A DNA stretch of 64,000 nt from a virus. How positions within the stretch are numbered: position 1 is the first letter of the stretch; every line of letters begins with the position of its first letter. The stretch is from the IMG/VR virus record IMGVR_UViG_3300046332_000238, positions 40,720 through 104,719 of that record. One strand, given 5' to 3'. Below, one piece after another: positions 1 to 64,000 of this stretch. The position numbers and the translations under genes are program-made. The notes beneath the pieces were generated by a model. It worked only from the letters and a program-made list of their open reading frames with translations. It had not been told where the DNA came from and did no database searches.

Positions 1-70
1 TATGTAAAGAAGGTGCTAGTAAACTGGGTATTAATGTTAGTCGTTATCGCTGTATTAGATTGGAAACTCA

Positions 71-313
71 ATGAAAACAAATGATATTAAAAAAGGTATG
101 CGTATTCAAATGGCAAACGGTTGGAAAGGCACCATGATGGATAATGGTCGTGGTAATACCCGTATGGCAGAGATTGAAGGGTTTGAAACGGAGATTGGTT
201 CCGTATATGCTCATGACATTATGTGGGTTGTGGTAGATAATAAGGCAGTAAAGGTCGAGCATACTGATAAACAGTTGCAATTAAAAGAACAAATTAATAC
301 CATGTTTGCATAA
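71..313 (+). CDS. hypothetical phage protein
   Basis: 80-aa ORF, co-oriented with the early cluster. Confidence 0.7.
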   Translation: MKTNDIKKGMRIQMANGWKGTMMDNGRGNTRMAEIEGFETEIGSVYAHDIMWVVVDNKAVKVEHTDKQLQLKEQINTMFA

Positions 314-351
314 AATTAAGAATAAAAAGATAAGAAATAAGAATAATAATC

Positions 352-403
352 TGTTGTTTTTTGGCAACACCACGGTTGACAATAGGAATCCAGACTGTAT
401 AAT
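352..403 (+). promoter_or_regulatory. early sigma70-type promoter with upstream TGTTG-N8-CAACA palindrome
   Basis: TGTTG 352-356, CAACA 365-369, TTGACA 376-381, 16-nt spacer, TATAAT 398-403; AAGGAG RBS downstream. Confidence 0.8.
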
Positions 404-436
404 GGTTGTATTGAATCGATAAACAAGGAGAAATAT

Positions 437-1276
437 ATGCCCCGTGGCGTCCCTAAAGCAGGTTTCCGTATGACCAAGAACCAAAAGAATGGTCCTGTTA
501 CTGTTATTAAGAACAAAGAACCAGTGCCTATGGTTGAGTCCCGATTCTCTATTAATGAGCGTTTCGGGTTCGTATCTGATATGGTTCAGATGCTCGCAAA
601 AGGCGACCAAGCGTCTGTGGTCGTTACAGGACCTGGTGGTCTGGGTAAGTCCCATACTGTCACCAAGGCATTAATTGCTTCTGGTCTGACCGATGTTTCA
701 TTGGTCGAGGATATGGAAGTTGGTGATGCTGTTAATACCAAGAAAACCTTCCGTTCTATTAAGGGTTATTCTACTCCAAAAGGTCTGTACAGGACTTTAT
801 ATGAGAACCGCAATTCAGTTATTGTGTTTGATGATTGCGATTCTGTATTAAAGGATGCGGTATCTCTTAATCTGTTAAAAGGTGCTCTTGATTCTTATTC
901 ACGCCGTATTATCTCATGGCGTGCAGATTTTAAAGATGATGAATTGCCACAGTCATTTGAATTTAAAGGTCGAGTTGTTTTTATCTCGAATATGTCCTCT
1001 AATCAATTAGATCAAGCAATTCTGACCCGTTCAATGGCTGTTGACCTGTCAATGACCACTAAACAGAAAATCGAGCGTATGTGGTTTCTGTTAGACCAGA
1101 AAGAATTTATGCCTGAATTTACTGAAGCACAGAAGGTAGATGCTATGGTCTTGATTGAGAACCTGCAAGATGAAGTTAAGGAATTGTCCTTGAGAACATT
1201 AATTCAGGTAACAAAGATTCGCAAGAGTGCAGGTAAAAACTGGAAGAATCTTGCTGAATACACGATTGTTGGTTAA
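437..1276 (+). CDS. P-loop AAA-type ATPase
   Basis: Walker A GPGGLGKS, Walker B VIVFDDCD, strong RBS. Confidence 0.85.
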   Translation: MPRGVPKAGFRMTKNQKNGPVTVIKNKEPVPMVESRFSINERFGFVSDMVQMLAKGDQASVVVTGPGGLGKSHTVTKALIASGLTDVSLVEDMEVGDAVNTKKTFRSIKGYSTPKGLYRTLYENRNSVIVFDDCDSVLKDAVSLNLLKGALDSYSRRIISWRADFKDDELPQSFEFKGRVVFISNMSSNQLDQAILTRSMAVDLSMTTKQKIERMWFLLDQKEFMPEFTEAQKVDAMVLIENLQDEVKELSLRTLIQVTKIRKSAGKNWKNLAEYTIVG

Positions 1277-1317
1277 TCAGGTAAACATTAATTTTAAACT
1301 TTAAGGTAAAATATATT

Positions 1318-1689
1318 ATGAGCTTCGCACTTGAGATTGCATCCTTAGCCTTGAAACAAGGCACACCAATTACTATTAATGCTGATGGTTCTATGACCAT
1401 TGGTCAATCAGAGGTTAAAACAGTTAAAACGATTAAGACAACCAAGACCAAAAAAGAACCTGAATATTTGTCTGATAGTGTTAATGATTTATATCATGGT
1501 TCAGTTGCAGAACAGGTGCGTAGCAATTTTAAAACCTTAGGCACTGAAGCTGTTGTTGCTGCACATAATCCAAGTTCAATTCGTAAAGCATTTAATGTAA
1601 TGGGATTTGGTTGCAAATTAAGCGAAACAGATAAACCTTTTTTATTCTTGTGTAAACGTACTCGCCGAAATAAACGCAAAGGTGTTTAA
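1318..1689 (+). CDS. hypothetical protein
   Basis: 123-aa ORF with AAGGT RBS. Confidence 0.7.
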   Translation: MSFALEIASLALKQGTPITINADGSMTIGQSEVKTVKTIKTTKTKKEPEYLSDSVNDLYHGSVAEQVRSNFKTLGTEAVVAAHNPSSIRKAFNVMGFGCKLSETDKPFLFLCKRTRRNKRKGV

Positions 1690-1698
1690 AGGATTAAT

Positions 1699-2184
1699 AT
1701 GACAAGATGGATTGAAAATGTAAGCAGAGATGATGTGCGCCATGGCTGGCATACTGAGATGGGTATAAACTCCATGTTGATCCAGATTGGTGACCCTGCA
1801 AGCATTTTCCCTAAACCAGAAAAACATTTTAAAGAGGTGCATCAATTCGAATTTCTGGATGCGGAAGATGGTGATAATTTTGATGATGGTGCCAAAATCT
1901 CCGATGAACAAGCACAGCAATTGGTTACACTGCTGCAGCACGCTCGGGATAATTCAATGAATGTTTTGGTACATTGCCATGCAGGTATTTGCCGGTCTGG
2001 TGCTGTGGTTGAAGTCGGTACAATCCTTGGGTTTACACCCACGGAAAGATTTCGCTTGCCTAATCTGCGAGTAAAGCATAAAATGATGAAGGCATTGGGA
2101 TTAACCTATGATGCCAATGAAAAATCAGAACCAGTTAATATATCAACGACTGGTTCTGTTTTTATTTTACCTAATTGGAGTTGA
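1699..2184 (+). CDS. protein-tyrosine/dual-specificity phosphatase-like protein
   Basis: HCxxGxxRS signature (VHCHAGICRS). Confidence 0.85.
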   Translation: MTRWIENVSRDDVRHGWHTEMGINSMLIQIGDPASIFPKPEKHFKEVHQFEFLDAEDGDNFDDGAKISDEQAQQLVTLLQHARDNSMNVLVHCHAGICRSGAVVEVGTILGFTPTERFRLPNLRVKHKMMKALGLTYDANEKSEPVNISTTGSVFILPNWS

Positions 2185-2185
2185 T

Positions 2186-2314
2186 GTGTTATTTTATCTT
2201 ATTGGTCTAATACAAGGACTCACGATTGGTTACCTGTGGTTTGCACCAGAAGATGAATTTAAACGTGGCTTCATTGATGGACTGACCATGAAATTTATAT
2301 GGGGTAAAAAATGA
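2186..2314 (+). CDS. small membrane protein
   Basis: GTG start after GGAG; hydrophobic N-terminus; frame of track ORF 2108..2314. Confidence 0.55.
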   Translation: MLFYLIGLIQGLTIGYLWFAPEDEFKRGFIDGLTMKFIWGKK

Positions 2315-2892
2315 CTAAAAACGAAGCAATGCAAATGGCGTTTGAAACGCTTTGGAAGTCTTTTAACGTCGAGGCTACTAGGGGTGACTTGCTAAAAGCA
2401 ATCAAAATACTTGAATCATCATTAGTGCAGCCTGAGCCAAAGCCGTTTGGTTATTTTTGTGAATGGTCAAATGGTACTCAACATTTATATACTGACGGTA
2501 TCGGTAGTGCAATTGAAGATGATTGGAATCAATATCCGGAAGTTCATGAGAATTTACCACTTTACAACGCACCACCAAAGAAAGAATGTGTAGGATTGAC
2601 TGAACCTGAACCGTTTGGTATTTGGCATCAGGGTGACACAGATGAAGAAAGCGATTTCTTTCTTTACAAAGATGCTGGCGACGTAGCATGTGAAACTTGC
2701 GTGAAACTTTACACCGCACCACCCAAGCGAGACTGGCAAGAACTGACCGATAAAGAAATATATAAACTGCGTGATGTGTGGATAGGTCGTTCGGCAAAAG
2801 AAAAAGAAATGTTGCGCGATTATTACGAACTGAATTTTAAAAAAATGATTAAGTTTATTCAAATAATTTTAAAAGAAAGAAACAATGGATGA
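2311..2892 (+). CDS. hypothetical protein with repeated LY.APPK..W..LT modules
   Basis: two internal copies (LYNAPPKKECVGLT, LYTAPPKRDWQELT). Confidence 0.75.
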   Translation: MTKNEAMQMAFETLWKSFNVEATRGDLLKAIKILESSLVQPEPKPFGYFCEWSNGTQHLYTDGIGSAIEDDWNQYPEVHENLPLYNAPPKKECVGLTEPEPFGIWHQGDTDEESDFFLYKDAGDVACETCVKLYTAPPKRDWQELTDKEIYKLRDVWIGRSAKEKEMLRDYYELNFKKMIKFIQIILKERNNG

Positions 2893-3064
2893 CGTACTAG
2901 GTGGATTGTTTATATCAGTTGCAACCGGATTTGCAGTGGTTGGTATATTTTTTACTTTCGGAGATGTGCGAACATTTGATGATATTATTAAAGATTGCAA
3001 AGAACAAGGTTACGTTCAAAATAACAAAGCACGAGTTCTGTGCAGTATAGAGGTGAAGAAATGA
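2885..3064 (+). CDS. small membrane protein (59 aa, not in track)
   Basis: MDDVLGGLFISVATGFAVVGIFFTFG...; fills the gap and overlaps both neighbours. Confidence 0.65.
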   Translation: MDDVLGGLFISVATGFAVVGIFFTFGDVRTFDDIIKDCKEQGYVQNNKARVLCSIEVKK

Positions 3065-3321
3065 CTAAAAATGAAACAATCCAGTTGGCATTAGAAGCAT
3101 TGGAAATGTTGAAAGCGGAATTTCGTGCATTGGATTTACCTTATGGTAGTAAAGCGTACACAAAAGCTTTTGATGTTAGTCATGTATTACGCGAAGCATT
3201 AACACAGCCTGAACGATACCTAACACTTACTAAAGATGCTAATGGAGAATTGGTGATGGTGTCTTGGCAAGATGAAGATCATCAATTGCTTGAGGTTTTA
3301 TGGGAGAAAAAACATGGTTGA
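3061..3321 (+). CDS. hypothetical protein, N-terminus paralogous to ORF 2311
   Basis: MTKNETIQLALEAL vs MTKNEAMQMAFETL. Confidence 0.7.
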   Translation: MTKNETIQLALEALEMLKAEFRALDLPYGSKAYTKAFDVSHVLREALTQPERYLTLTKDANGELVMVSWQDEDHQLLEVLWEKKHG

Positions 3322-3532
3322 AGGTTTAATTGAAGTATGTATCGGATTTTCTTTTCTCTGTGGGTTGATAGTTGGATTCAACATGTACAGAAATAATGTA
3401 AGAAAAGTAGAACTCACGGATGAAGAAATTTGGGTTATTAAAATGAGTGGTAGAGATTTAGAATCCGTCTCGCGTATAGCTTTGTTACGGTTTGCGCGTA
3501 GGGTTGAAGCCAAGCTAAAGGAAAAGCGATGA
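3314..3532 (+). CDS. hypothetical membrane-anchored protein
   Basis: GGAG RBS, TM segment, LTDEEI...FAR.VEAKLKEK tail. Confidence 0.65.
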   Translation: MVEGLIEVCIGFSFLCGLIVGFNMYRNNVRKVELTDEEIWVIKMSGRDLESVSRIALLRFARRVEAKLKEKR

Positions 3533-3711
3533 CTAACAAATTTGCATTGAATAAAATGTTGATGGCATTGTTAGGTTCACAGGAGTTTGTTGATCGTTGG
3601 TGGCAGAGTCCAAACTATGCGTTTGAAATGAAAACACCTGATGATGTGTATCTATCTGGGTTGCAAGGACGCCGCGAAGTTACCGGTTATGTTCTTTCAC
3701 ATTTGGAATAA
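3529..3711 (+). CDS. MbcA/ParS/Xre antitoxin C-terminal-like protein
   Basis: RWWQSPNYAFEMKTP resembles the W...PN.A...TP motif of the DUF2384 domain. Confidence 0.55.
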   Translation: MTNKFALNKMLMALLGSQEFVDRWWQSPNYAFEMKTPDDVYLSGLQGRREVTGYVLSHLE

Positions 3712-3713
3712 GA

Positions 3714-3902
3714 ATGGCAACAGAGCCAAAAAAGAAAAGAGTTAAAAAAGTAGAAGAACCAGAAATGAAGTTCTTTACTTGCATTGGTTGTAATCAAAAG
3801 AAATTTGATTGGAATGAACAATGCACTGGCATACCAACAACAAAATGCCTATGGTGTTCCAAGTATCCAAAAGAAAAGAAACGGGTGATTAAAGATGAGT
3901 GA
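3714..3902 (+). CDS. small Zn-finger-like protein
   Basis: CxxC...CxxC. Confidence 0.6.
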   Translation: MATEPKKKRVKKVEEPEMKFFTCIGCNQKKFDWNEQCTGIPTTKCLWCSKYPKEKKRVIKDE

Positions 3903-4227
3903 ATATAATCCACATAGATGGTTAGTTATAAAGTTGACCACTAGTGGTGTGACACACTATCGGGTGTTCGCTTCTTGGTATGGTGGTTACACTGGTTCAG
4001 ATTCATGGAAAATGAATTCCGGTATTGTTTCTGTTACAGAAGATGATGATTTTTATTTCTTTACAGGTAGTTCTGGTTCAGTGTATAACTGCAATAAACA
4101 ATCACAAGGCATTAGTGGTTACGGTTCAGGCGTGTTGAATGATTTTATTAAACATGCTGTTGACCAAGGCACAGTGATTGAAATACTTCCTGAAGATGTG
4201 AATTTGATGGAGTTGGTGTATGAATGA
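3895..4227 (+). CDS. conserved phage hypothetical protein
   Basis: W.GGY.GSDSW.MNSGI motif typical of T4-like accessory ORFs. Confidence 0.75.
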   Translation: MSEYNPHRWLVIKLTTSGVTHYRVFASWYGGYTGSDSWKMNSGIVSVTEDDDFYFFTGSSGSVYNCNKQSQGISGYGSGVLNDFIKHAVDQGTVIEILPEDVNLMELVYE

Positions 4228-4597
4228 ACAAATTAAATCAGGTGCAGATCACCATGCAGGTACTGGTTACTCTGAGAGCACCAAAGAAAAGTATCGGGCT
4301 GCTGTAGAAGAACGTATTAAGACCATAGAGAATAATATTAAGATACAAACAAAATCCAGAATTGATAAACTTGCCATAGAAGCAGGTTTCGAGTATAATC
4401 CAAGTGATTGTAATTTTTATGTGAACGATTCAGTACAATACATCAACAAAGAAATCAATAGACTAATAGAATTGGTTGTGTTAGAATGTTGTTACCTTAT
4501 CGAAAAAGAAGGCATGAATATGATGCCAGGTTATCTTATGCGTTTGACTGTACCCACTGAAATTGATTTAATTAAAAAACATTTTGGAATAAAATGA
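4220..4597 (+). CDS. hypothetical protein (MNEQIK family)
   Basis: overlapping start/stop with neighbours; shares GYSESTKEKY with ORF 5131. Confidence 0.7.
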   Translation: MNEQIKSGADHHAGTGYSESTKEKYRAAVEERIKTIENNIKIQTKSRIDKLAIEAGFEYNPSDCNFYVNDSVQYINKEINRLIELVVLECCYLIEKEGMNMMPGYLMRLTVPTEIDLIKKHFGIK

Positions 4598-4923
4598 GTA
4601 TCTTAATGAATTTGTTGACTGAAGAACCTGTTGATTTTAAATCAAAGATTCGCCAACGTAGATCACAAATGCTTATCCATTCTTGCCTCTACTATGAAAT
4701 GGATGAATCCATTGTTTCTGACCACGAATGGCAGGCATGGGCAGATGAACTAGAACAATTACAAACAAATAATCCAGAGCAATGCAAGATTGACTTTTTT
4801 GATTTTGAATTCAGAGATTGGACTGGTGCAACCGGCAACCATTTACCTTTGCGTGACCCATGGGTTTCTGCAAAGGCAAAACAAATATTAAGAATACACA
4901 ATGAGAAAATGGCAAGAGTTTGA
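4594..4923 (+). CDS. stand-alone NAD-dependent DNA ligase domain-Ia-like protein
   Basis: LYYEMDESIVSDHEWQAWADELEQL resembles LigA YY..D.P..SD.EYD.L..EL..L. Confidence 0.6.
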   Translation: MSILMNLLTEEPVDFKSKIRQRRSQMLIHSCLYYEMDESIVSDHEWQAWADELEQLQTNNPEQCKIDFFDFEFRDWTGATGNHLPLRDPWVSAKAKQILRIHNEKMARV

Positions 4924-5128
4924 AAACAAAACACATTATTATTACAATGATGAAGATGGTCTGATAATAGGACAAATTCATAAATTTGGTAATTCGATGA
5001 TGGTGTACACTGCATCAGTAAAACCAGATAATGTCGATCAAATTCTAGGACAATTTATCAGTGGTGATTTTGCAAAAAAGTCTGTTGAAAAATATTGGGA
5101 TATTCAAGATCGAACATTGTTGGAGTGA
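4901..5128 (+). CDS. hypothetical protein
   Basis: 75-aa ORF in operon. Confidence 0.65.
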   Translation: MRKWQEFENKTHYYYNDEDGLIIGQIHKFGNSMMVYTASVKPDNVDQILGQFISGDFAKKSVEKYWDIQDRTLLE

Positions 5129-5130
5129 AT

Positions 5131-5517
5131 ATGAACGAACAAATTAAAGAACTTGCTGAAGAAGCTGGATGGGATAATCACCACTCACAATTTGATACTA
5201 GGATTGAAAAGTTTGCTGAGTTGATTATCAAAGAATGTTATGAACAATGTAAAGGTCAAATGCTTTCTAACGAAATAACAGAAACATGTGATTTAACTTA
5301 CAATGATGGTGTAATGGACTGTGCTATTGGTTTACTGCAACATTTCGGTATTGGTAAATTATCGGGCAATAATCTAAACAAAGTTATCACTGATGGTGCA
5401 GAACAAATGTCAGATAAAGGCTACAGTGAAAGCACCAAAGAAAAGTATAATGAGGCAGTTAAACAACGGGAAGAATCACTGAGAAACCGTAGTACATATT
5501 TTGGTAATGATGTATGA
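5131..5517 (+). CDS. hypothetical protein (MNEQIK family)
   Basis: GGAG RBS; MNEQIKELAEEAG...EKFAELIIKEC. Confidence 0.7.
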   Translation: MNEQIKELAEEAGWDNHHSQFDTRIEKFAELIIKECYEQCKGQMLSNEITETCDLTYNDGVMDCAIGLLQHFGIGKLSGNNLNKVITDGAEQMSDKGYSESTKEKYNEAVKQREESLRNRSTYFGNDV

Positions 5518-5738
5518 AATATCGCATAAAAGAACACCGAAACGGTAGTGTTAGTAAATATTATACTGTAGAATTCTTAAAGAAAAACTTATTGTGGGGT
5601 GAGTCTTGGCGGGTTGAGAGCAAATATGTTGTACCAAAAATATATCTTCCGATTAGATTTGTTTCATTATCAGAAGCACAAGAATATATTAATGCACAAA
5701 CAATTATTTGTTGTATTGTTGAAGAAGGTGATGTATAA
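5514..5738 (+). CDS. hypothetical protein
   Basis: 74-aa ORF, ATGA overlap. Confidence 0.65.
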   Translation: MKYRIKEHRNGSVSKYYTVEFLKKNLLWGESWRVESKYVVPKIYLPIRFVSLSEAQEYINAQTIICCIVEEGDV

Positions 5739-5775
5739 TGAACGAACGAATTAAAAAATTTGGGGAGAATAAAGA

Positions 5776-6207
5776 ATGACTAAAAAGTTTGTTCGACCAA
5801 CCAAAGAAGAATCAGCAGCAAGATTGGCTGCTGATATTGCTGCCAGCAAGAAAATATATGATGCCTTCATTGGTCATGATATGTTGGACGATGATGGTTA
5901 TCCTACTGATGAAGCCATGCACATCATTGAATCATGGCACTGGACTGATCCAAAAGGTTGGTTTGATTTCATCAACAGCATCTGGCATCTGAAATCCTGG
6001 GGCTGGGGTGAAGGTGAAACTAATCATGAATACCGAAAAGATAAAAAGGTGTATCGCTATGACGTTTCAACTGCTGGTTGGAGTGGCAATGAGACCATCA
6101 TCCAGTATATGAAAAGAAATGACATGATGTGGCACCTCAATTGGGTACAATCGCGCCGTGGCGGACATTACATTTTTGAACTATATGAATTTAAGGATGA
6201 TGAATAA
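5776..6207 (+). CDS. conserved phage hypothetical protein
   Basis: STAGWSGNE...W..SRRGGHY motif. Confidence 0.75.
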   Translation: MTKKFVRPTKEESAARLAADIAASKKIYDAFIGHDMLDDDGYPTDEAMHIIESWHWTDPKGWFDFINSIWHLKSWGWGEGETNHEYRKDKKVYRYDVSTAGWSGNETIIQYMKRNDMMWHLNWVQSRRGGHYIFELYEFKDDE

Positions 6208-6323
6208 TGAGTGATATTCTAGTTATAGTGATGTTAGTATTCTTATTTTATGGTGAACCTGATGTATGGGATAAGTTGCATGATCGTGCGATGGCTGCGG
6301 CCAGTGTCGAATGTAGTAAATAA
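6207..6323 (+). CDS. small membrane protein (38 aa, not in track)
   Basis: TAATG coupling; MSDILVIVMLVFLFYGEPDVWD. Confidence 0.55.
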   Translation: MSDILVIVMLVFLFYGEPDVWDKLHDRAMAAASVECSK

Positions 6324-6338
6324 TTTAAAAGGAAAAAA

Positions 6339-6584
6339 ATGACTGAAATGACTGTTGATACACCTGAACTGAGTATGCAAAAATTGCTTGATGCTTTTTG
6401 TTATGTAACATATTGTAAAGCAAATGGTAAACCATATAAAGATTCGATTGCATATTGCCAAATTCTTGACCGTGGATGTGAACTACATAATTTTGAAGAA
6501 GTGCAAGTTAAACACCGCAAAGCACAAATGCAAGTTGTTGTTTGTGAGACACTATATCCGGAGTTGAAAAACAAAAATATTTAA
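6339..6584 (+). CDS. hypothetical protein
   Basis: AAGGA RBS, 81 aa. Confidence 0.7.
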   Translation: MTEMTVDTPELSMQKLLDAFCYVTYCKANGKPYKDSIAYCQILDRGCELHNFEEVQVKHRKAQMQVVVCETLYPELKNKNI

Positions 6585-6595
6585 CAGGAGATTTT

Positions 6596-6865
6596 ATGAG
6601 CACAGAAGAAGATAAAGAACGGCATTCTAAACGGTTACTCCAAAAAGAAAACCATATTAATCGTCAAATGAAAATAAGAAAGGCTCATAAGTTTACACAA
6701 GACATTAACAATGAAATTCCACACAAGTATCATAAAGTAAGTGGTACAACCTGTGGGGTTTCGAATTGTGTAATGTGCGGTAATCCAAGAAAAACTTGGA
6801 ATGAAAGTACAATTCAAGAAAAAAGTTTCGACCAAACCAAACAATGGGTGGAAGAAGAAATTTAA
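6596..6865 (+). CDS. conserved phage hypothetical protein
   Basis: CG..NC.MCGNPRK motif, AGGAG RBS. Confidence 0.75.
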   Translation: MSTEEDKERHSKRLLQKENHINRQMKIRKAHKFTQDINNEIPHKYHKVSGTTCGVSNCVMCGNPRKTWNESTIQEKSFDQTKQWVEEEI

Positions 6866-6866
6866 C

Positions 6867-6918
6867 TGTTGTTTTCTGGCAACACCATAGTTGCCAATTG
6901 CCACGACACCTGTATAAT
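6867..6918 (+). promoter_or_regulatory. early promoter with TGTTG-N8-CAACA palindrome
   Basis: TGTTG 6867-6871, CAACA 6880-6884, TTGCCA 6891-6896, 16 nt, TATAAT 6913-6918. Confidence 0.8.
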
Positions 6919-6950
6919 GGTCTCTATTGAATTGATAAGGAGACAACAGG

Positions 6951-7148
6951 ATGTCGTGGAATCTCGAAGGTAAAAAAGTTTCTGGTAAGTATCTGGGTGA
7001 ATTCCCGTTCACTGGAACAGTCACCTCCACCCGCATTAAGTATGGCGGTAAAGTCACCAATACAATACAGCTGGACACTCCCCTGGTGGTTTATGGTGCA
7101 GACCGTGATGTTATCCTCATGGATTCTGATGAACTGGTTGTGTTGTAG
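6951..7148 (+). CDS. small hypothetical protein in its own promoter cassette
   Basis: AAGGAG RBS; flanked by two copies of the early promoter. Confidence 0.75.
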   Translation: MSWNLEGKKVSGKYLGEFPFTGTVTSTRIKYGGKVTNTIQLDTPLVVYGADRDVILMDSDELVVL

Positions 7149-7191
7149 GAAAACAACACACTGTTGCCATTTGCCACAATGCCTGTATAAT
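7141..7191 (+). promoter_or_regulatory. early promoter with TGTTG-N8-CAACA palindrome
   Basis: TGTTG 7141-7145, CAACA 7154-7158, TTGCCA 7164-7169, 16 nt, TATAAT 7186-7191. Confidence 0.8.
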
Positions 7192-7222
7192 GGTTTGTAT
7201 TGATTGATGAGGAGACTATATT

Positions 7223-9421
7223 ATGATTCTGAATAACACCCCGCAAAACGAAGCAGTCCTGTCCAATGTAGGTCAAATTGGCGAATTCAAAATCCGCAAT
7301 TCTGCGAAGGCTTTTAACATTCTATCCAGTGGTCTTTATGCAAATAAGATTCGCGCTGTGATTCGAGAATTGTCCTGTAATGCTGTTGACAGCCATGCTG
7401 CTGCAGGTAACATGGACACACCTTTTACGGTTCACCTGCCAACCACACTAGAACCATGGTTCTCAGTGCGGGACTTTGGTACGGGTCTGAACCACGATCA
7501 GGTAACAAATATTTACACCACTTATTTTGAATCTACTAAAACCAATTCCAATGATTTCATTGGTGCATTGGGTCTTGGTTCAAAATCTCCATTCTCTTAT
7601 ACTGATAACTTTACTGTTACTGCCATTCAAGATGGCGTAGAGCGTATTTACTCCGCATTTATTAATGATGAGGGTGTTCCTTCTATTGTTAAGATGGGTG
7701 AAGAATCTACTGTAAACGAAAATGGTGTGGAGATTAAATTCTCTGTGAATGAACGATATGATTTTAGTAAATTCATTTCAGAAGCACAGGTTGTTTACCA
7801 GTATTTTGCATTGAAGCCTACTGTTATTGGTGTAACCCATTTTGAATTTTCTGAAGTGCAGTATGAATTCAAGGATATTATTCCTGGTGTTCATTCTCGT
7901 GCTACCGATTTTAGCAGAACCTCATCTGTTGCTGTCATGGGTAACATTGCATATCCAATTAATATTCCTGCATCTAATACTGAATTGGGTAATCTTCGTT
8001 CATTGTTGGATTGCAACCTTGTAATGTACTTTGGTATTGGTGAGTTGGACTTTCAGGCATCACGCGAAGGTCTATCATATATTCCACAAACAATTGAATC
8101 AATTAAACGCAAACTGGAAACAGTGAATGGTCAATTGACTGTTCGCTTGGCTGAAGAAGCAAATAAGATTGCCAATAAGTGGGAACGATCCATTTTTCTG
8201 TATAGTAAAGCACGTACCGATCTGTGGAAAAATTCGGTGCTTCAGTATGTAAAAGATACGGCATTTGAATTGGTTGAATTGTCCAATACAGGTTATTCAA
8301 CCAGTCGATATCGTTTTGAATTGATTTGTTCTGACCTTGCAAGTAAATTTAATGTCAAGTTGCGTGGTTTTAATATTCACCGTGGATCAACTACCTGTTC
8401 CATGATTAAGACTGACCATAAGAATTTTGGTTTGCTTGATAATGATGGTTATAGTGTTCGTCAGGAATATATTGATCTGCCTGTTGATGTGTCTGTTAGT
8501 TTGGTTATTAATGATACCAAGCTTGGTGTAACAGAACGTGCCAAATACCATTGGAGAAATAAAACCAGTAATAACAAATATTCTGAGAATGTTTTTGTTG
8601 TTGAGGTTGCAGACAAAACAAAACCAATTAAGGTTAAAGAATTCTTGGAATCGATTGGTAATCCACCAGAATCAAATATTATTCTTGCTAGTACATTGGA
8701 TACAAAGGATCGTGTATCATCAGGTAAAGCTTTAGGTAAAAATATTTCATTGCTTCGAATGGAAGAGCGAGGAGGACCTAGGCATCATTCTAGTTCCAAT
8801 CAATTGGTGTGGCGTGAAGCACCCAATCTAGGTGAACTGGATGATACACAAACCTATTACTATATTCCGTTGTCCGGTTTTGTTCCTGAGTTTACAACAC
8901 GAAGCAGTCTTTCAGCACAGGAAGTTGTCCGATTACTCAATGCATCTGATGTGCCTGAACTGAATATACATGTTTATGGTGTTCGTAAAACAAATATTGA
9001 AACGGTTAAGGGACTGCCAAACTGGAAGAACCTTGAGGAATATCTGTTGTCTCTGATGGATAAACTTCAGGATGTTGAACGGGTTGCTTCTTCTCTTAAT
9101 TCTATTGATAAGAATGCCGTTTCCATGTTTGATTTTTCGGTAATCTCTAAACAGATTGATGCGAAAAGTCCTATGGCAATCCTGATGGAGAAATTCAATA
9201 ACTTGCCAAGATGCGGTAATTGGCGTACAATACACCAATTGGTAGAAATGTTTGTGAAAGAACGTAAGGTATATACTACCGACCTCGCAAAAGAGTTTAA
9301 TGATGAGTTTACAAAAATGAATGAACGATACCCATTGATTGCTGTGATGGATACATATCGTGCATCAAGTGATGATGTTTCAAATTATATTAATTTAGTT
9401 GACCAAGTGAAAGGCATTTAA
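7223..9421 (+). CDS. rIIA: RIIA protein (N-terminal GHKL/HATPase domain)
   Basis: LYANKIRAVIRELSCNAVD, DFGTGL, GALGLGSKSPF; upstream of rIIB. Confidence 0.9.
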   Translation: MILNNTPQNEAVLSNVGQIGEFKIRNSAKAFNILSSGLYANKIRAVIRELSCNAVDSHAAAGNMDTPFTVHLPTTLEPWFSVRDFGTGLNHDQVTNIYTTYFESTKTNSNDFIGALGLGSKSPFSYTDNFTVTAIQDGVERIYSAFINDEGVPSIVKMGEESTVNENGVEIKFSVNERYDFSKFISEAQVVYQYFALKPTVIGVTHFEFSEVQYEFKDIIPGVHSRATDFSRTSSVAVMGNIAYPINIPASNTELGNLRSLLDCNLVMYFGIGELDFQASREGLSYIPQTIESIKRKLETVNGQLTVRLAEEANKIANKWERSIFLYSKARTDLWKNSVLQYVKDTAFELVELSNTGYSTSRYRFELICSDLASKFNVKLRGFNIHRGSTTCSMIKTDHKNFGLLDNDGYSVRQEYIDLPVDVSVSLVINDTKLGVTERAKYHWRNKTSNNKYSENVFVVEVADKTKPIKVKEFLESIGNPPESNIILASTLDTKDRVSSGKALGKNISLLRMEERGGPRHHSSSNQLVWREAPNLGELDDTQTYYYIPLSGFVPEFTTRSSLSAQEVVRLLNASDVPELNIHVYGVRKTNIETVKGLPNWKNLEEYLLSLMDKLQDVERVASSLNSIDKNAVSMFDFSVISKQIDAKSPMAILMEKFNNLPRCGNWRTIHQLVEMFVKERKVYTTDLAKEFNDEFTKMNERYPLIAVMDTYRASSDDVSNYINLVDQVKGI

Positions 9422-9422
9422 A

Positions 9423-10190
9423 ATGTTCCCATATCTTATACAAGGTAATAATATTGTAGTGGTTATCAATAACAAACCACATACTATTAGCAAGACTCAT
9501 ATTACCTATGAGAAAGTAAAAGAAGCAATCAAAGCAAATGATTGGCAGACTGTTCAAGACATTATCGAACCAAAGAAAATGGTTCTGAATTATGGCAAAG
9601 GCAATGTGTCTATTCAAGGTGAAAAACTGTTCTGGAAAGGTGAGGAATTGCATAACGCAATTGCTACCCGTATGATCCAGATGTTGCAAGATGATTTCCC
9701 CATTGAACCACTGGTTCTGTTTATGGAAAATCTGATGAACAACCCGTCTTATCGTGCAGTAAAAGAATTGTATGGTTTCTTGGAAAAGAATAACCTGCCA
9801 ATTACTCCTGATGGTTGTTTCCTTGCGTACAAAAAAGTGCGTGATGATTACCTTGATTGTTACAGTGGTAAAATGGACAATTCTGTTGGTAAGATTGTTT
9901 CAATGGAACGTAACCAAGTTAATGATGATAAGAACCAAACCTGTTCTTCTGGTTTGCACTTCTGCTCAGAAGGTTATCTGCGCCACTTTGGTGGTGACCG
10001 TATTATGATCCTGAAGATTAATCCTCGTGATGTGGTTAGTATTCCTACCGATTACGATGACTCAAAAGGTCGTGCGTGTATGTATGAGGTTGTTGGTGAA
10101 GTTGGTGTTAGTTCCGAATCATTGGAAGAAACCTTTACTGCACCGGTTCAAGAATACATCATTGACTTTCGTGCTGCTGACGAAATCTAA
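9423..10190 (+). CDS. rIIB: RIIB protein
   Basis: LPITPDGCFLAYKKV, TCSSGLHFC, NPRDVVSIPTDY. Confidence 0.9.
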   Translation: MFPYLIQGNNIVVVINNKPHTISKTHITYEKVKEAIKANDWQTVQDIIEPKKMVLNYGKGNVSIQGEKLFWKGEELHNAIATRMIQMLQDDFPIEPLVLFMENLMNNPSYRAVKELYGFLEKNNLPITPDGCFLAYKKVRDDYLDCYSGKMDNSVGKIVSMERNQVNDDKNQTCSSGLHFCSEGYLRHFGGDRIMILKINPRDVVSIPTDYDDSKGRACMYEVVGEVGVSSESLEETFTAPVQEYIIDFRAADEI

Positions 10191-10201
10191 TAGGAAATAG
10201 A

Positions 10202-11350
10202 ATGAGTTATAATAAAAACCAAAAGGCCTTTATCGAGGCTGCCGAATCTATTTTTGGTATTGGTTCTGTTCTCACTCGTGATGGGATTCAGCACGTTGTT
10301 GAAACTAACGGCGTGCCGTTTCCTTACTGGTTTGTTACCAAGTCCGAATATCGTGATGGTCGTGGGCAATACAAGTTGCCTGACATTGGTACAATCCAAA
10401 AGGGTGTAATACAAGAAAAGGAACCTGAAATGGAAGTGGCATTGTCTGCTCAAGTGTTAACCTTCAAGCAACCAAAACTTGAGGATGAATCTGATATATC
10501 TATACCTGAAAAGTATCCTGATTATGTGCCATTTGGTTTTTATAAAGACCTAATAGATGTTATTAAATCAAATGCTTTTTACCCTGTGTTCATTACTGGA
10601 CTATCTGGTAATGGTAAGACACTTATGGTTGAGCAATCATGTGCAGCATTAGGTCGTGAATGTATCCGTGTTAATATCTCCATTGAGACTGATGAAAGTG
10701 ATCTGCTTGGTGGACCTACTCTAGTTAATGGTAATGTGGTCAACCGTGATGGTCCTGTTATTACTGCAATGAAACGTGGTGCAGTATTGCTGATTGATGA
10801 AGTTGACCGTGGTTCTAATAAGTTGATGTGTCTGCAAGGCATTCTTGAAGGCAAACCTTATTATAACAAAAAGAATGGTGAACTAGTACATCCAAAAAAT
10901 GGTTTCACTATCATTGCAACAGCAAACACTAAAGGTCGTGGTTCAGAAGAAGGTCGTTATCTGTCACAGATTCTTGATGATGCCTTCCTTGAACGTTTTC
11001 CAATTACTGTTGAACAAGAATATCCTGATGTTAAGACAGAGAAGAAGATTCTTTCGCCTCTGATTGACGATAAAGAATTTGTGGATAACCTCGTACAATG
11101 GGCAGATGTGGTTCGTCAGTCATTTGACCAAGGTGCCACTGATGAAATTATTTCTACACGCCGTCTGGTGCATATTGCCAAGGCATTTAAAATCTTTGGT
11201 GATCGCATGAAGGCAATTGAATTGTGCGTAAACCGATTTGATACAGAAACCAAATTAGCATTCTTGGACCTGTACTCAAAAGTGGATGCCAAAGTAGAAG
11301 CACCACAAGCAAAAACAGTAGCACCAAATTACGAAGAAGTCCCATTTTAA
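10202..11350 (+). CDS. MoxR/CbbQ/CobS-like AAA+ ATPase
   Basis: GLSGNGKT, LLIDEVD, ATANTKG.G, ISTRRL. Confidence 0.85.
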   Translation: MSYNKNQKAFIEAAESIFGIGSVLTRDGIQHVVETNGVPFPYWFVTKSEYRDGRGQYKLPDIGTIQKGVIQEKEPEMEVALSAQVLTFKQPKLEDESDISIPEKYPDYVPFGFYKDLIDVIKSNAFYPVFITGLSGNGKTLMVEQSCAALGRECIRVNISIETDESDLLGGPTLVNGNVVNRDGPVITAMKRGAVLLIDEVDRGSNKLMCLQGILEGKPYYNKKNGELVHPKNGFTIIATANTKGRGSEEGRYLSQILDDAFLERFPITVEQEYPDVKTEKKILSPLIDDKEFVDNLVQWADVVRQSFDQGATDEIISTRRLVHIAKAFKIFGDRMKAIELCVNRFDTETKLAFLDLYSKVDAKVEAPQAKTVAPNYEEVPF

Positions 11351-11368
11351 TTGATAAGGAAATATATT

Positions 11369-11701
11369 ATGAGCAATGCAGTACGCAAAGGCAAACAAAA
11401 CCGTCACGAGAAAATCACCGTAACCCTGTTGTCAGGCAAACCGGTTTCACCTGATGAAATCAAATCATGTTTTACTGGCACAGACCAAGAATCGGTTCTG
11501 TATCGATTGTCCACTAATATCTATAACATTCGTCTTGATGGTGGTATCATCAAAGTAATTAAAGAAGGTCGTAAGGTTACTGGATATCAATTGGTGAACC
11601 ATACAGAGTTTGATAAGAATGGTCGTTATGTTGGTCCAGTTGTTACACAAGCACCAGCACCTGTTGCAGATGTTACACCAGAGGTGGAATCAGTTGAATA
11701 A
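11369..11701 (+). CDS. hypothetical protein (possible winged helix)
   Basis: AAGGA RBS before ATG 11369. Confidence 0.7.
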   Translation: MSNAVRKGKQNRHEKITVTLLSGKPVSPDEIKSCFTGTDQESVLYRLSTNIYNIRLDGGIIKVIKEGRKVTGYQLVNHTEFDKNGRYVGPVVTQAPAPVADVTPEVESVE

Positions 11702-11915
11702 ACGAGAGAGAGATAATACAAGATTTCTAATAACATCCGATTTAACTGCTCTTGCTGCATGGATTGACCAAGCAACTAATGACGATATTAAATATGCCCT
11801 CGAATTGGCAAACACAGTACGATCAGAAATAGAAATCTATGAAATGGATCTTCAAGATGAAGTTGAAGATTTTACTGAAGCAAAATCGATTATTGATAGG
11901 ATTAAAAATGTTTAG
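11694..11915 (+). CDS. hypothetical protein
   Basis: likely TTG start after GAGGT; frame of track ORF 11610..11915. Confidence 0.55.
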   Translation: MNKRERDNTRFLITSDLTALAAWIDQATNDDIKYALELANTVRSEIEIYEMDLQDEVEDFTEAKSIIDRIKNV

Positions 11916-12093
11916 AAAATTTGCTAGTTGGATGAATGAAAATAATTCACAAGTTTCCTGGTTCTTCATTGGTTACTTCATCAGTGAAGTATTTTCCTCT
12001 CTGTTAAAAGGTGACTATGTATGGGCTGCATGGTCGTTTGCCATAGTGATTATGAATTACATTGGTCGTAAACCTTGGGTTAGTTTGAATTGA
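11908..12093 (+). CDS. small membrane protein
   Basis: two hydrophobic segments. Confidence 0.6.
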   Translation: MFRKFASWMNENNSQVSWFFIGYFISEVFSSLLKGDYVWAAWSFAIVIMNYIGRKPWVSLN

Positions 12094-12143
12094 TGTTGCA
12101 GTAAAACAACAATGGTTGCCATTAACGGTGGCCATGATATAAT
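12094..12143 (+). promoter_or_regulatory. early promoter with TGTTG-N8-CAACA palindrome
   Basis: TGTTG 12094-12098, CAACA 12107-12111, TTGCCA 12116-12121, 16 nt, TATAAT 12138-12143. Confidence 0.8.
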
Positions 12144-12172
12144 GGTCACATAAACTGTTAAAAGGAGATAGT

Positions 12173-12634
12173 ATGGCAACCCGTTCCGCAATTGGTATCG
12201 TTCGTGATGGTAAGATCGAAGGTGTATATTGTCACTGGGATGGTTATCCTGAACACCATGGTCACATCCTGTTGAATTATTATGATGAGAATAAGACCAA
12301 TGAACTAATGAATCACGGTTCACTTTCAGTGCTAGGACCAAATATTGGTGTCAAGCGTCACTTTAGTAATCCATATCCTTGGGGTACTCCTGCATATATT
12401 GCCGAAGAAGCATTGCATGAAGATACCTGTACATTTTATGGACGAGATCGTGGTGATGAAAATACGGCCTCGAAAACTTTTGATAGTGTTTCAGAATTTA
12501 TGGATTATTACAGTGCCAGTGGTTCGGAATATTATTATCTTTTTAAAGAAGGCACTTGGTATTTGTTGCGTAATCCAGAAGAACTGGTTCCGTTGAATAA
12601 GATTGTTCCTAATGTTCGTGATGATTTAAAATAA
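12173..12634 (+). CDS. conserved phage protein (MATRS...YCHWDGYP family)
   Basis: family motif; AAGGAG RBS. Confidence 0.8.
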   Translation: MATRSAIGIVRDGKIEGVYCHWDGYPEHHGHILLNYYDENKTNELMNHGSLSVLGPNIGVKRHFSNPYPWGTPAYIAEEALHEDTCTFYGRDRGDENTASKTFDSVSEFMDYYSASGSEYYYLFKEGTWYLLRNPEELVPLNKIVPNVRDDLK

Positions 12635-12643
12635 GGATATATT

Positions 12644-12982
12644 ATGTTAGAATTGTATCGTGGTTTGGTTGATATTATCGTTTCAAATTGCCGTGTACTA
12701 GAAGCAGATTTGATTCAACATATCCGCCGTGATGTAACAGCCAAAACTATTGCACCTAATACATTTGGTGTTTGTGGTTTTTGGAATTTGATGCTTGAAA
12801 TAATTTTTGTAATGTTTGCAAAGATCACATTTGTTCTTGGTATTACTTTGACTAGTGTTTTGGCCATTCTATTCTTTCCATTGAATGCTTTTATTCGTGC
12901 TTGTGCTACTGTATTCCGTACCAGTTCAGGTGAAATATATACATTGCCCGTTGAAAAAGAAACGAAACCTAAGGTGAAGTAA
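12644..12982 (+). CDS. hypothetical membrane protein
   Basis: AAGGA RBS, hydrophobic core. Confidence 0.7.
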   Translation: MLELYRGLVDIIVSNCRVLEADLIQHIRRDVTAKTIAPNTFGVCGFWNLMLEIIFVMFAKITFVLGITLTSVLAILFFPLNAFIRACATVFRTSSGEIYTLPVEKETKPKVK

Positions 12983-13359
12983 TGGCCATAACTAATCCAT
13001 GGAGTGTTAATGGTGTAATACAAGACGATTATTCCTCAGCTTCTAGAGGTAGAATTGCTGACTTACCATATCCTGTTGAACATATTATTAATGGTAAAAT
13101 GTTGATTGCTTCATATTCAATCATGGAATATAAATTTAGTGATCGCATACACATTGCTGGCCAGAAACAGACTGAAGATGAGATTAAAGATGAATTGTTG
13201 ATGTTGTTGGTGAATGAAATGAAGAAATCAAACTTTATTGAATACACACGACAAATAGATATATTATCAGGTGCTGTTAATTTCAAAGCAAGAATATTTG
13301 TGACACCTAACGATCAGGTAAGACTTATAAGAGAAATAGAACAGAGGAAAACAAAATGA
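12982..13359 (+). CDS. hypothetical protein
   Basis: TAATG coupling. Confidence 0.7.
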   Translation: MAITNPWSVNGVIQDDYSSASRGRIADLPYPVEHIINGKMLIASYSIMEYKFSDRIHIAGQKQTEDEIKDELLMLLVNEMKKSNFIEYTRQIDILSGAVNFKARIFVTPNDQVRLIREIEQRKTK

Positions 13360-13362
13360 AAA

Positions 13363-14022
13363 TTAATATAAAATACACCAATTTTTATATGTCCTTCCTT
13401 TGTTAATAATTTCAGAAACACCACTTTTGTTTATATTGTAACATTTATAAAATACCCATCGAGTGCATTTTATTAATTCACCAGTTTGTATATTGAAAAA
13501 ACTATAAACTAAATTATCGAAACGTGAATTATTTTTAAAACTGTTATTTTTTAATTTGGCTTTTTCTGAACGAATTAATTTTAATTTATCCGACTTTTCT
13601 TTACCATATAATTCTTCGTATGATTTATTTTTGAATTTTTTTATTGCATTTTCTGATAATTTTTTCTTAACTTCGTTCGTGTGTGTTTTCCCGAACATAC
13701 CATTTAATTCACCACACAATGTTGGACCCCTTTTTCCACCTGGAACTGTATTATAACCACCAACAATTGAATCATATTCACTGATGAAATAAGATTCCAT
13801 AACATTTAGTGTATGGTCTTTTTCTTTAGATTGATATAATACTTCCCATATAAAATTATTCCATCCATATTTTTTTATGGCATTATAGAATTTTATATTG
13901 TTTTCTTTTTCTGATTCTCGTTTGTGGTCGGTTTTTCTTTTTGGCCAATGCGAATCAAAACCTATGTATCGTTGTTTTGTTACAACATTGTAAGCGGAAT
14001 AGATTGAATATATAGTTGACAC
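13363..14022 (-). CDS. GIY-YIG homing endonuclease (Seg-like, NUMOD3)
   Basis: IYSIY...YIG, E..FI.EY...GYN...GG, NGMFGKTHT; antisense to the operon; very AT-rich. Confidence 0.85.
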   Translation of the reverse strand: MSTIYSIYSAYNVVTKQRYIGFDSHWPKRKTDHKRESEKENNIKFYNAIKKYGWNNFIWEVLYQSKEKDHTLNVMESYFISEYDSIVGGYNTVPGGKRGPTLCGELNGMFGKTHTNEVKKKLSENAIKKFKNKSYEELYGKEKSDKLKLIRSEKAKLKNNSFKNNSRFDNLVYSFFNIQTGELIKCTRWVFYKCYNINKSGVSEIINKGRTYKNWCILY

Positions 14023-14044
14023 AGCTGTGTCCTTGTGATATAAT
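14016..14044 (+). promoter_or_regulatory. consensus sigma70 promoter embedded in the endonuclease start/leader
   Basis: TTGACA 14016-14021, 17 nt, extended TGn-TATAAT 14039-14044. Confidence 0.8.
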
Positions 14045-14097
14045 TTGACATAGAGTGAGTAGATGTTGACGCATCGTGACTCACATCCCTATTTATA
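14023..14097 (-). ncRNA. conserved structured leader, copy 1 (late promoter + two hairpins)
   Basis: TATAAATA gggat GTGAGT cac GATG cgtcaa CATC t ACTCAC tcta TGTC...GACA cagct GTG; compensatory changes relative to copies 2 and 3. Confidence 0.7.
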
Positions 14098-14113
14098 TAT
14101 TATGGAGAGTATT

Positions 14114-15085
14114 ATGTCTCAGAAAGGTAAAAAGGTCGGAAGCTTGCGTATTGCAATTGCTTCCGACCTGTAGCTGCATTTGGAGTTTGGTGACCTTGAT
14201 TTGCATAATACAGATAATGCTGATGTGCTGATTCTTGGTGGTGATATTTTTGTCGCTAACGACCTTGTGAGTCTTGAAGATTCCATTGAAATTGCAAAAC
14301 TGGTACCAACACGAGCTCGTTTTCGTGCAGAGAAATTTTTTGATTTTGTAAAACGTTGCAGTGATCGGTTCCCTAAAGTAATTTTGATTGCTGGTAATCA
14401 TGAACATTATCATGGTGAGTTTCAGGATACATACAAAACAATCAAGAAAACCTTTAAAGAATTTACCAATGTGTATGTCTTGGATAAAGAATCGGTAGAA
14501 CTTGATGGCACCATTTTTGTTGGTGGTACATTGTGGACTGATATGAACAAAGAAGATCCAATGACCATTCATGCAATTTCTGGTATGATGAATGACTTTA
14601 ATTGTGTAACAAATGGCATAACACACCGTAAAGTGCCACTGTATAAAAAAGATGCATCGGGTGAATACATCATTGATGATAAACGTATTGGTTACATCGT
14701 AGATGGTTTTAAAATGAAAGAAGAACCTGCTAGATTTACTCCTAACCATGCGGTGGAAGACCACAAACAATTTCTTCAATATTTGAAACTAGTAATGGAA
14801 AATAACACAGATAAAAAACCTGTTGTTGTTTGTTCTCACCATGCACCAAGTCGTCGCAGCACACATCCAAGGTATGCAGGACAAACCCTGATGAATGGTG
14901 GATATAGTTCTGAATTGGACGAGTTCATTATGGATAGGCCAGATATCAAACTCTGGACTCATGGACATACACATGAACCTTTTGATTATATGGTTGGTGA
15001 TACTCGTATCGTTTGCAATCCTCGCGGGTATAAAAATCATGAAAAGAGTGCAGATTATTTTGAGTTAAAATTTGTTGAAATTTAA
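14114..15085 (+). CDS. calcineurin-like metallophosphoesterase interrupted by an in-frame TAG at 14171-14173 (candidate ribosomal hop)
   Basis: GGAG RBS + ATG 14114; SDL*LHLEF, GD, GNHE, HH, GHTH motifs; the track ORF from 14180 lacks the DxH motif. Confidence 0.85.
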
Positions 15086-15094
15086 GGAGATAAA

Positions 15095-15547
15095 ATGAGT
15101 GTTACAATTAAGAATTTAGAAGCAGCATTTGCTGGTGAGAGTCAAGCACATACCAAGTACCGATATTTTGCTAAGATGGCAAGAGCACAAGGATTTGAAG
15201 ATGTTGCAAAACATTTTGAACATACAGCAGAACAAGAACTACTTCATGCGTGGGGTCATTTGGAATTACTGATTGGTAAACCAGATGTTAAACAGTGTCT
15301 TGAAATGGCCATTGAAGGTGAGACACACGAGTTCACTACAATGTATCCTACAATGCAATCAGAAGCAATTGCAGAAGGTGATGAATTTGCTGCGAAAGAA
15401 GCAGCAGATCAAATTTTAGAAAGTAAAGAACACGCAGAACAATTTGCAACAGTTCTTGCTAAGGCAGAAAAACGTTTTAATGCTTTGAAGAAAGTAGAAC
15501 AACGTCACGCAGAAGCTTACACAAAAGTATTGGAGAATGTAAAATGA
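15095..15547 (+). CDS. rbr: rubrerythrin (diiron ferritin-like domain)
   Basis: NLEAAFAGES.A..KY, E..HA, AIEGE..E...MYP, E..H. Confidence 0.9.
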   Translation: MSVTIKNLEAAFAGESQAHTKYRYFAKMARAQGFEDVAKHFEHTAEQELLHAWGHLELLIGKPDVKQCLEMAIEGETHEFTTMYPTMQSEAIAEGDEFAAKEAADQILESKEHAEQFATVLAKAEKRFNALKKVEQRHAEAYTKVLENVK

Positions 15548-15678
15548 GCGAAACACATGTATGTGTAGTATGTGGTCATGAACATGATGATCTAGTAGAG
15601 GGTGCATGGGGTACATTACCTGACGACTTTACTTGTCCTGAATGTGGTTGTGGTAAGGAAGAATACGAGTCAATTTAA
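15544..15678 (+). CDS. rubredoxin (44 aa, not in track)
   Basis: CVVCGH...LPDDFTCPECG; ATGA overlap with rubrerythrin. Confidence 0.9.
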   Translation: MSETHVCVVCGHEHDDLVEGAWGTLPDDFTCPECGCGKEEYESI

Positions 15679-16028
15679 TGTCCAAAAAATTATATCTTGT
15701 TGAAACTATTTCCACATTCCGTATTCGTTATGTGGTTGAAGCAAAAGAAGAAGGTCATGCTGAAGATGAAGTCACTATGTCTGATGCTGACTTTTATGAA
15801 TTCTCACAGAAACATATTGATGAATCGATTACATCAACCCGTGAATTAAGTAGGATTGAATATCTTGATCTTTTTGATAAAGACAATGAGTATCTTTCTA
15901 AATGGGACGATGAATCTAAAATGAAGTTCATCAATAAGATTAATTATGATGAAGATGATGGTAACGTAAATCTTCCTCCTACTGAATGTGAGTTTGATGA
16001 AATTGAAGAAGCAATGAAGAACGTATGA
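15678..16028 (+). CDS. hypothetical acidic protein
   Basis: TAATG coupling. Confidence 0.75.
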   Translation: MSKKLYLVETISTFRIRYVVEAKEEGHAEDEVTMSDADFYEFSQKHIDESITSTRELSRIEYLDLFDKDNEYLSKWDDESKMKFINKINYDEDDGNVNLPPTECEFDEIEEAMKNV

Positions 16029-16873
16029 AGAAAATATTTATAACTGGTATCAATGGTTATATTGGTCAACACCTCTACCATCTGTTAAAGGATGAGTATG
16101 AGGTGTTTGGCTTGGATATTACACCTGTTGATGATGTTAATCTTTTTCAGTCGGATATTCGACATTGGATACCAGATTATATATTTTCTTTGGCTGATAT
16201 GCCAAATGAATTCGATGCAGTCATTCATTTGGCTGCATTGATTCGTGTAAGTGAATCAGTAGTAAAACCTATTGAGTATTATGAAACTAATATCATGGGC
16301 ACCATCAATGCACTGAGTTGCATTAAGACAAAAAACTTTATTCTTGCATCTACTGGTGCAGCAGAAAACCCAATTAATCCATATAGTATCTCGAAGTTGG
16401 CCGCAGAAAGTATTGTTAAACAGTATTGTGCCAGTAAAGATATTGACTATACTATTTTTAGATTCTATAATGTAATTGGATCAAACGGATTCTTACCAAC
16501 AAATGTTGATGGTCTGATGTATAACCTAATCAAGGCAAAAGAGACAGGTATATTTAATCTTTTTGGTCATCAATATGATACAGAAGATGGTACAGCAATT
16601 CGGGACTATATTCATGTAATGGAAATCTGTCACGCAATTAAATTGGCAATTGAAACTCCTGCGAACACTGAGGTAGAAAACCTGGGTACAGGCCTAGGAC
16701 ATTCCGTATTTGATATTGTTAATCGTTTTATGATTGTAAACAATTGTGATATTCAGGTAAACTTTAAACCTGCTCGGGCAGGTGACTTACCTGCAACAGT
16801 ATTAAAAAATGTCTCGCCATACATGAAAAAATATTATACAATAGACGAAATGTTACGATTGGAGAATACATGA
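16025..16873 (+). CDS. NAD-dependent epimerase (GalE-like extended SDR)
   Basis: TGxxGxIG, HLAA, YxxSK, RFYNV.G, DGT.IRDYIHV. Confidence 0.9.
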   Translation: MKKIFITGINGYIGQHLYHLLKDEYEVFGLDITPVDDVNLFQSDIRHWIPDYIFSLADMPNEFDAVIHLAALIRVSESVVKPIEYYETNIMGTINALSCIKTKNFILASTGAAENPINPYSISKLAAESIVKQYCASKDIDYTIFRFYNVIGSNGFLPTNVDGLMYNLIKAKETGIFNLFGHQYDTEDGTAIRDYIHVMEICHAIKLAIETPANTEVENLGTGLGHSVFDIVNRFMIVNNCDIQVNFKPARAGDLPATVLKNVSPYMKKYYTIDEMLRLENT

Positions 16874-17070
16874 AATATCTTATTGGTTTTATTGGTGGTG
16901 TTTTGCTTTCAATTGGATTGGTAGCTAACGCTGGTTTCTTTGGTTCAGCAGTTGGTGGTGCTGTGGGTGGTGCAATTGGAACATCTGGTGTTGAATCAAA
17001 AATTGATACAATTAATGCTCGTATTGAAGCATTGACAAGAGCATTGGATAGTGTTAAGGTGTGCAAATGA
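16870..17070 (+). CDS. small glycine-zipper membrane protein
   Basis: GSAVGGAVGGAIG after a signal-like segment. Confidence 0.65.
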   Translation: MKYLIGFIGGVLLSIGLVANAGFFGSAVGGAVGGAIGTSGVESKIDTINARIEALTRALDSVKVCK

Positions 17071-17753
17071 AAGTAAATATCGGACCTTATACAACTTGGA
17101 TAGGACCGTATCAGATTGCGGAAAAGATACTATTCTGGATGGACAAAGACAATGATGACCGAGTTCATAACTTTGGTCGTTGGTTGTCGGGTGGTAAAGA
17201 GAAAGATTCTCTGTTACAAAAATTATGTGTTTGGATTGAATCCAAGAAAAAACGTAAAATTAAAGTAGATATTCATGGTTATGATGTGTGGAGTATGGAT
17301 TCCACATTATCTCTTATCGTTCTTCCTATGTTACAAGAACTTCAAAAGGTGAAACATGGTTCACCAATGGTTGATGCAGAAGATGTTCCTGAGTTTCTTA
17401 GAATGACTGGTCATGAAGATTGGTCACACCAAATGGAATTCAAATTTGAAGATCATGAACAGTATGAAAAAGATTCATGGGAAATCAATATGCATCGTTG
17501 GGATTGGGTTCTTGAAGAATTGATTTGGACATTCAAACAATTACAACCTGATTATGATTGGGACGATATGTATCGTTCAGGTGAAATGGACATTCAATGG
17601 TTAGATGATCCAAGTAACTCCAACTACAAAATCATGTCTCACGGACCTAATCATACATATAAAGTTGATGATGAAGGTATGAAAAAACATCAAGACCGTA
17701 TCAACAATGGTTTGAGATTGTTCGGTAAATATTATCAAAATCTTTGGGACTAA
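17067..17753 (+). CDS. conserved phage hypothetical protein
   Basis: D.WSMD.TL..I..PML...K..KHG.P; GL.LFGKYY..LWD. Confidence 0.8.
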   Translation: MKVNIGPYTTWIGPYQIAEKILFWMDKDNDDRVHNFGRWLSGGKEKDSLLQKLCVWIESKKKRKIKVDIHGYDVWSMDSTLSLIVLPMLQELQKVKHGSPMVDAEDVPEFLRMTGHEDWSHQMEFKFEDHEQYEKDSWEINMHRWDWVLEELIWTFKQLQPDYDWDDMYRSGEMDIQWLDDPSNSNYKIMSHGPNHTYKVDDEGMKKHQDRINNGLRLFGKYYQNLWD

Positions 17754-17755
17754 TC

Positions 17756-17923
17756 ATGGCAAAATTTAAACAAGTAAAACTTATATTCACCGCAGAAATT
17801 ATGATGAATAGTAATGACACATTGGATGTTGAAGCATTGCAGACTGAATTGATTGATGCCCTAGATACAGTGAACAATAATCAATTTCTTGTAGCAGAAG
17901 AACAACTTATTATTAAAGGTTAA
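17756..17923 (+). CDS. hypothetical protein (55 aa, not in track)
   Basis: MAKFKQVKLIFTAEI...; fills the gap exactly. Confidence 0.6.
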   Translation: MAKFKQVKLIFTAEIMMNSNDTLDVEALQTELIDALDTVNNNQFLVAEEQLIIKG

Positions 17924-17925
17924 TT

Positions 17926-18399
17926 ATGACATTGAAACATCATGCAGAACGTGAATTGGATATTATTGGAATGACAGAAGATTCTGTGGAAATGGATGCT
18001 GCGATGCGTAATCACATCCTTCATATGATTGATGAATTTTCTAAAGAAGGACATTCTGGATTCTCCGCATCATATGCTATTAGTATATTATCTAAACTTA
18101 TGAGATATGAACCATTGACACCACTAACAGGTGAAGATTCCGAATGGATGGAAATTGCTAAAGAACAGACTGGTTCTAATCAAGGCACACTATACCAAAA
18201 TAAACGAGCAAGTCATGTATTCAAAGATGATACTGGTGCATATGATATCAATGGCAAAGTATTTGTCGAATGGCGGCAAGACAAAGAAACAGGTGAAGAT
18301 TATTCCTCATCATATACAAGCAAAGATTCTCGTGTACCTGTAACTTTCCCATACACACCACATACAGATTATGTTAATAAAGGTTTTGTAGAAGAATGA
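17926..18399 (+). CDS. conserved phage hypothetical protein
   Basis: FS.EGHSGFSA, PLTPLTGEDSEW, YQNKR. Confidence 0.8.
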   Translation: MTLKHHAERELDIIGMTEDSVEMDAAMRNHILHMIDEFSKEGHSGFSASYAISILSKLMRYEPLTPLTGEDSEWMEIAKEQTGSNQGTLYQNKRASHVFKDDTGAYDINGKVFVEWRQDKETGEDYSSSYTSKDSRVPVTFPYTPHTDYVNKGFVEE

Positions 18400-18641
18400 T
18401 TTCTCTCATACACTTTATAAGTTCTTCCAAACTACTCAAAGAGTCCGAAAAGACGGTAGTGATGTTGGGTGGTGAAGATGAAGCACCGGAGATGGTGCGA
18501 GCACAGCGTGACTTCTATCGTTTAGAAGTTGATTATTATAGGGTAGAAGCAATCAAATTTGGTTTCTTTTGTGCCGGTGTTGTATTGAGTGCATACCCAA
18601 TTTATTTGTTATGGAGATTATTTAATGGCATACTTGCTTAA
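18396..18641 (+). CDS. hypothetical membrane protein
   Basis: ATGA overlap; C-terminal TM. Confidence 0.65.
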   Translation: MISLIHFISSSKLLKESEKTVVMLGGEDEAPEMVRAQRDFYRLEVDYYRVEAIKFGFFCAGVVLSAYPIYLLWRLFNGILA

Positions 18642-18888
18642 AAATATTTTTGGATGGTCAAAAACTAATGGCCTAAGTATTATGGCTAATGGTGCAATGT
18701 TTGCATTGGTTATATTGTTAATAGTACCTATGTTTGCAGTGAAAAAACCAGAAGTTGAAATGAAAGACTTCAAAGATGGCATACAAAATCATTTGACATG
18801 GTCAATTAAGAATGAATGCTTTTTTGTTAAACCACACACAGATACCACAGTGTATCTGATCCGTGTACCTGATTGTGATAGAAAATAA
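18625..18888 (+). CDS. hypothetical membrane-anchored protein
   Basis: GGAG RBS, TM, paired Cys. Confidence 0.65.
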   Translation: MAYLLKNIFGWSKTNGLSIMANGAMFALVILLIVPMFAVKKPEVEMKDFKDGIQNHLTWSIKNECFFVKPHTDTTVYLIRVPDCDRK

Positions 18889-18897
18889 GGAGAAGTT

Positions 18898-19191
18898 ATG
18901 AGTTTATTTGTTGAAGTTACCTCGATTGAAAAACAATGTAAAGTTATTGTTAATATGGAACACATTGTAGAAATTGCACCACTTGCTTCTGGTGGTTGTG
19001 CATTGTTTACTATTGATAGTGCAGGTGTTGGTGCAAAAGCATCGATGCGGGTATCTGATGATTACAGTCAATTTATCCAGTTTGCTGTACAACCAGTATC
19101 TGCTGAAGATATTGCAAAACGTTTTCCTAAAGTATCTACCGAAGCAGAACCTAAAGCAAAATCACCAAAGGTAGAAATTCCTAAACTATGA
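18898..19191 (+). CDS. hypothetical protein
   Basis: AAGGAG RBS. Confidence 0.75.
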   Translation: MSLFVEVTSIEKQCKVIVNMEHIVEIAPLASGGCALFTIDSAGVGAKASMRVSDDYSQFIQFAVQPVSAEDIAKRFPKVSTEAEPKAKSPKVEIPKL

Positions 19192-19475
19192 ACGATCTCC
19201 TAACAGGGATATTTTCTTGGATTAAAGATGATTATCGGACCTACCCTTTACGTTTTCTTATTGAGCTTCTTGCTTGGGCTATCAGCATTGGTTGTAGTCT
19301 CACTATGGCGCTCACGGTACCTAATCCTCCCCTTCTTAGTATGTACCCTGTTTGGATCATTGGTTGTTGCCTTTATGGCTGGGCTGCTTACTCTAGGAAG
19401 TCTTTTGGTATGCTTGCTAACTACCTTTTGTTGGTTACCATAGATTCCATAGGACTCCTACGAATGATTAGTTGA
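19188..19475 (+). CDS. 3-TM membrane protein
   Basis: three hydrophobic segments. Confidence 0.7.
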   Translation: MNDLLTGIFSWIKDDYRTYPLRFLIELLAWAISIGCSLTMALTVPNPPLLSMYPVWIIGCCLYGWAAYSRKSFGMLANYLLLVTIDSIGLLRMIS

Positions 19476-19500
19476 CAATTAACTGTGGCCATGTTATAAT
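19472..19500 (+). promoter_or_regulatory. sigma70 promoter
   Basis: TTGACA-N17-TATAAT with extended TG. Confidence 0.75.
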
Positions 19501-19528
19501 TGTATCTCTTATATTATGAAAGTTTCTC

Positions 19529-20128
19529 GTGAATATCTTTTATCTTGACAATGACCCAGTTAAATGTGCAGAAATGCATAACGATAAACATTGTATCAAA
19601 ATGATTCTGGAATATGCTCAACTCCTTTCCACTGCTCATCGCGTTCTTGATGGCGTTTCCACTATCGGCCTTACTAGCACCGGTCGGAAAAAAACTTCCT
19701 TCGTCCTCTCCGATGCTCGGGATGCCATTCTTTATTCTGCTACTCACATTAATCATCCGTCTGCAATTTGGGTAAGACAATCAGATAAAAATTATGACTG
19801 GTTGTTTTCTCTGTTTCAGGCATTGATGGATGAGTACACATATCGTTATGGTAAAACCCATGCCTGTTCTAAACTTGAAATGTCTCTTGCTAGAATACCA
19901 CAAAATATTCCACAAAAACCTTTCACTGAACCAACACCTGCAATGCCGCCAGAAATAAAAGTACCAAAAGCAGGACCTCGTGGTCAATTGCATTATGATT
20001 CTATTGCTTCGTATAAGAATTACTATATACAAAGTAAAGTACACCTTGCCTCATGGAAAGGTAAAACAAATTCTCGTCCAGTTCCGCAATGGTTTCAAAC
20101 TGGATTAGAAAAACTAGCAGTAATTTAA
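19529..20128 (+). CDS. pyrimidine-dimer DNA glycosylase (DenV)-like family protein
   Basis: MNIFYLD.DP...A..H.DKH..KM.LE.AQLLST, TH.NHPS..W, EY..RYGK.H. Confidence 0.75.
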   Translation: MNIFYLDNDPVKCAEMHNDKHCIKMILEYAQLLSTAHRVLDGVSTIGLTSTGRKKTSFVLSDARDAILYSATHINHPSAIWVRQSDKNYDWLFSLFQALMDEYTYRYGKTHACSKLEMSLARIPQNIPQKPFTEPTPAMPPEIKVPKAGPRGQLHYDSIASYKNYYIQSKVHLASWKGKTNSRPVPQWFQTGLEKLAVI

Positions 20129-20154
20129 CTTGAACTTTATTAATAAGGAAACAC

Positions 20155-20733
20155 ATGAAATTTGTAAAAATCTTGGCAGTAGCAGCAGTAATGATGGCAA
20201 GTTCCGCGTTCGCACAGAACACTGGATATACTACGTTTGAATTCTCACAAGAAACTAAACGTGCTGATGATTCAGACAAACTCAAGGGTGGTCTAGTCGT
20301 TGGTGTGAAAACACCACAAGGTCAAGACTACAGCGTTAAATTGGAATCGAGTCAAACTCGTGTTGGTGAAGGTTCGATTTCAACTGGTTTAGAAGTTCGT
20401 GCAAAACAAAACTTTGCAGATGTTGGTTATGGTATTAAACCATACCTTGGTGTTCGTCTAGGCGAGAAAATGACTAGTGATGAACACTTTAGTCACTATG
20501 CAGTTGATGCTGGTGTAAAGTTTCCGATTGTCGGAAAACTTAGTGGAGATGTTGGTGTACGTTATCGTAATGCTTTCAATACTGTAAATGCATTTGAAAG
20601 CACACGTTACCATGTTATCGCAGCATATGCATTGACTAAGACAGATTCAGTTGCAGTTCGTTACAGCCAAGCATATGGTGATGTTGCAGAAGAAAAAGAT
20701 GCATGGCGTTTGAGTTACACACATAGTTTCTAA
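20155..20733 (+). CDS. outer-membrane beta-barrel (porin-like) protein
   Basis: Sec signal ending in AFA, alternating beta-strand pattern, C-terminal YTHSF. Confidence 0.75.
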   Translation: MKFVKILAVAAVMMASSAFAQNTGYTTFEFSQETKRADDSDKLKGGLVVGVKTPQGQDYSVKLESSQTRVGEGSISTGLEVRAKQNFADVGYGIKPYLGVRLGEKMTSDEHFSHYAVDAGVKFPIVGKLSGDVGVRYRNAFNTVNAFESTRYHVIAAYALTKTDSVAVRYSQAYGDVAEEKDAWRLSYTHSF

Positions 20734-20751
20734 TATTAAAGTATAAAGAAG

Positions 20752-20775
20752 AACTCTCCTTCATGGAGAGTTTTT
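20752..20775 (+). terminator. intrinsic terminator
   Basis: AACTCTCC-ttcat-GGAGAGTT + T run. Confidence 0.7.
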
Positions 20776-20802
20776 CACTTCTTGATTACATAAAGAAATA
20801 TA

Positions 20803-21081
20803 ATGCCAACATATCAATTCAAAAATTCAAAAACGGATGAAATTGAAGAACATCGTATGAGTTATACTGTACTCGATGAATTCAAGACAGAAAATCCACA
20901 CCTAACTATACATATTAGTGCTGAAAATATACCTATTCTTGGTGATGCCACGAGAATGAGTATTCCGGGTCACGGACAGCCACATGCAGCATTCGAGACT
21001 GGAGTAATCCAACGAATGAAGGAAACCATTCCTGGCAACACCATGTCTGGTCATAAAACGAAAGCACCGAGAGAGTGGTAA
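20803..21081 (+). CDS. FmdB-like small protein
   Basis: MPTY.F.. start; usual position upstream of phoH. Confidence 0.65.
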   Translation: MPTYQFKNSKTDEIEEHRMSYTVLDEFKTENPHLTIHISAENIPILGDATRMSIPGHGQPHAAFETGVIQRMKETIPGNTMSGHKTKAPREW

Positions 21082-21120
21082 AAACAAAAAAACTTCCTGC
21101 TTTACTAACTAGGAGTATCA

Positions 21121-21822
21121 ATGGCAACCGCAAAAAAGAAAACAGCTGCAGCTCAGGCACAAAGTCAGCACTTTTCAGTAAAAAGAATCAAACCCCTAAC
21201 AGAGAACCAAGGGAAAACGTTTGATGCATATGAGGAAGGTAATCACCTAGTATTATCTGGCTCAGCAGGTTCAGGAAAATCATTCTTAGCAATGTATCTT
21301 GGACTAAAAGATGTATTGACCGAAAATTCACATTATAACAAGATCATCATTATTCGGTCTGCGGTACCGTCAAGAGATTTAGGTTTTGTTCCAGGTTCAT
21401 TGGAAGAAAAGGCCAAGATTTACCAAGAACCATACATGAACATTGTGAATGAAATCATTGGTCGTGGAGATGCATGGCATTTCTTAATGCACAAAGAGAT
21501 TGTGCAGTTTCAAACAACCAGTTTTCTTCGTGGTTTAACATTCAGTGATTGTATCATTGTGTTTGATGAATTCCAATCTGCAACCTTCCATGAAATTGAT
21601 ACAGTATTAACCCGTGTGGGTGATAATTGTAGGTTCATGTTGTGTGGCGACTTCAACCAAAACGATCTGAATATCAAGAAAGAGAAATCTGGTTTCACTG
21701 ATATCATTCGTATTCTGGATAAATTAGAAAATATCTCACACATTAAATTTGGTATTGAAGATGTGGTGCGTAGTGGTTTCGTTAAAGATTACCTACAAGC
21801 AAAGGAAAGTTTGAGTCTATAA
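21121..21822 (+). CDS. phoH: PhoH family ATPase
   Basis: GSAGSGKS, LGFVPG...EK, FLRGLTF, DE.Q, GD..Q.D, DVVRSG. Confidence 0.92.
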   Translation: MATAKKKTAAAQAQSQHFSVKRIKPLTENQGKTFDAYEEGNHLVLSGSAGSGKSFLAMYLGLKDVLTENSHYNKIIIIRSAVPSRDLGFVPGSLEEKAKIYQEPYMNIVNEIIGRGDAWHFLMHKEIVQFQTTSFLRGLTFSDCIIVFDEFQSATFHEIDTVLTRVGDNCRFMLCGDFNQNDLNIKKEKSGFTDIIRILDKLENISHIKFGIEDVVRSGFVKDYLQAKESLSL

Positions 21823-21825
21823 ATA
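21818..21825 (+). promoter_or_regulatory. T4-type late promoter
   Basis: TATAAATA overlapping the phoH stop, 30 nt before ORF 21855. Confidence 0.7.
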
Positions 21826-21854
21826 GTAGTATCTCCAACACAAACAAATTAAAA

Positions 21855-23924
21855 ATGACAATAACATCATCAAATGTTTCATTAGATTCTATTCAAACTG
21901 AATTTGGAGGAACCAATCCAATTGACATAACCGAATATTATGCCGGTGGATTATATGTACTGCCCGGAACTACAGGAACAAATGGTCCAATACCAAGTTC
22001 TGGGCAAATTGGTTTGTCACAGTTTATAGGAACAGCTCAACCTGGTGTGACATGGACATACCAAGATGATTTGTCGAAAATAGGAACCATATGGGGACAA
22101 ACTGAACAAGTACTTGATATTGATTACGGTACTGTATTTTGTGCTGTTGGTGATTCAGGTAAAGTTGCTACTAGTACTGATGGTGTTACATGGACATATC
22201 AAGATGGATTAAGATCAACATCATGGGGTTCATCGGATGCCGTTAATGCCATTGCGTGGAACGGTACTGTATTTTGTGCTGTTGGTGATTCAGGTAAAGT
22301 TGCTACTAGTACTGATGGTGTTACATGGACATATCAAGATGGATTAAGATCAACATCATGGGGCAGTACCGTCACAGTAAATGATATTGTATGGAATGGA
22401 AACATATTCTGTGTTGTTGGATCATCCACACATGTTGCTACCAGTCCTGATGGTGTTACATGGACGTATCAATCAGGTTTAACTTCCGTAGCCAGTGGAT
22501 GGACAACACAACCAGTGCATGCCATTGCATGGAACGGTACTGTATTTTGTGTTGGTGCAGAACTTGGACATATTGCTACTAGTACTGATGGTGTTACATG
22601 GACAAATCAAAATGGACTATTGTCCACAGGATGGGGTTCAGGTACTGCGGTTTTTGCTATCACATGGAATGGAACCATATTTTGTGTTGGTGGTGCTTCC
22701 GGTAAAATAGCAACCAGCACTGATGGAGTTACATGGACAAATAGAACCAGTTTGTCTGGAACAGGATGGGGATCAGTAGATTCTGTAAGATCAATTACCT
22801 GGAATGGAACCATATTTTGTGTTGGTGGTGATAATGGCAAAATAGCAACAGGAAATTCAACAGGATCGACTTGGACATATCGTTCTGGTCTAAAATCAAC
22901 CTTCTGGTATGATAATGTTGTAAATTCTGTTTTATGGAATGGCACCAAATTCTGTGCTGTTGGTGGTGTGGCTAGAGTTGCTACCAGTACAGACGGTATT
23001 ACATGGACATATCAAGACGGATTAGCTAAATTCACAACAGTATTTGCTAATACCATAAAAGATTGTGTATGGAACGGATCCAAATTTTGTATTGTTGGAG
23101 AAACCAATCATGTTGCAACAAGTGATGATGGTGTTACATGGACCTTCCAATCTGGACTCATCACAACAATGGGTGGAATAGCAAATATCTTTAATGCCAT
23201 TGCGTGGAACGGTACTGTATTTTGTGCTGTTGGTGATTCAGGTAAAGTTGCTACTAGTCCTGATGGTGTTACATGGACAAATAGAACCAGTTTGTCCGGA
23301 ACAGGATATGGCACAGATAATTGTAATGATATTGTTTGGAACGGTACAAAATTTGTCGTTGTTGGTGGTGGAGGTAAAGTAGGCAATAGTACCGATGGCA
23401 TCTCATGGACTTATCAGGGTCAATTAAGAACAACCACATGGAATAATTCTATATGTAATGCCATTACATGGAACGGTACAAAATTTGTTGTTGTGGGTGA
23501 TGGAGGAAATGTTGCAACGGGTACAGATGGTGCTACATGGACATACCAAGGGGGTTTAAAAACGACCACATGGACTACTGGCGCAGTTTATTCAATCACA
23601 TACAATTCATCAATATTTGTAATAGGTGGTGGTGCTGGAAATCTTGCTACCAGTCCTGATGGTGTTACATGGACGGATCAGAGCGGTTTAAATGCAACAG
23701 GATGGGGTGTTAGCACTGTTTGGTCAATCACATGGACGGGTAGATTATTTGTTGCTGTTGGTGACTCAGGTAAAGTTGCTACCAGTACGGATGGTGTTAC
23801 ATGGACGTATCGAACAACATTAAGATCAACTGCATGGAGTACATCAACTGTTAACACGATTGTGTTGACGAATAATAAATTACTCATCGGTGGTTTGTTA
23901 GGCAAAGTTGCTACTTCTCCTTAA
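21855..23924 (+). CDS. virion-type beta-propeller repeat protein (putative adhesin)
   Basis: about 14 repeats of 45 aa (WNG..F..VG..G..ATS.DG.TWT); fibre-tip-like N-terminus IQTEFGGTNPI...EYYAGG. Confidence 0.75.
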   Translation: MTITSSNVSLDSIQTEFGGTNPIDITEYYAGGLYVLPGTTGTNGPIPSSGQIGLSQFIGTAQPGVTWTYQDDLSKIGTIWGQTEQVLDIDYGTVFCAVGDSGKVATSTDGVTWTYQDGLRSTSWGSSDAVNAIAWNGTVFCAVGDSGKVATSTDGVTWTYQDGLRSTSWGSTVTVNDIVWNGNIFCVVGSSTHVATSPDGVTWTYQSGLTSVASGWTTQPVHAIAWNGTVFCVGAELGHIATSTDGVTWTNQNGLLSTGWGSGTAVFAITWNGTIFCVGGASGKIATSTDGVTWTNRTSLSGTGWGSVDSVRSITWNGTIFCVGGDNGKIATGNSTGSTWTYRSGLKSTFWYDNVVNSVLWNGTKFCAVGGVARVATSTDGITWTYQDGLAKFTTVFANTIKDCVWNGSKFCIVGETNHVATSDDGVTWTFQSGLITTMGGIANIFNAIAWNGTVFCAVGDSGKVATSPDGVTWTNRTSLSGTGYGTDNCNDIVWNGTKFVVVGGGGKVGNSTDGISWTYQGQLRTTTWNNSICNAITWNGTKFVVVGDGGNVATGTDGATWTYQGGLKTTTWTTGAVYSITYNSSIFVIGGGAGNLATSPDGVTWTDQSGLNATGWGVSTVWSITWTGRLFVAVGDSGKVATSTDGVTWTYRTTLRSTAWSTSTVNTIVLTNNKLLIGGLLGKVATSP
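22126..22363 (+). repeat. 103-bp exact direct repeat, period 135 bp
   Basis: 22126-22228 = 22261-22363. Confidence 0.85.
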
Positions 23925-23945
23925 AATAAAAGAAATGAATATACT

Positions 23946-24605
23946 ATGTTTAATTATTGCCCACCTAAAGACTTGCAAGACCTGAAGTCACAAACCTTCC
24001 CTGATGGTAAAAGATATTATACATTGGAAGATGGCACTAAGTTGCCATCTGTTACCACTGTGCTTGGTGCCAAAAAGAAAGAGGGTATTCTTGCATGGCG
24101 TAAACGTGTGGGTGAAGAAGAAGCCAATCGTATCTCCAGACAGGCCACATCACGCGGTACGAACGTTCATACAATTTGTGAACACTATCTCAATAACAAA
24201 CCAGGTTTCTCTAAGGGCATCATGCCTGACGCTGTGGAGATGTTTAAGAGTATTCGACCAACACTAGATAAGATTAACAACATTCATTACCAAGAAGTTG
24301 CATTGTGGTCTAAGCAATTAGGTCTTGCTGGTCGTGTAGACTGTATTGGTGAATATGATGGTGTGTTATCTTCTATCGACTTCAAGACCTCCAAGAAAAT
24401 TAAGAAACGTGAAGATATTCTGGATTACTTTTGGCAGACTACAGCATATGCGTTGATGTATGAGGAACTGGTTGGTGTTCCCATTCATCAGTTGGTTGTT
24501 ATCATGGCAGTGGAGAACGAACAACCATTGGTATTCATTGAGAAAACTTCAGATCACATCCAAGGTTTGGTTGATGCAATTGCATATTACCGGAAGAATG
24601 CTTGA
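23946..24605 (+). CDS. PD-(D/E)XK (Cas4-like fold) exonuclease
   Basis: PSVTTVL, RGT.VH, AGRVD, IDFKTS, Q..AYA. Confidence 0.85.
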   Translation: MFNYCPPKDLQDLKSQTFPDGKRYYTLEDGTKLPSVTTVLGAKKKEGILAWRKRVGEEEANRISRQATSRGTNVHTICEHYLNNKPGFSKGIMPDAVEMFKSIRPTLDKINNIHYQEVALWSKQLGLAGRVDCIGEYDGVLSSIDFKTSKKIKKREDILDYFWQTTAYALMYEELVGVPIHQLVVIMAVENEQPLVFIEKTSDHIQGLVDAIAYYRKNA

Positions 24606-24630
24606 CAAAGTAAAATAAATAGAGTATAAT
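24602..24630 (+). promoter_or_regulatory. consensus sigma70 promoter of the tmRNA gene, with an ATAAATA late-like motif in the spacer
   Basis: TTGACA 24602-24607, 17 nt, TATAAT 24625-24630. Confidence 0.85.
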
Positions 24631-24636
24631 GTAAGT

Positions 24637-24980
24637 TAGTAAAATGGTAGTACAACTTAGTAATTGAAAGGGTGGCGACACGCCGGGGCGGTACCGGCCC
24701 GGTCCACCATAAGGAATTTATGAACTTGAAATGGTATCAAATATTATTATGCTTAGCTGTTCCAATAAACTATTTTTATTGGTTGGTGTTACATAGATTT
24801 TTTATGATGGGCCGGAAATAGTTTCGACCGACATTTAAGTATATTATTAAGCTACTCGACACAGAGAGTCGTAAAAAGTAAAAACTAGTAAATGCAAACG
24901 ATAACTCGTTCCGCCAAGTAGCCTAAAAACTACTAGCTGAGGTTTCGCAAGGTGTCCTTATAATCAAATCACCTTGCAAG
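24637..24980 (+). ncRNA. ssrA: circularly permuted two-piece tmRNA
   Basis: acceptor piece first: T-arm GCCGG-GGCGGTA-CCGGC, CCGGTCC-A-CCA ending 24709. Coding piece starts GGGCCGG at 24809 (G3.U70). Tag ANDNSFRQVA* at 24894-24926. Outer ends approximate. Confidence 0.9.
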
Positions 24981-24997
24981 AATCATGATTTTCTGCA

Positions 24998-25027
24998 TTG
25001 ACTTTTAAAGTTATTTTGATATATAAT
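24998..25027 (+). promoter_or_regulatory. sigma70 promoter of pqqA
   Basis: TTGACT-N18-TATAAT, then hairpin GTTATGTC-atttc-GACATAAC and AGGAG RBS. Confidence 0.65.
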
Positions 25028-25068
25028 ATGAGTTATGTCATTTCGACATAACAACACAGGAGAATTAT

Positions 25069-25143
25069 ATGAATTGGACTACACCAGCAGCAATTGATCT
25101 ACGTTTTGGTTTCGAAATTACACTTTATATCGCAAATCGTTGA
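25069..25143 (+). CDS. pqqA: PQQ precursor peptide (24 aa, not in track)
   Basis: MNWTTPAAIDLRFGFEITLYIANR: W..P...D.R.GFE...Y with ExxxY; strong RBS. Confidence 0.92.
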   Translation: MNWTTPAAIDLRFGFEITLYIANR

Positions 25144-25215
25144 TACATAAATAATATTATGAGTTAGAGTTCTCACTAAAAACTCAATCACACACATACA
25201 CAGTTAGGATTTAAA

Positions 25216-25500
25216 ATGTCACAACCCATGTCTCCGTTCCAGATAAGGATGGAATTGTTGAAGATGGCCAAAGAATTATTGGTCGATGACTTCAACACAA
25301 AAAAAGATGTAATTCAAGAAGTCTGGCAAACTCAAGTGGAATCTGCAAAAATTGCAGGTGCAACATCACCTCCACATCCTACATTGCCACCATATCCCAC
25401 AGAAGAAGAAATTGTAAAGAAAGCAGAAGCTCTCAATCAATTTGTTTCTCAAACCACTCCATCACCAGAAATAAAGATCACGAAGAAATCTAATTCGTAA
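25216..25500 (+). CDS. conserved phage hypothetical protein
   Basis: PF.IR.ELLKMA...YPT.EEI..KA..LN.FVS. Confidence 0.75.
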   Translation: MSQPMSPFQIRMELLKMAKELLVDDFNTKKDVIQEVWQTQVESAKIAGATSPPHPTLPPYPTEEEIVKKAEALNQFVSQTTPSPEIKITKKSNS

Positions 25501-25555
25501 TTGGAGAAAAAGAGTCTAACGTATTTTCGTTAGTCTCCAATCAACAAGGAGAAGT

Positions 25556-26050
25556 ATGATGAGAATAATCTTATCCAAAGCTTTGGCCATTGCATTATTG
25601 GTCACATTAATACCACTACATTCACAAGAGCAACCACTACCTACAACCAAACAAGTTTCAATGGCCATTCAGCAAGAGATCAATTGTTTATCTGAAACAA
25701 TATATTATGAAGCTGGTAATGAATCTTATGAAGGTAAGTTAGCTGTTGCTGCTGTGGTAATAAACAGGACAAAATCTAAACTGTTTCCATCAAGTATATG
25801 TTCTGTTGTTTATCAAAAAACAGGAAATATATATCAATTTTCTTGGGTGGGAACAAAAAAATATGTCAAAAATATATATTCTTGGGAAGAATCTCAGATG
25901 GTGGCAAAAAAAGCCTTTACAGAATCCAATATACACCATACGATACAGAAATCAAATGCATTATTTTATCACAATACATCCGTTGATCCAAAGTGGAAAT
26001 TAAAATTCATTGTAAAAATAGGAAATCATTTATTTTATTCCAAAACTTGA
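25556..26050 (+). CDS. SleB-like cell wall hydrolase (Hydrolase_2)
   Basis: CL...IYYEA..E...GK.AVA.V..NR, QFSW, IGNH.FY; N-terminal signal. Confidence 0.85.
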   Translation: MMRIILSKALAIALLVTLIPLHSQEQPLPTTKQVSMAIQQEINCLSETIYYEAGNESYEGKLAVAAVVINRTKSKLFPSSICSVVYQKTGNIYQFSWVGTKKYVKNIYSWEESQMVAKKAFTESNIHHTIQKSNALFYHNTSVDPKWKLKFIVKIGNHLFYSKT

Positions 26051-26199
26051 CAATACCAACCTTTATAAATTTTTGAACTAACTGATCCGTGATATCCAGA
26101 AACAACTTTTTTTACAGTAGAAGAACCTATATAAAACATAGGTAATTTATTACCTGAATATATAGTTAAATATGTACAGAAAATATTTGTACTTGACAT
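26035..26199 (-). pseudogene. truncated GIY-YIG endonuclease (54 aa, not in track)
   Basis: MSSTNIFCTYLTIYSGNKLPMFYIGSS...GYHGS, then runs into the antisense end of the hydrolase gene. Confidence 0.75.
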
Positions 26200-26221
26200 A
26201 GCTGTGTCCTTGTGTTATGAT
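26193..26221 (+). promoter_or_regulatory. sigma70 promoter embedded in leader copy 2, pointing to gp33
   Basis: TTGACA 26193-26198, 17 nt, TGn-TATGAT 26216-26221. Confidence 0.7.
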
Positions 26222-26272
26222 TTGACATAGAGTAGGTGGGTATTACAGTACCGTGACCTACACCTATTTATA
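26200..26272 (-). ncRNA. conserved structured leader, copy 2
   Basis: TATAAATA ggt GTAGGT cac GGTA ctgtaa TACC c ACCTAC tcta TGTC...GACA cagct ATG. Confidence 0.7.
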
Positions 26273-26304
26273 TAACAAATTTAAACTATAATGTGAAAAT
26301 CATA

Positions 26305-26526
26305 ATGCCTACAAAGAATGAGATTAGTGAATTTAGTGATACGATTGAAGAAATAACCAGTCAATTAAAGTGTACTCGATTGGATGCAATACTTCATCAT
26401 TGTGAACAGACAGGTATGGAACTTGATGTGGCATCAACGTTGATTTCTTCTTCATTGAAATGTAAGATCGAAGAAGAATCACAAGAACTGAACCTGTTGA
26501 AGAAGAAATCTAGACTGATGTTTTAA
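26305..26526 (+). CDS. 33: late-transcription coactivator gp33
   Basis: FS..IE......LDAI...C...........LIS..LK.KIE.E...LNLL; upstream of gp59/gp32. Confidence 0.8.
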   Translation: MPTKNEISEFSDTIEEITSQLKCTRLDAILHHCEQTGMELDVASTLISSSLKCKIEEESQELNLLKKKSRLMF

Positions 26527-27118
26527 AATCTGAATTTTGTTTTAGTTGTTTGCTTATCCAAGATGCACTTTTATTGTAATAAGAAGCAGCTTCACCACAT
26601 GAATTGAATGTACCATCAGGAGTTATTATTTTTTTATGCAAATAATTAGAATCTCGACTTCTGGCAGATTTTGACATGACTTTACGGCTTTCATCTGTGT
26701 GTTTTCGGCCATACATTGGATGGTTGGTTTTATCACAATAACGTTTTTTTGCTTGAGATGAAATATTATTGTTGTGTTCTGTGGAGTAACAATTTGTTTT
26801 ACCTTTATTCCATGGTGCGAATCCAATGCGTCCTTCACCACCAGTGGTTGAATTGTATCCAGATTTAAAAGAATTATATTCAGTTATAAAATGAGATTCC
26901 ATAACATTTAATGTATAATCGAGGTCTTTTGATTGATATAAAAGGTACCATTCGAAATTTTCCCAACCATGTTTACAAATTGCACGATAAAATTTAAAAT
27001 TATATTTTTTATATTTGGCTTTGTGTGAATTTTTTCTTGCTGGCCATTTAGAATCAAAACCAATATATACTTTGTTATTGATTTTATTGACACATTTGTA
27101 AATTGAATAAATAGACAT
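26510..27118 (-). CDS. GIY-YIG homing endonuclease (NUMOD3)
   Basis: IYSIYK..N..N.KVYIG, GYN.T.GGEG, PWNKG, HPMYGRKHT. Confidence 0.85.
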   Translation of the reverse strand: MSIYSIYKCVNKINNKVYIGFDSKWPARKNSHKAKYKKYNFKFYRAICKHGWENFEWYLLYQSKDLDYTLNVMESHFITEYNSFKSGYNSTTGGEGRIGFAPWNKGKTNCYSTEHNNNISSQAKKRYCDKTNHPMYGRKHTDESRKVMSKSARSRDSNYLHKKIITPDGTFNSCGEAASYYNKSASWISKQLKQNSDFKTSV

Positions 27119-27183
27119 GCTGGCATTCTCCTAAAATGTTAGAGTATGTGCGGATTGCAGTCCGGCGACATACAATTATTTAG
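27119..27183 (-). ncRNA. conserved structured leader, copy 3
   Basis: CTAAATA att GTATGT cgc CGGA ctgcaa TCCG c ACATAC tcta aCATT ttaggag AATG ccagc ATG. Confidence 0.7.
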
Positions 27184-27191
27184 GCACATAT

Positions 27192-27797
27192 ATGACAGAA
27201 ACCACTGGGTTTGAAGCTTTTTGTTTATTCCACAGTTTAAAATTGCACTTTACTGGTGATTATGATTATGTGAAATACCATGGTAAGACTAATGTTTCTA
27301 AAGACACCTTTGCAAACAGGAAAGACAAGTACACTTTCTACAAATTGTCACGCAAATATAATCTAGAGAATTTAAAAGACTTCTATATTGCAAACTTTTT
27401 GGAGAAAGATGTAAGTTGGATCGGTGATATCTCCAGTGTTGAAGGTGAAGAAAACCTCAAGAAGTGGCAGAAGCGTAGTCAGAGTCTATCATATAGATTC
27501 GAACAGGACGTTCTTGGTGTATTAAACAATATCAATTCACCTAATGAGATGTTGGTTGTGAATGATGGACAACATCCACTTCTATTGAATGAGGTAATGC
27601 AAGGAACTATTGCCATAGAAACACTGGTGATAATGAATGATATTATGAACTTCTTTCCTATGTGGAATAAGAAAATCAATGATACGATTATCTGGCCTGC
27701 ATTTAAGAAGAAGTGTGAAAAGTACCTGCCGTTCTTACACTATGATAAGAACAAATTTAAAGGTATATTAAAAGAATGTCTGGCAGAGTACGCCTAA
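27192..27797 (+). CDS. 59: helicase loader gp59
   Basis: LKLHF...YDY.KY.GK, F..RKD...F.KL; 33-59-32 synteny. Confidence 0.85.
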   Translation: MTETTGFEAFCLFHSLKLHFTGDYDYVKYHGKTNVSKDTFANRKDKYTFYKLSRKYNLENLKDFYIANFLEKDVSWIGDISSVEGEENLKKWQKRSQSLSYRFEQDVLGVLNNINSPNEMLVVNDGQHPLLLNEVMQGTIAIETLVIMNDIMNFFPMWNKKINDTIIWPAFKKKCEKYLPFLHYDKNKFKGILKECLAEYA

Positions 27798-27831
27798 ATA
27801 TGTTGACACAGGTGAATGCTTGTGTTATACT
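27794..27831 (+). promoter_or_regulatory. late motif (CTAAATA) plus sigma70 promoter for gene 32
   Basis: CTAAATA 27794-27800; TTGACA 27803-27808, 17 nt, TATACT 27826-27831. Confidence 0.7.
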
Positions 27832-27898
27832 AGTAGTTGATTATGCAATATGTGAAATAATCCGTTTTATATTCCGTTAATACGAAAGGCAACAAATT

Positions 27899-28807
27899 AT
27901 GGCAATTGATTTTTCAAAACTCAAAACATCTTCAGGTAATCTAGACAAACTCACCAAAGCAATCGAAGCACTAAACAGTTCTTCCGATGGCAACGACAGC
28001 AAAGAAAAATTCTGGCGTCCCGAAGTAGATAAGTCTGGCAATGGCATGGCAACAATCCGATTCCTCCCTGCACCTGGTGCTGATGGTGACGATGGTCTGC
28101 CTTGGGTTAAAATCTTCTCACATGGTTTCCAAGGTCCAGGTGGATGGTTGATTGATAACTGTCTGACTACCAAGAACCAACAATGTCCAGTATGTGAACA
28201 CAATTCAACATTGTGGAATTCTGGCATCGAAGCAAATAAAGAAATCGTCCGTAAGCAAAAACGTAAACTTAATTACATTGCTAACGTGTACATCGTTTCT
28301 GATCCTAAGCATCCAGAGAATGAAGGCAAAGTATTCTTGTTCAAATTTGGTAAAAAGATTTTTGACAAGATTAACGAAGCAATGAATCCACAGTTCGCTG
28401 ATGAAGAAGCAATCAATCCATTTGATATGTGGAAAGGTGCTAACTTCAAACTGAAGATTCGTAAAGTTGAGGGTTATCAGAACTATGATAAGTCTGAATT
28501 TGAATCTGCATCACCATTGAATAGTGATGATGACGAACTGGAAGCAATCTGGAAGATGGAACATTCTCTGTCAGACTTGGTTGGCGACAAAGAATTTAAA
28601 TCATATGATGACCTAAAAGGTCGTTTGGATAAAGTTCTTGGTTTGAATGGTGCAGTTATTGCACCAAAGACCACTGTTGAACAGATCAAGGAAGATAACC
28701 GTGTAATCAGAGACAATCCAGCAGCTAAACCTGTTGTGTCTCGCGCACCGGAAGTCACTGAAGATGATGACGATATGGCATATTTCTCAAAACTTGCCGA
28801 AGATTAA
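27899..28807 (+). CDS. 32: single-stranded DNA-binding protein gp32
   Basis: DK.GNG.A.IRFLP, HGFQGPGGW, CP.CE, NYDKSEF, acidic tail. Confidence 0.95.
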   Translation: MAIDFSKLKTSSGNLDKLTKAIEALNSSSDGNDSKEKFWRPEVDKSGNGMATIRFLPAPGADGDDGLPWVKIFSHGFQGPGGWLIDNCLTTKNQQCPVCEHNSTLWNSGIEANKEIVRKQKRKLNYIANVYIVSDPKHPENEGKVFLFKFGKKIFDKINEAMNPQFADEEAINPFDMWKGANFKLKIRKVEGYQNYDKSEFESASPLNSDDDELEAIWKMEHSLSDLVGDKEFKSYDDLKGRLDKVLGLNGAVIAPKTTVEQIKEDNRVIRDNPAAKPVVSRAPEVTEDDDDMAYFSKLAED

Positions 28808-28835
28808 ACTATACTCCTTATCAAAGTAAGTTTAG

Positions 28836-28860
28836 AACCCCGCCTAGTGCGGGGTTTTTT
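28836..28860 (+). terminator. intrinsic terminator between convergent genes
   Basis: AACCCCGC-ctagt-GCGGGGTT + T run. Confidence 0.85.
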
Positions 28861-28862
28861 GT

Positions 28863-30323
28863 TTATACGACTCTAGTTGAACCAACAATCATACGTTGGA
28901 ATGTATCATCCTGATTTCTCACAGAAGGCATTGGTGTTTCTCTGGTTGGATTCTTTCGTTTATTTGCAACAACATTGTTAACTAAACTTTGTTGTGACGT
29001 AGCAACATTTGCATCCAAATTCAATGACACATTTTCATTGATGACACTATTAAGTTTCTGACTCGTTGGCACGGGAGTAGGTGTTGTTAATGGAAAAGAT
29101 TGAGTTGCAGTACCACCAGCACTTATAGGAGTAACAGGAGAAGTTCTTTCTACTTGTATTCCAGATTTTGATTGTGGTGCTGTGTTTGCGGGTGTTGCAG
29201 TATTAGTTGGTTGTGGAACAGGTGCTGCGGCCGCAGGTGTTGCTGTTTGCTTTTTTGCGGCCGCAATTGCATCCGATTGGTCAATCAGTACATTAGCTTC
29301 TTTACTAACAGCCTCCATCAACTGTTCTGGAGGCTCATTACCATTTTTATCCTCAAAAACATATTGTCCTTCCAGTTTATCACCAAACCAACCAGTTTTA
29401 TTAAATCTTTTGTAACCCCTTTTTTCCATTATTCGTGCAACAATATCTTGTTTTTCTTTTACAGCATCATCATAGTCTTTTTGTGCATTTGATTTTTCGA
29501 AAAGTTCATCCTCTTGGTCTTTCATTAGTATTTTTTTTGCTGCTAACGCTTTATTACCACCTAACAATTCTGTTTGTTTTCTTTCACCGGCACCAATCGA
29601 ACTAGCTATAACATATGCTAAAGCGCCAGCTAATACTCCACCGGCAAGCAAAATACCAGCAGGTGATAACAAAAATGATAAAAACCAATTACCCGCAGTT
29701 GATAATAAACTCAATAATGGTTTTAAAATATTCTTCATATTCATCAGGTCAGAAAGTGAATCAAAAATACTTTCAAAGAAACCTTTAGTCTGTTCTTTTT
29801 CTTGCACTAATGAAGCAGTACCACCAACCATACCCAAAGCTTTCAATAACTCTTTGTGACGTTTATCGTCCTCAAGTTTTCTTTCTTCCGCAAAGTTATT
29901 TTCTTTTTGTCTACGTTTCTTATCTTCTTCAGAAGTTTTTTTCAATAATCCGACAATACTAATCAGCACACTTTTCATACCAGAACTTTCTTGTTCTGAT
30001 GGTGGTAAAGCAGATATCTTTTTATTCTTAGGATTTACATATTTTACACGACCCGCAAAGTTTTCAATATCTTGGCGACTACGACCAGTAATTTTACCCA
30101 ACAGTGCAGGACCAAGACGAGAACCACCAGTAAGAACTTTAGCAATGTTTAGTGGATCAAATTTTTCTTTGATGCCTTTCATTTTTGCCTGAGTTTTTAA
30201 TGAAATTGCTTTTTTAATACCAGAAAAAACTCCTGAACCTTGAATAATTTCATCAGACAACAAGGATGATAGTGACTGTTTTCTTATTGATCGTGCTTTT
30301 TGGTAGGATAAATTGTTGTCCAT
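28863..30323 (-). CDS. tape-measure/hub-associated protein (gp29-like position)
   Basis: helical, central hydrophobic segment, downstream of gp26/gp51. Confidence 0.5.
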   Translation of the reverse strand: MDNNLSYQKARSIRKQSLSSLLSDEIIQGSGVFSGIKKAISLKTQAKMKGIKEKFDPLNIAKVLTGGSRLGPALLGKITGRSRQDIENFAGRVKYVNPKNKKISALPPSEQESSGMKSVLISIVGLLKKTSEEDKKRRQKENNFAEERKLEDDKRHKELLKALGMVGGTASLVQEKEQTKGFFESIFDSLSDLMNMKNILKPLLSLLSTAGNWFLSFLLSPAGILLAGGVLAGALAYVIASSIGAGERKQTELLGGNKALAAKKILMKDQEDELFEKSNAQKDYDDAVKEKQDIVARIMEKRGYKRFNKTGWFGDKLEGQYVFEDKNGNEPPEQLMEAVSKEANVLIDQSDAIAAAKKQTATPAAAAPVPQPTNTATPANTAPQSKSGIQVERTSPVTPISAGGTATQSFPLTTPTPVPTSQKLNSVINENVSLNLDANVATSQQSLVNNVVANKRKNPTRETPMPSVRNQDDTFQRMIVGSTRVV

Positions 30324-31942
30324 TACTTTGCCCTTTGTGCTCTTATCATAGCATTAGTGTCATCTTCTTTTTTGACATTCTTTTTTGTTGTATCTGATGA
30401 ATTATCAATTGCTATATTGTTTGCTGTGTTTTTTTGTTGTTGTGCATTTAATGCTTTTTTGGCATCAGCAGATAATTTTGAACCCGAATCTATTGTTTGG
30501 CCAGAATTGTTGCCGCTTGGTATGCCCTGTGGTGTATTCGAACCAGATTTTAAATTTCTTTCTCGGTCAATATCAAGAGCTTTGCCAATTTCTTCTGGAG
30601 AATTATGTGCCTTGTTGCCACCAATTCCAGAATAAAGTGATTCGCCCCTTTTCAAATTTGTTTTTGGTAATTTTTTACCAATAGATCCTTGTTTTATATC
30701 ATATGGCACTCCAATAGATGAGAACTCTTTGGCTAGTTCTAATATAGCAGCATCTCGCGTTACATTATTTCGGCCATGCAAATAATCATCCACAAGTTTT
30801 CTTTTTCTTTTTATTATACCCTCTGAGAACAAATAGTCTTGAGTCTCTGGTGTCAAGTAAGTGGTTTTTGGATCTATTTTTAATTTTTTTACCAATTCCA
30901 ACATAGTTGGTGGAATTATTTGATAACGGCCAATAGTGAACACTGTGGTTGGTCCACCAGGTTTTAGATTTGGATTACCTTCTGGAAATTGTTTAGTTTT
31001 AGCAGCGTGATTCAAATAATCTGATATTGTCCATTTCGAAAAATTAATAGGTTCATTAGCAGGAATCATTTTATTATTGATGGTTCCCCTATTATACGCA
31101 TTATATTCATTACCATCAAAAGATTTACCAGCAGAAGATTTACTTTCAAATAAAGCAATTCTTTCTGCGGTGCTACGACTGGATGCCAATGCTGCGTTGC
31201 CAGCAGTAACCAATGCAGCACCCACAGCAACTTTGGCTGCGGTTGCTGCTGCTGATCCAGCACCTGGTGCCACTGGTGGAATTACCGGTGCACCAGGAAC
31301 TGCCGGCGGTGCTGGCGGCGCTGGTGGTTTTGGTGCTGGCGGCGCCGGTGGTTTTGCTGGAGTACCAGCTGGCGGTTTTGCTGGCGGTTTCGCTGGAGTA
31401 CCACCAGGTGGTTTCGCTGGAGTGCCACCAGGTGGTTTCGCTGGAGTGCCACCAGGTGGTTTCGCTGGAGTGCCACCAGGTGGTTTCGCTGGAGTGCCAC
31501 CAGGTGGTTTCGCTGGAGTGCCACCAGTACCGCCAGGTTTTGCTGGAGTACCACCAGTACCACCAGGTTTTGCTGGAGTACCACCAGGTTTTGCTTGTGC
31601 TGGTGCTTGTTGTGCAGGTGTTTTTTGACCTGGTTTTGAACCTTTTGTTTTCTTACCAGTCAATGCTTGTATTATTTCTTGATTGCGATTATCTTTTTCT
31701 TTCTGTTCTTCTTTGAAGTAATTCTGTTTTTCTTGTATTTCAAGTTTTTTTGCAACTTCAGACTTGACCATCATTTTGTATATCGTACCCAAAATTTCTG
31801 GATTACTTGAGTCACTCAAGTCAGTCATTGATGAATCGCCACCAAATAGTTTAGATACAAGTGAACGTGTTTTTTCAACACCACGAGATAATAGACTACT
31901 CGTGGTGCCTTTAGTTTGTTCAGATAATTCTGGTTTTGCCAT
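30323..31942 (-). CDS. tail-associated protein with Pro/Gly linker and lysozyme-like domain
   Basis: ES...YNAYN, GRYQIIP.T, P.TQD, LA.EF.S resemble lambda-R-like muramidases. Confidence 0.7.
   Translation of the reverse strand: MAKPELSEQTKGTTSSLLSRGVEKTRSLVSKLFGGDSSMTDLSDSSNPEILGTIYKMMVKSEVAKKLEIQEKQNYFKEEQKEKDNRNQEIIQALTGKKTKGSKPGQKTPAQQAPAQAKPGGTPAKPGGTGGTPAKPGGTGGTPAKPPGGTPAKPPGGTPAKPPGGTPAKPPGGTPAKPPGGTPAKPPAKPPAGTPAKPPAPPAPKPPAPPAPPAVPGAPVIPPVAPGAGSAAATAAKVAVGAALVTAGNAALASSRSTAERIALFESKSSAGKSFDGNEYNAYNRGTINNKMIPANEPINFSKWTISDYLNHAAKTKQFPEGNPNLKPGGPTTVFTIGRYQIIPPTMLELVKKLKIDPKTTYLTPETQDYLFSEGIIKRKRKLVDDYLHGRNNVTRDAAILELAKEFSSIGVPYDIKQGSIGKKLPKTNLKRGESLYSGIGGNKAHNSPEEIGKALDIDRERNLKSGSNTPQGIPSGNNSGQTIDSGSKLSADAKKALNAQQQKNTANNIAIDNSSDTTKKNVKKEDDTNAMIRAQRAK
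31401..31520 (-). repeat. five exact 24-bp tandem repeats (TPAKPPGG)
   Basis: CCACCAGGTGGTTTCGCTGGAGTG x5 with degenerate flanking copies. Confidence 0.9.
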
Positions 31943-32130
31943 TAGGTTCTCATTCGTTCTTTGATTTTCTGATTTTCTTCCTCAATATACTGAACTAACA
32001 TAGCAACATATACATCCCTTTCCCACGGCATCATATTGTCCAATTCAGTCAGACTATACTTGTGGTGTTGCATCATCGAGAAATTCGTCTTATAATGATT
32101 TCTCAGATTGTCGTGGCGAAAGGTTATACG
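31942..32130 (-). CDS. 51: gp51-like baseplate hub assembly catalyst (not in track; probably reached by -1 frameshift; first ATG at 32076)
   Basis: RITFRHDNLRNHYKTNFSMMQHHKYSLTELDNMMPWERDVYVAML... Confidence 0.8.
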   Translation of the reverse strand, partial: RITFRHDNLRNHYKTNFSMMQHHKYSLTELDNMMPWERDVYVAMLVQYIEEENQKIKERMRT

Positions 32131-32849
32131 AAAAAACTTTCCAATCCCTCCACGTTAATCGTGTGATGGAATCCACATTTCTTGCAATCCATTTCGACTG
32201 TTTCTTTTAACTTTGGTAAGTTATTAAAGAATGCTTCAACTTTACTGAATTGTTCTTGGTTCATAGTCTCAACAAAATCGACCATTTCTTCTACTGGTGT
32301 TTCTTTACCGTAGTAGAATTGTTCGCCATCGTAAATGTATTCGATACTCTGTGCAATCATATTAAATGTAATATCTGTAATATCATCATACTTGATGGAA
32401 TCTTTTACGATACCAAATTCTGGGTACTTCATTTTGACCATTAATTTATCAGTCAATTGAATCTCTGGTGAGATTGATTCATCCATCTTTACTTTAATCT
32501 CTAACAGATTAATTTGTTTTTCCATGATATTACCACACTCAACATCATCAACCTCATTATTACAACGATAACGCGAATCGATTGTTTCTCCTACCGACTT
32601 TGCACGAAGGTTGATGAAGTAATATTCAATATCAATAATAGGTAATGTATCAATGTCCACATTTTCTGTTAGTGTACAGTTGTATAGAATATCATGAATA
32701 GACTGGTGAATGGAACCGGAATCACTTGACTCCATTGCCATTAACAGATTTCTCTGTTCTTTCACCAAGAATGGTCTAAATTTAATTTTCTTTTTCGATA
32801 CTGGTAGTTCTAGTTCATATGTTGGCACATCAATTTTTGGTAAAGCCAT
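32124..32849 (-). CDS. 26: gp26-like baseplate hub assembly protein
   Basis: MALPKI..PTYEL.LP, FRPFLVKE, LRAKSVGE, C..C, GL.SFF. Confidence 0.85.
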   Translation of the reverse strand: MALPKIDVPTYELELPVSKKKIKFRPFLVKEQRNLLMAMESSDSGSIHQSIHDILYNCTLTENVDIDTLPIIDIEYYFINLRAKSVGETIDSRYRCNNEVDDVECGNIMEKQINLLEIKVKMDESISPEIQLTDKLMVKMKYPEFGIVKDSIKYDDITDITFNMIAQSIEYIYDGEQFYYGKETPVEEMVDFVETMNQEQFSKVEAFFNNLPKLKETVEMDCKKCGFHHTINVEGLESFFV

Positions 32850-32875
32850 AATAACTCCTGAATTACATTAATTAA

Positions 32876-33394
32876 TCAAAATAACGGGAACGAAAAGTCT
32901 CTTTCCCAACGAGTATAAGCAAATGTTACAGATAATTTATGATAACTGTCGGTACTCCAATCCAAATCCAATTGGTTCATTGACACTGGATATGCATCAA
33001 TTAGTTTAACAGAGTATGCTGGACGGTTTGTTACATCATATTGTGTGATTATTATGTCAGCCACATAATCACTCTTATAACCAAAGTTGTTAGTATTTGT
33101 TGGATTGATACGTTCGAACCATCTATCAAAAAATACCTTTTGAGCCATATCGTCTGTAACCATAAACGTCAGATCAACATCACTGTATGTCATCAAGTAA
33201 GGAAACTTTTCAATTGGACCATATGTTCTTTGTTCTGTGGTCGCCAATGTTTTACCTGGCAATTGAGCAGATTCGCAACGATACAACAAACTATATGATC
33301 CACCAAATTTTGGATAAATCTGTACATCAAATCGACTCGGTCTTGATAAGTCGGTTTGGAAACTAGATTTAAAACTTTGTATGCTTCCTGGCAT
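32876..33394 (-). CDS. tail tube initiator gp54 / gp19-like fold
   Basis: R.SRF.V, CE.A.LPG, L.DAYP......L.W, VTFAY..W. Confidence 0.7.
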   Translation of the reverse strand: MPGSIQSFKSSFQTDLSRPSRFDVQIYPKFGGSYSLLYRCESAQLPGKTLATTEQRTYGPIEKFPYLMTYSDVDLTFMVTDDMAQKVFFDRWFERINPTNTNNFGYKSDYVADIIITQYDVTNRPAYSVKLIDAYPVSMNQLDLDWSTDSYHKLSVTFAYTRWERDFSFPLF

Positions 33395-34018
33395 TTAGGA
33401 ATTCCTTATTTCTTCTACTGATTCTTGCCATACCTGATTAGGAGTGGCACCTTTGAATTGTTGAACTGGTATATGAATGGCAATATCCCATTCTTCAGGT
33501 AAAACGGCAAGAATTCTGGATTTCACATGGGGATACAAATAACGTTTGATGCAAGGTCTGAACTCTTTAAATCGTTTTGACGCCTCTAGGATGTCATAGG
33601 TGATGCGGATACGCTTAATTTCATCATCATCATCATTTAAGATTGCAAGTGCCATCAACTTTCGCATGAATGCCACTCTATATTTAAGTGGCAGATAATG
33701 TAGGTTGAGTCCTAGGAAACCATCATCATATCTCTGTAATGGCATAACCAGAGGAAACCTGTCATAATATGGCAAGTCATGTTTACCTTTTGGATCATAT
33801 ACAAAGAAGTACAATGCACCAATTAAGAACTTTTGTCGATTAAAAGGACTAGTATATCGACTTTTTTCTTTGGTTAATGGTATTGCAAGTCTACTTGGAT
33901 TTCTCAATTCTGCAATCTTTTTGGTTAACCAAAGAATCGATTCTCGACCCATGGTTTTCAAGTTGGCAGCAGATTTCTCGCCAGATAGTGATGTTAAGAT
34001 TGATGGTTTTATAGTCAT
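33395..34018 (-). CDS. 2: DNA end protector gp2
   Basis: YDPK.K..LPYYD.FPL, GLNLHYL, C.KRYL..HV.S. Confidence 0.85.
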   Translation of the reverse strand: MTIKPSILTSLSGEKSAANLKTMGRESILWLTKKIAELRNPSRLAIPLTKEKSRYTSPFNRQKFLIGALYFFVYDPKGKHDLPYYDRFPLVMPLQRYDDGFLGLNLHYLPLKYRVAFMRKLMALAILNDDDDEIKRIRITYDILEASKRFKEFRPCIKRYLYPHVKSRILAVLPEEWDIAIHIPVQQFKGATPNQVWQESVEEIRNS

Positions 34019-34041
34019 GGTGTATTTAGTTATAGACCTAA

Positions 34042-34506
34042 GTGATAAATATGGGACACAAACAACAATTTCTACAAGATATTATGTATTCATTCACCAT
34101 AACAACAAAAGAATTTGAAAGGATGAACAATTGTTTGTCTCTATTTTTAGACATAGACTGTCATAATATTGAATATAAAAACACTACTTTTTATACAAAA
34201 TCGTCAGGTGCGACAAAGGGCACAACAGGATACAAATACACCGAACAACAAAGAAAAAATATAAGCGATAGCCTAAAAGGAAAATCGAGTTCATGGTTAG
34301 GGAAAAAACATTCAGAAGAAACAAAAAATAAAATATCTGAACAAAAAAAAGGCAAAAAACTTTCTGAAGAAACTAAACAAAAAATGAAACTGGATGGTAG
34401 ACAAGGACGTAAACACTCAGAAGAAACAAAAGAAAAAATGAAACAATTGGCATTAATACGAGAAGAATCTAAAAGGAATCTAAAAAATCAAACTTTAGGT
34501 AATTGA
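34042..34506 (+). CDS. NUMOD3-repeat protein without a recognisable nuclease domain
   Basis: repeated GKKHSEETK.K(I/M) units; antisense to gp4 and gp2; start uncertain. Confidence 0.7.
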   Translation: MINMGHKQQFLQDIMYSFTITTKEFERMNNCLSLFLDIDCHNIEYKNTTFYTKSSGATKGTTGYKYTEQQRKNISDSLKGKSSSWLGKKHSEETKNKISEQKKGKKLSEETKQKMKLDGRQGRKHSEETKEKMKQLALIREESKRNLKNQTLGN

Positions 34507-34937
34507 TCTTCAGTAAAAATAACAAATTCCCATCCTCGATCCAAGCAATATTCTCTTGCGTGCTTCCATTTTGATTGATTTACTCCCCATGTCGTTACTT
34601 CTGTGATATATTGTTTTGTGATTCGTTTCTTCACTTCTGGTTGAACCGTCTGTTTTTTTGGTTTAACTTCTATCATCCAAGTTTTTAATAAACCATTTTT
34701 GTCTTTTACTTTTATGACAAAATCGGGAAAATAACGATGTCTATGTCCATCAACAGGAGATATATATGGTACAATAATTTCTTCACTGGACCACTCAACA
34801 ACCCAACTTTCTGTATCAAATTTATGCATAAATCTAGCTTCCCAACTGGAACGGTAGATGATATTTGTATGGTCACCCATGTATTTTTGGGGGTTGGATG
34901 GTGTAAATACACCTTTATATGCTTTTGAATATGCCAT
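34488..34937 (-). CDS. 4: head completion nuclease gp4
   Basis: P.NP.KY.GD...I.YRSSWE, W.SEE...PY, YFPDF, IEVKP. Confidence 0.9.
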   Translation of the reverse strand: MAYSKAYKGVFTPSNPQKYMGDHTNIIYRSSWEARFMHKFDTESWVVEWSSEEIIVPYISPVDGHRHRYFPDFVIKVKDKNGLLKTWMIEVKPKKQTVQPEVKKRITKQYITEVTTWGVNQSKWKHAREYCLDRGWEFVIFTEDQLPKV

Positions 34938-34975
34938 AAATACTATGTATAACTTTTAAAAAAATGAAGGAAAAA

Positions 34976-35995
34976 ATGGCAGAAATTACGATTGGTCAAA
35001 CTTCTGGAGTATCTGGGCCAACTGCGCCACTATTTATTAGTCCATATGATACGAAATACCTACAGTATCCAAGAGATTTGGCTACAACACCAAAACTACA
35101 CTCTGTTAATTTTAGAGCATACGCCATTGAAGCAAAAGCACTATCCGACGCGGTTCAATCATTACGCGAACCATTAACACAACTATCCAACATAACTACT
35201 GGTGATGCTGTTAATGCCGCTGCTGGTGTTGCTCAAGCAACTGTAAACGGAACAATTGCTGTAGTTAATGGTGGTTCTTCATTGCCGGATATAACAGTCA
35301 ATTCAGTAATAAATGGATTACAGAGTGGTGTTGATAGTGCCGCAGAATCAGGAATTAAAATTAATAGTGCTATTAATAGTTTAAACAAAATTAGTCGCTC
35401 AACAATTGCCAAAGACAGTATAACATTATATATGCCAGAGAATGTACAATTCTCATATGCGGCACAATATGGCAATTTAAGTATTGCTGAAGCATTAGAG
35501 TCTGTTCCATTGGTTAAAGGCGTCGCAAAAGCAATCACATCAACAATCGGCAAAGAAGGAAATGCAGCAGCCAGATTGCTATTAAATGCAGCAGGTTATG
35601 TTTTTAACCCACAACAACAAGTATTATTTGAGGGTATTGACTTCAGAGAATATAGCATGACCTTCACTTTTACTCCATTTAACAAACAAGAATCTGATGA
35701 AGTTGCACAGATCATCAAATCATTCAGAAAAAATGCTGCACCAACAATAGTAAAAGCTACTGGCGGTTTCTTTTTTAATCCACCAGCGGTTTTTGATATA
35801 ACATATCTGTTCAATAGTGCTCTTAATAATAATATAAGTCAAGTAAAACGTAGTGTGTTGAAGAATGTTGATGTTAATTATGCACCAAATGGTTGGGCAA
35901 CACACGAAGATGGTTCACCAGTACAAATAGTTATGTCATTAAACTTCCAAGAAATAGAATTGGTTGATAGTGCAGACATTGAGAACGGTTACTAA
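34976..35995 (+). CDS. 48: baseplate tail-tube cap gp48
   Basis: LYMP, NP....LFEG..FR...F.F.P, VNYAPNG, L.FQE. Confidence 0.8.
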   Translation: MAEITIGQTSGVSGPTAPLFISPYDTKYLQYPRDLATTPKLHSVNFRAYAIEAKALSDAVQSLREPLTQLSNITTGDAVNAAAGVAQATVNGTIAVVNGGSSLPDITVNSVINGLQSGVDSAAESGIKINSAINSLNKISRSTIAKDSITLYMPENVQFSYAAQYGNLSIAEALESVPLVKGVAKAITSTIGKEGNAAARLLLNAAGYVFNPQQQVLFEGIDFREYSMTFTFTPFNKQESDEVAQIIKSFRKNAAPTIVKATGGFFFNPPAVFDITYLFNSALNNNISQVKRSVLKNVDVNYAPNGWATHEDGSPVQIVMSLNFQEIELVDSADIENGY

Positions 35996-35996
35996 T

Positions 35997-36590
35997 ATGA
36001 ATTACTTTAAATCTTTACCTAAAATTTTAATTATAGATGGCAATACATCAATAGTTGCCACAAATTTAATGGCTCGTGCCAGTATTATTGCTGATCTGTT
36101 AAAGAATCCGTTGTTGCTTTATTCATATGATATACAAGATACGGATACACCAGAAATTATTGCACACAAATATTATGGTGATGTTGAACGATATTGGTTG
36201 GTCATGTTTGCAAACCAATTATTAGATCCACAATGGGATTGGCCAATGAATGGTCGAGTATTTTCTGACTTTTTGGATAAAAAATATACACCAGAAACTT
36301 TGGTTGATGCACATCACTATGAAAAGATTATTACACAAACAGATTCTGGTACCAATACAGTAACTACCGAAACAATTATAATAGATTCTAACACATATTC
36401 AAGTTTAACACCTTCCATCACATCATATACTTTACCAACGGGTATTGTAACCGTTGATGTATCCAAACGCATTGTTGACAACTATACATATGAAGTCGAA
36501 ACAAACGAATCAAAACGTAATATTAAATTATTAAACAAGGTATATGCATCACAGATGGAAGATCAGTTAAACACATTGATGAGAAAATAA
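35997..36590 (+). CDS. 53: baseplate wedge gp53
   Basis: YF..LP, DTPE.IA.KYYG....YW.V...N...DP..DWP, NE.KR.IK. Confidence 0.85.
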   Translation: MNYFKSLPKILIIDGNTSIVATNLMARASIIADLLKNPLLLYSYDIQDTDTPEIIAHKYYGDVERYWLVMFANQLLDPQWDWPMNGRVFSDFLDKKYTPETLVDAHHYEKIITQTDSGTNTVTTETIIIDSNTYSSLTPSITSYTLPTGIVTVDVSKRIVDNYTYEVETNESKRNIKLLNKVYASQMEDQLNTLMRK

Positions 36591-36591
36591 T

Positions 36592-37965
36592 ATGAGTGAC
36601 AATGCAAACTCACCAAGTGAAAAATATTTTAATGCACAAGACGCAAGTGTAGATAAATTAAAAATAACCACAGCAAGTGGACAAGTAATTGATGTAAAAT
36701 ATCTTTTAATTGAATTGTCATATTATGAAGATATTTACAATTTTGTGACTTCAGGATATATGTTATTGAGAGATGCTGTTGGTCTAATCGAAAAATACCA
36801 ATTAACCGGCAGAGAAACTGTTGAATTGAGTTTTGGTAAAGTTTCTGATATCAATAGAAAATCACAAACATTCCGACTTTATTCAATACCAACGAAGAAT
36901 CCAGTTGGTAATCTGACTAGTGAATTTATAAAATTGCATTTTTGTTCTGAAGAATTACTGTTGTCTGAACAAACCAAAGTCACTCAAGCATTTCGTGGCA
37001 CCAAAATATCAGACATTATTCGAAGTGTATTGGTAAATAATTTAAAAGTGGACGCAAAAATTAAACCACTCATTATTCAAGACACAACAGGTGTGTATGA
37101 TTTTAATATACCAACAATAAATCCACTAGAAACAATCAGTTGGTTGTCCACATATGCAAGACCAGCGGCAAATGGACTCATTGGTGCAGATATGTTGTTT
37201 TTTGAAACAAAGAATGGTTTCAATTTCAAGTCATTAGGTACGTTGTATTCTGAACCCATCTATAAGACATATAAATATCAGTTGCAAAATATTGTTGATA
37301 TTGATGACCCAGCATCTCAGAGTGTTGTATCAATATTAGACTATGAATTTATAAGAACATTTGATAATTTGAATGATATATCATCAGGTACTTTTTCAAA
37401 TAGACTAATTTCTATTGATCCACTGACAAGAACAAGAACAGTTACAGATTTTGATTACTCGAAATACAAAGGTGCATCATTAAATGAGGGTAGTGTTTTA
37501 AATACCAATCAAAATAGATTGGGCAAGACACAGAGCCAATCATATGAAGGCACACTAAAATTAGCAGTTGGTAATTCAAATCAAACCACAAATAAAAACA
37601 TAGAATCCGGTACAATAAAACCTGGTTCAGTAGGCAAAGACATTTTTATCGAAACATTTGTACCAAACAGAACATCACAAATATCTCTAGCAAACCACAC
37701 ACTAGTCAAGATTAAGATACCAGGTGATGCCGGTATTACTGCTGGGCGAACAGTCGATTTTAATTTACAATCAATTGCCAATAGTGGAACAGGACAATTA
37801 GATCAACTATATTCAGGTAAATATTTGGTAACTGCTGTGCGACACATATTGCAATCACAAGGTGTTTTTCAAACCGTGTTAGAATTAGCAAAAGATAGTA
37901 CACCAGTACAAGTAGGTTCATTCAAATATAATGATGGAGTACCACAACAAGGAACATTTGCATGA
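36592..37965 (+). CDS. baseplate hub protein (gp27-like position)
   Basis: FFE...GF.FKS, PG.....G..V, SGKYLVTAVRH; between gp53 and gp5. Confidence 0.7.
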   Translation: MSDNANSPSEKYFNAQDASVDKLKITTASGQVIDVKYLLIELSYYEDIYNFVTSGYMLLRDAVGLIEKYQLTGRETVELSFGKVSDINRKSQTFRLYSIPTKNPVGNLTSEFIKLHFCSEELLLSEQTKVTQAFRGTKISDIIRSVLVNNLKVDAKIKPLIIQDTTGVYDFNIPTINPLETISWLSTYARPAANGLIGADMLFFETKNGFNFKSLGTLYSEPIYKTYKYQLQNIVDIDDPASQSVVSILDYEFIRTFDNLNDISSGTFSNRLISIDPLTRTRTVTDFDYSKYKGASLNEGSVLNTNQNRLGKTQSQSYEGTLKLAVGNSNQTTNKNIESGTIKPGSVGKDIFIETFVPNRTSQISLANHTLVKIKIPGDAGITAGRTVDFNLQSIANSGTGQLDQLYSGKYLVTAVRHILQSQGVFQTVLELAKDSTPVQVGSFKYNDGVPQQGTFA

Positions 37966-38282
37966 TGAATAATTTTTTAGGTAAAGATAACTTTATCTGG
38001 TGGGTAGGTTCAATTGAAGATAGAATGGATCCATTAGGTCTTGGTCGATGTAAAGTTCGTATATTTGGATGGTATGATGATGGTAATCCAGATTCAATAT
38101 CAAAAATAAAAACAGTTGATCTGCCATGGGCGTTGCCTTTACTTCCATTGAACAATTCGAGATCATTTTCTGCACCAGAAATTGGTGATTGGGTTATGGG
38201 TTTCTTTTTTGACGGTGAAGCAGGTCAATTTCCAGTGATGATGGGTGTTTTACCTGGTTTTACTGCACCAAAGACACAATAA
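37962..38282 (+). CDS. 5: gp5 N-terminal OB-fold as a separate ORF
   Basis: WW.G..EDR.DPL.LGR..VRIFG, LPWA, G.WV.GFF.DG...Q.P...G. Confidence 0.85.
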   Translation: MMNNFLGKDNFIWWVGSIEDRMDPLGLGRCKVRIFGWYDDGNPDSISKIKTVDLPWALPLLPLNNSRSFSAPEIGDWVMGFFFDGEAGQFPVMMGVLPGFTAPKTQ

Positions 38283-38291
38283 GGATTCAAA

Positions 38292-39197
38292 ATGACAAAT
38301 GAAACATCGGTCAATTTAGGTAGTTTTGGTTCATTAAATTTCACAGTTAAAGAGAATTTACCACCAAATTCACCGTTTGGTACTTTGTTGAACAAAGTTG
38401 GTGTTCAAACAACACCTCCATTAGCACGAGGTTATGTAACAAACTCTGCTATCGATTTACTCAATGGCAATCTGGCACATGTATGTGACTTTAAATTTAT
38501 TGTAAATTTTGACATAATGGGTTCATTAGGATTAATTAACCCTATCGATGCATTACAAAAAGCCATTCGTAATGCAAAATTAGCCGCTGCATCTAGATTG
38601 CGTTTGTTATTACAAGATGTAATTGCAGCATTTCGTGCAGCTGCTGATGCCATTACACAAGCAATGTCTTTGGACCCAAGTGGAACTCTTTCCTTCTATT
38701 GGTCACAAGGCAAAGATATCATATCAAAAATTAATGACGTTATAGAATTTATTGCAGAGAAGGTCGAATTGGTATTAACAGAAGTATTTTTTGCAAAAAT
38801 GATCTTGGAACTGATTGAGTGGATTAAAAGTCTACCTGAAAAAGTTAAGAATTTGTTACTATCTTGTTTAAATAATTTTACCAGTTCAATAAAACAATTA
38901 GCCTCCTCATTAAAATCTATACCAGATCAAATTGTTAACCTAACAACATCACAGATTCAGGCGATTGCAAATGAATTTACTGCAATATCTCAAACTACTG
39001 TTGACGATTTAACGAGTAGTCAAGGCACAAATACACCACAAGTGATTAGTGAAATATTTAATTCACCTGGCAGTACGGCAACAAACACACCAAGTATTGT
39101 TACTGCTGTGCAAGATTTTATAACTACAAATGTGCCTTCAACTGAAAAGATTGAAGGTCAAAAATTTCCGACAGTCAGTGGAAGCAATTCACCTTAA
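38292..39197 (+). CDS. hypothetical helical protein between the gp5 parts
   Basis: AAGGA RBS, 301 aa. Confidence 0.7.
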   Translation: MTNETSVNLGSFGSLNFTVKENLPPNSPFGTLLNKVGVQTTPPLARGYVTNSAIDLLNGNLAHVCDFKFIVNFDIMGSLGLINPIDALQKAIRNAKLAAASRLRLLLQDVIAAFRAAADAITQAMSLDPSGTLSFYWSQGKDIISKINDVIEFIAEKVELVLTEVFFAKMILELIEWIKSLPEKVKNLLLSCLNNFTSSIKQLASSLKSIPDQIVNLTTSQIQAIANEFTAISQTTVDDLTSSQGTNTPQVISEIFNSPGSTATNTPSIVTAVQDFITTNVPSTEKIEGQKFPTVSGSNSP

Positions 39198-39209
39198 TAG
39201 GATTACATA

Positions 39210-40058
39210 ATGTCATTACCAAAACCAGACTTTGTGACAGCATGGACAGAACCAGTATCTGCTGCAAATACAGATTATCAACCTGTATATCCATATAATA
39301 ATGTCACACAAACTAAAGGTGGTCACTCATTTGAAATGGATGACACACCAACACGAGAACGCATTCGACTGCAACATGGTAAAGGAACGTTTCTTGAGAT
39401 GCATCCTACAGGTGATGAAGTACACAAGATCATCGGCGACGGTTATCACATCACATTGGGTGACCACAATATTGCAATTGGTGTTGATGATGGCAATTTG
39501 GCAAAAAAATTAAACATTACTGTTTATGGTGACGCATATTTTTGGGTGCAAGGTAATAAAATTGAACAAGTTGATGGTAATGTAGAACAACACGTTAAAG
39601 GCAATTACACACAAACTGTTGAAGGCATGATTACAACCACATCATTTGGCAATATGAAAATTAATGCCGGCGGTGCATTATTGGGAAAATTAACAATTAA
39701 TACAGCAAATGAAGTCAGACTCAATTCTGACCTAAATGTGAGTGGTGCATTACATGCAAAAGGAATTGTATCAGACAATCGAGTTGATGCTGGTTTAGGT
39801 ATGAGTGCAGGTATAGCAGGATTTGTAACACAAACTGGTGGAGTTTCAGTTGGTATTCCTGTTGCAGTACCTGGTCAAATTGTTGCTGCAGGTTCAATCA
39901 CTTCATTTACTAGTGTTAATGCTCCTTTAGGTAACTTTGGTATATCATCATCTATATTGGCATTTGACATTGTAAATCAATTGTTGCGTAGAGTGCATAT
40001 TCATGTGGCACCAGAAGGACCTACATCTCCACCAGTAACTAATGAAGTATCAGCTTAA
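39210..40058 (+). CDS. gp5 C-terminal beta-helix spike
   Basis: YPYNNV..T..GH.FE.DDTP..ERI...H..GT; terminal HxH. Confidence 0.85.
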   Translation: MSLPKPDFVTAWTEPVSAANTDYQPVYPYNNVTQTKGGHSFEMDDTPTRERIRLQHGKGTFLEMHPTGDEVHKIIGDGYHITLGDHNIAIGVDDGNLAKKLNITVYGDAYFWVQGNKIEQVDGNVEQHVKGNYTQTVEGMITTTSFGNMKINAGGALLGKLTINTANEVRLNSDLNVSGALHAKGIVSDNRVDAGLGMSAGIAGFVTQTGGVSVGIPVAVPGQIVAAGSITSFTSVNAPLGNFGISSSILAFDIVNQLLRRVHIHVAPEGPTSPPVTNEVSA

Positions 40059-40066
40059 GGAATATT

Positions 40067-40897
40067 ATGAGTTCGAGTATATACGCGAGATTAAATTACA
40101 GTTTTCCAGATCCATCAGCAAATACAGTAATACAAGCTTTGTCTCCTGAAGTATTGGTGCAGATGAATGCTACACCACAGTTCATGAACGCATGGCAACA
40201 AGAAGATGTTGCTACAGGCAATACATCTGGTTATTATGTTAATCCTATGACCACTGTGATTGCAAATATAAAATTGGCAGCAAATAATTTGTTGAGTAGT
40301 GGTCAAGCCACAGGCACGACAAATGCAATTACAACACTAATATCATCAGCATACACCGATGCACAAGACATTTTTGAAAATACTGCTGATGGATTTTTAT
40401 ATCATACAAATAGACTATCAAATGTAATTCCTGCGGATCAAAATATTACAGAGCCACATTTTGAAACAGCAATGGGTATTGGTAAAATGATGATGTATTT
40501 TACAAATCAATCCGATAATATACAAAATAACTCACCAATATTAGGCAGTTTTACCAGTCTGTTCATCGAAGATACTTTATCTGCCTATGCAAATACATCA
40601 AACACCCAATCAAATTTGTATGCCAATACTGTGACATTCATACCGATGGCTGGAACATATACATCCAACATCAGTCTGGCCAATGCACAGTCTTTGGCAA
40701 ATGCGTATTACAACCTGAATATCACGATGAAAAACTTCAGAAATCAAGATAATGTGTTTTTTCAAAATTCATCTTTGGTTTTGAATGATTTCAACAAAGT
40801 TAACCAGTTCTCTACAATGGGTCAAACTGAATCAGATTTGATTCAAAATTACATTGGATCACCTAAATTGTTATCCAGATTAAATGCAAACACATAA
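40067..40897 (+). CDS. hypothetical virion protein
   Basis: AAGGA RBS, in structural operon. Confidence 0.7.
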   Translation: MSSSIYARLNYSFPDPSANTVIQALSPEVLVQMNATPQFMNAWQQEDVATGNTSGYYVNPMTTVIANIKLAANNLLSSGQATGTTNAITTLISSAYTDAQDIFENTADGFLYHTNRLSNVIPADQNITEPHFETAMGIGKMMMYFTNQSDNIQNNSPILGSFTSLFIEDTLSAYANTSNTQSNLYANTVTFIPMAGTYTSNISLANAQSLANAYYNLNITMKNFRNQDNVFFQNSSLVLNDFNKVNQFSTMGQTESDLIQNYIGSPKLLSRLNANT

Positions 40898-40985
40898 AAT
40901 TCGAAAATTTACGCTCCGGCCCAAGAATTTTCTCCACGACTTTCAAAAGTCCAAAAAAGCGTTTTACTCCTACGATAAATAAACA

Positions 40986-41378
40986 ATGGCAAATGTAACC
41001 AAAATATACTCAGACATAGACTTCACCTTCATAAAAAAACCTGTGACGGCGGATGTTGCACTCAGTTATGATGCACAAGCTGTTATTCGGTCAATACGAA
41101 ATCTAATATTGTCAAAACACTATGAGAGACTCTGGAATCCAGATTTAGGTTCAAATGTTGATGCTTTATTATTCGAGTTAATAACACCTATGACAGCAAA
41201 GAACTTAGAAAGTGAAATTAAAGCAATCATCAATAACTATGAACCTAGAGCAACATTAAAAGAAATAACAGTGTCTCCGATGCCAGACAAGAATGCATAC
41301 AACATATTTTTAAGTTTCTTTTTAGAAAATGCAACATTACCAACAACAGTAACACTTCTTTTAGAGAGAAATAGATAA
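40986..41378 (+). CDS. 25: baseplate wedge gp25
   Basis: YSD.D..F...P...D, SIRNL....ER...P..GS, YEPR; ATAAATA upstream. Confidence 0.9.
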   Translation: MANVTKIYSDIDFTFIKKPVTADVALSYDAQAVIRSIRNLILSKHYERLWNPDLGSNVDALLFELITPMTAKNLESEIKAIINNYEPRATLKEITVSPMPDKNAYNIFLSFFLENATLPTTVTLLLERNR

Positions 41379-41379
41379 A

Positions 41380-43461
41380 ATGGCTGGTGCTAATTCACAA
41401 TTACAAATAACTGATCTTGATTTTAATACAATCAAGAAAAATCTAACTGACTTTTTAAAATCTCAAGACACTTTAAAGGATTATAACTACGAAGGTTCTG
41501 CTTTGTCTGTATTGTTGGATGTTATGGCATACAATACACAATACAACGCCTTCTATTTGAACATGGTTGCTAATGAAATGTTCTTGGATAGTGCAATTCA
41601 AAGAAATTCGGTAGTATCTCAAGCAAAACTACTGAATTATACACCTAAATCCGCACTTGCACCAGAAGCCAAACTCAATTTAATAGTCAATCAAGTTGTT
41701 GATTCTTCATTAACGTTACCCAAATTCACCACATTCATGTCGGAAGCAATTGATGGTGTGAACTATAATTTTGTAACAACAGATGAGACAACGGTAAATG
41801 TTATCAATAATGTTGCAACGTTTAGTGATATCACAATTAAACAAGGAACACCAACATCTATAGCATACACTGTGGATTCTATTTCGAATCCAAAATTTAC
41901 ATTTAAAATACCAAACACTAATGTCGATACAACTTCTTTGCAAGTTATTGTACAGACATCCACTCCCACTACACACGAAGATGTATATGCACCTGCAACA
42001 GATTACCTGACTTTAGATAAAAATTCGTTAGTATATTTCTTACAAGAAGGATTAAACGGATTCTTTGAAATCTTTTTTGGTGATGACACTTTAGGTAAAA
42101 AATTAACTGATGGTGATGTAGTAAAGATTTCTTATATCTTAACCGAAGGTGTAGCTGCAGCTGGCGCAAACAATTTTGTATTGATGAACTCTTTAAGTGG
42201 TTATTCGAATACTGCAATTTCACCTTTATCGGCTGCAACAGATGGATCAGCAAGAGAATCAATTTCTTCTATCAAATTCCAAGCACCTAAATCATATTCA
42301 GCACAGAACCGTGCGGTATCTAAAGAAGATTATATTACTGCGATTCAACAAAATAAATTAGGGTATGCATTTGATGCAGTCAGTGTATGGGGTGGCCAAG
42401 AGAATGATCCTCCTGTATATGGTCAAGTATTTGTTTCATTAAAACCTGCCGGTGCATTTGCGTTAACTGCAACGCAAAAAACTAGACTATTGCAAGAAGT
42501 TATTCGTCCTATTTCGGTGCTGACTGTTGAACCAACTATTGTTGATCCTGATTACACATATGTACAAATTAATGCAAATGTGTTATATGATCCTAAAAAA
42601 ACATCATTAACATCAGGACAAATACGAGAACAAGTTAAGGCAGCAATCAATAGTTACGCTTCTACATCATTAAATACATTCAATTCGACATTTCAATCAA
42701 CAAGTTTTAGTGAAGCAATCAGTGCAGTAAGTCCTGCAATCATCACAAATGAACTATCGATTCAATTGCAGAAAAAGTTCTTCCCTAATCTATCAACACC
42801 AACAACATACAAGTTCTACTATGGTGCAGAGTTAAAAAAGGGTATGTTTCAAAGTGGCATCAACAGTTCACCTTCTGTTTCATTCAGAGATCCTACAAAC
42901 TTAACCAATACAATTGCAGGCATTTTTATTGAAGAAGTTCCATCATCGAGTGGTGGTGTTGAATCTATTTCAATATTAAATCCGGGTTTTGGTTACCAGT
43001 CATCACCAACCGTAACCATCTTGGGTGACGGTACAGGTGCGACAGCACAAGCAACTATAAATGCTAACGGAACAATAAAAGAAATCACCATATTGACTCC
43101 TGGTACAGGATACACCAGTGCAATTGCAACAATCACACCTGCAACGAATGATACAACTGGACAATTAGGTGCAGTTATTGTCAACCTAGAAGGTCGTTAT
43201 GGTACATTAAGAACTTTCTATAACAATACACAGAATGTCAAAACCATATTTAATCCAAACATTGGAACAGTTGATTATAAAACAGGTTTGGTGACACTGA
43301 ATTCGTTTGGACCACTTGATGTTGACAATCCATTAGGACAATTAACCTTGTCTGTTAATCCAATAACAACTATTGTTTCATCATCTTTCAGTAGAATTAT
43401 TACTGTTGATCCTTTTGACGCAAATGCTGTTGTTGTTAATGTTAGAGCAAAAACCGCATGA
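41380..43461 (+). CDS. 6: baseplate wedge gp6
   Basis: LDF..IK..L, DY..EGS, NE.FLDSA..R, QNRAV...DY, WGG. Confidence 0.92.
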   Translation: MAGANSQLQITDLDFNTIKKNLTDFLKSQDTLKDYNYEGSALSVLLDVMAYNTQYNAFYLNMVANEMFLDSAIQRNSVVSQAKLLNYTPKSALAPEAKLNLIVNQVVDSSLTLPKFTTFMSEAIDGVNYNFVTTDETTVNVINNVATFSDITIKQGTPTSIAYTVDSISNPKFTFKIPNTNVDTTSLQVIVQTSTPTTHEDVYAPATDYLTLDKNSLVYFLQEGLNGFFEIFFGDDTLGKKLTDGDVVKISYILTEGVAAAGANNFVLMNSLSGYSNTAISPLSAATDGSARESISSIKFQAPKSYSAQNRAVSKEDYITAIQQNKLGYAFDAVSVWGGQENDPPVYGQVFVSLKPAGAFALTATQKTRLLQEVIRPISVLTVEPTIVDPDYTYVQINANVLYDPKKTSLTSGQIREQVKAAINSYASTSLNTFNSTFQSTSFSEAISAVSPAIITNELSIQLQKKFFPNLSTPTTYKFYYGAELKKGMFQSGINSSPSVSFRDPTNLTNTIAGIFIEEVPSSSGGVESISILNPGFGYQSSPTVTILGDGTGATAQATINANGTIKEITILTPGTGYTSAIATITPATNDTTGQLGAVIVNLEGRYGTLRTFYNNTQNVKTIFNPNIGTVDYKTGLVTLNSFGPLDVDNPLGQLTLSVNPITTIVSSSFSRIITVDPFDANAVVVNVRAKTA

Positions 43462-46244
43462 TAGTCAACGACCAATTAACTTCGTTATTAGTTCCTACTC
43501 AACTACCTGAGTTTATCAGGGACAATCCAGACTATGGTAATTTTGTCTTATTTCTAAAGGCATATTACGAATGGATGGAGAAGAATGGTCAGGTAACTGA
43601 TAGATCAAAAAATCTTGTAAACTATAAAGACATTGATAGAACGACTGATGAATTCATTAGTTATTTTACCAATGACTTTTTACCGAACTTTCCAAAAGAC
43701 ATTTTAATTGACGAAAGAGAAGCTGTCAAGTTTGCTAGACAATTATATAAGTCAAAAGGTACACCATCATCTTATAAGTTCCTATTCAGAATCTTATTTA
43801 ATTCAGACTTTGATGTATTTTACACTAAAGATGCGGTCTTAAAGGCGTCTGCTGGTACATGGTATATTCCAAGAAGTTTGAAGTTGGCATCTAGTGATGA
43901 TAATTTTTTAAACATCACAAATCTTCGTTTGTTTGGTGAAGAAACCAAATCAATTGCAACCGTTGAAACCTCAGTAAAATCAGGTACTAAAACTGAAGTA
44001 TTCATTTCAGACATTGAACGTCTGTTTCAATCTGGAGAATTTGTTCGTGTCGTTGATAATAATAATCAAACAGTGTTGTTTGGTGGTCAACCACTACGAG
44101 CAAAGATTGTAGGTCAGATCAGTCAGATTAAAATTGATACAAACAATAGAGGATTATTATATGAAGTAGGTGATCCTGTTATTGTTTACAATGGTTTAAA
44201 CTCAAACACAAGTCCAAGTGCAATTGCAGAAGTTGGTTCGACAACAACAGGTTCAATTCAACGTATTAATGTGGTTGATGGTGCATTTGGTTACACACTG
44301 AGTTCAACAATCAACATCACTAATGCACCAGGCGCATCAGCTTCTGTTGGAACGTTAAATCCTAATCCAAATTCGACAGCAAATATTGCAATACCTACCG
44401 ACACCATCACACTAAAAAGATTCATTGAAATTGGTAATGGTAACTACAATTTCTCCAATACCGTTGTTGCAAATGCAAATACTACGCTTGCAGAAGCATT
44501 AACATTTGAAATATTCGATACTCATCCAATATCGTCAGTGATCGTCAATAATGGTGGCGGTGGTATTAGACAGATTCCACAAGTAATAGCACAATCAAAC
44601 TTCACTAATGATGCACTTGGTACATCACTGATATCTTCATTGGGTATATTGTCACCTATACAAATTGCCAGTGGTGGCCATGGTTATCAGGCAAATGACA
44701 CCATCATTTTTACTGGCGGTAATGGTGTTGGTGCAAAAGCAAATGTCATAACAGTTGATGGTAATGGTGCAATCACTAATGTTGCATATGTATATGGACC
44801 AACAGTTCAGTATCCATTAGGTGGTTTGGGATACAAATCAATTAATTTACCAACACTAACCATAAATTCATCAAATGTACAGGCTGCAAATGCACAATTA
44901 TATGTACCTGGCATATTAGGTGAAGGTGCAAGTTTCTCTGTTATTGTGGACCGTGCAGGTTCAATCACGACAATTAAGGTGACAAGTGGTGGTGAGGATT
45001 ATATTTCTGCACCAAATGTTTCATTGAAAATTCAAGACATTGTTGTTTCGAATGTATCAATATCAAATCTACCACGAAAAGGTGATCCGATATATCAAGG
45101 TGCAAACATTAATGTACAGACGTATATTGCAACAGTAAATTCAGTTTCGTTGTTGCAAGCAAACGAAGATCCTGCATTATCATTGTATAACTTGCGTGTA
45201 TTTAATTACACTTCTGTTCCAAACACCACATTGCAATTAAACATCGACAGACCACTTGATAATATTCACCTAACAATGGCGAATGTTGCGTTCTCGAATG
45301 TATATAATTCAAATGGTATAAGAACATATGGTGATGGTACCGCAAAGGCAAAGGCAAGTTTCTTAAATGGTTTGGTGATTGGCCAAGGACAATACTTAAC
45401 ATCACAAGGTCACCCAAGTTCATTTGATGTTCTACAAAATGATGTGTTTAATAATTTTACATACCAAATTACAGTAGAAAAAGAAATTGCAAAGTATAGA
45501 GAAACATTGTTGAACCTATTGCATCCTACGGGCATGAAAGTGTTGGGTAGATTTGCAATGAAAGCAAATAATAATTTTGTATTTAATGGTGTCGAAGGTC
45601 TATCTCAAGGTCATCCACTATCATTCTATACAGGTTATCCTGGTTCTTCAATTTCTATGTACTCTGATTTTGTAAATAAGAGTAACAACATATTACACTT
45701 TGAAGAACTTGCTGGTGCTAATATTGCAGAATTTATTTTTGCAAATAGTACAATTGAAGTTGCACCAGTTAATGGTCCTAAGATTCGTTCAACAATTATC
45801 TCATTAGACTATGTAGCAAACACAGTTGTATTGACAGATAATAGTTGGTTAACTTTTGCAAATGTTGCATATGTACAAGCGAACTCTGGTTCGAACGTCA
45901 TAAATATAGTATCAATGACAGATAGTTATGATATCGTCAATAACAAACAATACAGTAACACATCATATCCTTTAATGGACATTGCGTTTGTTGGTGACAA
46001 AGTATTGATTGCAAACAATACAAGCAAAACTATTAAGAGTATAGATTACATTAATGGTGTTATCACATTAACATCCAATCTATCCGCAAATGCCAACTCG
46101 TTAATGGCAGTCAATAGAACAGTATCAGCACAAACATCAGTTACAATTTATGGACCAGTTGGTTTACAATATGTTCCAGAACTAATTACAGAAAACGGTT
46201 TCACGTTAATAACAGAAGATGGTCAAATCATCCTATTGGGGTAA
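43458..46244 (+). CDS. 7: baseplate wedge initiator gp7-like
   Basis: QLPEF, FLKAYYEW.E, Y..KGT..S..FLFR.LF, HP.G. Confidence 0.8.
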   Translation: MIVNDQLTSLLVPTQLPEFIRDNPDYGNFVLFLKAYYEWMEKNGQVTDRSKNLVNYKDIDRTTDEFISYFTNDFLPNFPKDILIDEREAVKFARQLYKSKGTPSSYKFLFRILFNSDFDVFYTKDAVLKASAGTWYIPRSLKLASSDDNFLNITNLRLFGEETKSIATVETSVKSGTKTEVFISDIERLFQSGEFVRVVDNNNQTVLFGGQPLRAKIVGQISQIKIDTNNRGLLYEVGDPVIVYNGLNSNTSPSAIAEVGSTTTGSIQRINVVDGAFGYTLSSTINITNAPGASASVGTLNPNPNSTANIAIPTDTITLKRFIEIGNGNYNFSNTVVANANTTLAEALTFEIFDTHPISSVIVNNGGGGIRQIPQVIAQSNFTNDALGTSLISSLGILSPIQIASGGHGYQANDTIIFTGGNGVGAKANVITVDGNGAITNVAYVYGPTVQYPLGGLGYKSINLPTLTINSSNVQAANAQLYVPGILGEGASFSVIVDRAGSITTIKVTSGGEDYISAPNVSLKIQDIVVSNVSISNLPRKGDPIYQGANINVQTYIATVNSVSLLQANEDPALSLYNLRVFNYTSVPNTTLQLNIDRPLDNIHLTMANVAFSNVYNSNGIRTYGDGTAKAKASFLNGLVIGQGQYLTSQGHPSSFDVLQNDVFNNFTYQITVEKEIAKYRETLLNLLHPTGMKVLGRFAMKANNNFVFNGVEGLSQGHPLSFYTGYPGSSISMYSDFVNKSNNILHFEELAGANIAEFIFANSTIEVAPVNGPKIRSTIISLDYVANTVVLTDNSWLTFANVAYVQANSGSNVINIVSMTDSYDIVNNKQYSNTSYPLMDIAFVGDKVLIANNTSKTIKSIDYINGVITLTSNLSANANSLMAVNRTVSAQTSVTIYGPVGLQYVPELITENGFTLITEDGQIILLG

Positions 46245-46247
46245 AGA

Positions 46248-48560
46248 ATGAGTACAGTAAAAATTTCCGAGTTAGCATCATTAAACAACATAGGGTCTAA
46301 TACATCAAATACATTAATTGTTGGTGTTGATTTGGCCACAGGTGTTACAGGTAAATTTACTGTAACCAAGTTATCAGAAACGATTTATGCAAACAACACA
46401 TTAAATGTGGGAAATAATGCAATTCTTTTCCCTGGTGTTATTGGACAATTTGCAAGTAATAATGAAAGTTATTTACAATTAAACATCCAAAATAAAAATG
46501 CCAATGGGTCAAGTGATATTGTTGCAACCGCAGATATTGGCACAGACGTTACACACTATATCGATTTTGGTATAAACGGGTCAGACTATAATTTTGGTGA
46601 CACACAACCTTACAGACCGATGGATGGTTATCTAATCGTACAAGGTGGTGCAACAGGAACTGATCCTGGTGGTAATTTGATGATTGGTACACTGACAGAG
46701 ACTAAAGACATTGATTTTGTTCAGGGTGGTTTGGAGGACGGTAATGTAGTCGCATCATTCATCTACGGTTCAGGCCTTAAACTAAGACAGAAACCATTAA
46801 TCTTTGCTGATGGATCAACACAGAACACATCAACTGAAGCTGCAAGCATATATGCAAATTCAGCATTCGATCAAGCAAACTTAGCGTTATTGATTGCATC
46901 AACACCACAAGCAAATGCAAACTCAGCTGCATTGTATGCTAATGGTGCTTTCATTCAGGCAAACTCAGCATTCACTAAAGCAAACAACGCATTAGCAAAC
47001 ACAACAGGTACATTTGGTGGCGATTTAACCATTACAGGAAATGTTGTTGCAAAAGGACTATCAACATCAAATGGTTTAGTTTCTATCTATAATGCAATAT
47101 TTCCCGCAGGGAATGCAGCATTAGAAATTGTTGGGTCAAATGGTGGCGCACAACAAACACCAGCAAACGATGGTTACATGTTGCACATCACAGGTAAAGA
47201 TGCTGTACCAACAAGAGTCATCACTGATTCATTTGGCACAAACAACTATTCAGTATATTCTGGTCGTATGGCTAGAGGTACTGCTGCATCACCATTAGCG
47301 ACAGCAAACAATGATGTTATTGCGCGATATTCTTCTAGTTCATATGATGGTGTATCATTTTCAACTCTTGGTGTTGGTAGAGTAGACTTTGTTGCTACTG
47401 AAAATCATGCACCAACAACTAAAGGTACAGAGATGCAGATTTGGACCATCAATAATGGTTCAAACACATTGGTGAAAACTGCAACATTTAATGGTACAGT
47501 TGCAACATTTCCAAATGATATTCGCGCAAACAATGTTGTGTTAACTGGATCGTTAACTGCAAATTCATTGGCAGGACAAGTTTTCTTTGCCAATATTTCA
47601 ATTGGTTCTTCTACTGCAAACACAGTTCAGTTTTATCCACTTGTTAATGCACCGACACAAATGTCTGGACAAATTTGGTATTCTGCAAATGCAATATCAT
47701 TAATTACAGATACTGATATTGCTGGTGATAGACCTCAAGTTGGTAAAGTGTTGTATGAAAGAGTGTTTAATTCTACAGGATCAACGATTGTTGCAAACAG
47801 ATGGGTGAGATTGAACGGTAACACAACACCAAATTCTGTTCCATATATTGCACTTGCTGATGCAACATCAGCTGCAAACTCGGTGGTGGGAGGTTTTGTT
47901 AAAAATGCAATTGCAAATGGTGCATATGGGTTTATATACACAAAAGGGATTGCAGATTTATTGGATATGTCTGCGTTTAACAATGCCGATTTGTTATTCT
48001 TATCCGCAACACCAGGTCTTGCATCGAACGTTGCGCCAGTGGGTACATCACTTGCAACAATTCAAATTGCCAAAGTGTTATCCAACAGTTCGACAGTTGG
48101 AAAATTGCAAATTGAAATTATACCAAGACCAGAATATGGCAAAGCAAACGGCGCAGTCACCTTTGCAAACAATAATATTTCTGTTACAAGTAATACAGTA
48201 ATCATTAATGAAAATGCAGGAACATTATCTGTTACAAATGGTGTCATTAAAACACAACGCAGTTATGTTGGTGCTCAGACAGCAGTTACGATTAATTTTA
48301 CAACAGATACTTTAGTAAGAGCAAATACTTCTGCTGGATTAACAGTAACTCCTGCAAACTTTTTAAGTGGTAAAGAAGTTTTATTAATCATCACAAATAC
48401 TGCTGGTACAAACCAAACGATTGTGCATGGTGTATCTGCATTAAACTCATCAGTTGGTGCAACATCATTTGCATTACAAGCAACCAAATCTGCATTGTTG
48501 AGATATGTTTCTTTTGATGGTGACGTAGGAAATACTTACGTTTTTGCAACCTACGCATAA
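46248..48560 (+). CDS. fibre-like virion structural protein
   Basis: MSTVKISEL N-terminus; ANGAFIQAN repeats. Confidence 0.7.
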   Translation: MSTVKISELASLNNIGSNTSNTLIVGVDLATGVTGKFTVTKLSETIYANNTLNVGNNAILFPGVIGQFASNNESYLQLNIQNKNANGSSDIVATADIGTDVTHYIDFGINGSDYNFGDTQPYRPMDGYLIVQGGATGTDPGGNLMIGTLTETKDIDFVQGGLEDGNVVASFIYGSGLKLRQKPLIFADGSTQNTSTEAASIYANSAFDQANLALLIASTPQANANSAALYANGAFIQANSAFTKANNALANTTGTFGGDLTITGNVVAKGLSTSNGLVSIYNAIFPAGNAALEIVGSNGGAQQTPANDGYMLHITGKDAVPTRVITDSFGTNNYSVYSGRMARGTAASPLATANNDVIARYSSSSYDGVSFSTLGVGRVDFVATENHAPTTKGTEMQIWTINNGSNTLVKTATFNGTVATFPNDIRANNVVLTGSLTANSLAGQVFFANISIGSSTANTVQFYPLVNAPTQMSGQIWYSANAISLITDTDIAGDRPQVGKVLYERVFNSTGSTIVANRWVRLNGNTTPNSVPYIALADATSAANSVVGGFVKNAIANGAYGFIYTKGIADLLDMSAFNNADLLFLSATPGLASNVAPVGTSLATIQIAKVLSNSSTVGKLQIEIIPRPEYGKANGAVTFANNNISVTSNTVIINENAGTLSVTNGVIKTQRSYVGAQTAVTINFTTDTLVRANTSAGLTVTPANFLSGKEVLLIITNTAGTNQTIVHGVSALNSSVGATSFALQATKSALLRYVSFDGDVGNTYVFATYA

Positions 48561-48570
48561 TAAATAAAAC

Positions 48571-49938
48571 ATGGCAAATCAAAATATACTTACGAACGGC
48601 GCAAAGGTTGCTCAGATAGAGCAGGTGTTCTTCTCACCTGTTGCTGTTGTTCCACCTTTTATTGATACACCAATATCCACAACATATTGTTTCTTAGCAA
48701 AAGTTGATCCTTGGAGTGATGAGAATGATCCTCCTGAACCGACTCAAGATGTTGCATCAATCAAGAAAATATTTAAGAATATGTTTGTTGCAAAACAAAT
48801 ACATTCAAATGATATTTCACCGGTCATTGCAAGAGTCGATTGGAATAACGGAACAATTTATGATTTTTATCGTGATGATATTGATTTACTACTACAAGAT
48901 GTGAATGGAAACAACGTCTATAATTATTATGTAAAAAATAAATTTGACCAAGTATTCAAATGTTTATGGAATAATAATGGTGGTGCATCACTCAACGAAC
49001 CATTCTTTGAACCAGGTTCTTATGACACTAACAACATTTTTACTGGTCTTGATGGTTATAAGTGGAAATATATTTACACCATTGACACTGGTTCAAAAGT
49101 TAAATTCATGGACTCCACTTGGATGCCAGTTCCAGTAGGTTCAAACACTCCAAATCCATTGATAACTTCTGCTGGTGCAGGAAGTCTCGATGTAATTAAT
49201 GTATTGGATGGTGGTTTTAATTATGATACATCAAATGCAATCGTCACTGTAACGGTTACTGGTGATGGTACCGGTGCAACTGCTGTAGCAAATGTATCTG
49301 GTGGCCAAATTGCAGATATCATTGTTACATCACCGGGGTCAAATTATACATTTGCAAATGTTGCAATTACTTCCGAATTGGGCACAGGTGCAGTTGCTAT
49401 TGCACCAACTTCACCTGTTGGTGGTCATGGTTTTGATCCTATTGGTGAATTGGGTTGTTCACATATTATGTTTACTGCTGAATTTAATGGAACAGAAGGT
49501 GGTTTAATACCAACAGATATCGACTTTCACCAATTAGGTTTGATAATTAATCCAACCACACGTTCACTGACACCAAATCCAGCAAACGGTGCAATATACA
49601 GCACAACAACCGACTTTTTGGTAGCACCAGGTTTTGGTGCATATACAAATGATGAAGTGGTATTTCAAGGTGCGACAGTAGAAACCGCAACATTTACCGG
49701 TAAAGTTTTAAGTTTCAATGCAACAACCAATGTAATTAGAGTTCTAAATATAGTCGGAACACCAATACTCAATGCACCGGTTTTTGGTGACACATCAAGC
49801 ACTACAAGAACATTGATGACTTTTACTCCACCAAACTTTACTATATTCTCAGGATATTTGTCCTTTGTAGAAAATAGATCAGGTGTGCAGAGAAGTCCAG
49901 ATGGCATCGAACAATTTAAGTTTGTATTAGGTTACTAG
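48571..49938 (+). CDS. 8: baseplate wedge gp8
   Basis: R.DW..G..Y, VFKCL.NN, DGYKWKY.YT, P.GGHG.D, ENR....R. Confidence 0.88.
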   Translation: MANQNILTNGAKVAQIEQVFFSPVAVVPPFIDTPISTTYCFLAKVDPWSDENDPPEPTQDVASIKKIFKNMFVAKQIHSNDISPVIARVDWNNGTIYDFYRDDIDLLLQDVNGNNVYNYYVKNKFDQVFKCLWNNNGGASLNEPFFEPGSYDTNNIFTGLDGYKWKYIYTIDTGSKVKFMDSTWMPVPVGSNTPNPLITSAGAGSLDVINVLDGGFNYDTSNAIVTVTVTGDGTGATAVANVSGGQIADIIVTSPGSNYTFANVAITSELGTGAVAIAPTSPVGGHGFDPIGELGCSHIMFTAEFNGTEGGLIPTDIDFHQLGLIINPTTRSLTPNPANGAIYSTTTDFLVAPGFGAYTNDEVVFQGATVETATFTGKVLSFNATTNVIRVLNIVGTPILNAPVFGDTSSTTRTLMTFTPPNFTIFSGYLSFVENRSGVQRSPDGIEQFKFVLGY

Positions 49939-49949
49939 TTCATAAGTAT

Positions 49950-49975
49950 TATAAATACTCCTATAATAATAGGAG
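49950..49975 (+). promoter_or_regulatory. late promoter overlapping an RBS-sequestering hairpin
   Basis: TATAAATA 49950-49957; CTCCTAT-aata-ATAGGAG 49958-49975. Confidence 0.75.
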
Positions 49976-49978
49976 ATT

Positions 49979-50728
49979 ATGATGGCATGTATTTACAAAG
50001 TTACAAATAAATTAAATAAAAAAACTTATATTGGTTATAGTAAAAATTTTGCAAAAAGAAAAAGTGTACATAAAGAAAATGCATTAAAGAGAAATGTTGG
50101 TTTTGTTTTCTACCAAGCAATTCGTAAATACGGATGGGACAATTTTGAATGGGAAATAATATATGAAAGTTGGGATGATAAACATTGTTTAACTGTTATG
50201 GAACCATACTTTATCACAGAATATAATTCTTTTGGTGAAAATGGTTACAATATGACAAGAGGTGGTGAACGTGGACCAGACACAATAAAAAGAAAACCAC
50301 TCACTGAAGAACAAAAAAATAATATTAGTGTACAAACAAAAAAAAATGCTTTGCGTGGTGAAAACCATCCCATGTATGGAACCAAAGCGAATTCAAAATT
50401 TCTACAATCAGCAAAAACCTCCATGTTAGGTAAACAACATTCAGAAGAAACTAAAAAACAACAAAGTAATTCCCGAAAAGAATATCTGAAATTGAATAAT
50501 GCAGGAATGTTAGGTAAGAAACATTCAACTGAAACCAAACAAAAAATGAAGTCTAAAAGGTTAGAAAAATGGGAATTATATAATGGTGAAACCAAACAAA
50601 CCATATTAATAGATGATTTGATGGAATATAGTACAATAAATAATATAAATTACAAAACTGTTTACGCTTGGACATATCAAATAATTGATGGTAAACAAAG
50701 ACTAAAAAAGGTAGAAAATGGCTCTTAA
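49979..50728 (+). CDS. GIY-YIG homing endonuclease (NUMOD3)
   Basis: IYKVTN..N.K.YIG, GYNMT.GGE, GK.HS.ETK repeats. Confidence 0.88.
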   Translation: MMACIYKVTNKLNKKTYIGYSKNFAKRKSVHKENALKRNVGFVFYQAIRKYGWDNFEWEIIYESWDDKHCLTVMEPYFITEYNSFGENGYNMTRGGERGPDTIKRKPLTEEQKNNISVQTKKNALRGENHPMYGTKANSKFLQSAKTSMLGKQHSEETKKQQSNSRKEYLKLNNAGMLGKKHSTETKQKMKSKRLEKWELYNGETKQTILIDDLMEYSTINNINYKTVYAWTYQIIDGKQRLKKVENGS

Positions 50729-53700
50729 TTTTAATGTTGATCCTTATTTTGATGACTTTGATCCGTCAAAGAACTTTCATAGGATTTTATTCAAGCCGGG
50801 CGTGGCAGTTCAAGCGAGAGAATTAACACAATCGCAAACATTATTGCAGAGTCAAATCTCTAAATTTGCTGATAATATTTTCTCTCAAAATACACCAGTC
50901 AATGGCGGCAAGGTTACTACCAACTTAAATTGTCAATATTTAAAATTAAATCCACAATTTAATGGTGTAAACATTGTTGCTGAAGATTTTAAAAATAGAA
51001 TCATTCAAGATGCAACAGGAACAATTCTTGCAAAAGTTATTGCGACTGCTGAAGCCACAGGTACTGATGTTACTGCGGGTGATCCACCAACACTAATCGT
51101 TACATACTTCACTGGTGGAGAGTTCACAGATGCAATGAACATTTTTCCAACAGACGGTTCAAATTTTGCGGCAACGACTATTGGTATTCCAGACGGAACA
51201 ACATGTACCGGCAAAGCTTCTGTTGCATCCATTTCTGACGGTGTATTCTATGTGAGAAACGGGTTCTTTACCTCATCAACACAAAATGATGATGGTACAT
51301 TCTCCAAGTATTCTATTGGTAACTTTGTATCTGTCCAACCACAAACAACAATTCTAAACAAATACAGTAATGTACCATCATTTAGATTGGGTCTGTCTAT
51401 AACTGAAACCGTTGCAGACTATGTGGATGATCCTTCACTATTAGATCCAGCAGTTGGTGCATCCAACTATCAAGCACCAGGTGCTGATAGATATCAAATT
51501 ACATTGTCATTAATCACGTTGCCATTAGAATTGGGTAACGATGACCAGTTTATCGAATTGGTTCGTATCGAAAATGGTATTATTGTTAAGCAAGTTGATA
51601 GTACCGTATATGCAACTATCGACGATTACTTTGCAAAACGCACATTTGATACTAATGGTGACTTTGTTGTTAATGATTTTAACTTAACTCCTGTTGCGAA
51701 TACATCCAACAGTGCAAAGTATGACCTAAAAATTGGTAAAGGTGTTGCATATGTTCGTGGTTATAAGATTGAAAATCAATCAGATACAACATTAATCAAT
51801 GATCGTGCGCGTACACAACAAACACTAGACAATAATTCTGTGTTTGTGGACTACGGTTCATACTTTTATGTTGATACTGTTAATGGACTATTCGATGTAA
51901 CCACAGCATTCCCTGTTGATTTACATTGTATTCCTGCAGCAAACATTGCAACTGCAAACGCGACAACCTATGCATCAACATTAGTTGGTACAGGTTATAT
52001 TCGCAATATGACATATGACCGTAACACAACTGCAGCAAATACTAAGTCATATGTGTTCAAATCATTCATGTACAATATTAGTACAAACCAATTAAATGGT
52101 AATGTTGCAAGTGCAAACGCAACGACGATTACATTAAGTCCAACATCATCAGGACAATTATCACCATATGCAAATGCATATTATGGTGTCGTTATTAATA
52201 TTCCAACAGGTACAGGTTCAGGTTATACAGGACGTATTACTGCATATGATCCAGTAAATAAAACTGCCACTGTAAACCCAACTTTTACGATTCCACCAGA
52301 CAGTTCATCAACCTTTTCATTTAAGTTTGATACATTTGATGTGGATTCACTTGCAAATACTGCAACTGGCACTACAACAATCAACTCAAGTGCAAACATT
52401 AATGCATCAAGTAAGTCGAATGGTGTTGGTACAGGTGATACAATTCTGAACAATCCAAATGTACCAGAACTATTGTACAATATTGGTTATCCATATGTTG
52501 CAACACTAAGTGATAGTTCATACTCATCCACTAAAGTGTGGAGAACTAAAGCATTCAGTGGTACAGGCACAGTTTCATTAGCACTGACATTACCAGTTGC
52601 ACTTCAAGGACAAATGACTTTTGCTGGTGGTGTTGGTGCATTATCACCAGATGCTATTTTACAAAACTACACAGTAATTGTAACAAGTACCACAGATACT
52701 GCAAACAATGGTGTTGTTGGTTCAGTTATGGATTTTACATCATCAGGCAATACAGTTACTATTGCAGCTGGTGCAAATACTGTTACGTTCACATCAACAA
52801 AATACAAAACACCATTAACTGTAAGTGTAATCTCAAAGGTTAATATTGGTAATGCTGATGCAACTGACCACTTCTTAAAAACAAAAACATTGGTTACTGG
52901 TAACACAACCAATGTGAGTATTTCTGGACCAGATGGTATCATTGCATCAAATACATATGTTGACTTAACTGCGGGCCATGTCTATATTAAAAATGCAGCG
53001 TTATTATCAACTGGTCAACCACAATCATTGTATGTCACCGACTTAAAACGTTTAATTAAAGTTATTGACACCAAATCACCTGGTGCAGCTGCAACCGATG
53101 CAATGTTGTCAGATAGTTCATATGATGTAACCAGAAATTTCTCACTGAATAATGGTCAGAAAGATGGTTTATATGACCATGCGTTCTTAGTATTGAATGC
53201 TGGTGCACCAAAACCACGAGGCAACATTCTTGTAATATTTGATTTCTATACTCACTCATTTGCTGATGGTTATTTTAGTGTAGAATCGTATGTGAACGAA
53301 TCATATGCACAGATACCGTCATACACCGCACAGAATGGTAAAACGTATCTGTTGCGTGATGCATTGGACTTTAGACCATCTCGCAAGAATGGTACAAGCA
53401 CATTTGACTATGAATACAGTGCAAATCCAAGCACAAATGATACAGGTTTCTATATTCCACAAGACTTGACAAATTGGTTGAGTACATATTCATTCTACTA
53501 TGGCAGAAAAGATAAACTTGTACTAACCAAAGATAAAAACTTCCAGATCATTCAGGGCAATCCATCAACAAATCCAATTCTACCAGTACAACCTGATGGT
53601 TCATTGTTGATTGCAAATTTAACACATGATCCATATACAGCATACCTACCAAGTGAAACACCAAAAGGTGTATTGCCAAACCTATCATTAGAAAAAGTTA

Positions 53701-56700
53701 AACATAGACGTTGGACAATGGATGACATTTCTGACCTACAGACTCGTGTTAATAATATTGAATACTATACCACACTAAATCTGTTAGAACAAAATGCACA
53801 ATCATTACAAGTTCCAGATGCAAATGGTTTAAACAGATTCAAAAATGGTATTCTTGTTGATGACTTCTCGACCTATGCTGTTGGTGATACCAGCAACCCA
53901 GACTTTTCTGCATCGATTGATCGTATCGGTAAGAAAATGACTGCTGCTCAGTTGGTACAGAACTACCCATTAAGTTCAATCAACACATTGAATGCGATTG
54001 GTAAACCTTCAACATCTGCAAACACATTAGGATATCAGTTACATAATATTGGTAAAGGCACAAACATCTTTACTTTACCATACACAACAACACCAATCAT
54101 CAAACAACCACTGGCAAGTCAGACCGTCAACTTAAATCCGTTTACGACTCCAGTATATCAAGGTGTGTGTTATCTGAACCCACCGATGGACAACTGGGTT
54201 GATAATACACAAGAACCAGACCTATTGATTGTTGATCCTAATTTACAGATTTACCAAGAATCAAATACACTGAATACATTAAGTGTAACCAACTGGCAAA
54301 CAATACCAGGCACACAAGTTACCAGTGTTGGCCCAAGAACGGTGAAAAATCGTGTTGCAACACAAACCACTACAATAACATCAACACAATCACAAACCAC
54401 TACACAAGGTTATTGGAGCAACTTAGGTTCATCATACAGTTCAAATAATGGTTATATTACAGACATAAGTATTCAACCATATATTCGTTCACAATCTTTA
54501 TTGTTCAAAGCAAAAGGTCTAAAATTAAATACTCCAGTACAAACATTCTTTGATGGTGTTTCTGTTGATGAATTCATTTCAAATCCTGACGTATTGGAAC
54601 TGACTGGTGTAACAGGTGAATTTGCAGAAGATGATGTTATTGGTTATAAGGATACAGGATTAAATAAATTTTTACCAATCGCAACTGTTGTATCAATCTA
54701 CAAATATCCAAATTCAACAAATGTTCGTTTGTATATTGCAAGTAACTTCCACACAACATTTGGTAACGTTTCTGGTGCAACCACTATACAAAATGCATTC
54801 TTCGATGAGAATGGAGTTTATGTTAGTAAAACCGCAGAGGGTACATTACCTGTTTCAAGTGTAGTATCTTTTAACAATAATGGTTTTGTTTCTTCTGTTG
54901 GTGGTGCATTTACCGATGCAACATTAACAAGTAAAACTTTATATCGTGCATCACACCCACGTTACAATGCGTTCTCACAAGCACACGGTGTTTGGAGTAC
55001 ACAAAAGAAAACAGGAAACGTTGACATATCATTTACAGTTAACTTCCCTAAGACTGCTACATATTACTTCCAAGCAGTGGCCGACGAAGATGGTAAAGTT
55101 TATCTAGATGGTGCAGAAAAAATCGACATGTTAGTTGAAGGTACTGCTTATCTGTACAGTCAATCAGTTACTGCCGGCGACCATGTTGTTAGAATAACAG
55201 CAAATGCAGGTTCACCTTCAGATAACTTCATTGCGGTTGCTATTGCGGATACAGCATGGACAGCAGGTAAACCAACCACAACAGGTAATATAATATTCAC
55301 TACTATCAACCCACCAGCAATAGTTCCAACGAATGTGGGTGCAGTATTCCCAATGGCTGGTGGTGGTGCATACTATACCGGTGTAACACAGATTGCATTA
55401 AGTCCTTCTGCTGCTAATACAGACAACTATTATGTCGGCACCAAAGTTAACATCACATCAACTTTTGTATCACAAACTGTTGCTGGTTCAGCTGCAAATC
55501 GTTCTACACAAACATATAAACCAACAATTACTGCATACAACGGCGACACCAGACTGGCAACATTAAGTAGTCCGGTTAATATTTCTGTTGGTGTCAATAC
55601 ATTAATTGGTGGTAATATCACATCACCATATTCTCTAAGTGGTTTAAAATCAAACTATGTATTAGCTGTGGCACAAGGCGGACATGCGACTTTATCCACA
55701 AATGAAAATGGAGACTTTGTTGGTATTTTTAATGTACCAGAAGGCACATTCCGAAACGGAGACCGTATCTTCCGTGTGGATAACAGAACAACACCTAATG
55801 ATCCAGGTTCTGCAACAACATGGACTGAAGCAACATTTACCGCATCTGGATTATCAACAAGATCACAATCCATAGATTTTGCGCCGTCGATTTCTGCTGC
55901 AAAAAATGTTTTCACCAAGACTGCACAAAAATCTTTAGTGAGTACAACAACAGTATCAAATCCATATGATCCTGTTGCACAAGGATTTATTATCGACAAT
56001 GATACATATCCAAATGGTGCATTTATTAGTTCTGCGAAGTTCTTCTTCCAGAGCAAACCAACCACAACAAGCATACCAGTTACACTATCAATTGTTGGTA
56101 CACTGAATGGTTATCCAAATGGTGTAACATTAGATCACTCTATCGTTACAAAAACACCAGATACCGTAAAGGCATCAAGTGCGCCACATTATTTGGATGC
56201 AACAACTTATACAGAGTTTACTTTTGCTGCGCCAGTATTCATTCAACCTGGTGTGTTATATGCATTTATATTGCAGTCAGCATCACAAGATTATAATGTA
56301 TATGTTGCTGCACAGAACTCAACTGCGTTGGCATCTTCAGTGAAAAACTTGCCTACTGATGAAACACCAACCAATATTACTAAGATTGGTACATCACCAT
56401 ATGTTGCTGCAATGTTTGAATCGCAAAACTCAATTACTTGGACAGCAGATCAAACCAAGGCATTGATGTTCACCGTAAATCGTTGTGTGTTTGATACAAC
56501 CAAGTCACCAAAAATCAGAATGGTTACACCTAAATTCTTGCCAACAAGAAAAGGTGTCAATAATGACATTCAGGCATTTTACGACTCAAATTTAATCAAT
56601 AACGTAGATGGCGTACACTCTATTGTGGATCAACCAAGTGATGCATATAATATCAGTGTAACAGATTTTGTTCCAACAGATACAAATATTGGTTACACAT

Positions 56701-57653
56701 ATCAACCAACACTGTTGTCAACAAATCAGTTGGATTCTGAAGTTGCTGTGATTCCTGGTAAATTTGGTTCACCAACATATGACCATATTTACCTAAATGA
56801 TAATAAAGGTGAACGATTACTACAAGCAAACAATGCAAACTCATTCTCGTTGTTTGCACAATTGTCATCATCATCAAGTGCATTGAGTCCAATCATCTCC
56901 GATGACGGAACATCATTGTATAATATTCAATGGAACATTAATAACCTAGGTCTATCAAATAGTTCTATTGCATTAATTAATGGTGGTACTGGTTATTCTA
57001 ATAACATAAGTGGAAATACAACAGTATCAATTTCTGCACCAGACATTGCAGGCGGCACACAAGCATATGCATCCGCGAATGTAGATGGTGGTGTTATTCA
57101 GTCTGTTTGGATTACAACACCAGGCAGTGGTTACTTAACAACACCTACAATTACAGTATCTGATGCAAACACCACACCTGGTATTAATGCATCTGTGTCA
57201 GCAGTATCTGAATATTCACCTTCAGGTGGTAATGCGTTGGCTCGTTATGTGACCAAGAAAACCACACTAAGTGCATCAAATGATTCACAAGACTTGCGTG
57301 TGTTCTTTACTGCTTATCGACCAGCTGGTACAAACATCTATGTGTTCTATCGTGTACAAAATAGAGATGATTCACAAACATTTGAAAATGGTACATGGCA
57401 ACTAGCAACCTATGTGAACAATACAGGTAATGGTTTCTCCACATCAAGAGATGACACATTAGAATTTGAAGTTGCACCAGGAGTTAATGGTGTTGCTGAC
57501 GACCAAATCTCTTATACAAGCACAACAGGCACAACATACACATCATATAACCAATTTGCAATTAAGATTGTATTTGTAACTAGTGATAAAACAAATGTTC
57601 CATTCTTGACCGACATTCGTGCATTAGCATTACCATCAGGAACAGGCATCTAA
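50718..57653 (+). CDS. very large virion structural protein (DUF4815/VrlC-like)
   Basis: N..PY.DDFD..KN..RILF.PG..VQARELTQ.Q, APGADR, RFKNG..VD.F, DP.AQ.F. Confidence 0.8.
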   Translation: MALNFNVDPYFDDFDPSKNFHRILFKPGVAVQARELTQSQTLLQSQISKFADNIFSQNTPVNGGKVTTNLNCQYLKLNPQFNGVNIVAEDFKNRIIQDATGTILAKVIATAEATGTDVTAGDPPTLIVTYFTGGEFTDAMNIFPTDGSNFAATTIGIPDGTTCTGKASVASISDGVFYVRNGFFTSSTQNDDGTFSKYSIGNFVSVQPQTTILNKYSNVPSFRLGLSITETVADYVDDPSLLDPAVGASNYQAPGADRYQITLSLITLPLELGNDDQFIELVRIENGIIVKQVDSTVYATIDDYFAKRTFDTNGDFVVNDFNLTPVANTSNSAKYDLKIGKGVAYVRGYKIENQSDTTLINDRARTQQTLDNNSVFVDYGSYFYVDTVNGLFDVTTAFPVDLHCIPAANIATANATTYASTLVGTGYIRNMTYDRNTTAANTKSYVFKSFMYNISTNQLNGNVASANATTITLSPTSSGQLSPYANAYYGVVINIPTGTGSGYTGRITAYDPVNKTATVNPTFTIPPDSSSTFSFKFDTFDVDSLANTATGTTTINSSANINASSKSNGVGTGDTILNNPNVPELLYNIGYPYVATLSDSSYSSTKVWRTKAFSGTGTVSLALTLPVALQGQMTFAGGVGALSPDAILQNYTVIVTSTTDTANNGVVGSVMDFTSSGNTVTIAAGANTVTFTSTKYKTPLTVSVISKVNIGNADATDHFLKTKTLVTGNTTNVSISGPDGIIASNTYVDLTAGHVYIKNAALLSTGQPQSLYVTDLKRLIKVIDTKSPGAAATDAMLSDSSYDVTRNFSLNNGQKDGLYDHAFLVLNAGAPKPRGNILVIFDFYTHSFADGYFSVESYVNESYAQIPSYTAQNGKTYLLRDALDFRPSRKNGTSTFDYEYSANPSTNDTGFYIPQDLTNWLSTYSFYYGRKDKLVLTKDKNFQIIQGNPSTNPILPVQPDGSLLIANLTHDPYTAYLPSETPKGVLPNLSLEKVKHRRWTMDDISDLQTRVNNIEYYTTLNLLEQNAQSLQVPDANGLNRFKNGILVDDFSTYAVGDTSNPDFSASIDRIGKKMTAAQLVQNYPLSSINTLNAIGKPSTSANTLGYQLHNIGKGTNIFTLPYTTTPIIKQPLASQTVNLNPFTTPVYQGVCYLNPPMDNWVDNTQEPDLLIVDPNLQIYQESNTLNTLSVTNWQTIPGTQVTSVGPRTVKNRVATQTTTITSTQSQTTTQGYWSNLGSSYSSNNGYITDISIQPYIRSQSLLFKAKGLKLNTPVQTFFDGVSVDEFISNPDVLELTGVTGEFAEDDVIGYKDTGLNKFLPIATVVSIYKYPNSTNVRLYIASNFHTTFGNVSGATTIQNAFFDENGVYVSKTAEGTLPVSSVVSFNNNGFVSSVGGAFTDATLTSKTLYRASHPRYNAFSQAHGVWSTQKKTGNVDISFTVNFPKTATYYFQAVADEDGKVYLDGAEKIDMLVEGTAYLYSQSVTAGDHVVRITANAGSPSDNFIAVAIADTAWTAGKPTTTGNIIFTTINPPAIVPTNVGAVFPMAGGGAYYTGVTQIALSPSAANTDNYYVGTKVNITSTFVSQTVAGSAANRSTQTYKPTITAYNGDTRLATLSSPVNISVGVNTLIGGNITSPYSLSGLKSNYVLAVAQGGHATLSTNENGDFVGIFNVPEGTFRNGDRIFRVDNRTTPNDPGSATTWTEATFTASGLSTRSQSIDFAPSISAAKNVFTKTAQKSLVSTTTVSNPYDPVAQGFIIDNDTYPNGAFISSAKFFFQSKPTTTSIPVTLSIVGTLNGYPNGVTLDHSIVTKTPDTVKASSAPHYLDATTYTEFTFAAPVFIQPGVLYAFILQSASQDYNVYVAAQNSTALASSVKNLPTDETPTNITKIGTSPYVAAMFESQNSITWTADQTKALMFTVNRCVFDTTKSPKIRMVTPKFLPTRKGVNNDIQAFYDSNLINNVDGVHSIVDQPSDAYNISVTDFVPTDTNIGYTYQPTLLSTNQLDSEVAVIPGKFGSPTYDHIYLNDNKGERLLQANNANSFSLFAQLSSSSSALSPIISDDGTSLYNIQWNINNLGLSNSSIALINGGTGYSNNISGNTTVSISAPDIAGGTQAYASANVDGGVIQSVWITTPGSGYLTTPTITVSDANTTPGINASVSAVSEYSPSGGNALARYVTKKTTLSASNDSQDLRVFFTAYRPAGTNIYVFYRVQNRDDSQTFENGTWQLATYVNNTGNGFSTSRDDTLEFEVAPGVNGVADDQISYTSTTGTTYTSYNQFAIKIVFVTSDKTNVPFLTDIRALALPSGTGI

Positions 57654-57654
57654 T

Positions 57655-57876
57655 ATGTCTTTAGTAAAAGTTACTGGTACAAACTTTATCAGAGACACTT
57701 CAAGTATGGCCCTCATCAATAATGATGATGTGGCCAGAAACGAGTATTATTCCAAAGTGCGTATGTTAAAGACACAAAAGGATGAGATAAATACAGTAAA
57801 GTCTGAAATTGCCGGCATTAAAGAAGATATGGTTGAAATAAAAAAATTAATGCTAAAACTACTGGAAAAAGGTTAA
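57655..57876 (+). CDS. small coiled-coil virion-associated protein
   Basis: RD..S.A.IN motif, C-terminal heptads. Confidence 0.75.
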   Translation: MSLVKVTGTNFIRDTSSMALINNDDVARNEYYSKVRMLKTQKDEINTVKSEIAGIKEDMVEIKKLMLKLLEKG

Positions 57877-57877
57877 A

Positions 57878-60800
57878 ATGGCCAACACCGTTACAAATAT
57901 AAGTTATGCTAATACATTTGGTGAATGGGTAGTTGCTACCGATGCATTAATTGCGGAAAACAATGCATTAGCAGCAGCTGATTACACAAAATCATCAGGT
58001 ACTCTATACCTAAATGAAACTACACAGAACTCATTGCAGGCGAACGGCAATATCATTGTTCAAAAACAATTGTTGGTTCAAGGTTCAGGTTCATCTGCCA
58101 CAATACAGAACAACTTAGGCGTCGGTGGTCAATTAAATTTGACCAATGCATCCATTGGTCTTGTTGTTACAAGTCAAGCAAACATTGGTGGTCTATTGAA
58201 TGTGCAAGGTTCAGGAATTGGACTTTCTGTTGCAAACAATGCATATATTGGGAATAATTTAACTGTACGTTATGATATAATTTCAAATACTGTACAGTCA
58301 AATACTTCAGTAAATACTGAATCACTTAGTGTTACAGGTACAAGTTATTCGGATGTTGTTAAAGGCAACACATCAATTAATACACCAACACTCAGTGTTT
58401 CTGGTACAAGTTTTGCAGATGTTATTCAAGCAAATACATCAGCTAACACCAGAACATTAAGTGTTACTGGTATTGGTTTTGTTAATGTATTACAAGCAAA
58501 TTCTTCTGTAAATACCCAAACTTCTAGTGTAACACAAACTGGTTTTGTTAATGTATTACAAGCAAATACATCCACAAATACTCAAACTTCTAGTGTAACA
58601 CAAACCAGTTTTGTTAATATATCACAAGCAAATTCTTCTGTAAATACTAGAACATTAAGTGTTACAAATACAGGGTATGTGGATAAACTACAAGCCAATA
58701 CTAGTGTATTGACTGGAACAATACAAGCAAATACATCCACAAATACTCAAACTTCTAGTGTAACACAAACCAGTTTTGTTAAAGTATTACAAGCAAATAC
58801 ATCAATTAACACAGAAACACTAAGTGTTACAGGCACAAGTTTTGCAGATAAAATACAAGCTAATACTTCAATTGATGCACCACTACTTAGTGTTAGTGGT
58901 ACAGGATTTGTTAATGTATTACAAGCAAACGTATCCACAAATACACAAACTTCTAGTGTAACACAAACCAGTTTTGTTAAAGTATTACAAGCAAATACAT
59001 CAATTAACACAACAAATATTTTTGCAACAACAAATTCTGTAAGTAATGCTGTTATTGCAAATAATTATATTACCGCACCCGATGCATATGTAACAAATGT
59101 TGCAGTAACTGGACTGTATGGTAGTGCAACCGCATTAGGTTCTGCTTATGGAATGACTGTTGGTGCAGGTGGTTTAAGTGTTACAGGCAATTTTACAATC
59201 AATGGTACAATTGTTTATAATACAACAACTTTGACATTGAGTGCAACAACACCGAATCAGGTGTCAGCATTCCAGGTATTCAGAACAGCAAATGGTTTTC
59301 CTAATGGTACTGAAGCAAATGCAGCAATTCGTTGGAATGAATCTAATGGATATTGGGACATTCGTGATGTAAATAACCTTTCCAGTTACTCAAAAATTTT
59401 AACTGCGAACTTAATTAGTGATTCTGTCATATCAACAAGTGCAGACACTGTTGCAAGTTCAAATGCTGTCAACTCGTTATTAGGTTCGGTGATTGCAGCT
59501 AATGCGGCGTTCCTAAAAGCAAACAGTGCATATGAGTCACAGAACACTACTGGTTCTTATGCCAATAATTCATTCCTAAAAGCAAACAGTGCTTATGGTT
59601 CACAGAATACCACCGGAATCTATGCAAATTCATCATTCTTAAAAGCAAATGCAGCATATACTAGAGCAAATAACTCTATTAATGCAAACGTTGGTGGTGT
59701 AATTACTGCAACTACCGCAGCATTGTCAAATATTACAGGTGCATTAGTCGTATCTGGTGGTGTTGGTATTTCTGGAAATGTGTACACAGGCAGTCTTGTT
59801 ATTACAGGAACAACAAGTAATGGCATCACATTTTCTGATGGTTCAACACAATTAACATCAAGTGCAGGTGCAGGTTTATATGCTAATGGTGCTTTTATAC
59901 AAGCAAACACAGCAACTACCAATGCATCAATAGCAGATTCCAAAGCAGTTACTGCTGGTTCTTATGCCAACTCAGCATACACTCAAGCAAATACTGCCAC
60001 AACCAATGCAGCAACAGCAGATTCTAAAGCAGTAACAGCAGGTTCTTATGCAAACTCAGCATACACTCAAGCAAATACTGCCACAACCAATGCATCAATA
60101 TCAGATGGTAAAGCAGTAACAGCAGGGTCTTATGCCAATAGTGCTTTTGGTGTTGCTAACTCAGCAAGTCTATACGCTAACGGCGCATTCTTAAAAGCAA
60201 ATACAGCAACTACCAATGCTGCTGGCGCATCTTTATATGCTAATGGATCATTTATACAAGCAAACGCAGCATATGATCGTGCGAATACATCAGCAAACAT
60301 ATTTGTTGGCACAACAGGATCAGTTTCACAATTAAGTGGTGTAATTTCTTATTCGAGCAATAACGGATTAACAATTGTTGCAACAACAGCAAACAATCTT
60401 GCAATCAGTACATCTCAAGATTTAAGAACATCTGCATCTCCAACCTTCAGTGCATTAACAATAACTAACTTTGCAACATCAACAACTCCAACAACCAATA
60501 CCAGCAACACACAAATTGCAACAACTGCGTTTGTAAATGCAACAATGAATACTGGTATAACATATGCACATAGTATTTCTGGTACTGCGGCAATCGCAAA
60601 TTCGTTGGTAACTTCGACCAATTATCAAGTCAAAACAATTGGTGTTGGTACTGCTCCTGATTCTGCAAATACAGGTTCCATTCGTGCTACAGGTGATATC
60701 ACTGCATATTACTCAGATGATAGATTGAAAACTAGATTCAATAACATACCAAATGCAGTACAAAAAGTACAGTCTTTGAATGGATTCTATTATCAAGCAA

Positions 60801-61009
60801 ATCAGATCGCAATGGATTTAGGTTATAAATCAATAATGGAAGTTGGTGTATCGGCACAAGAAGTACAAAGAGTATTACCGGAAATTATTGCAGCAGCTCC
60901 AATCGATAATCAATACCTGACAGTTAAATATGATAAACTTGTGCCGTTACTTATCGAAGCAATTAAAGAATTGAAACAAGAAATAGATACTTTAAAAGGA
61001 ATCAAATAA
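57878..61009 (+). CDS. tail fibre with C-terminal intramolecular chaperone (peptidase S74)
   Basis: QANTS and ANxAF repeats; SDDRLK, GV.AQEV..VLPE, V.Y.KLVPLLIEAIKEL. Confidence 0.85.
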   Translation: MANTVTNISYANTFGEWVVATDALIAENNALAAADYTKSSGTLYLNETTQNSLQANGNIIVQKQLLVQGSGSSATIQNNLGVGGQLNLTNASIGLVVTSQANIGGLLNVQGSGIGLSVANNAYIGNNLTVRYDIISNTVQSNTSVNTESLSVTGTSYSDVVKGNTSINTPTLSVSGTSFADVIQANTSANTRTLSVTGIGFVNVLQANSSVNTQTSSVTQTGFVNVLQANTSTNTQTSSVTQTSFVNISQANSSVNTRTLSVTNTGYVDKLQANTSVLTGTIQANTSTNTQTSSVTQTSFVKVLQANTSINTETLSVTGTSFADKIQANTSIDAPLLSVSGTGFVNVLQANVSTNTQTSSVTQTSFVKVLQANTSINTTNIFATTNSVSNAVIANNYITAPDAYVTNVAVTGLYGSATALGSAYGMTVGAGGLSVTGNFTINGTIVYNTTTLTLSATTPNQVSAFQVFRTANGFPNGTEANAAIRWNESNGYWDIRDVNNLSSYSKILTANLISDSVISTSADTVASSNAVNSLLGSVIAANAAFLKANSAYESQNTTGSYANNSFLKANSAYGSQNTTGIYANSSFLKANAAYTRANNSINANVGGVITATTAALSNITGALVVSGGVGISGNVYTGSLVITGTTSNGITFSDGSTQLTSSAGAGLYANGAFIQANTATTNASIADSKAVTAGSYANSAYTQANTATTNAATADSKAVTAGSYANSAYTQANTATTNASISDGKAVTAGSYANSAFGVANSASLYANGAFLKANTATTNAAGASLYANGSFIQANAAYDRANTSANIFVGTTGSVSQLSGVISYSSNNGLTIVATTANNLAISTSQDLRTSASPTFSALTITNFATSTTPTTNTSNTQIATTAFVNATMNTGITYAHSISGTAAIANSLVTSTNYQVKTIGVGTAPDSANTGSIRATGDITAYYSDDRLKTRFNNIPNAVQKVQSLNGFYYQANQIAMDLGYKSIMEVGVSAQEVQRVLPEIIAAAPIDNQYLTVKYDKLVPLLIEAIKELKQEIDTLKGIK

Positions 61010-61039
61010 TGTTATTCTGATTTAATTAGTAAAAATACC

Positions 61040-61078
61040 AAAAACCTTCTCAACTAAATAGACTGAGAAGGTTTTTTT
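61040..61078 (+). terminator. terminator hairpin with a late-promoter motif in its loop
   Basis: AAAAACCTTCTCA / TGAGAAGGTTTTT around CTAAATA (61054-61060). Confidence 0.7.
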
Positions 61079-61092
61079 ATATAGAGGACACC

Positions 61093-61434
61093 ATGGCCGC
61101 AGGTTATCAAGAGCTCTTCCTTGAACAAGGAACAGATTTCAATACATCAATCACACTAGATGATGCTGATGGTGTACCTTACGATTTGACAGACTTTGTT
61201 GCAAAAAGTCAGATGCGTAAATCATATTATTCCAATTCAACCACCGCACAGTTTGTCATTTCAATTAATGATCCAAGTAATGGTGTTATTTTAATGACGT
61301 TGCCATCAGCAAATACTGCAAATATTGCGGCCGGTAGATATGTGTATGATGTGGTTATTAAGAATTCTTCAAATAATATTACGAGAGTATTAGAAGGTAT
61401 TGTAAACGTTCTACCTCGTGTTACAGTGTTTTAA
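61093..61434 (+). CDS. virion structural adaptor protein
   Basis: QG.DF, QMRKSY, GRYVYDV, R.LEG...V.P.VT. Confidence 0.75.
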   Translation: MAAGYQELFLEQGTDFNTSITLDDADGVPYDLTDFVAKSQMRKSYYSNSTTAQFVISINDPSNGVILMTLPSANTANIAAGRYVYDVVIKNSSNNITRVLEGIVNVLPRVTVF

Positions 61435-61443
61435 AGGAAAACA

Positions 61444-64000
61444 ATGCCTAATGTAACAGTTACTCCACCATCAAACATAAAAGTAGAAGTTGGTAATCAA
61501 GAAGGTGGTACAGTACAATCATTAAGTTATGGCAACAGAACACTCAAAAGTGCTTCTGATTTAATTATTGGTGACGCGCAAACTGGTTATGTTATCACCT
61601 ACGATTCCGCAAATAATAATTTTGCGGTTTTACCCACTGGTGGCGTAGACACATCAAAAATTCAGTCATCATATAACCATGCCAACTCTGCATTTGATGG
61701 AGCCAATGCGGCATTTATTGTTGCAAATACAGTATCAATTGCATATTCACAAGCAAACAATTCTTTTGCAAAAGCAAATGCAGCATTTCGTGCAGCAAAC
61801 TCAGCTGGTGTTTATGCAAACTCCGCTTTTGATTCTTCAAATACTGCAATCATATTGGCACAAGGTGCATATGATGCAGCAAATAATGTTGCACCACAAA
61901 TAGAACCAGCATTTAATAAAGCAAACTCAGCATATACTCAAGCGAATACTGCCACCAATAATGCTGCTGGTGCATCTTTGTATGCCAATGGTGCATTTAT
62001 ACAAGCGAATACTGCCACCAATAATGCTGCTGGTGCAAGTCTATATGCTAATGGTGCATTTATACAAGCGAATACTGCCACCAATAATGCTGCTGGTGCA
62101 AGTCTATATGCTAATGGTGCATTTATACAAGCAAACAGTGCATATTCAGCACAAAACACCACTGGTTCTTATGCTAATTCAGCATATACTCAAGCGAACA
62201 CAGCAATTACTAATGCTGCTGGCGCAAGTCTATATGCTAATGCAGCGTTCTTAGAAGCAAATGCAGCCTATGCTTTAGCAAATAATGTTGCACCACAAAT
62301 AGAACCAGCATTTTTAAAAGCAAACAGTGCATATTCAGCACAAAACACCACTGGTTCTTATGCGAACTCTGCGTATGTACAGGCAAACACTGCTATTAAT
62401 AATGCTGCTAGTGCTTCACTGTATGCTAATGCATCGTTCTTAGAAGCAAACACCGCTATAACCAACGCATCTATTGCTGATGGTAAAGCAGTTGCAGCAG
62501 TATCTTATGCAAACTCAGCAAGTCTATATGCTAATGCAGCGTTCTTAGAAGCAAATAGTGCATATGCAAAAGCAAACTTAGCATTCAATAATGCTGCTGG
62601 TGCAAGTCTATATGCCAATGGTGCTTTCGAAAAAGCAAATACCACACTACCATTAACAGGTGGCACAATAAGTGGTAATGTTATTATTCAAGGTAGTTTA
62701 GATGTTGCAGGGAATATCAATTTTACTGGAAACGTAAACTCAATTACTGTAACAGGCAACAGTGGACAATTCTTCGGCAACGTACCTACAGGATTTGGTG
62801 CTTTGTATGCAGGCATATCTACAGGATTTACTGCCTTAGATCAAACAGTATTTCAGATATCCAGTGATTACAACGGTTTCTCGCAACTTAATATGCAAAA
62901 TATTAATTCGGGCAACCAATCATCTGCGGATTATATTGTAACTGCTGATAATGGCACACAGAATGACACATATGTGGACTTAGGTATTGCAAGTAGCACA
63001 TATAATTATCCAGGTTTTGGACTAATTCACCGTAATGATGGTTACCTAATATCATATGGCAATACAGACACTGGCGGTGGCAATCTAATTGTTGCAACGG
63101 GTGCAACCAATGATATTATATTTGCTGTTGGTGGTGTGGATCATGTAAATGAAGTGATGCGTGTTAATGCACTTGGTAATAATGTATCAATTATTACCAA
63201 CGTTAATTCCACAAGCAATAATACTGGTTCATTAACAATTAACGGTGGAGTAGGTATTGCAGGTAATGTAGTTGTTGATGCAGTGTATAGTAATAATTTT
63301 TATTATGCAAATGGTATTTCTATAATTAATGATGCGACATTTAACAAAGCAAACAGTGCATATGAGTCACAGAACACTACTGGTTCTTATGCTAATTCAG
63401 CATTTGGTGTTGCAAACTCATCAAGTCTATATGCGAATGGTGCTTTTATACAAGCGAATGCTGCATATGCTTTAGCAAACACAATTGCTGGTGGTAGTAC
63501 GGATATATTTGCACGACAGCACGCTAATGATGCTTACACCCAAGCGAATACTGCAACTACTAATGCATCTGTTGCAGATGGTAAAGCAGTTACTGCCGGT
63601 TCTTATGCAAATTCAGCATTTGGTGTTGCTAACACCGCTGTAACCAATGCTACTGGTGCTTCATTGTATGCGAATGGTGCTTTTATACAAGCGAATGCTG
63701 CATTTGCTTTAGCAAACACAATTGCTGGTGGTAGTACGGATATATTTGCACGACAGCACGCTAATGACGCTTTTACACAAGCAAACTCAGCATACACCCA
63801 AGCGAATACTGCAACTACTAATGCATCTGTTGCAGATGGTAAAGCAGTTACTGCCGGTTCTTATGCAAATTCAGCATACACCCAAGCAAACACCGCAACT
63901 ACCAATGCATCTGTTGCTGATTCTAAAGCAGTAACAGCAGGTTCTTATGCTAACTCATCATACACCCAAGCAAACACAGCTACTACCAATGCAGCAACAG
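61444..64000 (+). CDS. tail fibre-like protein, truncated by the window end (not in track)
   Basis: AAGGA RBS, ATG 61444; Ala/Asn-rich repeats, apparently open to the end. Confidence 0.8.
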   Translation, partial: MPNVTVTPPSNIKVEVGNQEGGTVQSLSYGNRTLKSASDLIIGDAQTGYVITYDSANNNFAVLPTGGVDTSKIQSSYNHANSAFDGANAAFIVANTVSIAYSQANNSFAKANAAFRAANSAGVYANSAFDSSNTAIILAQGAYDAANNVAPQIEPAFNKANSAYTQANTATNNAAGASLYANGAFIQANTATNNAAGASLYANGAFIQANTATNNAAGASLYANGAFIQANSAYSAQNTTGSYANSAYTQANTAITNAAGASLYANAAFLEANAAYALANNVAPQIEPAFLKANSAYSAQNTTGSYANSAYVQANTAINNAASASLYANASFLEANTAITNASIADGKAVAAVSYANSASLYANAAFLEANSAYAKANLAFNNAAGASLYANGAFEKANTTLPLTGGTISGNVIIQGSLDVAGNINFTGNVNSITVTGNSGQFFGNVPTGFGALYAGISTGFTALDQTVFQISSDYNGFSQLNMQNINSGNQSSADYIVTADNGTQNDTYVDLGIASSTYNYPGFGLIHRNDGYLISYGNTDTGGGNLIVATGATNDIIFAVGGVDHVNEVMRVNALGNNVSIITNVNSTSNNTGSLTINGGVGIAGNVVVDAVYSNNFYYANGISIINDATFNKANSAYESQNTTGSYANSAFGVANSSSLYANGAFIQANAAYALANTIAGGSTDIFARQHANDAYTQANTATTNASVADGKAVTAGSYANSAFGVANTAVTNATGASLYANGAFIQANAAFALANTIAGGSTDIFARQHANDAFTQANSAYTQANTATTNASVADGKAVTAGSYANSAYTQANTATTNASVADSKAVTAGSYANSSYTQANTATTNAAT
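61939..62132 (+). repeat. three 63-bp tandem repeats (QANTATNNAAGASLYANGAFI)
   Basis: units start at 61939, 62002, 62065. Confidence 0.85.

Follow-up and report, generated by a model that had tools for sequence, protein, structure and literature searches.

The window (the whole 64,000-nt stretch of phage DNA analysed) carries two GIY-YIG-type homing endonuclease genes and the 5' remnant of another homing endonuclease gene, all on the minus strand and each headed by a copy of the same cassette (Table 1). The three cassettes all face outward into plus-strand core genes, namely a metallophosphoesterase gene, gp33, which begins about 30 nt downstream of cassette 2, and gp59, whose ATG lies 8 nt past cassette 3. 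Nuclease gene 3 and gp33 overlap tail to tail, the last nuclease codons lying antisense to the gp33 3' end. The first-pass annotation of this DNA had described a leader before three GIY-YIG genes. PHROGs agrees for copies 1 and 3, whose nucleases it annotates as 'homing endonuclease with GIY-YIG motif' (E = 1e-11 to 1e-22). Gene 1 matched phrog_5123/314 (E = 5e-12 to 7e-22; NUMOD3 weak), the remnant matched phrog_10820 (E = 2e-12) and gene 3 gave E = 2e-21, along with Pfam NUMOD3 at E = 6e-6. The Pfam GIY-YIG model stayed below threshold for copies 1 (no match) and 3 (E = 0.5), and copy 2 heads only a remnant, whose full-length relatives measure 195-232 aa and are covered by tblastn only from residue 3 to about 52-72.

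Comparison with nuclease-free relatives shows that each cassette lies at one end of an inserted nuclease unit, inside the mobile unit and directly upstream of a core gene, as expected from the earlier suggestion of an element terminus. Junction sequences showed that the unit at site 1 substitutes for 24 nt of the nuclease-free allele and that the original start, ATG AAA ATT, is stranded at 13356-13364; both flanks had 87-95% identity to L205 (blastn). At site 2 the cell-wall hydrolase gene and gp33 of a relative overlap (TAATG), and at site 3 only 2 nt separate the gp33 stop from the gp59 ATG in a nuclease-free relative (TAA TC ATG).

Table 1. Positions of nuclease genes, inserted units, cassette parts and core genes in the window
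Feature	Position	Strand	Basis or detail
Homing endonuclease gene 1, GIY-YIG type	13363..14022	-	ORF, 219 aa, GTG start
Inserted unit, site 1	13365..14182		nuclease gene, cassette, and new RBS, start and N-terminus for phosphoesterase gene
Cassette copy 1	14004..14097	+ (strand fitting the fold)	covariance model R1, 59.6 bits
Copy 1 degenerate late-like motif, AATATATA		+	sequence
Copy 1 sigma-70 promoter, perfect, TG extension	-35 14016-14021, -10 14039-14044	+	promoter scan 12/12
Copy 1 bulged hairpin P1' (TAGA before it, U-rich tail after it; follows promoter)	14055-14084	+
Copy 1 sense late promoter TATAAATA	14090-14097	reverse complement on +
Metallophosphoesterase gene, behind cassette 1	14114..15085	+	phrog_1649, E = 8e-48
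Homing endonuclease 5' remnant, behind copy 2	26035..26199	-	54 aa, MSxIYCTYLT...FYIGS family
Inserted unit, site 2	26051..26292		nuclease remnant and cassette, between cell-wall hydrolase gene and gp33
Cassette copy 2	26185..26274	+	covariance model R1, 55.2 bits
Copy 2 sigma-70 promoter TTGACA-17-TATGAT	26193-26221	+	promoter scan 11/12 with TG
Copy 2 TAGA, then hairpin P1'	26232-26261	+	one G.U pair on + strand
Copy 2 TATAAATA	26265-26272	reverse complement on +
gp33, late-transcription coactivator	26293..26526	+	Pfam Trans_coact, E = 2e-13
Homing endonuclease gene 3, GIY-YIG type with NUMOD3	26510..27118	-	202 aa
Inserted unit, site 3	26527..27191		nuclease gene and cassette
Cassette copy 3, main family type	27103..27184	+	covariance model R1, 79.1 bits
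Copy 3 antisense late-type promoter ATAAATA	27107-27113	+	sequence
Copy 3 predicted antisense start, G of GCUG	27119	+
Copy 3 hairpin P2' with anti-SD loop	27120-27142	+
Copy 3 UAGA, then bulged hairpin P1'	27144-27173	+
Copy 3 sense promoter CTAAATA	27177-27183	reverse complement on +
gp59, helicase loader	27192..27797	+	Pfam T4_Gp59_N/C

Read on the minus strand, the three leaders (14023-14097, 26200-26272 and 27119-27183) were all present as first described, with the same order of parts: a late-promoter-like TATAAATA or CTAAATA, 3-5 nt, a 6-bp stem, a CRC bulge, a 4-bp stem, a CNNNAA loop, the 3' arm interrupted by one nucleotide, TCTA, a second hairpin over the Shine-Dalgarno (SD) sequence, CAGC(T) and the start codon. 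The outer stems (GTGAGT/ACTCAC, GTAGGT/ACCTAC and GTATGT/ACATAC) and the inner stems (GATG/CATC, GGTA/TACC and CGGA/TCCG) differ and pair. This core pattern occurs three times in the window against 0.05 expected from shuffles, and model R1 found exactly three copies both here and in the whole 104.7-kb contig, the next-best score being 12 bits. Two details needed correction: the pairs of the first hairpin are not all Watson-Crick, copy 2 having an A.C, and the supposed CRC bulge and 1-nt bulge are in fact an R-Y pair between two bulged C's. This pair was CGC/C in 93 copies, CAC/T in 28, CAC/C in 30 (window copy 2 among them) and CGC/T in none.

The three window copies belong to a large family. 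IMG/VR phage contigs contain no fewer than 150 distinct members, 150 unique copies being the yield of a stem-unbiased pattern scan, and one copy was found in an isolate, Variovorax phage V45v66. The cassette, about 85 bases long, stands at the start of homing endonuclease genes of uncultured T4-like phages. The association with nucleases was upheld in this larger set, and the cassette is common to unrelated nuclease families: the 117 proteins behind it included 44 with NUMOD3, about 31 of HNH type and 11 of GIY-YIG type. The proposed leader plus GIY-YIG cassette is thus right in that GIY-YIG genes are preceded, and too narrow in that HNH-type and other nucleases are headed too. As for its being undescribed, the cassette had no match in Rfam, but Dassa et al. 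2009 (PMC2677866) reported comparable TATAAATA hairpins in the 5' UTRs of 'fractured genes' endonucleases from metagenomes. Both sets come from metagenomic T4-like contigs, set a hairpin before the start codon in genes for GIY-YIG and other endonucleases, and combine TATAAATA with two conserved, mutually complementary motifs; the likeness is one of description only. Their hairpin was read as a sense-strand translational attenuator, and the covariation, strand asymmetry and facing promoter seen for the cassette are unreported there.

On the antisense strand, that is, opposite the nuclease gene, the fold opens at its 5' side with hairpin P2', whose loop displays an anti-Shine-Dalgarno sequence. 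UAGA comes next and is followed by P1', a hairpin of 11 bp in which two G's are bulged and the loop reads UUNNNG. In an alignment of 50 diverse copies, 100% of the cells of the 11 P1' pairs were paired and double changes occurred at 11 of 11, which bears out the structured, covarying element proposed earlier. For the whole structure 95.9% of cells were paired, compared with 71% after shuffling and at most 46% after sliding. Single-sequence folding energies were unremarkable (z -0.9 to -1.7); copy 3 gave -17.9 kcal/mol on the plus strand versus -12.0 on the minus strand. Non-Watson-Crick pairs of the 150 unique copies, read on the nuclease strand, were 32 A.C and 1 G.U in P1/P1b and 79 A.C and 0 G.U at the base of P2, with 14:1 for P1/P1b in the unbiased subset. 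Since A.C on the nuclease strand is G.U on the opposite strand, the selected fold is antisense to the nuclease, and the predicted RNA fold is one that fits that strand. The first-pass annotation had placed the fold at the 5' end of the nuclease transcript; the wobble-compatible exceptions all fit the other strand. The asymmetry was the same with upstream neighbours that share the orientation of the nuclease gene (36:0) and with those that oppose it (57:0), and is therefore not due to the neighbours' transcripts.

Flips of the loop that retain CNNNAA/TTNNNG were seen in about 4 of 151 copies and in Variovorax phage V45v66, and are what a loop-loop contact between sense and antisense RNA would tolerate. 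Antisense pairing alone does not explain why GCUG/UAGAG is invariant, nor does it account for the bulged G's or the letters of the loop; a protein partner is possible.

Two putative promoters face each other about 65-75 bp apart. The sense promoter is of the late type, (T/C)TAAATA. T4 late transcripts have their +1 about 6 nt past TATAAATA, and the 3-5 nt between promoter and P1 would put the nuclease mRNA start at P1 or 1-2 nt inside it. In the window 9 of 17 cases of NATAAATA fall no more than 90 nt ahead of an ORF start, the background being 5%; the exact octamer TATAAATA was not enriched there (6 observed, 6.7 expected).

The other promoter-like motif, absent from the first-pass annotation, faces back from within the first codons of the nuclease. 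In the main family, as in copy 3, it is a late-type ATAAATA 5 nt ahead of GCTG. Most copies have TAT[T/A]TA 4-6 nt past CAGC, encoded in all three frames (86/15/12; MxIY, MYLQ, MIFI), and 77 of 81 copies carry T at the third position of codon 2. The antisense strand of the subfamily that includes copies 1 and 2 carries TTGACA-N17-TATAAT instead, with a TG extension. Since two promoter types occupy one place, we argue that opposite-strand transcription would be a selected trait.

Downstream of P1' come 5-9 T's within 12 nt (commonly ACTTTTATTTAT), a U-rich tail mostly dictated by the sense promoter, of which it is the reverse complement. The stretches from P1' to the phosphoesterase and gp59 ATGs are too short for a further promoter, and in the interval from P1' to gp33 the sole candidate is a poor sigma-70-like match whose spacer is 14 nt. 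With no other promoter past it, P1' with its tail cannot be an efficient terminator in the window, which makes a discrete RNA of about 65 nt doubtful here.

The interpretation given in the first pass is therefore partly supported. Most likely the cassette acts through an antisense transcript rather than as a plain mRNA leader. The fuller reading, in which our confidence is evenly balanced, is that of a portable, two-faced cassette for expression control that accompanies free-standing homing endonuclease genes of T4-like phages and whose antisense transcript would restrain the nuclease. The late promoter would initiate the nuclease mRNA at hairpin P1 or just inside, the promoter buried in the first codons would initiate an opposite-strand RNA that includes the conserved fold, and this RNA would base-pair with the mRNA across its 5' end and ribosome-binding region, to which it is fully complementary. 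We infer that both RNAs are produced, where they end, and that repression follows: pairing and convergent transcription may hold the selfish nuclease low, late or both. An RNA of the sigma-70 subfamily is predicted to start just ahead of P1' and would miss the nuclease SD and AUG. Because the insertions cut off core genes and the cassettes point outward, the antisense transcript in the window probably doubles as promoter and leader for the phosphoesterase gene, gp33 and gp59.

Such restraint would resemble the action of RNA-OUT on the IS10 transposase, the cis-antisense control and copy-number-dependent brake of IS10/Tn10 RNA-IN/RNA-OUT (PMC5006887). In both systems two promoters face each other where the gene of a selfish element begins, and a short structured opposite-strand RNA, here predicted, perfectly complements the translation-initiation region of the mRNA. 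The cassette differs in its host (a lytic T4-like phage), its genes (homing endonucleases), its promoters (T4 late-type or sigma-70) and its overlap of about 65-75 nt with two hairpins; it has no sequence relation to IS10.

The outward role could also be the only one, the opposite-strand promoter and fold serving as a 'repair kit' that gives the host gene behind the nuclease gene a new promoter and, for the 5' terminus of its transcript, a stabilising hairpin, without regulating the nuclease. The window cassettes do stand 8-30 nt upstream of core genes that, before insertion, overlapped or stood 2 nt from their upstream genes. Copy 1 also supplied a new RBS and start codon, the copy 2 cassette is intact despite the reduction of its nuclease gene to a remnant, and other perfect sigma-70 promoters of the window stand before real genes, such as that for tmRNA at 24602. 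In the proposal of Dassa et al., control regions for the fractured host gene come with the invading endonuclease gene; these authors also saw a hairpin kept at one locus despite the loss of its endonuclease (PMC2677866). Still, we consider a purely outward role unlikely. An ORF in divergent orientation starts within 150 nt of about half of all copies, but about 40% of cassettes are co-oriented with the upstream neighbour, so that an antisense transcript would enter the 3' end of a gene; these copies keep both the asymmetry and the antisense promoter motif (32/42), and remnant ('solo') cassettes were not enriched beside divergent genes. It is quite improbable that the fold instead regulates the nuclease mRNA in cis, either by stabilising its 5' terminus or as a protein-binding leader, together with an SD-masking hairpin. 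About 96% of P1 cells are still paired on the sense strand, the predicted mRNA start falls at P1, P2 encloses the SD, and T4-type phages control endonuclease translation with ribosome-binding-site hairpins (PMC3014915). The sense-strand exceptions, however, are A.C and practically never G.U, the reverse of sense-strand selection; the frame-independent TATTTAT motif and the other-strand sigma-70 promoter are left unexplained, and the promoter flanks and codon region held no extra complementarity for a read-through-specific helix. The contrast already drawn with T4 endonuclease hairpins also stands. In I-TevI, gene e, Aeh1 mobE and segB, a late promoter lies inside an RBS-sequestering hairpin, in its 5' strand, and late transcripts escape (PMC3014915). 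The cassette shares the late promoter directly upstream of the nuclease gene, a hairpin involving the SD and the likely purpose of limiting nuclease expression, whereas both its hairpins lie downstream of the late promoter, selection acts on its fold in the opposite strand, and it has a second, back-facing promoter.

An element working as DNA, such as a single-strand hairpin or a conserved homology block for recombining or shuffling nuclease ORFs or for homing recognition, would suit a cassette common to unrelated nuclease ORFs, the occurrence of one nuclease family in both orientations beside the phosphoesterase gene, and the asymmetry, which G.T wobble in a one-strand DNA hairpin also fits. 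PeSL promoter/stem-loop motifs have been proposed to mediate shuffling in T4-like phages (PMC4122927), and on the plus strand copies 1 and 2 look like them, with a near-perfect sigma-70 promoter, stem-loop, SD and start codon, repeated beside variable or mobile genes. In PeSL cassettes, however, the stem-loop precedes the promoter and terminates the upstream gene (PMC4122927), whereas the stem-loop of the present cassette comes after the promoter, conserves its bulges and loop, and goes together with nuclease genes and a facing late promoter. Stems that vary freely with compensation offer little homology, promoters at a fixed distance on both sides suggest RNA, and known homing mechanisms have no tie to a strand-specific DNA hairpin; we give the DNA-level account little credence. 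Nor does a strand-specific terminator or insulator, halting opposite-strand transcription that arrives from the nuclease side, seem other than highly improbable. An 11-bp GC-rich hairpin followed by T's has the expected look, but it would block gp59 and the phosphoesterase gene, its conserved bulges and loop letters would be superfluous, a simple terminator scan missed P1', and the T-richness largely reflects the sense promoter.

Apart from the cassette, the phosphoesterase gene beside copy 1 contains a conserved candidate 'stop-hop', CTG-TAG-CTG. The in-frame TAG (14171-14173) has CTG codons on either side, lies within the D-x-H motif and is preceded by a 10-bp hairpin (14134-14143 paired with 14159-14168). 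Synthetic 'stop-hops' have been described (PMC5009743), and the bypass element of T4 gene 60 lies within a MobA homing-endonuclease cassette (Manning & Atkins, 10.1101/2022.08.31.505936). Unlike gene 60, a topoisomerase gene with a 50-nt gap, the metallophosphoesterase gene would have a gap of 6 nt after a peptide of just 19 aa, and the hop is predicted from the DNA letters. As in gene 60, the first codon of the candidate coding gap is a stop, the take-off and landing codons match, an RNA hairpin lies next to the gap, and the gap arrived with a homing endonuclease in that nuclease's probable target.

The element that the first-pass annotation had described as a structured leader at three places on the minus strand (14023-14097, 26200-26272 and 27119-27183) was found by inspection of the sequence in the order claimed for it. 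On that strand a late-promoter-like TATAAATA or CTAAATA and a spacer of 3-5 nt are followed by a 6-bp stem, C-R-C, a 4-bp stem with a CNNNAA loop, the inner 3' half, one pyrimidine and the outer 3' half, after which come TCTA, a second small hairpin around the Shine-Dalgarno (SD) sequence, CAGC(T) and the start codon. Both stems vary among the three copies and pairing is always kept, as had been noted. The core pattern occurred three times in the window against 0.05 occurrences expected from shuffles, and a covariance model of the cassette, R1, built from copies unrelated to the window's three, found exactly three cassettes in the window and in the whole 104.7-kb contig (79, 60 and 55 bits), with the next match at 12 bits. 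The stems and bulges were seen as annotated, but the C-R-C bulge has to be redrawn: its middle R pairs with the single pyrimidine opposite (an A.C pair in copy 2), so that the element is an 11-bp helix with two bulged bases. We refer to the hairpin parts as P1, P1b and P2 when read on the nuclease strand and as P1' and P2' when read on the opposite, antisense strand.

The phage of the window, in which gp33 and gp59 are present, is T4-like, and in such phages homing endonucleases are the principal mobile elements. The three nuclease genes are antisense to plus-strand genes including gp33 and gp59, in agreement with the first reading. The cassette had been said to head GIY-YIG genes; this holds for genes 1 and 3, which are of GIY-YIG type in PHROGs ('homing endonuclease with GIY-YIG motif', E = 1e-11 to 1e-22) and carry NUMOD3, but copy 2 heads a 54-aa remnant only. 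The Pfam GIY-YIG model gave E = 0.5 for the copy 3 gene and no match for the copy 1 gene. Genes 1 and 3 are predicted to be GIY-YIG homing endonucleases on three grounds: their domain, NUMOD3 and presence/absence polymorphism at the locus. The cassette of copy 2 is wholly intact, its nuclease being reduced to about the first 50 codons of a protein of ~200 aa; what followed has been lost as far as the hydrolase gene's end (cell-wall hydrolase). Two IMG/VR pattern scans, the second of which fixed only the unpaired letters and left every stem position free, each returned at least 119 loci, and the loci retrieved held at least 150 distinct cassette copies, each with at least 7 of 10 stem pairs Watson-Crick. 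When 117 diverse proteins encoded downstream of cassettes, among the matches listed, were scanned against Pfam, NUMOD3 was found in 44, HNH-type families in about 31, GIY-YIG or SegE in 11, and an I-TevI DNA-binding, AP2 or restriction-endonuclease fold in a few. The proposed specificity for GIY-YIG genes was thus not borne out, since HNH-type and other nuclease genes are also headed by the cassette.

Positions of the features discussed (window coordinates unless another record is named)
Feature	Position	Strand	Remarks
Cassette copy 1	14004-14097	+	
Cassette copy 2	26185-26274	+	
Cassette copy 3	27103-27184	+	
Nuclease gene 1	13363-14022	-	
Nuclease remnant 2	26035-26199	-	
Nuclease gene 3	26510-27118	-	
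Copy 1 antisense sigma-70 promoter		+	TTGACA-17-TATAAT, TG extension, 12/12
Copy 2 antisense sigma-70 promoter		+	TTGACA-17-TATGAT, TG extension, 11/12
Copy 3 antisense late-type promoter	27107-27113	+	from sequence
Insertion at site 1	13365-14182		818 nt
Stranded first codons at site 1	13356-13364		ATG AAA ATT
Insertion at site 3	26527-27191		665 nt
gp59, first ~12 codons	27192-27230		G001 36199-36240
Hairpin of candidate stop-hop	14134-14143 with 14159-14168	+	10 bp, ends at take-off codon
Stop codon in phosphoesterase gene (gene from 14114)	14171-14173		TAG between CTG codons
Permuted tmRNA	24598-24978	+	
Sigma-70 promoter near tmRNA	24602-24630		TTGACA-17-TATAAT, perfect
Third sigma-70 promoter	19472-19500	+	TTGACA-17-TATAAT with TG, perfect
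Cassette of Variovorax phage V45v66	PV558790.1 85994-86074 (L294 1501-1581)	-	heads 226-aa GIY-YIG gene antisense to uvsW-like helicase gene
Inverted nuclease and cassette	L286 6800-7670; L287 7418-8215; L285 7436-8675		compare window 13363-14182

A nuclease-free relative, contig G001 (which holds locus L205), has flanks 84-96% identical to the window and lacks all three insertions. Its empty sites show the cassette to be part of the inserted unit and to lie at, or close to, the border of that unit with the next core gene, in keeping with the earlier suggestion of an element terminus. At site 3 the gp33 stop and the gp59 ATG lie 2 nt apart in G001, and the insert of the window reads nuclease gene, cassette, 8 nt and gp59 ATG, the nuclease's last codons extending into gp33 on the other strand. 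At site 2 the hydrolase gene overlaps gp33 in G001 (TAATG), and the window is longer by about 240 nt, made up of the remnant and its cassette. At site 1 the phosphoesterase gene overlapped the upstream gene in G001; in the window its old first codons are stranded next to the upstream gene's stop, and the insertion consists of the nuclease gene, the cassette with an outward sigma-70 promoter, a new RBS (GGAGAG), an ATG and an N-terminus. This new 10-aa N-terminal extension of the phosphoesterase encodes the 5' arm of the stop-hop hairpin described below. The empty sites therefore show insertions that hand promoters, RBSs and start codons to the genes they interrupt, and any opposite-strand transcript in the window would run directly into a core gene. 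The first ~12 codons of gp59 diverge far more between the window and G001 than the rest of the gene (96% identical), as would be expected of a co-conversion tract or an altered nuclease target.

The strand on which the fold is maintained could be read from the exceptions to Watson-Crick pairing. A set of 50 diverse copies was aligned in antisense orientation, and from this alignment RNAalifold gave P2', a hairpin on the 5' side, and P1', the bulged hairpin of 11 bp. In these 50 copies all 550 cells of P1' were standard pairs, with double compensatory changes in 11 of 11 pairs, and 95.9% of the cells of the whole structure were paired, against 71% when shuffled and at most 46% with partners slid. 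Read on the nuclease strand, P1 and P1b of 150 copies among the matches listed contained 32 A.C and 1 G.U pairs (14 and 1 in loci from the stem-unbiased scan only), and the base of P2 contained 79 A.C and no G.U among the matches listed; the R-Y pair was CGC/C in 93, CAC/T in 28, CAC/C in 30 and CGC/T in none of the matches listed. Because A.C on the nuclease strand is G.U on the other, the fold is maintained by selection on the antisense strand, which is the plus strand of the window. The first-pass annotation had proposed a fold of the sense-strand mRNA leader, and this proposal is not supported by the same counts, the exceptions being A.C on the nuclease strand and G.U nearly only on the opposite one. 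A fold owed to transcripts of the neighbouring genes was rejected, since the asymmetry was alike with the upstream neighbour co-oriented with the nuclease gene (36:0) and opposite to it (57:0). The thermodynamic stability of single copies against shuffles gave no significance. P2 encloses the SD sequence in all three window copies and covaries across the family. The covariation and the strand asymmetry together argue for a putative opposite-strand RNA with a selected secondary structure of its own.

Promoter motifs facing back from the first codons of the nuclease genes were found in the same copies. After CAGC the family reads ATG NNT ATT TAT, and the reverse complement of TATTTAT is ATAAATA, the T4 late promoter core, which lies 4-6 nt from CAGC/GCTG in most copies. 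Of 81 copies, 77 have T as the third base of codon 2. Moreover, TATTTAT occurs in each of the three possible frames with respect to the start codon (86, 15 and 12 copies, with the N-termini MxIY, MYLQ and MIFI), and its fixed distance from GCTG in three frames indicates a nucleic-acid signal. In T4, late transcription begins about 6 nt downstream of TATAAATA, and the putative opposite-strand RNA would open with GCTG. In the window, NATAAATA fell within 90 nt upstream of an ORF start in 9 of 17 cases (background 5%), and no enrichment of the exact octamer TATAAATA was detected there. Copy 3 has such a late-type promoter on the antisense strand. In the subfamily that includes copies 1 and 2, the P2 region is longer and the antisense strand carries a sigma-70 promoter, whose -35 box is the reverse complement of the nuclease start codon region; the sigma-70 score reached at least 10/12 in 11 of 20 subfamily members. 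The occurrence of two promoter types at one place argues that transcription of the antisense strand is a selected trait, and the position of the predicted promoter is such that its transcript would overlap the 5' end of the nuclease mRNA. A third perfect sigma-70 promoter is also present in the window. It suggests that consensus host-type promoters serve as the early promoters of this phage.

The most economical reading, to which we give roughly even chances, is that of a two-faced control cassette whose antisense RNA limits nuclease synthesis. The late promoter would give a nuclease mRNA starting at P1, and the facing promoter an RNA fully complementary to the 5' end of that mRNA; in copy 3 and the main family this predicted RNA would begin with GCUG beside the AUG and carry the anti-SD sequence in the P2' loop. 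Pairing of the two RNAs, possibly together with convergent transcription, would then limit nuclease synthesis as RNA-OUT limits that of the IS10 transposase. Fast docking of two RNAs is favoured by bulges in antisense stems and by complementary loops, as in CopA and RNA I. An inverted hexaloop (TTNNNG on the nuclease strand) on unchanged stems was observed in about 4 of 151 cassettes among the matches listed (L106, L130, L024, L293 and others), and such rare CNNNAA/TTNNNG flips would be tolerable for a symmetric loop-loop contact. A few further cassettes have other loops, e.g. TGGGGA and TCCCCA. The unvarying GCUG/UAGAG, together with the bulged G's and the letters of the loop, may point to a further partner of the cassette RNA. 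What counts against an antisense brake is the sigma-70 subfamily, copies 1 and 2 included, whose RNA would begin just before P1', so that the SD and AUG stay uncovered.

Caution is also due because a divergent ORF starts within 150 nt in about half of the copies, and because P1' cannot be an efficient terminator in the window, where gp59 and the phosphoesterase gene would otherwise be silenced. The main rival holds that the opposite-strand promoter and fold serve the neighbouring gene only. The window fits this well. However, about 40% of cassettes have no such gene, and in these the strand asymmetry is unchanged. Solo cassettes were not preferentially retained next to divergent genes (5/9 against 60/112). 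Restraint of the nuclease and expression of the neighbour may go together. We also considered a T4-like three-way junction, in which late-promoter RNA and codons 2-4 would pair in read-through transcripts only, and rejected it, because the flanks pair no better than shuffled partners; no promoter/codon helix beyond the consensus was found in the cassette family.

Among known systems the closest in biology is the T4-type control of I-TevI, mobE, segB and gene e, in which, as in the cassette, a hairpin encloses the SD sequence (PMC3014915). The known control of T4-like homing endonucleases places the late promoter inside the RBS hairpin, in its 5' strand (PMC3014915), whereas in the cassette the promoter precedes both hairpins, by 3-5 nt in the case of P1 and by ~40 nt in that of P2, so that the claim of a structure lying downstream of the late promoter stands. 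Judged on sequence, the closest in architecture is RNA-IN/RNA-OUT of IS10 (PMC5006887). The PeSL element shares the idea of a sigma-70 promoter with a stem-loop, in the order stem-loop, promoter, SD and start of the downstream gene (PMC4122927); the plus-strand order of the cassette is the reverse, namely promoter, stem-loop, SD and start. In front of endonuclease genes from metagenomes, Dassa et al. 2009 (PMC2677866) reported hairpins, TATAAATA and two motifs complementary to each other, and they suggested that the invading gene provides the host gene with control signals. The cassette has all three of these features, and, likened by description, those hairpins are probably the cassette seen in part. 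The element had been called undescribed; it has no Rfam family, but the Dassa et al. hairpins, set beside it by description only, are probably the same element. We have accordingly filed it as an RNA family outside Rfam whose kind of control (cis-antisense/leader) is itself known.

No Rfam 15 family matched the cassette: a search of the window at gathering thresholds gave only tmRNA, and in the loci with the three copies no match at E<=10 overlapped any copy. The tmRNA is a phage permuted (two-piece) form (Rfam tmRNA_permuted 99 bits, alpha_tmRNA 59 bits) with a sigma-70 promoter just upstream, and it was not called by ARAGORN. No tRNA or tRNA-like origin of the cassette was found with ARAGORN. 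Near and distant blastn searches of the loci and copy 1 against 50,697 phage records gave no match, and a consensus-like cassette copy used as query gave one real match among the phage records, Variovorax phage V45v66, named in a 2025 preprint on the isolation of Variovorax phages. This is the sole cultured phage with a cassette among those tested (R1 50 bits); in Synechococcus phage B3, Sinorhizobium phage phiN3 and Vibrio phage 2.275.O, all carriers of related GIY-YIG genes, R1 detected no cassette (best E = 0.49). The V45v66 cassette terminates 12 nt before the uvsW-like gene, and the nuclease is antisense to its neighbours, as in the window. Its antisense promoter motif is degenerate and its P1 loop is flipped, with CGCCAA on the antisense strand. 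A copy in an isolate makes the cassette question directly testable.

At site 1 the phosphoesterase gene downstream of the cassette reads LRIAIASDL-TAG-LHLEFG, where 80 relatives read M[KR]IA..SD[IL]HLEFG uninterrupted, and skipping 6 nt gives SDLHLEFG, which restores the metal-binding D-x-H motif exactly. The same break was observed in five more contigs (L285, L286, L287, L288 and L289) whose enzyme bodies are only 42-75% identical, as CTT TAG CTA in three, CTA TAG CTA and CTT TAA CTA, compared with CTG TAG CTG in the window. In each of these contigs a 9-10-bp hairpin with compensatory changes extends to the take-off codon, a nuclease gene with a cassette lies immediately upstream, oriented one way or the other, and the downstream ORF of 248-303 codons is intact; dN/dS among the broken genes was 0.16-0.36. 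These matched take-off and landing codons around a stop make the site a candidate for a natural 'stop-hop', or programmed bypass. Reassignment of TAG was rejected, given that 4 long ORFs of the window terminate in TAG and that the corresponding codon of one relative is TAA. Stop-hops were described in synthetic constructs only, with no natural occurrences known to a 2016 review (PMC5009743), and bypass elements of the gene 60 family occur only in topoisomerase genes with MobA (10.1101/2022.08.31.505936).

We consider it possible, but rather doubtful, that the free-standing homing endonucleases of aquatic and soil T4-like phages move as a self-contained module, which includes a dedicated gene for a small antisense RNA set between two facing promoters and, at some targets, a ribosome stop-hop patch. 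If true, T4-type phages would gain their first family of regulatory antisense RNAs, a 2010 review having listed no small regulatory RNA characterised in T4 (PMC3014915), and homing endonucleases would likewise gain theirs; the RNA would brake the nuclease according to copy number or time, and the patch would make the target immune to cutting and keep the broken host gene translatable. Through the cassette, antisense RNA would enter the biology of selfish phage elements as a further layer; the cassette would also account for the same few first codons in unrelated nuclease ORFs and supply a portable regulatory part. In other contigs the same GIY-YIG nuclease family (69-71% nucleotide identity) and its cassette were observed to precede the interrupted phosphoesterase gene but to be turned the other way round, which indicates that the nuclease-plus-cassette module is invertible relative to the hop module.

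Follow-up and report, generated by a model that had tools for sequence, protein, structure and literature searches.

A putative short translational bypass element carried by a homing-endonuclease cassette in freshwater T4-like phages

Only one case of efficient programmed bypassing has been studied in bacteria and phages, that of phage T4 gene 60, where a 50-nt bypass forms part of the mobA homing-endonuclease cassette (Bonocora et al. 2011, cited in 10.1101/2022.08.31.505936) and where a driver role has been proposed for pairing of the mRNA leaving the ribosome (Wills et al., 10.1101/2024.12.09.627546). Homologs of gene 60 have been reported only in topoisomerase genes (10.1101/2022.08.31.505936). 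Stop-hopping at a low level, with 9 nt read as one residue, has also been described (10.1101/2024.12.09.627546; 10.1101/2022.08.31.505936), and these sources characterize the synthetic stop-hop constructs of E. coli as unstimulated and low-level (Weiss et al. 1987; O'Connor et al. 1989, cited in 10.1101/2022.08.31.505936 and 10.1101/2024.12.09.627546). A full-text literature search found no paper linking bypassing with a phosphoesterase.

Two further systems invite comparison with the locus described here. The mitochondrial genome of the yeast Magnusiomyces capitatus contains byps, mobile inserts in coding sequence over which ribosomes skip between matched codons; the present inserts would likewise be skipped between matched codons, whereas byps are longer (tens of nucleotides), mitochondrial and not known to have a homing-endonuclease partner. 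Seg-type GIY-YIG endonucleases of T4-like phages are free-standing, and point differences in the target are the usual explanation for the immunity of their carriers. The present locus resembles these in having an intergenic nuclease gene beside a presumed target, presence or absence of that gene between close relatives and a short donor tract, and differs in that the target motif carries a stop-containing insert requiring recoding.

This locus is probably a programmed short translational bypass ('stop-hop') of 6 nt, or 9 nt in some relatives, that would restore the motif SDLHLEF of a metallophosphoesterase and that is carried on a homing-endonuclease cassette; the reading is drawn from sequence comparison, and no protein has been measured. 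The initial annotation of this DNA had proposed a minimal natural bypass element, a proposal that comparative data support with the hop still inferred and no product observed, and it had made no mention of the homing-endonuclease cassette in which the element is placed. Its suggestion that enzyme output may be tied to RF1 or ribosome status gained no evidence from these comparisons.

The interrupted phosphoesterase gene and its hairpin

The window, meaning the whole stretch of 64,000 nt that was analysed, comes from an IMG/VR virus record of 104.7 kb assembled from a freshwater metagenome, and its neighbourhood is T4-like, with gp32-like and gp59-like genes further along. The gene under study, whose features all lie on the plus strand, opens at ATG 14114, 6 nt downstream of a Shine-Dalgarno-like GGAG (14104–14107) read from the sequence. 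From this ATG, 18 sense codons lead to the proposed take-off codon CTG (Leu, 14168–14170), which is followed by an in-frame TAG (14171–14173), the proposed slow-to-decode A-site codon, by the proposed landing codon CTG (Leu, 14174–14176), by CAT and by TTG at 14180; the codons before and including the stop read GCT TCC GAC CTG TAG and those after it CTG CAT TTG GAG TTT GGT GAC. The leader ORF of 19 sense codons and TAG (14114–14173) thus encodes a 10-residue extension and then the beta-1 strand and motif I Asp (LRIAIASDL). The open frame from 14174 comprises 303 codons and closes with TAA (15083–15085), and this body (14174–15085) has motifs II–V (GD, GNHE, H, GHxH) intact and matches the metallophosphoesterases (Pfam PF00149, E 1.5e-10; PHROG 1649, E 2.5e-45).

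About 190 relatives in IMG/VR begin M-[KR]-I-A-x-x-S-D-[ILV]-H-L-E-F, with neither extension nor stop, and their Met1 aligns with TTG 14144 of the window. Since these relatives all start in this manner, only loss of the 6 nt restores motif I of the metallophosphoesterases (DxH), which is whole only when those bases are skipped; the D-x-H spacing of this motif is invariant among the ~190 sequences. Directly 3' of the phosphoesterase gene, the window also contains a rubrerythrin gene (PF02915) and then a 44-codon rubredoxin-like ORF with two CxxC pairs (15095–15678).

The 5' arm (14133–14143) and 3' arm (14159–14169) of an inverted repeat form a perfect 11-bp stem that ends inside the first CTG, the 3' arm covering the Ala-Ser-Asp codons and positions one and two of the take-off codon, and enclose a 15-nt loop (14144–14158) with inner TTGC/GCAA pairing. 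RNA folding of a 121-nt stretch gave −39.4 kcal/mol in comparison to −25.7 ± 3.5 for shuffled sequences (z = −3.97). The description given in the initial annotation was borne out in these respects: the frame from ATG 14114 with CTG TAG CTG inside motif I is present in the sequence, the rest of the gene is intact as a 303-codon frame with motifs II–V kept, the perfect 11-bp repeat with its inner stem ends in the take-off codon as stated, and the claim that a 6-nt skip alone restores SDLHLEF agrees with the ~190 relatives.

The six bases, for which that annotation had advised a check of read support, were also compared with contigs from other sequencing runs. Contigs from two further freshwater runs, both of other samples, matched the site without any difference, one of 383 nt (run X4; 14097–14479) and one of 305 nt (run X5; 13956–14259), and a 21.8-kb contig of a possible source run (X1) was also identical at the site. 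None of the contigs from four runs lacked the 6 nt. It is important to note that contigs lose rare variants, so that a minority form lacking the 6 nt cannot be excluded from contig comparison. Megablast of window positions 13300–15600 gave no match among GenBank phages, and the exact 24-nt site sequence is carried by no other IMG/VR contig.

Conservation of the element in related phages

Further copies were found by DNA patterns in IMG/VR and in JGI/ENA metagenomes, resulting in 21 distinct element sequences, the window and 20 others, from independent metagenome assemblies. The metagenome pattern fixed TCCGACCTN and the HLEFG codons, and the conservation of these is therefore a matter of ascertainment; the landing codon was left free. 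The elements share ancestry, so that the codon and stem covariation rests on a handful of independent events rather than on 21. A search with the nuclease protein, blind to the element, recovered two loci (L082/L083) with a 59% identical nuclease and the same arrangement, in which the enzyme body is only ~50% identical and the site reads GAC CTT TAG TGA CTT CAC. Four hits (L116 and L211–L213) were dropped as chance matches.

One or two stops directly follow the take-off codon in all members, as TAG, TAA or TAG TGA, with the tandem TAG TGA in seven loci (six distinct element sequences) and TAA in one. The landing codon is CTN in 21/21 sequences (CTA in 12, CTT in four, CTC in four and CTG in one) and differs at the third base only. 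The take-off codon is likewise CTN in all 21, and the pairs CTG/CTG, CTT/CTT, CTA/CTA and CTC/CTC were all seen; the commonest type is CTT TAG CTA, and L114 has CTT TAG CTC. CTN codons make up 47% of the Leu codons in the same genes, and the next Leu codon is TTR in 13 of the 21. Intact genes have Ile (44%), Leu (34%) or Val (21%) at the landing position, which indicates that the enzyme needs no Leu there, and re-pairing of a Leu-tRNA would need one. No start codon is conserved 3' of the stop, the position of TTG 14180 being TTA, CTC, CTA, CTT or CTG in most other members.

A helix of 9–15 bp ending at or within the take-off codon was present in 20 of the 20 elements scored, compared with 3–8 bp in 108 intact genes, and the 5' arm at that distance was not found in any uninterrupted IMG/VR gene. 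One stem pair, in which a base of the Ala codon that can change synonymously faces a leader base whose change alters the residue, is A-U in 10 sequences and G-C in seven. Further compensatory pairs occur in L112, L119 and L130, where the 3' arm includes Val or Gly codons. L119 and L120/121 have the 5' arm in a different frame of the leader, and the RNA is therefore conserved, not the peptide. Template-switch mutation can also keep short inverted repeats perfect. The initial annotation had suggested a search of homologs for a codon-stop-matched-codon pattern with compensatory hairpin changes, and the 20 further interrupted genes have cognate CTN codons on both sides of the stop and a covarying stem. 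It had also held that close homologs with the hairpin and without the insertion would refute its proposal; the outcome was the opposite, as the close homolog L001 lacks both and the 5' arm is found in no uninterrupted gene.

An in-frame upstream ATG opens the leader in 20 of the 21 elements, and the leader retains an enzyme-like beta-1 strand and Ser-Asp though it ends at a stop. The exception is L117 (Ga0214167_1000983), whose A run is one base shorter than that of its near-twin L126, so that the upstream ATG is no longer in frame; the frame of L117 opens only at the ATG aligned with Met1 of intact genes, inside the hairpin loop. The downstream ORF is intact in 20/21 complete loci, including loci where the nuclease gene has been lost or reduced to a 22-residue remnant, and motifs II–V are invariant in the 13 element-bearing bodies compared. 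The body of L112 (Ga0172372_10002345) shifts frame once after ~59 codons (~180 nt past the landing codon) and is otherwise open to its end, which could mean that the gene is decaying, that the sequence contains an error or that a second recoding site is present.

The homing-endonuclease cassette

The gene immediately upstream of the leader in the window is a free-standing GIY-YIG homing-endonuclease gene of 219 codons with a GTG start (13363–14022, minus strand), divergent from the phosphoesterase gene. Its product matched PHROGs 314 (7e-22), 7168, 5123 'with GIY-YIG motif' (5e-12) and 19446 and had no Pfam match at E 0.01, and relatives of this nuclease adjoin the same kind of element in other phages. 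A consensus sigma-70-type promoter (TTGACA, 17 nt, TATAAT, with a TG extension; 12/12 matches; 14016–14044, plus strand) overlaps the nuclease start codon and faces the phosphoesterase gene, and a similar promoter occurs in L105 and L108. Positions 14090–14097, ~70 nt upstream of the nuclease start, read TATTTATA on the plus strand and TATAAATA on the minus strand and are kept in L105; TATAAATA is the T4 late-promoter consensus, and the nuclease may be transcribed late, head-on to the sigma-70 promoter of the enzyme.

Comparison with an intact allele (L001) delimited the cassette. This allele is the nearest of the ~190 relatives; its body is 97% identical, and it lacks the nuclease gene, the insert, the hairpin and the N-terminal extension; the TGA of its upstream gene overlaps the ATG of its enzyme. 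The window preserves the same overlap in a stranded original phosphoesterase start (ATG AAA ATT, 13356–13364, plus strand) that marks the left cassette junction, and high identity to L001 restarts at ~14185, about 10 nt past the landing codon. The inserted or replaced block between them is ~820 bp (13365–14185) and contains the nuclease gene, the promoter, a new RBS and ATG, the 10-residue leader and a diverged copy of the enzyme's opening codons that includes the 6-nt insert. This replacement copy covers the first nine enzyme codons and is broken inside motif I by the stop-led 6 nt (9 nt in some relatives). The ~820-bp block is thus the footprint of a homing cassette together with a short donor tract.

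Identity profiles showed cassette DNA to be 94–100% alike where the gene bodies are only 60–85% alike. L117 and L126, for example, have cassettes 97–100% alike, bodies 58–83% alike and unrelated upstream flanks. A second carrier (L104) has an intact twin (L132) that is 98% identical. Presence or absence of the cassette in the window and L001 and in L104 and L132, and the occurrence of the same cassette in diverged hosts, meet the criterion of mobility for a GIY-YIG gene. These comparisons show that the cassette spreads horizontally and has done so recently, and the six extra bases arrived with the selfish nuclease gene.

The nuclease gene is divergent in the window, L105, L115 and L130, is directly upstream on the same strand in L107 and L108, is absent in L114, L119, L122, L124 and L128, and persists as a 22-residue remnant in L104. 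The element and an intact enzyme gene are kept in L104/L110 and in L128 despite the nuclease remnant (L104) or absence (L128), and the closest relative of L128 is L108, which retains the nuclease gene. Adjacent upstream ORFs of six element loci without a match to this nuclease hit no homing-endonuclease family of PHROGs, and at these loci the element thus stands with no recognisable nuclease gene close by. Nucleases of the cassette lineage have diverged to 43–63% identity.

Two further GIY-YIG nuclease genes occur in the window, at 26510–27118 (minus strand; 41% identical to the gene at 13363–14022) and at ~49991–50641 (plus strand; 35% identical). The former sits divergently before the gp59-like gene, which is followed by the gp32-like gene (27192–28807), and no stop-interrupted neighbour was seen beside it. 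In another record (L091, IMGVR_UViG_3300000558_001420), a relative of the nuclease lies between two pieces of a phosphoesterase 3' end (residues 263–301 and 49–301), which suggests another insertion site at the 3' end of the phosphoesterase gene with a duplicated end.

Values of dN/dS among element-bearing bodies ranged from 0.07 to 0.21, the same as between intact genes. Intact bodies and low dN/dS values do not prove that the gene functions once interrupted because both may predate each insertion. Most body divergence does predate insertion, as cassettes 94–100% alike are found in diverged bodies and two carriers have 97–98% identical intact twins. The dN/dS of the bodies and their tree, in which intact genes were sampled by likeness to the window, were thus set aside as decisive evidence of selection after insertion, given the recent horizontal spread of the cassette and the intact twins L001 and L132.

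Proposed mechanism, alternatives and relation to known systems

Under the proposed mechanism, ribosomes would initiate at ATG 14114 and stall once CUG 14168, paired with peptidyl-tRNA-Leu, occupies the P site and UAG the A site, and termination would there compete with unpairing of the peptidyl-tRNA-Leu. The mRNA would then slip 6 nt forward (or 9 nt in relatives), the tRNA would re-pair with CUG 14174 and decoding would restart at CAU, so that nine nucleotides specify one Leu and the predicted product reads ...IAIASDLHLEFGD... At the stall, the loop and 5' arm of the hairpin, 10–35 nt upstream, would already be outside the ribosome and its 3' arm still in the E site and exit channel, and zipping of the stem could drag the mRNA forward out of the ribosome, in keeping with the driver role proposed for the gene 60 stem-loop 5' of take-off. 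This pulling model is a geometric inference, and a hop of 6–9 nt would free only part of the 3' arm. By analogy with T4 mobA/gene 60, the insert probably makes the conserved motif-I DNA unfit as a target of the nuclease itself; in this way the cassette would shield its carrier from cutting with the enzyme not destroyed, cleavage and resistance both being inferred. The strong promoter and RBS of the cassette might, speculatively, offset a modest hop efficiency. Whether this constitutes a widespread family of cassettes in freshwater T4-like phages that disable their own target with a 6–9-nt stop insert and repair it at the ribosome through an exit-mRNA hairpin, in an efficient, peptide-independent hop from one Leu codon to a cognate one, is a broader proposal to which we give even chances.

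The main, serious rival to the hop is that the insert only destroys the nuclease target and that the phosphoesterase is dead in all carriers, its gene looking intact since the invasions are recent. The much higher likeness of cassettes than of the bodies around them fits such an account, as do the intact twins of the window and L104 (97–98% identical) and the frameshifted body of L112, and the enzyme is probably dispensable, as phage accessory genes often are. A dead gene would not, however, be expected to have a CTN landing codon that varies at the wobble base only. The stop has stayed directly after the take-off codon through changes between TAG, TAA and TAG TGA, the hairpin covaries and is found in no intact gene, the open leader with its enzyme-like beta-1 strand has been kept while the nucleases diverged to 43–63% identity, and bodies are intact where the nuclease gene has decayed or been lost, all of which render this rival unlikely in our judgement. 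Less likely still is removal of the extra bases from DNA or RNA in part of the population, by slipped-strand deletion or RNA excision, followed by normal translation. Pairs such as CTG...CTG and CTT...CTT do form short direct repeats around the gap, and a minority form would escape contigs, which drop rare variants; the repeat is merely 2 nt in the commonest type (CTT TAG CTA), however, no contig in the four runs lacked the 6 nt, the hairpin would be left unexplained, and we know of no mechanism that excises 6–9 nt from RNA.

Readings in which the stop is decoded or the leader is not part of the enzyme have very little to commend them. Frameshifting was rejected, as the gaps are multiples of three. 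Readthrough or suppression of the stop would lengthen motif I by two (or three) residues inserted between its Asp and His. In most members the base after TAG is C, a weak termination context, but the tandem TAG TGA of seven loci (six distinct sequences) and the TAA of another do not fit this reading, which would also break the invariant D-x-H spacing and leave the cognate flanking codons unexplained. Moreover, neither the window nor the whole 104.7-kb record has a tRNA gene according to ARAGORN, and TAG serves as a terminator in 10 of 110 long ORFs, so that we find readthrough scarcely credible. A similarly poor case can be made for the leader as a separate regulatory small ORF with a hairpin, the truncated enzyme being made from TTG 14180 or CTG 14174: TTG 14180 opens a 301-codon ORF in the window, but its position is unconserved, landing codons are mostly CTA, CTT or CTC, none of which are start codons, and the product would be without the motif I Asp, or without both Asp and His. 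The initial annotation had dismissed both readthrough and a downstream TTG start for failing motif I, consistent with the D-x-H spacing and the unconserved TTG. The chance of an assembly or sequencing artefact is negligible, for although the record is a metagenome assembly, identical contigs occur in other samples and 20 related natural versions come from independent assemblies.

The programmed hop, as the preferred reading, can then be compared with the described systems. The synthetic stop-hop constructs share with the present element the order codon, stop, cognate codon, the specification of one amino acid by 9 nt and the deciding role of the first two codon bases in re-pairing; the present element differs in being natural, conserved in many phages, provided with a dedicated hairpin and, in some members, interrupted by two stops. 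The likeness to T4 gene 60 includes a cognate pair of take-off and landing codons, the former immediately followed by a stop and preceded on its 5' side by a stem-loop able to form on the exiting mRNA, its action on the ribosome being inferred here. The loop has its 5' edge 24 nt before take-off in the window and 26 nt before it in gene 60. In both systems, the insert travels with a homing-endonuclease gene and is missing from near-identical alleles.

Several differences separate the two. The host gene encodes a metallophosphoesterase here and a topoisomerase in T4, the nuclease is of the GIY-YIG rather than the HNH type, take-off is from a Leu codon (CTN) here and from Gly GGA in T4, and the sequences are not homologous. 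At 6 or 9 nt rather than 50 nt, the gap is too short for a take-off stem-loop inside it; no such stem-loop at take-off and A site was found, the only conserved helix being 5' of take-off. Only 19–21 residues have been made at take-off and the leader peptide has no conserved motif; a nascent-peptide signal is accordingly not apparent, as leaders differ and the 5' arm lies in different frames in L119 and L120.

If the hop is true, this locus would provide a second natural bypass that is unrelated to gene 60 and much simpler, consisting of three codons and one hairpin with no long peptide signal. Its dozens of natural variants form a mutational series of codon pairs, one or two stops and stems of 9–15 bp, and would allow a direct test of exit-mRNA pairing as the driver of forward slippage (10.1101/2024.12.09.627546). 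Under the broader proposal, such a minimal, evolvable bypass module would also be a strategy by which selfish DNA in general could compensate for its insertion through recoding. Genes of this kind are now annotated as truncated ORFs or pseudogenes.

In summary, the element has no gap stem-loop, no peptide signal and no homology that would place it in the gene 60 family, yet, as judged from its sequence features, it is gene 60-like in its working, and a homing endonuclease and a recoding signal would, if this is true, have been paired more than once.
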